Source of the DNA: Candidatus Nanohaloarchaea archaeon | Lineage (GTDB): Archaea; Nanohalarchaeota; Nanosalinia; Nanosalinales; Nanosalinaceae | NCBI GenBank assembly: GCA_046539225.1 | Contig: JBKHHG010000008.1 | Location: forward strand, 1 to 24,305 | Length of the DNA: 24,305 nt | Direction: 5' to 3' | In this document: positions 1 through 24,305 of the stretch, one piece after another | How positions within the stretch are numbered: position 1 is the stretch's first letter | Layout: every line of letters begins with the position of its first letter | Made by a program: the position numbers and the translations under genes | The notes under the pieces: model-generated | The model's input: only the letters and a program-made list of their open reading frames with translations | Database searches by the model: none | What the model was told of the DNA's origin: nothing

Positions 1-2
1 CC

Positions 3-683
3 GCTATCAACGCCTACAACCACATGAATAAACAGATACGGAAGATAAAAGACGTTGCTGAAGAGGGAGACGTTGATCTTCGTCAGGCCTCGAAACACTT
101 CTTTGATGGAGAAAAACTTGGAGGAGATAATGAAGAGGAAGCATCCCGAGGCTCTAAATCTGATTCAGAACCCGAAGAAGGCCTCGAAGCCCGTTTAAAG
201 AGAAAGATCGACAGGCTGGAAGATCGGTTAGAAAACCTTGAATCAGAGAACACAGAACTTGAAGCCGAAACCGAAAAGCTTGAGCAGAAACTGGTGAACG
301 AAAGAGAAAAGGACCGCAAAGAAGCCCTGAAAGATGAAGAGGTCAGGAAACGCGAAGGAATAATCAAGGATAAAACCTCTGAAATCTCCCGGCTCGAGGA
401 AAAAGTTGAAGACCTCAGCACAGCCCTGAAAGCCTATAGACAGGCCTTGAAAAAGATTTTTGGCGGCGGAGAGCTTGTTCCAATAGTCGACGAATTAGAT
501 GAGGTAGAAGAGAAAGCAGTTTTCAGGTCGGAAGAATCTCTGGAAAAAGTTGAACTCGATGAAGTAAAGCTCCGGCATGTGGAAGAGATAAAAGGCCTCG
601 AGCTCAAAGACTTTGTAGTCGTGGAAGAGTTCCCCGAGAAAAGCTTTGAAAAAGTTATAGAGGAGTACAGGGAGTCAAGATGA
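3..683 (+). CDS. DUF460-like coiled-coil protein, C-terminal part (5' end outside window)
   Basis: The frame is open from the window edge (AINAYNHMNKQIRKI...), so the ATG at 24 is probably internal. AINAY resembles the DALAAAxxAY segment of DUF460/COG2433 and is followed by a long acidic coiled coil. Family recognised from memory. Confidence 0.6.
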   Translation, partial: AINAYNHMNKQIRKIKDVAEEGDVDLRQASKHFFDGEKLGGDNEEEASRGSKSDSEPEEGLEARLKRKIDRLEDRLENLESENTELEAETEKLEQKLVNEREKDRKEALKDEEVRKREGIIKDKTSEISRLEEKVEDLSTALKAYRQALKKIFGGGELVPIVDELDEVEEKAVFRSEESLEKVELDEVKLRHVEEIKGLELKDFVVVEEFPEKSFEKVIEEYRESR

Positions 684-1225
684 CAGAGCTTCACGAAAAA
701 ATTCACAGGACTTCTATCTTTGTCGCAAAGCTGCTGTTCGCCGGCATTGTCTTCAGGCTGATGCTTCTCGTAATGCCTTCCACGTACCAACTGCAGTCGG
801 CCTTCGCTGAACTAATCTCCTTCCTGATGAACATAGCAGGAATAGAGGCCTTTACAACCGGGACAAGAATCTTCACCGAGAAATCCGTCTACCTGATAGT
901 CCAGGACTGCCTCGGCTGGAAATCCATCGCACTCTTCATAGGTTTGATATACGCCTCGACAAAAAGAACACTCGAACACTTAAACTACGTAATCGCTGCA
1001 ACAGCCGTTTTAATGGTAGCAAACATTGCAAGAGTATTCACAACTGTCTACCTTGCAGAATCAGGCCTTATAAGCTTCCAGGTAATTCATGGAGTGCTCT
1101 GGCGCTGGAGCCTCACTATTGTGGTGCTCGTGCTCTGGCTTTACTGGTTTAAAAACAGGAGAAACGATTTAAAGTTCGAATCAAGGATACAGGAACAGCT
1201 CGACAGGTTAAATCAGACTGAGTAA
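680..1225 (+). CDS. Exosortase/archaeosortase family membrane transpeptidase
   Basis: Several TM helices with the family Cys-Arg-His pattern: YLIVQDCLGWKS, ANIARV, VIHGVLW. ATGA overlap with the upstream gene. Confidence 0.8.
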   Translation: MTELHEKIHRTSIFVAKLLFAGIVFRLMLLVMPSTYQLQSAFAELISFLMNIAGIEAFTTGTRIFTEKSVYLIVQDCLGWKSIALFIGLIYASTKRTLEHLNYVIAATAVLMVANIARVFTTVYLAESGLISFQVIHGVLWRWSLTIVVLVLWLYWFKNRRNDLKFESRIQEQLDRLNQTE

Positions 1226-2151
1226 ATCAGAAACCTCAGTACTGAAACGCCGTAGATTGTTAAGGCCAGGGCAACAGGGAACACCGGCATGAAACGGATT
1301 CCGTCCTTGACCTCGACTTTTTCAACCTCTGAGTTTCTTAAAGTTTCAAGGCCTTCCTCTGTAAGGCCTACAATCTCCGAGTAACCATACTTGTCGTTCA
1401 AAAACTCGATGAAGGCCTTTACTCTGCTTTCAGGCAAAGTTTCAGATATTCTTGAAAATGTCTTTCCCAGGATATTAGGCTTTTTCCAGGTCTTCAGGTC
1501 GACTCCTTCAAAACTGACAACGTCTCCGATCTCCAGTTCTTCGATACTGATCTCTTCGGTCATTACTTCTTCCTCAACCGACTGGAAGAAGAAGTAGACG
1601 AAAACCATGAATTCGTAGAAACTGAGGAATATCCATCCCGTGTTTCCATTCATAGCTATGGGGAAGAAGAATCCTATGCCGACTAAAAAACCTGCAATAA
1701 GTTTGTTCTGACCTAATTTTTCTTTGAATGATTTTCTTGTTTTCTGGTCTTTCAGTCCTTTTACAGCTCCGAATAAAAGAGCGTAGACAAATGCTACAGC
1801 CATCATGTTTATGAATAAATCTATTACACCGAGTATGCCGTTCATCTGTATCAGGAAGTAGGTTGATGAAAACCCGAGGACGGATATGCCAAGCATGTCG
1901 GCTCCGCCCCACATATCCATTATGTAGCTTATGAATCCGTAGGCTGTGAACACTGAACCGACTAAAATGCTTGTGTAGAAGGCTTCAGGGTTTTTTACAA
2001 TAATTGAGTGTGTTAGATGCAGTATTAGGCCTGATGCTATCCCGAAAAGCAGTATTGATGCGGGTACATCTCCTTTCTCGCTCTTCAGGTCGTATACTGA
2101 GGCTATTCCAAGCGAGATAAACCCGAGAAACGCTGAGGCTTCTATGAGCAT
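1213..2151 (-). CDS. A24-family prepilin/prearchaellin peptidase (FlaK/PibD-like)
   Basis: Polytopic membrane protein with both catalytic Asp motifs (SVYDLK; WGGADML, GxGD-type) and a C-terminal IRFMPVFP motif typical of archaeal A24 peptidases. Confidence 0.85.
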   Translation of the reverse strand: MLIEASAFLGFISLGIASVYDLKSEKGDVPASILLFGIASGLILHLTHSIIVKNPEAFYTSILVGSVFTAYGFISYIMDMWGGADMLGISVLGFSSTYFLIQMNGILGVIDLFINMMAVAFVYALLFGAVKGLKDQKTRKSFKEKLGQNKLIAGFLVGIGFFFPIAMNGNTGWIFLSFYEFMVFVYFFFQSVEEEVMTEEISIEELEIGDVVSFEGVDLKTWKKPNILGKTFSRISETLPESRVKAFIEFLNDKYGYSEIVGLTEEGLETLRNSEVEKVEVKDGIRFMPVFPVALALTIYGVSVLRFLIYSV

Positions 2152-2158
2152 AACAGTC

Positions 2159-2182
2159 TTTAAATCCGGGACAAGTTAAAAC
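2159..2182. promoter_or_regulatory. Overlapping divergent TATA-like boxes between the peptidase and the pilus ATPase unit
   Basis: TTTAAAT at 2159-2165 on the + strand. TTTTAAC on the - strand at about 2175-2181, roughly 25-30 nt before the peptidase ATG (2151). The spacer is only 44 bp. Confidence 0.5.
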
Positions 2183-2195
2183 AATACTGTTGGTC

Positions 2196-3218
2196 ATGGC
2201 AGACGACTGGGAGAACCTTGTGATAGAGACCGGTGTTGACAGCCTTCTGAACTATCTTGCCGAGAACAAGAAGGCCTCGTGCAGTACTATAAGCAGCGAG
2301 ATCGGGGTGGATGAGTCGCGTGTCCGTAACTGGGCGGATGCACTTGCTGATGAAAACCTGATTGAGAAGCATCATACACTGACTTCAGGCCTTGTCCTTG
2401 AGTTCACGGAGCAGAATATTGAGGAGTCTGAAAAGAAGAAGGAGGAGATTGAGGAGGATCTGGATGTTCAGACCGAGGAGCTTCGGAAGAAACTGGATGA
2501 GAAGTCTAATCTTGTGAGGGAGAAACGCGAGGAGCTTCTGCAGAGGAAGGATAAACTGAGTGAAGAGGAGAGAGAGGAAATCGTAAATGATACGGTTACA
2601 AGGCTTGAAGAGCTGGAGAACCGGATTGATGAACAGCTCCGGGTGAAAGGCCTCGACCATCAGACACTGAAACTTGTTAATGAAATTGAGAGGGTTCTGC
2701 ATGAAGTCGAACAGTTGATCAGGAAACAGCTGGATGAGGAGCAGGACAGGAAGCTGAACCAGAAAACTGGAGAGGTAATCCATGAAGTAGAGAAAGTGCT
2801 TGAAAAGGCCGAGAAAGAAGGAGAGCTTTCTGAAGAAGAGCAGGATATAAGGATGAAGATCAAAGCTGTGGAGAAGCTTGAGGATAACATTAGGAAAGCC
2901 AGGCGAAATCGTGATGAAGAAAGCAAAGGCCTGAAATCCCGTTTAAAATCTCTTATTCCTGTTTCGAAGAAGCATTCGGGATCTGAAAAAGATGTGGTGG
3001 AGAGGAGGATTGCAGAAGATGAAAAGATCAAGAAGTCAGAGGTCCCAGAGGAGACCTACCAGGAGCTTGTCGACACCAACAGAGTGACAGAGGTCATGAG
3101 GAAGATCTCGCTGCTGAAAAACCCTGACTACGAGGCCTTGCTCCGGGCCGAGTCCAGCAACCGTGACAGGCCTGATCTCGTCGATTACCTTGAGGAGCGG
3201 ATAGAAGATGGCAGATGA
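2196..3218 (+). CDS. Hypothetical protein: N-terminal winged-HTH-like segment, long acidic coiled coil, small C-terminal helical motif; probably pilus-associated
   Basis: IETGVDSLLNYLAENKKASCSTISSEIGVDESRVRNWADALADENLI has HTH-like spacing. The middle is heptad-rich. The stop overlaps the ATPase start. ATG at 2196 preferred over TTG at 2190. Confidence 0.75.
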   Translation: MADDWENLVIETGVDSLLNYLAENKKASCSTISSEIGVDESRVRNWADALADENLIEKHHTLTSGLVLEFTEQNIEESEKKKEEIEEDLDVQTEELRKKLDEKSNLVREKREELLQRKDKLSEEEREEIVNDTVTRLEELENRIDEQLRVKGLDHQTLKLVNEIERVLHEVEQLIRKQLDEEQDRKLNQKTGEVIHEVEKVLEKAEKEGELSEEEQDIRMKIKAVEKLEDNIRKARRNRDEESKGLKSRLKSLIPVSKKHSGSEKDVVERRIAEDEKIKKSEVPEETYQELVDTNRVTEVMRKISLLKNPDYEALLRAESSNRDRPDLVDYLEERIEDGR

Positions 3219-4965
3219 AGACTCTATAGTTGAGAAGAAGAGGAAAGAGTTTTTGAACGAGACTGAAGGCCTCAGTCAGGATCTTGAGGGTCAGGATGAT
3301 CGGGGAGAAGGTGAAGAAGACGGTAAGGATCGAGAAAGTATAGATGATATAGATCTTGAACCGCCTCAGATAGATGCTCTCGAGGAGATCGATCCCGAGG
3401 AGCTTGAAGAGGAGTACTCTGAGAATGAGGACGAGTTCTTCAGTCATATAGAGGAGGATTACAAGGTTCAGGCGGATGAGGTGCCGGCAAAGATCACGAT
3501 CGGGGACAAGAAAGGAGAGTACGTGAAGGTGTACAAGCTTGACAGGCCTCAGGTCAGCGGTGGAACAGAGGCCTTCATCCAGAATCTCAGGGCTCAGGCT
3601 GTAAGATCCGTCAAGCTTTCGCGAGACGAGTTCACGGATTCTGATGAGGTTGAAAAAGTCAAGCAGAAGTTCCGGGAGGCTGTCAAGGCCCAGCTGGACC
3701 AGATGATCCCTGAAGCCGATGAAACCGCGAGAAAAATACTTGTAGGAAACCTTATCCACCAGATGGTAGGCCTCGGCGACCTTGAAATACTTCTGCAGGA
3801 TCCTGATCTTGAGGAGCTTGTTGTCAACTCTGCAGACGAACCTACATGGGTGTACCACAAGGAATACGGCTGGCTGAAGACCAATATCACTTTTAAGGAC
3901 GAAGAGGAGATCTACAACTATTCCTCGGAGATCGCTCGACGTGTCGGTAAAAATATTACAAGCCTGGATCCTCTGCTCGATGCTCATCTTCCTACAGGCG
4001 ACCGTACAAACGCAACTCTGAATCCTATCTCCACTCACGGCAATACTATCACTATCAGGAAGTTCGCCCGTGATCCATGGACTATAACAGATTTCATACA
4101 GAACGAGACGATTACAAAAGAGGTTGCTGCCTTTCTCTGGCTCTGCCTCCAGTACGAGCTGAGTGTTATTGTTTCGGGAGGTACAGGTTCGGGAAAGACT
4201 TCGCTTTTGAACGTTTTGATGCCTTTTATGCCTCCGAATCAGAGGATTCTCTCGATCGAGGACACGCGTGAGGTCCAGCTGCCGGGGTTCCTTCACTGGG
4301 TGCCTTTAACGACCAGGGAGGCAAATCCAGAGGGAGAAGGCGAAATCTCAATGCTTGATCTGCTGGTTAACTCTCTGCGTATGAGGCCTGACCGTATACT
4401 GGTCGGAGAGATCCGTAAAAAGCGCCAGGCCGAAGTCCTTTTCGAGGCGATGCACACAGGCCACTCAGTTTACTCTACCCTGCACGCCGATACCGCTCAG
4501 CAGACGATCCAGAGGCTTTTGAATCCTCCTATCGATGTGGCCGAGCAGATGGTTCAGTCCGTAGATGTAAACGTTGTGATGTTTAGGGACAGGCGTAGAA
4601 ACTTCAGGCGTGTCTTCCAGGTTGCAGAAGTCGCGAAATCTGGTTACAAGAGGGGTAGTCAGGAGATGAGCCTCGGCGCGAACGTGATCTACGGCTGGGA
4701 CTCGGAAAACGACGAAATAGAAAAGAAGAGAGACTCGGACAACATTATGAATAAGCTGCAGATGCATACAGGTATGGACAGGGAGGAGATATTTGAAAAC
4801 ATCTCCGACAAGGAGAAAGTGCTTCAGTGGATGATCGACCGGGATGTAGAAGATGTGGATGAAGTAGGAAAGATAATCGCAGAGTACTACAACAACGAGG
4901 ATGATATTATCTCAATGGCGGAGAACAACGAGGATCCACAGGAAATCTTCGACCGCTACTCGTAA
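3208..4965 (+). CDS. Type II/IV secretion system ATPase (VirB11/CpaF/FlaI/PilB family)
   Basis: Walker A SGGTGSGKT, Asp box SIEDTREV, Walker B region LRMRPDRILVGEIR, His box TGHSVYSTLHA. Confidence 0.95.
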   Translation: MADEDSIVEKKRKEFLNETEGLSQDLEGQDDRGEGEEDGKDRESIDDIDLEPPQIDALEEIDPEELEEEYSENEDEFFSHIEEDYKVQADEVPAKITIGDKKGEYVKVYKLDRPQVSGGTEAFIQNLRAQAVRSVKLSRDEFTDSDEVEKVKQKFREAVKAQLDQMIPEADETARKILVGNLIHQMVGLGDLEILLQDPDLEELVVNSADEPTWVYHKEYGWLKTNITFKDEEEIYNYSSEIARRVGKNITSLDPLLDAHLPTGDRTNATLNPISTHGNTITIRKFARDPWTITDFIQNETITKEVAAFLWLCLQYELSVIVSGGTGSGKTSLLNVLMPFMPPNQRILSIEDTREVQLPGFLHWVPLTTREANPEGEGEISMLDLLVNSLRMRPDRILVGEIRKKRQAEVLFEAMHTGHSVYSTLHADTAQQTIQRLLNPPIDVAEQMVQSVDVNVVMFRDRRRNFRRVFQVAEVAKSGYKRGSQEMSLGANVIYGWDSENDEIEKKRDSDNIMNKLQMHTGMDREEIFENISDKEKVLQWMIDRDVEDVDEVGKIIAEYYNNEDDIISMAENNEDPQEIFDRYS

Positions 4966-4969
4966 ACCG

Positions 4970-4977
4970 TTTTAAAA
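4970..4977 (+). promoter_or_regulatory. TATA box for rpl18a-pfdA-ftsY
   Basis: AAACCG-TTTTAAAA begins 29 nt before ATG 4999, consistent with BRE/TATA and a leaderless start. Confidence 0.6.
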
Positions 4978-4998
4978 ATTGCTGCGGCTTAGGCTTTT

Positions 4999-5163
4999 AT
5001 GGAAGAATACAGCTTTTCTGGAAAAATCAGGATGGGCAACCAATGGCAAAAATTCGAGAGAACCGTAGAAGCAGAGTCAGAGAAACACGCAGAGCAGAAA
5101 CTGCTTTCAGAACTTGGCAGCGAACACGGAGTAGCCCGCGGAAACATCAAACTGAGTGAATAA
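4999..5163 (+). CDS. rpl18a: 50S ribosomal protein L18Ae/LX (eL20); absent from the ORF track
   Basis: Hand translation gives MEEYSFSGKIRMGNQWQKFERTVEAESEKHAEQKLLSELGSEHGVARGNIKLSE (54 aa), with the eL20 A-E-x-x-x-S-x-x-G-S-x-H signature. It lies in the conserved position upstream of pfdA-ftsY. Confidence 0.9.
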   Translation: MEEYSFSGKIRMGNQWQKFERTVEAESEKHAEQKLLSELGSEHGVARGNIKLSE

Positions 5164-5164
5164 C

Positions 5165-5548
5165 ATGGTAGAACAGATGCAACAGTTACAGCAGCTTCAG
5201 CAACAGTCACAGCAGATAGAAGAATACCTTGAACAGGTGGAACAGACCCGTATACAGATAACAGAATCGAAACAGGCCGTACTCGACCTTGAAGAAGTAG
5301 ATGAAGGAGATGAAATCCTTGCAAGGGTTGGAGCAGGGGCATACGTGAAAGCGGAGGTCAAGGACACCGGAAAAGTCGTCAGCAACATCGGCGGAGACGT
5401 ATTCGAAGAAAGGTCAAACGAAGGCGCTGCAAACGTGCTTGAAAAACAGCTGACGCTTCTACAGGATACCCAGGAAGAGCTCCAGGACCAGATGAAGGAG
5501 ATACAGCAGCAGATGCAGCAAATCCAGCAACAGATGCAGCAAGAATAG
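5165..5548 (+). CDS. pfdA: Prefoldin subunit alpha
   Basis: Gln-rich terminal coiled coils around the beta-hairpin segment EILARVGAGAYVKAEVKDTGKVVSNIGGDVFEE. Conserved rpl18a-pfdA-ftsY order. ATG at 5165 lies 1 nt after the rpl18a stop. Confidence 0.92.
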   Translation: MVEQMQQLQQLQQQSQQIEEYLEQVEQTRIQITESKQAVLDLEEVDEGDEILARVGAGAYVKAEVKDTGKVVSNIGGDVFEERSNEGAANVLEKQLTLLQDTQEELQDQMKEIQQQMQQIQQQMQQE

Positions 5549-5552
5549 GCCT

Positions 5553-6440
5553 ATGTTCAAAAAGTTCAAGGACACTGTCAAAGACCTTTCATCCGACGTA
5601 AAAGAGTCTGTAACGGAGAAAGAGATAGATGAAGACGATATAAGGCCTTTACTGGAAAAGTTCAGGCTTAAACTTCTTGAAAACAACGTCTCCTACGAGG
5701 CAGCGGAAGGAATAGAGAAAGCCGTTGAACAGAAACTCTTGAGCGAAAAAGCAGGTAGATTTTCAGTCGAAGAGAAGGTTAAAAAAGCAATCAGTGAAGA
5801 ACTTGAAGAAACCATTAACGACGAATACAGCTTTCTTGAAAAAGTTGAGGGCCTTGAAAATCCTTCAGTCTTCTTTGTAGGATTCAACGGCTCCGGAAAG
5901 ACCACTACCCTGGCTAAAATATCTCGATACCTTGAAGAAAATGGTCACGACTCTGTGTTAGGCGCTGGCGATACTTTCAGGGCCGCCTCAATGGAACAGC
6001 TGGAGGAGCACGGCGAAAAACTGGGTAAGAAAGTAGTGAAGCATGAATACAAATCAGATCCTGCTGCCGTGGCGTATGACGCGATTGAACACGCGGAAAA
6101 CCAGGGAAAAGTCGCATTGATCGATACAGCGGGGCGTTCACACTCTGACAGGAACCTGATGAAAGAATTAGAGAAGATGATGGATGTCAACGAACCGGAT
6201 ATAACTTTTCTGGTGGTTGATGCCTTAAGCGGAAACGATGTCACAGAACAGATTGAGGCCTACCAGGGAATGTTCGACGCTGTAATCGTTTCAAAAATGG
6301 ATATCGATGATAAAGGCGGCACAGTCATCTCAGTCAGTTACAAGACGGATAGGCCTGTAGTTTTCAAGGGGACGGGCCAGGAATACGACGATCTTGAAGT
6401 ATTCGATAAAAAAGAGTTCGTGAAAGAAATTTTAGAATAG
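5553..6440 (+). CDS. ftsY: SRP receptor FtsY (NG domain only)
   Basis: GFNGSGKTTT, GDTFRAAS, DPAAVAYDA, IDTAGR, SKMD and GTGQ motifs of SRP GTPases; no M domain. Confidence 0.96.
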   Translation: MFKKFKDTVKDLSSDVKESVTEKEIDEDDIRPLLEKFRLKLLENNVSYEAAEGIEKAVEQKLLSEKAGRFSVEEKVKKAISEELEETINDEYSFLEKVEGLENPSVFFVGFNGSGKTTTLAKISRYLEENGHDSVLGAGDTFRAASMEQLEEHGEKLGKKVVKHEYKSDPAAVAYDAIEHAENQGKVALIDTAGRSHSDRNLMKELEKMMDVNEPDITFLVVDALSGNDVTEQIEAYQGMFDAVIVSKMDIDDKGGTVISVSYKTDRPVVFKGTGQEYDDLEVFDKKEFVKEILE

Positions 6441-6671
6441 TCCTTCGTGTTCCTCGGAATTTTGAATCTCTATATAGTCTTTTTCTGCTTTGTACTGAGC
6501 CATAACTTTTTCACTGGTCTTTCCCGTTCCGTGTTCTATCATTTTTATAGAGCTTCTTAGTCGTGGTCCAGCTCTGTAATCATTTTCTTCTGTTAGGAGT
6601 TCCATTTCATCAAGGTAGTGATCCATATAACTCTCTTCCTCTTCACTCCAGAAATTGCTTATATCATTCAA
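6432..6671 (-). CDS. Small acidic hypothetical protein (start uncertain)
   Basis: 79-aa ORF from TTG with acidic composition. The frame stays open about 24 codons further upstream without an ATG. Confidence 0.45.
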   Translation of the reverse strand: MNDISNFWSEEEESYMDHYLDEMELLTEENDYRAGPRLRSSIKMIEHGTGKTSEKVMAQYKAEKDYIEIQNSEEHEGLF

Positions 6672-6747
6672 AACGTTAAAATCAGTATCTAAACCGTCCT
6701 CTACTGTATCAAGTAGTGTAGAAACGAGTTCCTTTATAGCTAATCAC

Positions 6748-7089
6748 TTAGCTGAAGGCCTTCTGTTCATCGAGGCGTTTCTGCATGGATTTCTCGAGTT
6801 CGCGGAGCTTTGATTTCAGCGGCTGGACGTCTTCTTCAAAGTCATCCATCTTTACCTGTCCGCCGTCGCTTCTCTCCTGGATCCGTTCCTTTCTCATGGT
6901 TGAGAGCAGGTGGTTGACTTCGGCGACAAGCTGTTCGTACTCCTTTAACTGGGCCTCTATATACGATATTTCCTGGCCGAGGTCCTGCCGTAGTTCTTCA
7001 GTTACTTCTTCTTTTAGCTCGTCTTTTAGCTGTTCCTTCTCGACCCCGAAAGTCTTTCTCACTGTGCTGTAAAACTTTTCCATTCCCAT
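6748..7089 (-). CDS. Hypothetical coiled-coil protein
   Basis: 113 aa with ATG start, acidic heptad pattern and host-like codon use. Confidence 0.75.
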   Translation of the reverse strand: MGMEKFYSTVRKTFGVEKEQLKDELKEEVTEELRQDLGQEISYIEAQLKEYEQLVAEVNHLLSTMRKERIQERSDGGQVKMDDFEEDVQPLKSKLRELEKSMQKRLDEQKAFS

Positions 7090-7128
7090 AAAACCACTCT
7101 GTATCTACTCAATCATCGTAAAATTCTT

Positions 7129-7626
7129 TTAAGTCTTTTGATTTAAGGCCTCGGGAATCTGAACCCCGAGATCCCTGCACTGATCCTGCTGGTAAAACCT
7201 TGCGGTTACAGCCCCGAGAACCGCGTCAAACTCTTCTGAACATGTGATCTCAGAAGTATCGATTCCATAGCTTTCAAGCGCCTGATCCCCGCCTATAGCG
7301 AGTTCGCGGCTTGTAATCATCTCGTCAAACCTGATCAACTCTACTTCAAGGCCTTTCTCGAAAAGAAGCTGTTTGAGATGGACAGCCCTCCGGTTCAGAT
7401 CCGTTTCGTTGGTGGAAGGCGAAAAACTGTAGCCCTCTTCCACAAGATCTTCCTCATCATCTGAAAGGCCTTCAACAGGTTTAAAGGAAGCATTTACCGC
7501 CAGAACCTCTACATCTTCAAGCTCTTCGGCGATATCCTCGTTGGTCTCCACTTCGATTATCTCAAGTCCATCTCCGAGCTTCGCCAGAAAGGACTTTCCC
7601 GTTGTAAGGTTGACGCCTGCGATCAT
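7129..7626 (-). CDS. DUF429-like (predicted RNase H-fold nuclease) protein, apparently degenerate
   Basis: MIAGVNL, VLAVNAS and EEFDAVLGAVTARFY match by eye the DUF429 pattern GxDL, xIDAP, DALxAAxxA, with Asn at two Asp positions. Confidence 0.6.
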   Translation of the reverse strand: MIAGVNLTTGKSFLAKLGDGLEIIEVETNEDIAEELEDVEVLAVNASFKPVEGLSDDEEDLVEEGYSFSPSTNETDLNRRAVHLKQLLFEKGLEVELIRFDEMITSRELAIGGDQALESYGIDTSEITCSEEFDAVLGAVTARFYQQDQCRDLGVQIPEALNQKT

Positions 7627-8345
7627 TGTTCTAACTCAAGCTTCTCCTCAAATTCTTTTAAGGACCTGTTCTCCGTCGCAGATTTGACAAGCCTCCGCCT
7701 CTCCAGTATATCCTTCCTTCCAAGCAGATAATCGTTCAAGGCCTTGTTGTACTCCTGAGGCCTCTCAAAAAAGCTGAAGCTTCCGGCGTTCAGCAACGCG
7801 ATCTCCGAGTTAGGCCTCATCTCCTCCACCGCATCCATCCTGGAGAACCTGCAGTTCTGGTTGTAGATCATCAACGAGTTCTTCACCGGGACTCTCAGCG
7901 AACGGCCTATATAGCTTCTGTAGATCTCGAAACCGGGAAACTCAGCGGTGTGGAGAAACTCCTTCACAACCCTGTACTCCGAGCCCTCGGAGAAAAACAT
8001 TCTTTTCGCGATCTTGGGATGCTGCATTACTCTGTTGAAAAAACGGAAGGCCTTCTCCGATGTGAAAGGCGGGGAATCAAAAGGCCCGGTCACAACCGTG
8101 CTTACAACCGATTCATGCTCCTCAACCTCCTGAACTACATGGTTTCCAAGTTCTGCTCCTACAACAACAGCGTTCTCAGAGTTGTCCAGAAGATTCAGAA
8201 GTTCAGACCTGATCTCTCTGAATTCTCCGCCGCCAAGGCTTTCAACGTTGCTGCATCTTCCAAAGTATCTCTCCTGATGCTTCCAGACCTCCGGGTTCAA
8301 GGCCCCGGACACAAATACTATATCAATCTCCGGCAGACTACTCAT
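7623..8345 (-). CDS. Alpha/beta-hydrolase-fold protein, apparently lacking the catalytic triad
   Basis: DIVFVSGALNPEVWKHQ, VVVGAELG and LNAGSFSFFERPQEYNKALNDYL follow the alpha/beta-hydrolase motif order. ATG at 8345. ATGA overlap with the DUF429-like gene. Confidence 0.7.
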   Translation of the reverse strand: MSSLPEIDIVFVSGALNPEVWKHQERYFGRCSNVESLGGGEFREIRSELLNLLDNSENAVVVGAELGNHVVQEVEEHESVVSTVVTGPFDSPPFTSEKAFRFFNRVMQHPKIAKRMFFSEGSEYRVVKEFLHTAEFPGFEIYRSYIGRSLRVPVKNSLMIYNQNCRFSRMDAVEEMRPNSEIALLNAGSFSFFERPQEYNKALNDYLLGRKDILERRRLVKSATENRSLKEFEEKLELEQ

Positions 8346-8370
8346 CAATAACAAGAAACGGGTTGAAACC

Positions 8371-8376
8371 TTTTAT
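8371..8376. promoter_or_regulatory. TATA-like element in a divergent 54-bp spacer
   Basis: GAAACC-TTTTAT lies 29 nt upstream of ATG 8400 and about 26-31 nt from the minus-strand ATG at 8345. Confidence 0.5.
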
Positions 8377-8399
8377 CTGTTAAAACCGAGGCCTTACAC

Positions 8400-8729
8400 A
8401 TGAAGAACCTGCTATTGCTGACCGCGGGCATCCTGACAGGCCTCGCAGCCTACACAGTATACACCGAGTCATCCGTCCTTACAGCGTTCGCGGTCGTGTT
8501 TCTCGGTGCCTTAATCGCTCATTCCTTAAGGTCGCTTCCAAAGGCCTGGCAAAGTTTGAAGCTGCTCCAGCAGCCCTACATCGTGGCTTTTATCGCGTTA
8601 GGCCTCGGCTTCATCTACATCAGCATGGACGGCTTCTCATTTCTTCCATCGATATACTTTTCTTCAGGCACAGCACTAATTGGTTTTGCCGCGGGCATCT
8701 TTATCTACAGCATCTGGAACCTGCGTTAA
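8400..8729 (+). CDS. Small membrane protein (about 4 TM helices)
   Basis: 109 aa, almost entirely hydrophobic segments, with a TATA at -29. Confidence 0.75.
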   Translation: MKNLLLLTAGILTGLAAYTVYTESSVLTAFAVVFLGALIAHSLRSLPKAWQSLKLLQQPYIVAFIALGLGFIYISMDGFSFLPSIYFSSGTALIGFAAGIFIYSIWNLR

Positions 8730-8730
8730 C

Positions 8731-8737
8731 TTAAAAA
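8731..8737 (+). promoter_or_regulatory. TATA box for srp54
   Basis: TTAAAAA starts 27 nt before ATG 8758. Confidence 0.5.
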
Positions 8738-8757
8738 TAGGTGAGCAATGGTTCAAC

Positions 8758-10044
8758 ATGTTTGACAGGGTAAAAGACTCTATACAGAAATTTTCGTCTC
8801 GAGCCGCTGTAGATGAAGAAGCGGTGGAAGAGCTTGTAAAAGACATTCAACGCGACCTTATCGCCGCGGACGTCGACGTTGAACTTGTGTCCAGTTTAAG
8901 CGATGAGATAAGAGAGGAAGCCCTTGAAGGAGAAAAAAAGGGCCTGACACGGAAAGAACACGTACTTGAAACAGTCTACAACAGGATGGAGGAGCTGCTG
9001 GGAGAAAAACCCGATATAGAGATCAAGCCCCAGAAAATCCTGCTTTCAGGCCTTTACGGCGCGGGAAAGACCACGACAGCGGCGAAACTCTCGGATTATT
9101 ACAGGAAGCGAGGCCTGAAAACCGGTCTGATCGCCGCTGACACCGATAGGCCTGCGGCTTACGACCAGCTGAAGCAGATGGCGGAGAAGGCCGACAGCGA
9201 GTTCTATGGAGATCCTGAGGCAGAAGACCCTTCAAAAGTCGTGGAGAAAGGCCTTGAAGAGCTGGACGCGGAAGTAGTGATTGTGGACTCAGCGGGGAGG
9301 AACTCACTGGATTCAGAGCTTAAAGAAGAACTTTCAAGGATTGAAGAGGTTTTCAAGCCTGATGAGTCCTACCTTGTGATGCCCGCCGATATAGGCCAGT
9401 CAGCGAGAAAGCAGGCAGAAAACTTTGAAGAAGCGGTCGGTATCTCCGGCGTCGTGGTTTCAAAGATGGATTCCAGCGCGAAAGGAGGTGGAGCACTGAT
9501 CGCCTGCTCTACTTCGGGTGCACAGGTAAAGTTTATTGGTACAGGCGAACAGGTATCCGATATAGAGGTTTATGACCCTGTAAAGTATGTTTCAGAGATG
9601 CTAGGCCAGCCAAACCTTGAATCCCTGCTGGAGAAGGTTGAAGAGCTTGAAACCGATCCAGAGCAGATGCTTGAAGGCGAATTCACTCTGGAGGAGTTCC
9701 GCGAACAGATAGAATCCGTCAGTGAGGCCGGAATGATGGAGGAAATGATGAAACAGCTGCCTTTCGGCGGAAAAATGCCGGATAACATCTCGCAGCTTAC
9801 AGAGGAGAAGACAGAGGCCTACAAGTATATTATAGACTCGATGACGGATGAAGAAGTCCAGAATCCTTCAAAGATCAACAAATCTCGGACCGAGAGGATC
9901 GCGGAGGGATCAGGAACCTCTACTTCAGAAGTCCGGGAGCTTATCAAACATTACCGGCAGACAAAGAACATGATGGACAAGATGGATAAAGGCTCGATGA
10001 AACGCGGCAACATGCAGAGCATGATGCAGAACTTAGGCCTCTGA
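8758..10044 (+). CDS. srp54: Signal recognition particle protein SRP54/Ffh
   Basis: LIAADV, GLYGAGKTTT, DTDRPAAYDQL, DSAGR, SKMD and GTGE motifs, plus a Met-rich M domain (IIDSMT, SRTERIAEGSG). Start at ATG 8758 (MFDRVK) rather than 8680. Confidence 0.96.
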   Translation: MFDRVKDSIQKFSSRAAVDEEAVEELVKDIQRDLIAADVDVELVSSLSDEIREEALEGEKKGLTRKEHVLETVYNRMEELLGEKPDIEIKPQKILLSGLYGAGKTTTAAKLSDYYRKRGLKTGLIAADTDRPAAYDQLKQMAEKADSEFYGDPEAEDPSKVVEKGLEELDAEVVIVDSAGRNSLDSELKEELSRIEEVFKPDESYLVMPADIGQSARKQAENFEEAVGISGVVVSKMDSSAKGGGALIACSTSGAQVKFIGTGEQVSDIEVYDPVKYVSEMLGQPNLESLLEKVEELETDPEQMLEGEFTLEEFREQIESVSEAGMMEEMMKQLPFGGKMPDNISQLTEEKTEAYKYIIDSMTDEEVQNPSKINKSRTERIAEGSGTSTSEVRELIKHYRQTKNMMDKMDKGSMKRGNMQSMMQNLGL

Positions 10045-10338
10045 GTTCATTTTAACCTCTTTCTCTACTTCTTCCTTGATCTCCTGTATATCCTCGGGAC
10101 TGTAAAAACTTTCAAGGCCTAACTGCCTTTCCAGGTCTTTCTCCATCTCCCTGTACTCTCTGTCAACTTCTTCGTCGACCATGCACAGCCTTGAATGCAC
10201 TACACCTGTAGAAACCTGAAGGGTCTCGATAAAGCTGTACCACTTCGTCGGTAGATGAACGTCAAGCCTTGAGAATAGGCCTGTAATTCCGATCATTGCA
10301 AGCAGCAGCTTCCTGTACGCAAATTGTTTGGCACGCAT
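10033..10338 (-). CDS. Hypothetical protein (hydrophobic N-terminus, acidic C-terminal helix)
   Basis: 101-aa ORF filling the gap between srp54 and the phosphodiesterase. The acidic C-terminal half looks genuinely coding; the start is uncertain. Confidence 0.55.
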   Translation of the reverse strand: MRAKQFAYRKLLLAMIGITGLFSRLDVHLPTKWYSFIETLQVSTGVVHSRLCMVDEEVDREYREMEKDLERQLGLESFYSPEDIQEIKEEVEKEVKMNSEA

Positions 10339-10402
10339 CTCTGGTTGAAACTTTTTGGTTTACCCCGGCTGCCCCCGCATAAAATTTACGGGGATAACGG
10401 AC

Positions 10403-10409
10403 TTATAAA
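10403..10409 (+). promoter_or_regulatory. TATA box for the phosphodiesterase/PH-domain unit
   Basis: TTATAAA starts 27 nt before ATG 10430. Confidence 0.6.
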
Positions 10410-10429
10410 TTAAACTTTCCTTTCCTGGT

Positions 10430-10999
10430 ATGATCGCGATTCTATCGGATTCACATATCCCTGGAAGGGCCGAAAAAATACCTGAAAAGTTCTGGGAGAA
10501 AGTGGAGGAAGCCGACGTAACGGTGCACGCCGGCGACTACGCCAGGAAAGAAACCTTTAACGCGGTCGAAGAGTACTCGAAAGAGTTCTACGGCGTAAAA
10601 GGAAACTGCGACTTCTTTGAGACTGATGAACTGGAAAACTCGCAGAGATTCGAGAGAAAAGGCCTCAGCTTCGGCGTCTACCATGGAACAGGTGTAACCC
10701 CGAGAGGCCATACACCGACGCTTCAAAAAATCGCGTCAGAAGACCTGGAAGTAGAGGTATTGATCCACGGCCACACCCATAGACAGCAGATAGTACTCGG
10801 GGAGAAGGCCTTGCTCCTGAATCCTGGAAGCTGTACAGGCGCCGGAGGCGGTGCCTCGAGAGAGTCAGCTCCCACAATGATGACAGTAGACCTTGGGGAG
10901 AAACTTGAGGCCTCTATCCTGAAAATTGAAGGCGGAGAGTTGAAACTGGAGGAATCGAAAAGTTTTGAACTGAAAGAAATTAAAAAAGACTCTGTATAA
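10430..10999 (+). CDS. YfcE/MJ0936/Vps29-family metallophosphoesterase
   Basis: Calcineurin-like motifs LSDSH, HAGD, VKGNCD, YHG, HGHTH and LNPGS. Confidence 0.92.
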   Translation: MIAILSDSHIPGRAEKIPEKFWEKVEEADVTVHAGDYARKETFNAVEEYSKEFYGVKGNCDFFETDELENSQRFERKGLSFGVYHGTGVTPRGHTPTLQKIASEDLEVEVLIHGHTHRQQIVLGEKALLLNPGSCTGAGGGASRESAPTMMTVDLGEKLEASILKIEGGELKLEESKSFELKEIKKDSV

Positions 11000-11008
11000 C
11001 TTCACTGC

Positions 11009-11470
11009 ATGGAAAGACTTGATGCAAGAATCCGGAACGTCTGGATCACGGTTTCAATACTTACAGGCCTCGTAATCGGATCAGTGCTTGGAGGATTATC
11101 GTATTTAGGCCTTGAATCTCCTATTTTAACGGCGTTCCTGGTTTCTGTCTTTCCAGTAGCTTTCTCGGTTTACTCGTTTTACAGGTACAGGAACTGGTTT
11201 TTCGAGGTTCATCCTGACTATCTCGAAATCAACCACGGCGTACTGAGAAAAACCTCTGCAGTAATACCGTATGTCAGGGTTCAGCATATCGACACCAACA
11301 GAGGGCCTCTGGAAAGAATCTTAGGCCTTGCATCCCTCAGAGTTTACACCGCAGGATCCAAAGGCGCGGATATGAAGATTCCAGGCCTCGAACGGGGAAG
11401 GGCGGAGCAGATGCAGGAAGATCTGAAGCAGAAAGCCATCGAGTCAGAACACGGGTTTGACGGAGTATGA
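11009..11470 (+). CDS. YdbS-like membrane protein with bacterial PH (bPH_2) domain
   Basis: Two TM helices followed by IPYVRVQHIDTNRGPLERILGLASLRVYTAG. Confidence 0.9.
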   Translation: MERLDARIRNVWITVSILTGLVIGSVLGGLSYLGLESPILTAFLVSVFPVAFSVYSFYRYRNWFFEVHPDYLEINHGVLRKTSAVIPYVRVQHIDTNRGPLERILGLASLRVYTAGSKGADMKIPGLERGRAEQMQEDLKQKAIESEHGFDGV

Positions 11471-12861
11471 AGCTTTCAAAGAAGGGAATGTATTACAGAA
11501 CCGTTGCACACGCAGGTGCAGGAGTCTTTGCGCTTGCAGTCGTTTTCCCTCCAGCCATCGTTCTAGTTCCGTTCATTCTCCTGGCGACCGGAATCTATGA
11601 ATATTTTTACTGGAAGAAGTTCGAGTTCTTCTTCGAGGACAACGACCTGAAGATCAGATCTGGCGTCATAACGAGAAACGAGCTTGACATCCCTGTGAGA
11701 AGGATTCAGGACATCGACATCCAGAAAAACATAATCCACAGAGCCCTGGGAATCACAAAGGTTAACGTGAAGACCGCTGGCGGCGACACGTCGAAAGCCG
11801 CGTTGAAATATCTTGATGAGGGCCAGGCTGAACAGGTTAGAGAAGAGCTTCGCCGGCTCAAAAACCGGCATAAAGAAAGAGAGAAAACCGGTGAAAGAAC
11901 AGATGGGGAAACCTTCTACGATATTAAAGACGCCTTAATGACTTACAGCCTGGTCAGCGGAGTCCAGGGAGTAGCCGCTGTAGGCCTTCTCCTTTCCATC
12001 GCGGGTATAGGCCTTTCAAGCTACGCCGCAACCTCAACTATTGAAATGGCGGGTTTCAGCGTCGCGGCTCTGTTACTGGCTGCTTCTGCATCGGTTTTCG
12101 TGCTTTTAAGCAGCGCCGCAAGCACTTACTCCCGTTACTACGATTTCAGGGTGGAGAAAAAAGGCGACACGTTTGAATATGAGAGAGGCCTGTTCAACAA
12201 GCAGGGTGGGAGCATCCCCGAGGAAAAGATCCAGAAACTTGAGATCTCGGAGAACTTCCTGATGCGCTGGTTCGGCTACGCAACGTTGAAAGCAGAGACC
12301 GCCGGCTACACCTCAAGCCAGGACCAGGGCACGACAAGCACCCAGGTTCTCATTCCTCTTGACACCAGGGAACAGGTCTACAAACATGCTGAAAAACTCG
12401 GGGAAATCAGCGATCAAAAAATTCAGAACATCACTCATGAATCAAGGAGACGATACTTCAGGAGATACACAGGCATCTCAACTATAGGGCTTGTAACTGT
12501 CTCAGTGCTTGTATATCTGGGATTCAATCCAGGCCTTCTCTTCTTGCCGGTCATCGGTTTCCTCGCATCGAAAAAGGCTTCAGGCCTGAAATGGGCGAAC
12601 ATTGGTTACTCTCTTGGAGAGAGAAACCTGATGGTTATGAAAGGGTTCTGGAACCGGAGAACCTATATAGTGCCGTACTTCAGGTCGCAGAACCTCATGG
12701 TTTCAGAGTCGGTGTTCCAGAGAAGATGGGGTCTTGCCTCCTTGACCGTTGACACCGCCGGCGACAAAGTGATCAATCCTCAGATCGTCGACCTTGACAG
12801 AGACCGGGCATTCCAGATCCGGGAGGAAATCTACCAGAAGTTTAAAGACTCGATCTACTGA
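11467..12861 (+). CDS. YdbT-like membrane protein with three bPH_2 domains
   Basis: Three repeats of IPxxRIQ...R.LG...V.TAG (IPVRRIQD, IPEEKIQK, VPYFRSQN), separated by TM pairs. ATGA overlap with the YdbS-like gene. Confidence 0.9.
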   Translation: MKLSKKGMYYRTVAHAGAGVFALAVVFPPAIVLVPFILLATGIYEYFYWKKFEFFFEDNDLKIRSGVITRNELDIPVRRIQDIDIQKNIIHRALGITKVNVKTAGGDTSKAALKYLDEGQAEQVREELRRLKNRHKEREKTGERTDGETFYDIKDALMTYSLVSGVQGVAAVGLLLSIAGIGLSSYAATSTIEMAGFSVAALLLAASASVFVLLSSAASTYSRYYDFRVEKKGDTFEYERGLFNKQGGSIPEEKIQKLEISENFLMRWFGYATLKAETAGYTSSQDQGTTSTQVLIPLDTREQVYKHAEKLGEISDQKIQNITHESRRRYFRRYTGISTIGLVTVSVLVYLGFNPGLLFLPVIGFLASKKASGLKWANIGYSLGERNLMVMKGFWNRRTYIVPYFRSQNLMVSESVFQRRWGLASLTVDTAGDKVINPQIVDLDRDRAFQIREEIYQKFKDSIY

Positions 12862-12876
12862 ACCCCAGATTCTCTA

Positions 12877-12884
12877 TTTAAAAA
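12877..12884 (+). promoter_or_regulatory. TATA box for pus10
   Basis: TTTAAAAA starts 30 nt before ATG 12907. Confidence 0.55.
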
Positions 12885-12906
12885 ACTCTTTCTCTATTTC
12901 AACGGT

Positions 12907-14121
12907 ATGAAGATAGGTGAAAAGGCCTCGCAACTTTTACAGCTTGATCTATGCGATCACTGCCTGGGAAGACAGTTTGCACAGCTTGGTCACGGACTCG
13001 AAAACCATCAGAGAGGAAAGATCGTCAGAAAACACGGAGAAAAACTTAAGGAAAAACATTTCGAGGAGAGGCCTGAATCCTCTATCGGAGGAAGCTGCGA
13101 CTACTGCCAGGGAATATTCGACCGGCTCGACGAGTACGTGGAAATGGTTATGGACTCGATGGAGAGATACGAGCTTGAAACGTTTTTAGTGGGGATCAGG
13201 CCTCCGGAAACAGTTCTCAAGAAAGAAGAGGATCTCTGGGAGGAACACGGCCTTGAGTACACCGAACCTATCAAGACCGAGCTTTCCAGACTGATTGGAA
13301 AACAGGTAGAGGAAGAGATGGATGTAGAGGTAGACTTTGAAAGGCCTGACATCATGACGGTCCTGGACATGAGAGAGGGAAAGAACAGGGTTGAACTTCA
13401 GGTCAACTCCCTGCTTTTCTACGGTGAATACAACAAGTACACACGTAAACTTCCGCAGACAGAGTGGCCCTGCAGCGAATGCGGAGGCTCAGGATGCGAC
13501 GAATGCAACTGGACCGGCCAACAGTTCGAGGGATCGATCCAGGAGATAATCCAGAAACCGTTTATTGAGGCGACGGGAGCGATCGACGCAAAGTTCCACG
13601 GCGCAGGAAGAGAAGATATAGACGTGGAATGCCGCGGGAGGAGGCCTTTCGTCATCGAGCTCCGGGAACCTCTTGAAAGAACCGTGGATCTTGAAAAAAT
13701 CCAGGAAAAGATCAACGAGGATGAAAGAGTCGAGGTCTTCAACCTTGAAGAAACTCATCACAACAGGCCTGAAGAAGTCAAAGACCTGGACGCGGACAAA
13801 ACCTACCGTGCATGGATACAACTTGAAGATCTGGACTCCGCGGAACTTGAAAAACTCGAGGATCTTGAGGGAACAGTGGTTCAGAGAACTCCTTCCCGGG
13901 TAGAACACCGGAGAGCCGACAAGCACCGAGAGCGAAAGGTGAAAAAAGTTGACTGGAAAACCGAGGAAGGCCTTGTAGTTCTCGATGTGAAGGCGGAGGC
14001 GGGCACGTACATCAAAGAGTTGATCCACGGGGATGACGGCCGTTCGGATCCGAGCGTCGCAGGCCTCCTCGGTCAGGATGCGGAATGCGTGAAGCTGGAT
14101 GTTATCGAGATCGACAGCTGA
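12907..14121 (+). CDS. pus10: tRNA pseudouridine(54/55) synthase Pus10
   Basis: CDHCLGR and CDYC Zn ligands, YNKYTRKLPQTEW, catalytic HGAGREDIDV, QRTPSRV and AGTYIKELIHGD. Confidence 0.96.
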   Translation: MKIGEKASQLLQLDLCDHCLGRQFAQLGHGLENHQRGKIVRKHGEKLKEKHFEERPESSIGGSCDYCQGIFDRLDEYVEMVMDSMERYELETFLVGIRPPETVLKKEEDLWEEHGLEYTEPIKTELSRLIGKQVEEEMDVEVDFERPDIMTVLDMREGKNRVELQVNSLLFYGEYNKYTRKLPQTEWPCSECGGSGCDECNWTGQQFEGSIQEIIQKPFIEATGAIDAKFHGAGREDIDVECRGRRPFVIELREPLERTVDLEKIQEKINEDERVEVFNLEETHHNRPEEVKDLDADKTYRAWIQLEDLDSAELEKLEDLEGTVVQRTPSRVEHRRADKHRERKVKKVDWKTEEGLVVLDVKAEAGTYIKELIHGDDGRSDPSVAGLLGQDAECVKLDVIEIDS

Positions 14122-14130
14122 GGTTCTGTA

Positions 14131-14169
14131 TTTAAAAGATTTGCATCCGTCAATGAGTTTATAAGGTGA
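14131..14169 (+). promoter_or_regulatory. TATA (14131-14137) and Shine-Dalgarno-like AGGTGA (14164-14169) for rpl21e
   Basis: TTTAAAA lies 50 nt upstream and AGGTGA 12-17 nt upstream of ATG 14181. A second TATA-like TTTATAA at 14158 is an alternative. Confidence 0.45.
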
Positions 14170-14180
14170 ATTTTTGAAAA

Positions 14181-14471
14181 ATGGCAGAGAAATCACGTGG
14201 ATCGCAGCACGGAGCGAGGAACAAGCTTTCCTCGGACGCAGGCGACAAAGTTACTGTAAACGAACAGATAAAAGATTTTGAAGAAGGAGAAAAGGCAAGG
14301 ATAGAGATTAACGCCTCAGTCACCGATGGAAGGCCTCACACACGTTTCCACGGCAGAACTGTTGAAGTCGTTGGAAAACAGGGAGAGGCCTTCAAGGTCG
14401 AGTTCAGGGACGGCGGAGTATCAAAAAACCTGTTTATCAAACCTGTTCATCTCCAGAAGGTTGAGGGATAA
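14181..14471 (+). CDS. rpl21e: 50S ribosomal protein L21e (eL21)
   Basis: FEEGEKARIEINASVTDGRPHTRFHGRT and KPVHL; conserved pus10-rpl21e-rpo4 order. Confidence 0.96.
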   Translation: MAEKSRGSQHGARNKLSSDAGDKVTVNEQIKDFEEGEKARIEINASVTDGRPHTRFHGRTVEVVGKQGEAFKVEFRDGGVSKNLFIKPVHLQKVEG

Positions 14472-14474
14472 ATT

Positions 14475-14810
14475 ATGGAAGTAAAAGATGAGGAGTACGT
14501 CTACCCGGTTGAAGCCCTTCAGGTCTTGCAGGAACGGGACGAGGAAGAGCTCTCCCACGAGCAGAAGATCGCACTGGAGAATCTTTCGCGTCACACCAAG
14601 ATCCAGGATCTTGAGACTCTTCAGGAGCTTTACTCCGAGTTTGAGGAAGCTGTCGACGATCTGAAGCCGAAGCATATCTACAAGCTGCTTGAGGTCGTGC
14701 CTGAAAACGAGTCCACGGTCAGAGCTATTTTCTCGAAGGAAAGGGTAAAGCTTGATGACTCCGATGTCGAGGAGATCTTGACTATTTCGGAGTCGATTGA
14801 AACCGAGTAA
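14475..14810 (+). CDS. rpo4: RNA polymerase subunit Rpo4 (RpoF)
   Basis: ELSHEQKIALE and KLLEVVPENESTVRAIF; conserved position between rpl21e and DUF655. Confidence 0.9.
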   Translation: MEVKDEEYVYPVEALQVLQERDEEELSHEQKIALENLSRHTKIQDLETLQELYSEFEEAVDDLKPKHIYKLLEVVPENESTVRAIFSKERVKLDDSDVEEILTISESIETE

Positions 14811-14856
14811 CTTTTAACCTTTCGAAAATGTTTATTTTACAGAAGCAGGTGTAAAT

Positions 14857-15393
14857 ATGGGAAAAGATGAATACCTTAAGGTACTGGATTTTTTGGAGCA
14901 CGGGAAGAGCAATGAGAGAGAGGAGCGAGTAGCCCAGGGAATCGGTAAAGAGTACTATACCCTGCTTGAGGTCGTGATGCGTGAAGATGTAAGGCCTAAA
15001 GGCGGAGAAGAGATCTATATAGGTGATGGAGACCGTGAAGACGTCGAGTTCATAAAGGCAAGGATCGGGTTTGACGAACTTACAGGAAACGCCAAGAACG
15101 AGCTGAAGTACGTGCTTGACGCCATGATCTCCGAAAACGAGGAAGAGTTCGTGGAGTTCTTCAACAACGCAACACCTGTTACACCGAGGAGGCATGCTTT
15201 TGAGCTGCTTCCGGGAATCGGCTCCAAACATATGCAGAAGCTTCTTGATGAACGGGAGAAAGAAGAGTTCGAATCCTTCAAGGATATAGATGACAGGGTT
15301 CCCTCACTTCCGGACCCCAAGGAAACAATCAGGAAAAGAATTATACAGGAACTTAAAGGCGAGGACGTCCGCACCCGTTTATTCACACAATGA
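14857..15393 (+). CDS. DUF655 putative RNA-binding protein
   Basis: VLDFL, AQGIGKEYYTLLE and FVEFFN...RRHAFELLPGIG (HhH); conserved synteny. Confidence 0.92.
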   Translation: MGKDEYLKVLDFLEHGKSNEREERVAQGIGKEYYTLLEVVMREDVRPKGGEEIYIGDGDREDVEFIKARIGFDELTGNAKNELKYVLDAMISENEEEFVEFFNNATPVTPRRHAFELLPGIGSKHMQKLLDEREKEEFESFKDIDDRVPSLPDPKETIRKRIIQELKGEDVRTRLFTQ

Positions 15394-16172
15394 TAGAGAA
15401 AGAACTGAGGCGGTTAGGCCTTGACCCGGGAAAAGGCCAGAACTTTCTAACACATCAACCAACTATAGAAGCCCTTGCAGAAGCAGGAGAGATAGAAGGA
15501 TCGGTTCTTGAAATCGGCGGAGGCCTCGGATCTATTACCTCACACCTCCTCGAAAAAACCTCTGACCTCACAGTAATCGAAAACGAGGCCTTGCTTGCCG
15601 ACCACTTGAGGGAGAAGTTTCCGGAAGCAGATGTTGTAGAAGGCGATGTTCTCCAGCAGGATCTCTCAGGTTTCGACCGGTGCGTCTCCAATATTCCTTT
15701 CCAGTTGAGCTCGGAGATAATCGTAAAACTTGGGGAAAACCAGGTCCAGTCAGCATTGATCGTTCAGGAAGCGTTGGCGGACAAGATTGTTGCGGATCCG
15801 GGCGAAAAGAAACACGGCTTTTTCACGGTCAAGGCCCAGTACTATTTTCTCCCGGTGAAGCTGAGGCCTGTCGACTCCTCAATGTTCTATCCTGAGCCCG
15901 AGGTCGACGCCGCGATAATCAAGCTTTACCCCGGGAAACATAGGCACGAAATCGAAGACGAGGAAGAGTTTTTCTCGGTTGTGAAGGCCTTGCACACCCA
16001 CGGCAAGAAAAAACTGAGGAACGCGTTTGTCGACGCTAGAAACATGCTTGGAACCGATAAAGACGAGGCGAAGGCCTTGAGAGATGATCTGCCGCACCGA
16101 GATAAAAGGGTTCGAGAGCTTGGAATACAGGAACTGAAACAGGTTTTCGAGTTTTACCAGGAAAATATTTAA
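15390..16172 (+). CDS. rsmA: 16S rRNA adenine dimethyltransferase RsmA/KsgA
   Basis: GQNFL, VLEIGGGLGSIT, VSNIPFQLSS and FYPEPEVDAA. Confidence 0.95.
   Translation: MIEKELRRLGLDPGKGQNFLTHQPTIEALAEAGEIEGSVLEIGGGLGSITSHLLEKTSDLTVIENEALLADHLREKFPEADVVEGDVLQQDLSGFDRCVSNIPFQLSSEIIVKLGENQVQSALIVQEALADKIVADPGEKKHGFFTVKAQYYFLPVKLRPVDSSMFYPEPEVDAAIIKLYPGKHRHEIEDEEEFFSVVKALHTHGKKKLRNAFVDARNMLGTDKDEAKALRDDLPHRDKRVRELGIQELKQVFEFYQENI
16166..16172 (+). promoter_or_regulatory. TATA-like box for pyrG overlapping the rsmA stop
   Basis: GAAAA-TATTTAA starts 29 nt before ATG 16195. Confidence 0.5.
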
Positions 16173-16194
16173 CCCTTAACCGTTCAACTGTTTT

Positions 16195-17721
16195 ATGCCG
16201 GAAGACAAGTATATCTTCGTTACTGGCGGTGTTCTATCAGGCCTGGGAAAAGGCCTTGTCGCTGCAAGCGTATCAAAACTTCTACAGCTTCGAAACGTTG
16301 AGATTGAGCCTGTCAAGTGTGATGGCTATCTCAACGTCGACCCTGGAACGATGAACCCGGAGGAGCACGGCGAGGTCTACGTGCTTGAGGACGGGACTGA
16401 GGTCGACATGGACTTCGGGCATTACGAACGCTTTCTGGACATCGAGTTAACCGGCGAAAGAAACCTGACCTCGGGGAAAATTTTCCAGGAAGTCATCCAG
16501 AACGAGAGAAACGGCGACTACCTGGGAGAAACAGTCCAGATGATTCCACACGTCACAGACCTGATAAAACAGAAATTCAAGACAGATGCGGACGTTACAG
16601 TTATAGAAGTCGGTGGAACAGTAGGAGACATCGAAAACATGCTCTACCTCGAGGCCTTGCGACAGCTACAGGGAGAAAACAGTTTCCATATTCATGTTAC
16701 GCTTGTTCCATACCTTGAAACCACCGGCGAGCAGAAGACAAAGCCCACGCAGCATTCAGTAAAAGAACTCAGGTCTATAGGCCTTCAACCCGACATGATA
16801 GTCGGAAGAAACCAGGAAAGACTTGAAGAAGATATAAGGGAGAAGATCAGCCTTTTCACAGATGTTGGAGAGGATTCAGTTATCTCTGATCCAAACCTTG
16901 ATACTGTGTACAGACTGCCGCTTGTATTTGACAGGCAGGACGTCGATAAAATTATAGCTGAAGATCTAAGTCTTCCTGAAAGATCTGAAGGCCTTGAGGC
17001 CTGGAGTGAAAAGGTTGAAAACATTGTGAAGCCTGGAGAAAAAAGAATCGGGGTTTACGGCAAGTACACCGGCATGGACGACTCCTACGCCTCGATAGAA
17101 GAAGCCGTGAAGCATTCAGAGGCGGAAACCGGTGTAAACGTTGAACTGGAGTATATTGACTCGGAGAACCCTGAAGATCCTGAAAAGTTTGATGGCATCA
17201 TAATTCCCGGAGGATTCGGCCAGAGAGGTATAGAAGGCAAGATTCAGGCCTTGAAAAAAGCCCGTGAAAACGGTATACCGGCTTTAGGCCTCTGCCTGGG
17301 GATGCAGCTGATGGTTATCGAGTTCTGCAGGAACATCCTCGGAATGGATGCAACCTCGGGAGAGTTTGACCAGGAGGGTAGAAACGTCGTGAAGCAGATG
17401 CCTGAACAGGAAGACGTCGAGCAGAAAGGCGGAACCATGAGGCTTGGGGGCTACGAGGCAGAGCTCTCAGGAAAAATAGCAGAGATCTACGGCTCGGATA
17501 AGGTTACAGAGAGGCATAGACACCGTTACGAAGTCGATCCCGAACTTGTGGAAAAGCTGGAGAAAAAAGGCCTGAAGATCGAAGGATTCCACGGAGAGCT
17601 GCCGGAGTTCTCCCGCCTTGAAAACCATGGCTTCTACATCGGGACGCAGGCCCATCCAGAGTTCAACTCCACGGTCGAAAACCCGAGCCCTCTCTTCTCA
17701 AGGTTTCTGAACTCCCTATGA
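16195..17721 (+). CDS. pyrG: CTP synthase
   Basis: KYIFVTGGVLSGLGKG, YLNVDPGTMNPEEHGEV, KTKPTQHSV, and a GATase domain with PGGFG, GLCLGMQ, RHRHRYE and QAHPEF. Confidence 0.98.
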   Translation: MPEDKYIFVTGGVLSGLGKGLVAASVSKLLQLRNVEIEPVKCDGYLNVDPGTMNPEEHGEVYVLEDGTEVDMDFGHYERFLDIELTGERNLTSGKIFQEVIQNERNGDYLGETVQMIPHVTDLIKQKFKTDADVTVIEVGGTVGDIENMLYLEALRQLQGENSFHIHVTLVPYLETTGEQKTKPTQHSVKELRSIGLQPDMIVGRNQERLEEDIREKISLFTDVGEDSVISDPNLDTVYRLPLVFDRQDVDKIIAEDLSLPERSEGLEAWSEKVENIVKPGEKRIGVYGKYTGMDDSYASIEEAVKHSEAETGVNVELEYIDSENPEDPEKFDGIIIPGGFGQRGIEGKIQALKKARENGIPALGLCLGMQLMVIEFCRNILGMDATSGEFDQEGRNVVKQMPEQEDVEQKGGTMRLGGYEAELSGKIAEIYGSDKVTERHRHRYEVDPELVEKLEKKGLKIEGFHGELPEFSRLENHGFYIGTQAHPEFNSTVENPSPLFSRFLNSL

Positions 17722-18233
17722 TCTATAAACCCCGGGAAGACACTTACCTGCTGAAGAAAGCTGTGGAAGATAGGGATCTAAAAGGCCTTAAAGTTCTCGA
17801 GATCGGAACAGGCTCAGGCCTAATAGCTGAAACAGCTTTAGAGAATGGAGCAGACGTTACCGCGACAGACATCAACCCTGAGGCCTTGAAGCAGCTTCCT
17901 GAAGAAGTTGAAGGAATTGAATCCGATCTTTTCGAGAATGTTGAGGGAAGATTTGACCTGATCCTCTTCAATCCGCCTTATCTTCCAGGAGAAGAATCGG
18001 AGGCCTCGATGAAGGGTTCTGAGACCTGGTTCGGCGGGGAATCTGGTGTAGATGTCCTGGAAGATTTTTTGAATAGTTGCGGTAGTTACCTAAATAACGA
18101 GGGTGAGGCCTTTTTGGTGATGAGCAGCCTTTCTAAGTTTGAAGAAGTGGTGGAGAAGTTTGGTCTTGAAAAAATCAGTGAAAAAAAGCTTTTCTTTGAA
18201 AGGCTGTACCTGATGCGGTACTGCGTAGAGTAA
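17718..18233 (+). CDS. HemK2/MTQ2-family (release factor glutamine) methyltransferase
   Basis: IYKPREDTYLL, VLEIGTGSG and LFNPPYLP; ATGA overlap with pyrG. Confidence 0.92.
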   Translation: MIYKPREDTYLLKKAVEDRDLKGLKVLEIGTGSGLIAETALENGADVTATDINPEALKQLPEEVEGIESDLFENVEGRFDLILFNPPYLPGEESEASMKGSETWFGGESGVDVLEDFLNSCGSYLNNEGEAFLVMSSLSKFEEVVEKFGLEKISEKKLFFERLYLMRYCVE

Positions 18234-18234
18234 G

Positions 18235-18241
18235 TTTTTAA
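18235..18241 (+). promoter_or_regulatory. TATA box for the surface protein gene
   Basis: TTTTTAA starts 31 nt before ATG 18266. Confidence 0.5.
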
Positions 18242-18265
18242 TCAAGGAGGGATAGATATATTTTT

Positions 18266-21028
18266 ATGCGAACCAGAACAGTAAAGTTTTTTCTACTGAT
18301 AGCGGCTTTAGGCCTTTTAGCCGGGGCTGTCTCGGCGGACTGGAGCTTTGAACCCAATGATTACAACCTTGACGCGGTTTCCAACGACAGCAACGCCATC
18401 TACACCACGGATCTAATCGAGGATAGCACGGGCGAAGCTCTATCCCCTGAGGATATCGCCAACTTTACCGCCGGGGAAGGCGGCGACAACAACAATACTT
18501 ACGTTATGTACGAGTACGAAAAACTTAACCGGAGTTCCGGCAACATAACTACTTTTAACCAGACTCTTTCTTACAGCGACAAGTTTGAAACCTGGTACGC
18601 GGAGTTCACTCCCTACAACGAAAACCTGTCTCAGCTGACTTTCAAGGCTAGAGGCGACTCGGATGTCAGCGGCCATACTTCTTCAGGCGGCGAGGTCACG
18701 GAGAATGTGGATGCAGAGATGCAGGATTCCGATGTTGATCTGCTTACAGAACTTGAAAGCCCAATCAAGGCGGATAAAGAGGTCAAGATGGATGTAAGGG
18801 TGATGAACTCTTCAAGCGGTAATCCTATTGATGTCAACGAGACGGATGTAACCGTATACTTCCACAACCTTTCGGAACAGGGCGAGGTCTTTGAACTCAA
18901 CAACTACAACAATGATCCTCTTCAGGACGGCGGGCAGTACCACCACAACGCAGAGGTTAGAACCCCTGCACCGACTAACTCCTCGTTTATCATGAGGGTG
19001 GAGGCCGACTCCGGAAGCTCGAAAGGTTCAGAATCAATTTTCGTAGATACAGCGCCCGCAATCCAGGGAGATATAGCCTCTATCTCATCGCCTGGATGCA
19101 GCAATGAAGACGTGCCCAGAGACTGCGATCCCGATGCCGAAATAGATACAGAGTTTGACGTGACAGAGGCGGGAGCTGAAGGAGTAAACCTCACCATCTA
19201 CAGGAAGAACATTACTTCAGGAGAATGGGAAAACGTTTCCCGGGAGGAAATGGGGGAGGCCTCAGCTAACGACGGCGCTTTACAGACCTTTGACACCAAC
19301 GCGACCCTCCCCGACCTGAATACCTCGGAATTCGAGAAGAAAGCGAAGCTGAACTACCATGCCTGGAACCAGGACAGAAACTTTGACCAGAACCATACCG
19401 TCGATCTGAAAACATTTGTTATAGAGGACAGGAGCAACCCGACAGCTTTCAAGTCCCGTGAACACGTTATAACGCTTTTCCTTGGAAGAGAGTTCAGCAG
19501 GAGTTCCTACGACAGTTCAAGGTTTGAAGAACTTAACGTCACACTTAGAGGCCCTGAAAACGAGTTCAACGAATCCTACAGCATGGAAGACTTTGAATAC
19601 CTTGATGATGATGGAACGTTGACCAAATCTATAACGATCCCTGGGGAAGAGGCCTCTGGAGCCTATGAACTTGGGGTCTCGGCTGAAGACCTTTTCGGAG
19701 AGACGAAATCCATTACGCGAGGCCTCAAGGTGAGAGACGTTAACTCGACTTTTTCAGCAGATGAAGAGCTCGACCTTGAATACAGCTCCCTCGGCGTCTT
19801 TAACGAGACTATAACTCTTGAAAACCTTGTCAATGAGCTCAATACTCTTGAAGTTGTCAACGAAAACGAGAACCTCAGCACATCCAGCTACGTTGATCTC
19901 GAGGCAGATGAAGAGAAACAGGTTGATCTCCAAGTAAACGTTTCAGACCCTGTCAGCTTTGAATCACCTATAGAGTTTGTGGACTCGTCAGCCCAGTACA
20001 ACGAGACCACAACCGTCTCTGTACAGGGGCCTAACTGCGAAATCCGGGACGAGGATCTATGCGCCAACCGGAGCTCGGTAGATGTATCCACAGGCGAAGA
20101 AACCGTTCAAACTGAGGATATAGGCCTCACAAACCTTGGAGATGAAGAGATGGAGGCCTCCGTAAAGATTACAGGCAACGCGTCACAGGCCTTCTCCGCC
20201 GAGGAAAACATTACTTTGGATGGACATAATAATCTTGAGCTTGATTTCTCGCCAGAGTTCTCAGGCCTTTACAGCGGCGATCTCGAGATAGAGACGGAAG
20301 AATACATGACATCTCTTGATCTGACTGGAGAAGCAGATATATCGGATCAAGGAGAGGCCTCTTTACAGGTCTCTCCTTCCACGATCGATATGGGCAGCTT
20401 ACCAGAAGGAGAACCATACGAAGCGGAACTAACGGTGGAAAACACAGGCGATGTTTCAATCGAGGATATAACCACTGCCTCAGATCTTAACATCGATGTT
20501 GAAGAGTTCAGTCTTTCGCCTGGCGAATCAAAACAGTTAGAGTTTACTATTGAAGAGCCAGCTTCCGGTTCAATAGTGTTTGCAGGCAACAGTTCGCAGG
20601 ACGAGGCCTCATTCACCGTAGATGTTTCAGGAGAGGTTATCGAGGACTACTCGGAGAGAACCAGTGAACTGAGTTCAAGGATGAACGACCTGAGATCCCA
20701 GACAGACGATTCATCTCTTGAATCCGACCTGACAGAGGTTTCCGGAATGATCGACAGTATTGAAACCCAGTGGGAGAGAGGAGACTACGACGAAGCAAGA
20801 TCAACATTCGAGGAGGCCCAAGGGATTCTTGACAGTGTAGAAAGAGATATGGCCTCAGATTCGACACCGGATGACCAACAGCAGGAAGAGGAAGAGGAAA
20901 ATGGAGGACCCCCTATAATCCCGATTTTAGGGGTAGTCTTCGTGTTGATGCTTGTCGGAGCAGTAGTATTCTACGAAAGCTACATACCTGAAGAAGGCGA
21001 TCCGCTCTACGGCGTGATGGGAGAATGA
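18266..21028 (+). CDS. Large secreted, membrane-anchored surface glycoprotein (beta-rich/Ig-like repeats, helical stalk, C-terminal TM)
   Basis: Sec signal peptide ending AVSA. More than 25 N-x-S/T sequons. Repeated (I/L)x(L/V)xN-[LT]-[GV] Ig-like motifs. Helical acidic segment, then a single TM helix near the C-terminus. Confidence 0.88.
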   Translation: MRTRTVKFFLLIAALGLLAGAVSADWSFEPNDYNLDAVSNDSNAIYTTDLIEDSTGEALSPEDIANFTAGEGGDNNNTYVMYEYEKLNRSSGNITTFNQTLSYSDKFETWYAEFTPYNENLSQLTFKARGDSDVSGHTSSGGEVTENVDAEMQDSDVDLLTELESPIKADKEVKMDVRVMNSSSGNPIDVNETDVTVYFHNLSEQGEVFELNNYNNDPLQDGGQYHHNAEVRTPAPTNSSFIMRVEADSGSSKGSESIFVDTAPAIQGDIASISSPGCSNEDVPRDCDPDAEIDTEFDVTEAGAEGVNLTIYRKNITSGEWENVSREEMGEASANDGALQTFDTNATLPDLNTSEFEKKAKLNYHAWNQDRNFDQNHTVDLKTFVIEDRSNPTAFKSREHVITLFLGREFSRSSYDSSRFEELNVTLRGPENEFNESYSMEDFEYLDDDGTLTKSITIPGEEASGAYELGVSAEDLFGETKSITRGLKVRDVNSTFSADEELDLEYSSLGVFNETITLENLVNELNTLEVVNENENLSTSSYVDLEADEEKQVDLQVNVSDPVSFESPIEFVDSSAQYNETTTVSVQGPNCEIRDEDLCANRSSVDVSTGEETVQTEDIGLTNLGDEEMEASVKITGNASQAFSAEENITLDGHNNLELDFSPEFSGLYSGDLEIETEEYMTSLDLTGEADISDQGEASLQVSPSTIDMGSLPEGEPYEAELTVENTGDVSIEDITTASDLNIDVEEFSLSPGESKQLEFTIEEPASGSIVFAGNSSQDEASFTVDVSGEVIEDYSERTSELSSRMNDLRSQTDDSSLESDLTEVSGMIDSIETQWERGDYDEARSTFEEAQGILDSVERDMASDSTPDDQQQEEEEENGGPPIIPILGVVFVLMLVGAVVFYESYIPEEGDPLYGVMGE

Positions 21029-21465
21029 TCGAACAGATTACAGGCCTTCCGGAGCCAGTGCTCACCGGTTTAATCCTCGTGCTTCTTGTAGGAGCACTGA
21101 TTGTAGCGTTCAAAGTCATGGAGATGATTTTCGACACAATAACGATCGCCACATTGTCTGGAGCGCTTTACCTCGGGCTTACGTACATGACTGAGGCGCC
21201 TTTCCAATTGAACGACCTACTGCTTTTCTCATTCCTCGGCGCATCAGTCTACATGCTGTACAGCTTCCTATCAACCCTGATCTCCACAACCTCGACAGCC
21301 ATAAAAATCCCTCTCACTATAATCCTTGGAATCTACAGGCCTCTAAAATCAGGCCTCAAATCCGGCTACAGACACATCAAACTAAAGATCCGGGACATGA
21401 GAGAAGAAGAGATACAGGAAGAAAAAGATAGATCCACGAAAGAAGTCGTCCTCAACTCAGACTAA
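21025..21465 (+). CDS. Membrane protein (3-4 TM, charged C-terminal tail)
   Basis: Hydrophobic helices; ATGA overlap with the surface protein gene. Confidence 0.78.
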   Translation: MIEQITGLPEPVLTGLILVLLVGALIVAFKVMEMIFDTITIATLSGALYLGLTYMTEAPFQLNDLLLFSFLGASVYMLYSFLSTLISTTSTAIKIPLTIILGIYRPLKSGLKSGYRHIKLKIRDMREEEIQEEKDRSTKEVVLNSD

Positions 21466-22008
21466 ATCCTTCAAGACACGGTCAACTTCTTTTTCGGTCG
21501 GAGAGGCCCGCGCCAAAAGATCACCAAGCTCCTCACTCGTTCTCTCCCTGAGAAAATCAAGTCTATCACCCGGAGCGTTTCTCCCCTCAGGTTTCAAGGC
21601 CTGATGCATCACCACTGCAGCAGCATGGCTCAGATTCAACGAACTGTAGTCAGAAGTTTCAATGTGGACAGTGGCGTCGCATCTCTCCAGCTCCGCGTTG
21701 GAAAGCCCCGAAGACTCCCTGCCCAACATTATCGAAGTATTCTCCCTGAACCTGAAGCTTGAGGCCTCAACACCTCTACCCGGTTTTGTACCCACAACAA
21801 ACTCCAGGCCTTCAACCGCTTCATCCACAGAACCATAGATCCTTGAATCACGGAGAACCTGCTGCGCGTTGTTCGCTGTCTCCCTCGCATCCTCAAGGTT
21901 GAAACATGGATCAACCAGTCTCATTTCAAAACCAAAGTTGGCGCAGAGCCTTGCAATAAAACCGGTGTTCTCCGGTGTCTCCGGCTCCACAACAACTACA
22001 GATCTCAT
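21457..22008 (-). CDS. SPOUT RNA 2'-O-methyltransferase, TrmJ/TrmH family
   Basis: VVVVEPETPENTGFIARLCANFG, LGRESSGLSNAEL and YSSLNLSHAAAV. Confidence 0.92.
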   Translation of the reverse strand: MRSVVVVEPETPENTGFIARLCANFGFEMRLVDPCFNLEDARETANNAQQVLRDSRIYGSVDEAVEGLEFVVGTKPGRGVEASSFRFRENTSIMLGRESSGLSNAELERCDATVHIETSDYSSLNLSHAAAVVMHQALKPEGRNAPGDRLDFLRERTSEELGDLLARASPTEKEVDRVLKDLV

Positions 22009-22034
22009 CAGGAAAAAATTTGGACGTGAAACGG

Positions 22035-22044
22035 TTTTATATTT
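22035..22044. promoter_or_regulatory. Single bidirectional TATA element
   Basis: TTTTATATTT begins 31 nt before + ATG 22066. Read as AAATATAAAA, it lies 27-36 nt before - ATG 22008. Confidence 0.55.
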
Positions 22045-22065
22045 CGCCGCAAAGAAAATGCTTGT

Positions 22066-22722
22066 ATGGAAGGTAAGATAGTCGCGGCAACATTTACAAC
22101 CCTGGCGCTGGTATTCGCCGGGATGTCAGGCACATCCGTCAACACAGATGTAGACGAGGTTTTGCCCTCGGAATCGCCTGTAAACGGGCTGACACCTTCC
22201 TTCGATATTGTCGACTCGTTAATGGAGAACCCTGAAGCCGAGAACCCGGCAAAGATCGAAATACAGTTGAAAGACAGGCCTCAACTCAACATCGAAACAG
22301 AAAAACTTGAAGTAGAAGGCCTGAAAACGGTTGAGAGCAGCGTAGGAATTCAGTCAGAAGAAGACCTCATTTTTGAGCCATTCACAGGCAACATAAAAAT
22401 GGATGAAAACAAGACCTCTATAACAGGTTCAGCGGAAGGATTCAGCAACTCCCGTATAAACGTAACCTCAAAGATAGGAATCGACCAAGAAGTAGAGACA
22501 GAGCTTTTAGAGGCCTCAGGCCTTGAAAGAAACAGTTTCACTCTCCAGACTGAGAGAGTTCAGTTAGAGGCCAAGAACGGTAGCTCAAATATAGACCAGA
22601 AAGATCAAGAAGTCGAGATAACTTCTTTCACCGGAGACCTCGACTTTGAACCTCCAAACAGTTTGAAGTTTGACGGAGAAGTCGCAACGGTCAACGCAGG
22701 CCAGACCAGTTTCGGAAACTGA
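22066..22722 (+). CDS. Secreted or membrane-anchored beta-rich hypothetical protein
   Basis: N-terminal hydrophobic segment followed by an acidic beta-strand pattern, with two similar segments (FEPFTGNIKM; ITSFTGDLDF). Confidence 0.78.
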   Translation: MEGKIVAATFTTLALVFAGMSGTSVNTDVDEVLPSESPVNGLTPSFDIVDSLMENPEAENPAKIEIQLKDRPQLNIETEKLEVEGLKTVESSVGIQSEEDLIFEPFTGNIKMDENKTSITGSAEGFSNSRINVTSKIGIDQEVETELLEASGLERNSFTLQTERVQLEAKNGSSNIDQKDQEVEITSFTGDLDFEPPNSLKFDGEVATVNAGQTSFGN

Positions 22723-22760
22723 ACTTATCTTGAAAAAGCTTCGATCCTTCAAACATTTAC

Positions 22761-24026
22761 ATGAGCATTACAGCATCCCTACTCAACGCCGATTTTTCAC
22801 AGGTATTCATAGTTTTACAGGTACTATCATTCCTGCTGTTCTTCGCAATGATATTCTTCCTTCCAAAGCTTATTGTCTGGCAGGCCAACAGGAGAATGAA
22901 CTCTGCCATACTCGACCTGAAGGCCTTCCACAACGACGCGGAAGAATACTTCCTTGAAAACATGAAACCCTTGAGCAACTTCGAGGAAAAGTACGACTCG
23001 ATGAAGAACTTCCAGATCTCCGAGCCAACCTCGCTCGACCCGGCCGGAATGGTCGACAGGCTTGAAAACGTTCTCAACGCCTCAGACCACAAGTTCAAAC
23101 GTTTCGTTGAGAAAAACGCGGACACAGAAGACGAGGAAGAACTTGCAGACCTCAAAATGGCTTTCCAGGGAGTAGTAGGTACACACCAGATGAAGAAAGC
23201 CGTGCAACACTTTAAAGAGCTTATCAACAAGACAGGCAACTTCCAGATTGTCACGCTCGTTCAGATGATGCTCCCGATCTACAAAGAGCTCGCTGAATCC
23301 CAGAAAGGAGCAACCCGGGCCTTTTCAGACAACGCACCGATCGGAGACGGGATAGGCCCGATGATTGCCGCAAAAATGATCACGGAACAGCCTGAAGAAA
23401 TCGCCGACGAGATAGTCCACAGCGAGGAAAAGATCGACGAACAGAAAGTCCACGTCATCAAATCAAAGGGTCCAGGGGCTCGACTCGGAAAGTACGGAGA
23501 AGCAGTGGAAAAAGTAACGGAGGAAAACGACTTAGAGGCCTTTATAACCGTTGACGCAGCCTCAAAGCTTGAATCAGAGAAGACAGGATCCGTCAACGAA
23601 GGCGTCGGAGTAATGATGGGAGGCCCAGGCGTAGAAAAATCAAGGATAGAAGAAGTCGCCGTCGAACACGACATCCCGCTTGAAGGAATCGCTGTAAAAC
23701 AGTCAGCGCCAGAAGCCGCCAAACCCATGAAGAAAGAGATCTTCGAGGCCTGGAAACCCGGCAGAAAAAAAGTAGAGGAACTCGTCAAAGAGTTTGACGG
23801 AGAAGTCGCTGTAATCGGCGTCGGCAACACCTGCGGAGTCGGAAACACCCGGGAAGAAACTCAGGGAATCCACAACAAACTCAGAAAGTACTGGAAAGAG
23901 TACGAAGAACAGGACGAAGACGAAGTCTCCCAGATGGGTCTCATGTCAATGTTCGGTGGAGGCGGACAAGCAAAAGAACTCCAAGAAAAAACCAAGTCCA
24001 TAATGTGGCGAATGCCACATCTTTGA
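22761..24026 (+). CDS. DUF1512-family membrane-anchored protein
   Basis: N-terminal TM, then PIGDGIGPMIA, GPGARLG, TVDAASKLESEKTGSVNEGVGVMMGGPGVEK and VIGVGNTCGVG, matching the archaeal DUF1512 pattern as I recall it. Confidence 0.85.
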   Translation: MSITASLLNADFSQVFIVLQVLSFLLFFAMIFFLPKLIVWQANRRMNSAILDLKAFHNDAEEYFLENMKPLSNFEEKYDSMKNFQISEPTSLDPAGMVDRLENVLNASDHKFKRFVEKNADTEDEEELADLKMAFQGVVGTHQMKKAVQHFKELINKTGNFQIVTLVQMMLPIYKELAESQKGATRAFSDNAPIGDGIGPMIAAKMITEQPEEIADEIVHSEEKIDEQKVHVIKSKGPGARLGKYGEAVEKVTEENDLEAFITVDAASKLESEKTGSVNEGVGVMMGGPGVEKSRIEEVAVEHDIPLEGIAVKQSAPEAAKPMKKEIFEAWKPGRKKVEELVKEFDGEVAVIGVGNTCGVGNTREETQGIHNKLRKYWKEYEEQDEDEVSQMGLMSMFGGGGQAKELQEKTKSIMWRMPHL

Positions 24027-24096
24027 TAGGAACAAAAACATCTCATAGTATACACCATTCCTTTTTTATTCCACTTTATCGCATCTAACTTTTAGG

Positions 24097-24305
24097 ATGA
24101 ATAGAAAATTATTGGTCTCTTCGCTCTTCATACTGCTTCTAATAGGATTTGCTTCTGCACAACTCAGTAAAGAAACTCACTATAGTTCTCAGTTTGAGGT
24201 GCAGATAAGCTGTGACATGCTGGAAAAATGTGATTCTGATGCAGGAGGTTCAGTAGAGGTTTGTACACATTCTGCATCAGCGAACACAGAAACTTCGGAT
24301 ACCGT
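24097..24305 (+). CDS. Secreted protein, N-terminal part (runs off the window; not in the ORF track)
   Basis: MNRKLLVSSLFILLLIGFASA-QLSKETHYSSQFEVQISCDMLEKCDSDAGGSVEVCTH..., a Sec signal peptide with an ASA cleavage site and no stop before the window end. Confidence 0.75.
   Translation, partial: MNRKLLVSSLFILLLIGFASAQLSKETHYSSQFEVQISCDMLEKCDSDAGGSVEVCTHSASANTETSDT

What the first reader, a model, noticed from the sequence alone, without database searches (positions are those of the whole stretch)
85..23751. AGGCCT is a HIP1-like highly iterated palindrome in a probable nanohaloarchaeal genome
Seen: about 110 exact copies of AGGCCT in 24.3 kb by hand count, about one per 220 bp. A random hexamer at this composition would occur about 5-6 times, so the excess is roughly 20-fold. 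I counted only about 45 other GGCC sites, so around 70% of all GGCC have both an A before and a T after (about 1/16 expected). Most of the rest are one-mismatch variants (AGGCCN or NGGCCT). Copies occur in nearly every gene regardless of function or orientation, with no obvious conserved flank. Established: prokaryotes usually avoid 6-bp palindromes. The classic exception is cyanobacterial HIP1 (GCGATCGC), which is dispersed through coding DNA and has been linked to cognate DNA methyltransferases and a proposed methyl-directed repair mechanism. Inference: a chromosome-wide system creates or maintains AGGCCT, such as a methyltransferase with biased repair, a chromatin or segregation protein site, or a recombination or uptake signal. 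I know of no description of this in archaea but cannot exclude one.
Basis: partly seen in the sequence, partly recalled or inferred. Interest (0 to 1): 0.92.

Follow-up and report, generated by a model that had tools for sequence, protein, structure and literature searches.

The report
Hyper-abundant AGGCCT palindrome in nanohaloarchaea
This tiny salt-loving symbiotic archaeon has the six-letter palindrome AGGCCT written into about four of every five places its proteins allow, by an active force that turns near-misses into the word and keeps copies from crowding closer than about 30 letters; it resembles the unexplained HIP1 word of cyanobacteria but no matching DNA methylase was found.

Summary
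Confirmed. AGGCCT occurs 111 times in the window (5.3 expected) and 2,850 times in the 607-kb genome, on all 38 contigs, in all three frames (5-6x a codon-shuffled null) and in spacers (36-50x). It marks 13 of 50 family genomes. On an 8-gene tree all carriers sit in one clade that also holds non-carriers. The scan noted this word before, on this and other genomes; I found no paper on it.

Added here: (1) near-miss sites are not shared between relatives (27 seen, 100 expected for a mutational cold spot), so they are actively converted; (2) copies avoid each other below about 30 bp; (3) the GGCC core is obligatory and the A/T flanks are graded by lineage; (4) once the force is off, the word decays at the neutral rate; (5) no C5 or N4/N6 methylase tracks it, MutS, ComEC and DprA were not found, and two genomes with a GGCC restriction system are depleted.

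Best reading: an unidentified site-specific protein biases repair or gene conversion towards the word (0.45). Selection for its binding sites is the close rival (0.35). The gene was not found.

The parts
85..23751 (.). 111 dispersed copies of the palindrome AGGCCT, in all three frames, in genes of both orientations (26 of 30 called genes)
8389..8394 (.). intergenic copy (one of two in the window's 1,163 non-coding bases)
10277..10282 (.). intergenic copy
16989..17002 (.). one of the rare close pairs (starts 8 bp apart), inside the CTP synthase gene; genome-wide, pairs at 6-10 bp are at 0.22 of the independent-fill null
22511..22523 (.). second close pair (starts 7 bp apart)
7614..7614 (+). polymorphic near-miss site: the other allele in run X2 completes an AGGCCT (1 of 40 listed strain variants makes a copy, 0 of 40 destroy one)
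8758..10044 (+). SRP54 gene used to place the organism; holds 6 copies

Best explanation
A genome-encoded, sequence-specific DNA-binding factor, probably a dimer and possibly a nuclease, reads a GGCC core with preferred A/T flanks and covers about 25-30 bp. When one strand or one chromosome copy reads AGGCCT and the other is a near-miss (a replication error or a recombination heteroduplex), the factor makes the motif-bearing strand the template, so the near-miss is rewritten. Gains outrun losses until about 95% of single-step silent sites and about 80% of all peptide-permitted sites carry the word, and protein sequences are bent towards it. A neighbouring copy inside the footprint blunts the effect. 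Lineages that lose the factor decay at the ordinary silent rate. SHOWN: the excess, active conversion, the specificity gradient, the short-range exclusion, neutral decay, and the lack of a tracking methylase of the families searched. INFERRED: that the agent is a protein, a dimer, genome-encoded, and acts through repair or conversion rather than fitness.
For: Odds ratio 37-41 at the four 4-fold silent positions tested in G000 and 36-50x in spacers: the same force in coding and non-coding DNA. Occupancy is flat along genes, near average in the ribosomal-protein operon (44 of 60) and flat beyond 30 bp from the next copy, so there is no diminishing return with density. Near-miss state shared by two carriers at 27 of 2,467 single-step sites, against 100 for protection only, 34 for selection or drive, 21 for symmetric and 12 for gain-only models. 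Pairs at 6-10, 11-20 and 21-30 bp are at 0.22, 0.63 and 0.79 of an independent-fill null in G000, alike in G005 and G022; other palindromes show no such trend. Inner mismatches give K of 0.6-1.4; flank mismatches give graded K that differs by lineage. Decayed lineages kept 27 of 57 motif bases against 30 expected for neutral change. The excess stays within about 9-21x across 12 carrier loci, a narrow band for a force that should scale exponentially with population size (inference). A cluster of 7 strain variants in 175 bp hints at recombination.
Against: No gene was found. Fifteen candidate families or proteins failed to track; EndoMS/NucS is nearly universal (46 of 50) with no separating residue. 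The count of 27 fits selection (34) as well as it fits biased repair. MutS was not found, and EndoMS mainly handles transition mismatches (recalled), whereas transversions are converted too, so an unknown repair route is needed. Close palindromes could be avoided as hairpins rather than by a footprint; the control with other palindromes has small counts (12-130 pairs per bin).
Confidence: 0.45

Rival explanations
1. Selection for binding sites. An abundant site-specific protein with a footprint of about 30 bp (nucleoid, segregation or self-marking role) binds AGGCCT, and each site gives a small, roughly equal benefit (2Ns about 3-3.7).
For: The selection model predicts 34 shared near-misses against 27 seen. 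Graded affinity and footprint-scale redundancy fit protein binding. Transition near-misses are slightly in excess, not drained. Xu et al. argue for selection on HIP1 (PMC5861425, abstract and sections 8 and 18 read).
Against: The benefit would have to be equal in genes, spacers and all gene classes, and independent of local density beyond 30 bp. Positions are not conserved: 690 of 1,246 aligned G000 copies are not even permitted by the G005 peptide. No significant long-range period in G005 by a simple test. Several sister lineages do without it.
Confidence: 0.35
2. An Elhai-type ratchet driven by a DNA modification that my searches missed: a very divergent or host-supplied methylase, phosphorothioate or another base change at GGCC.
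For: Near-miss excess lies at the outer positions, as in HIP1 (PMC4390886, abstract and first part of section 3.4 read). A paper reports slightly raised symbiont-type methylation in the host genome, suggesting enzyme transfer between the cells (PMC11001535, passages).
Against: No C5 methylase in the complete carriers G005, G010 and G022. N4/N6 hits over the cut-off occur in only one carrier, G022; the weak hits are Trm11-like. MutS, which the model needs, was not found. The two genomes with a HaeIII-like GGCC methylase plus NgoPII nuclease are depleted: 73 and 97 copies. I did not run Dnd, Dpd, Dam (D12) or Vsr family searches.
Confidence: 0.12
3. Uptake-signal drive: incoming DNA that carries AGGCCT is taken up or recombined preferentially, as with DUS/USS.
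For: Motif-encoded peptides are enriched (RP 1.66, GL 1.45, AS 1.41 against 0.83, 1.02, 1.04 in a non-carrier) and islands lack the word, both as described for uptake sequences (PMC2817400, abstract). A type IV pilus ATPase lies in the window.
Against: ComEC and DprA were not found in 5 of 5 complete genomes. The word is a 6-bp palindrome without a flank; close pairs are depleted.
Confidence: 0.05
4. Passive causes: a mutational cold spot, codon or peptide bias, or an assembly artefact.
For: None beyond the high occupancy itself.
Against: The cold-spot model predicts 100 shared near-misses, 27 were seen; codon-shuffle nulls give a fifth to a sixth of the count; spacers are enriched; 13 genomes and two independent runs hold it.
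Confidence: 0.03

Closest known systems
HIP1 (GCGATCGC) and alternate HIPs of cyanobacteria (PMC4390886, PMC5861425)
   Same: Short palindrome, more than 15-fold over-represented, dispersed in all frames and spacers; near-misses biased to the outer bases; sporadic loss in relatives; cause unknown.
   Different: Archaeal; a 6-mer at one per 210 bp; no cognate methylase found, and a GGCC methylase goes with depletion; no MutS found; no alternate HIP in non-carriers (no other palindromic hexamer above 4.6x in 27 loci); exclusion below about 30 bp.
DNA uptake sequences DUS/USS of Neisseria and Pasteurellaceae (PMC2817400, abstract)
   Same: Accumulate in coding DNA, raise the frequency of encoded peptides, and are absent from recently acquired genes.
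   Different: Those are longer asymmetric words tied to competence machinery (recalled); here a palindromic hexamer, with ComEC and DprA not found.
Dcm/Vsr very-short-patch repair signature (recalled)
   Same: A repair bias that reshapes word frequencies genome-wide.
   Different: VSP drains T-containing variants; here AGGTCT and AGGCTT are not drained (K 1.2-1.4) and all six positions are converted.
HaeIII/NgoPII-type GGCC restriction-modification
   Same: Same core; present in G020 and G024 of this family.
   Different: It goes with avoidance of the word, the opposite state.

Membership tests
Cyanobacterial HIP | Short palindrome over-represented 15-fold or more | tested here: met
   16-20x genome-wide, 36-50x in spacers; rank 1 of 2,080 hexamers in three carriers
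Cyanobacterial HIP | Dispersed in all reading frames and in non-coding DNA | tested here: met
Cyanobacterial HIP | Not explained by codon or peptide use | tested here: met
   5-6x over synonymous shuffles
Cyanobacterial HIP | One-off variants biased to the first and last base | tested here: met
   AGGCCN K 1.1-4.9 against inner mismatches 0.6-1.4
Cyanobacterial HIP | Cognate DNA methyltransferase present | tested here: not met
   PF00145 in 1 of 8 carriers among 41 genomes; PF01555 over cut-off in 1 of 8; local HMM and motif scan. D12-class and non-methyl modifications not searched.
Cyanobacterial HIP | Sites conserved between genomes more than control codons | tested here: inconclusive
Cyanobacterial HIP | 10-90 kb periodicity | tested here: inconclusive
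   One genome, simple FFT rather than Xu's method: peak 9.2 against a shuffle 95th percentile of 9.3
Cyanobacterial HIP | MutS/MutL repair available (needed by Elhai's model) | tested here: not met
   PF00488 in 0 of 5 complete genomes, control rings in 11 of 14; MutL not searched
Cyanobacterial HIP | Sites methylated in vivo | not testable with these tools
   needs SMRT or nanopore reads, or digestion
DUS/USS uptake sequences | Competence machinery (ComEC, DprA) | tested here: not met
   0 of 5 genomes each
DUS/USS uptake sequences | Encoded peptides enriched; absent from new genes | tested here: met
DUS/USS uptake sequences | Sequence-biased uptake | not testable with these tools
   needs cells
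Dcm/Vsr signature | T-variants of the core drained | tested here: not met
   T variants are 1.1-2.2x relative to the other non-motif bases

The most novel reading that the evidence does not exclude
A methylation-independent, sequence-directed heteroduplex-resolution system in a DPANN archaeon: a protein that recognises AGGCCT on one strand and makes it win over any single mismatch, driving its own 6-bp site to saturation through the chromosome and the proteome as a selfish or by-product drive, switched on once and off several times within one family.
Probability: 0.35. Interest if true: 0.93.

Novelty: new variant of a known kind. Interest (0 to 1): 0.8.

Why it matters
Why HIP1 exists has been open for about three decades, and the main mechanistic model ties it to methylases and mismatch repair. 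Here a 1-Mb archaeal genome reaches HIP-level saturation with neither a tracking methylase nor MutS found, and close sisters are on, decaying, off or depleted. That makes the cause findable by a small pangenome comparison and a pull-down. It also lets selection be tested against repair bias with population reads. The measured specificity gradient and the 30-bp exclusion give concrete predictions for the binding assay.

Tried and rejected
Gene hunt (failed). I compared G000 (82% complete), G005 (whole), G022 (780,000 of 1,046,959 bases) and one non-carrier, G014 (whole). 172 G005 genes were shared with carriers and missing or weak in G014. 98 of these were scanned with Pfam and 26 proteins again with NCBIfam; the rest I judged by eye. 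The 229 soluble G014-only genes were read by eye, not scanned. G014 turned out to lie outside the carrier clade, so it is a weak contrast.

Candidates that did not track: C5 methylase, N4/N6 methylase (12), NreA (5 of 5), G014's Mre11-like gene (0 of 5 with this query), UvrB-like (1 of 5 strong), Ogg-like (2 of 5, one of each state), wHTH (5 of 5), OB-fold (4 of 5), histones (50 of 50), NucS (46 of 50; no separating column), Mrr (16 of 50), SWIM (19 of 70, absent from G022 and G057), DUF167 (4 of 5), a PD-(D/E)xK-like ORF (6 of 70; label by eye), a metallophosphoesterase. A NikR-like gene sits beside a ZIP-type transporter and was dropped by eye.

Strain variants (40 listed, 191 not shown, contigs only) have no power. 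Run X3 holds only a small share of the stretch and was not used. No period under 100 bp stood out. No strand bias of half-sites with respect to transcription or the GC-skew halves of G005. The single-gene RpoA' tree (5 changes) misplaced G000 relative to its genus and was superseded by the 8-gene tree. Literature searches listed no paper on this word in archaea; subscription journals are mostly outside the library, and I opened no supplements.
Full report
OBSERVATION. The window holds 111 AGGCCT among 160 GGCC against 5.3 expected from composition. The genome G000 (606,781 bases, 38 contigs, 82% complete) holds 2,850, with every contig enriched; the ratios are 20x, 16x and 5.9x over Markov orders 0, 1 and 2. 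With my own gene calls (727 genes) the word occurs in all three frames, 445/929/1168, against means of 84/183/185 in 20 within-gene synonymous shuffles. In tRNA-free spacers it is 36-50x enriched (230 sites in 39 kb). It is absent from 869 bases of tRNA and thin in the G005 rRNA region (7 in 6.8 kb). The nearest named records are Nanohaloarchaea MAGs, and the window's genes are ordinary housekeeping genes.

DISTRIBUTION. Among 70 genomes of the phylum, 13 of 50 in the family carry it (4.3-17x the reversed-word control; G003 is intermediate at about 1 per kb) and 0 of 20 in other families do; the highest non-carrier ratio is 1.6. An 8-gene tree of 27 rows (3,019 columns, quick method, two near-duplicate loci left out) puts all carriers in one clade (SH-aLRT 100) that also holds five non-carrier rows, needing three changes. 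One origin with at least three losses fits, plus two partly decayed loci; the root is at the midpoint and I ran no AU test. A one-gene tree of 37 rows needed five changes but misplaced G000. Non-carriers have no substitute word: no other palindromic hexamer exceeds 4.6x in 27 loci.

STRENGTH. Where one silent change decides the word, G000 has the motif base in 94-98% of cases, with odds ratios of 37-41 at the four 4-fold positions. G005 gives 15-79, G022 5-30 and the non-carrier G014 1.2-2.2. Of all peptide-permitted sites G000 fills 430 of 503, 880 of 1,166 and 1,128 of 1,419 by frame; G014 fills 8-11%. The proteome is bent too: RP, GL and AS are at 1.66, 1.45 and 1.41 against 0.83, 1.02 and 1.04. 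Low-occupancy genes are largely island-like (labels by eye).

ACTIVE CONVERSION. If the word were only protected from mutation, a near-miss would persist and be shared by relatives. Over five sets of carrier pairs (2,467 shared single-step sites; ORFs under 9% D+E were dropped from the alignments), both genomes lacked the motif base at 27 sites. The predictions, scaled on matched control codons, were 100 for protection only, 34 for selection or drive, 21 for a symmetric bias and 12 for gain only. The pairs are not independent, and site heterogeneity raises the observed count, which makes the rejection of protection conservative but blurs the other three. In the two decayed loci, 27 of 57 motif bases shared by two carriers were kept, against 30 expected from the same codons elsewhere: the force is simply off.

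SPECIFICITY. Mismatches inside GGCC abolish the effect (K 0.6-1.4). The flanks are graded. K for completing the core is 33 with both flanks, 1.2-2.6 with one and 0.6-0.9 with none in G000; 37, 2.2-6.3 and 0.6-0.95 in G005; 21, 6.4-7.8 and 2.2-4.0 in G022; and 1.4, 0.8-1.1 and 0.5-1.2 in G014. This reads like the affinity profile of a binding protein whose stringency has drifted between lineages (inference). T-containing near-misses are not drained, which argues against Vsr-type repair. Half-sites show no strand bias.

SPACING. A permitted site is filled less often when another copy is close: 0.24 at 6-10 bp, 0.57-0.62 at 11-20, about 0.69 at 21-30 and 0.74-0.78 beyond, with the same shape in G005 and G022. 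Against 100 independent-fill simulations, pairs in G000 are 7 against 32, 54 against 86 and 70 against 88, each below the simulated minimum; other palindromes show no consistent deficit, on small counts. Beyond 30 bp there is no dependence on density, and no period was found at short or long range.

THE AGENT WAS NOT FOUND. C5 methylases occur in 9 of 41 genomes and in only one of the 8 carriers there. N4/N6 methylases over the cut-off occur in one carrier, and the weak hits are tRNA-methylase-like. G020 and G024 carry a HaeIII-like methylase (E 3e-96 to 1dct for G020's enzyme) beside an NgoPII nuclease and have only 73 and 97 copies, so in this family GGCC methylation goes with avoidance. MutS, DprA and ComEC were not found in five complete genomes while the controls rang. 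The other candidates are listed under Tried and rejected. The factor may be a core protein with changed specificity, may lie in DNA I did not hold, or may come from the host.

MECHANISM. Two readings survive. Biased repair or conversion explains a force that is equal everywhere, independent per site and dispensable, but it needs an unknown pathway that also handles transversions. Selection for binding sites explains the affinity gradient and the footprint as easily and fits the count of 27, but it needs equal benefits at thousands of unconserved positions. I put them at 0.45 and 0.35. Both need the same kind of recogniser, so I hold a site-specific factor with a footprint of about 30 bp at about 0.8.

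COMPARISON. It works like a cyanobacterial HIP: of nine HIP rows, four are met, two inconclusive, one untestable, and the methylase and MutS rows are not met. I do not file it as a member. Papers: PMC4390886 (abstract, outline, first part of section 3.4); PMC5861425 (abstract, sections 8 and 18); PMC2817400 (abstract); PMC11001535, PMC10266531 and PMC10609329 (passages), none of which contains AGGCCT in its main text. Six searches listed no report of this word in archaea; supplements were not opened and most subscription journals are not held. The scan's own notes describe the same word on this genome and on eight other windows. They are unchecked leads, and their visible lines mention neither the conversion test, the spacing exclusion nor the flank gradient.

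VERDICT. Real, strong, lineage-switched and apparently unpublished; a new variant of the HIP phenomenon. Interest 0.8.

Noticed in passing
G000, whole genome: CTAG is almost erased: 133 sites, 0.06 of the order-1 expectation, against 0.34 in G005 and 0.62 in G014.
   Followed up: no
L001 and L002 (G020, G024): A complete HaeIII/NgoPII-type GGCC restriction-modification pair in the AGGCCT-depleted genomes. G021 is also depleted (55 copies) without a C5 methylase, but has untested N4/N6 methylases.
   Followed up: partly
G000 C12:18266-20536: A 2.3-kb stretch without the word, over an asparagine-synthetase-like gene (label by eye) that is syntenic in relatives; 0 of 5 permitted sites filled, and 7 columns separate 6 carriers from 8 non-carriers. 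Unexplained.
   Followed up: no
window 10516-10690: Seven strain variants in 175 bp in run X2, far denser than elsewhere; it may be a recombined tract in the metallophosphoesterase gene.
   Followed up: no
G014: L125:1104-6020, L129:9312-12739, L125:8055-9265: UvrABC-like, Mre11/Rad50-like and split EndoQ-like genes (named by eye) not found in G000, G005 or the held part of G022; the Mre11-like query found nothing in 5 other genomes.
   Followed up: partly
all 50 family genomes: Two to five histone-fold matches each, and NucS/EndoMS about 5 kb from rpoA' in most; MutS not found in 5 complete genomes.
   Followed up: partly
G022 C1:220143-233583: A 13.4-kb stretch without AGGCCT, probably a recently gained island with metal-transport genes (label by eye).
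   Followed up: no
L098:6283-7164: An ORF with a PD-(D/E)xK-like motif and no Pfam or NCBIfam hit, at a variable spot beside a tRNA-synthetase gene; strong matches in four genomes and a distant remnant in G000.
   Followed up: partly
L363, L365, L044: The decayed loci are lower in G+C (0.38-0.40) than their carrier sisters (0.42-0.44).
   Followed up: no
window 18266-21028: A 920-residue acidic protein with a signal-peptide-like start and a C-terminal membrane anchor, perhaps a surface protein; an exosortase-family gene lies at 680-1225.
   Followed up: no
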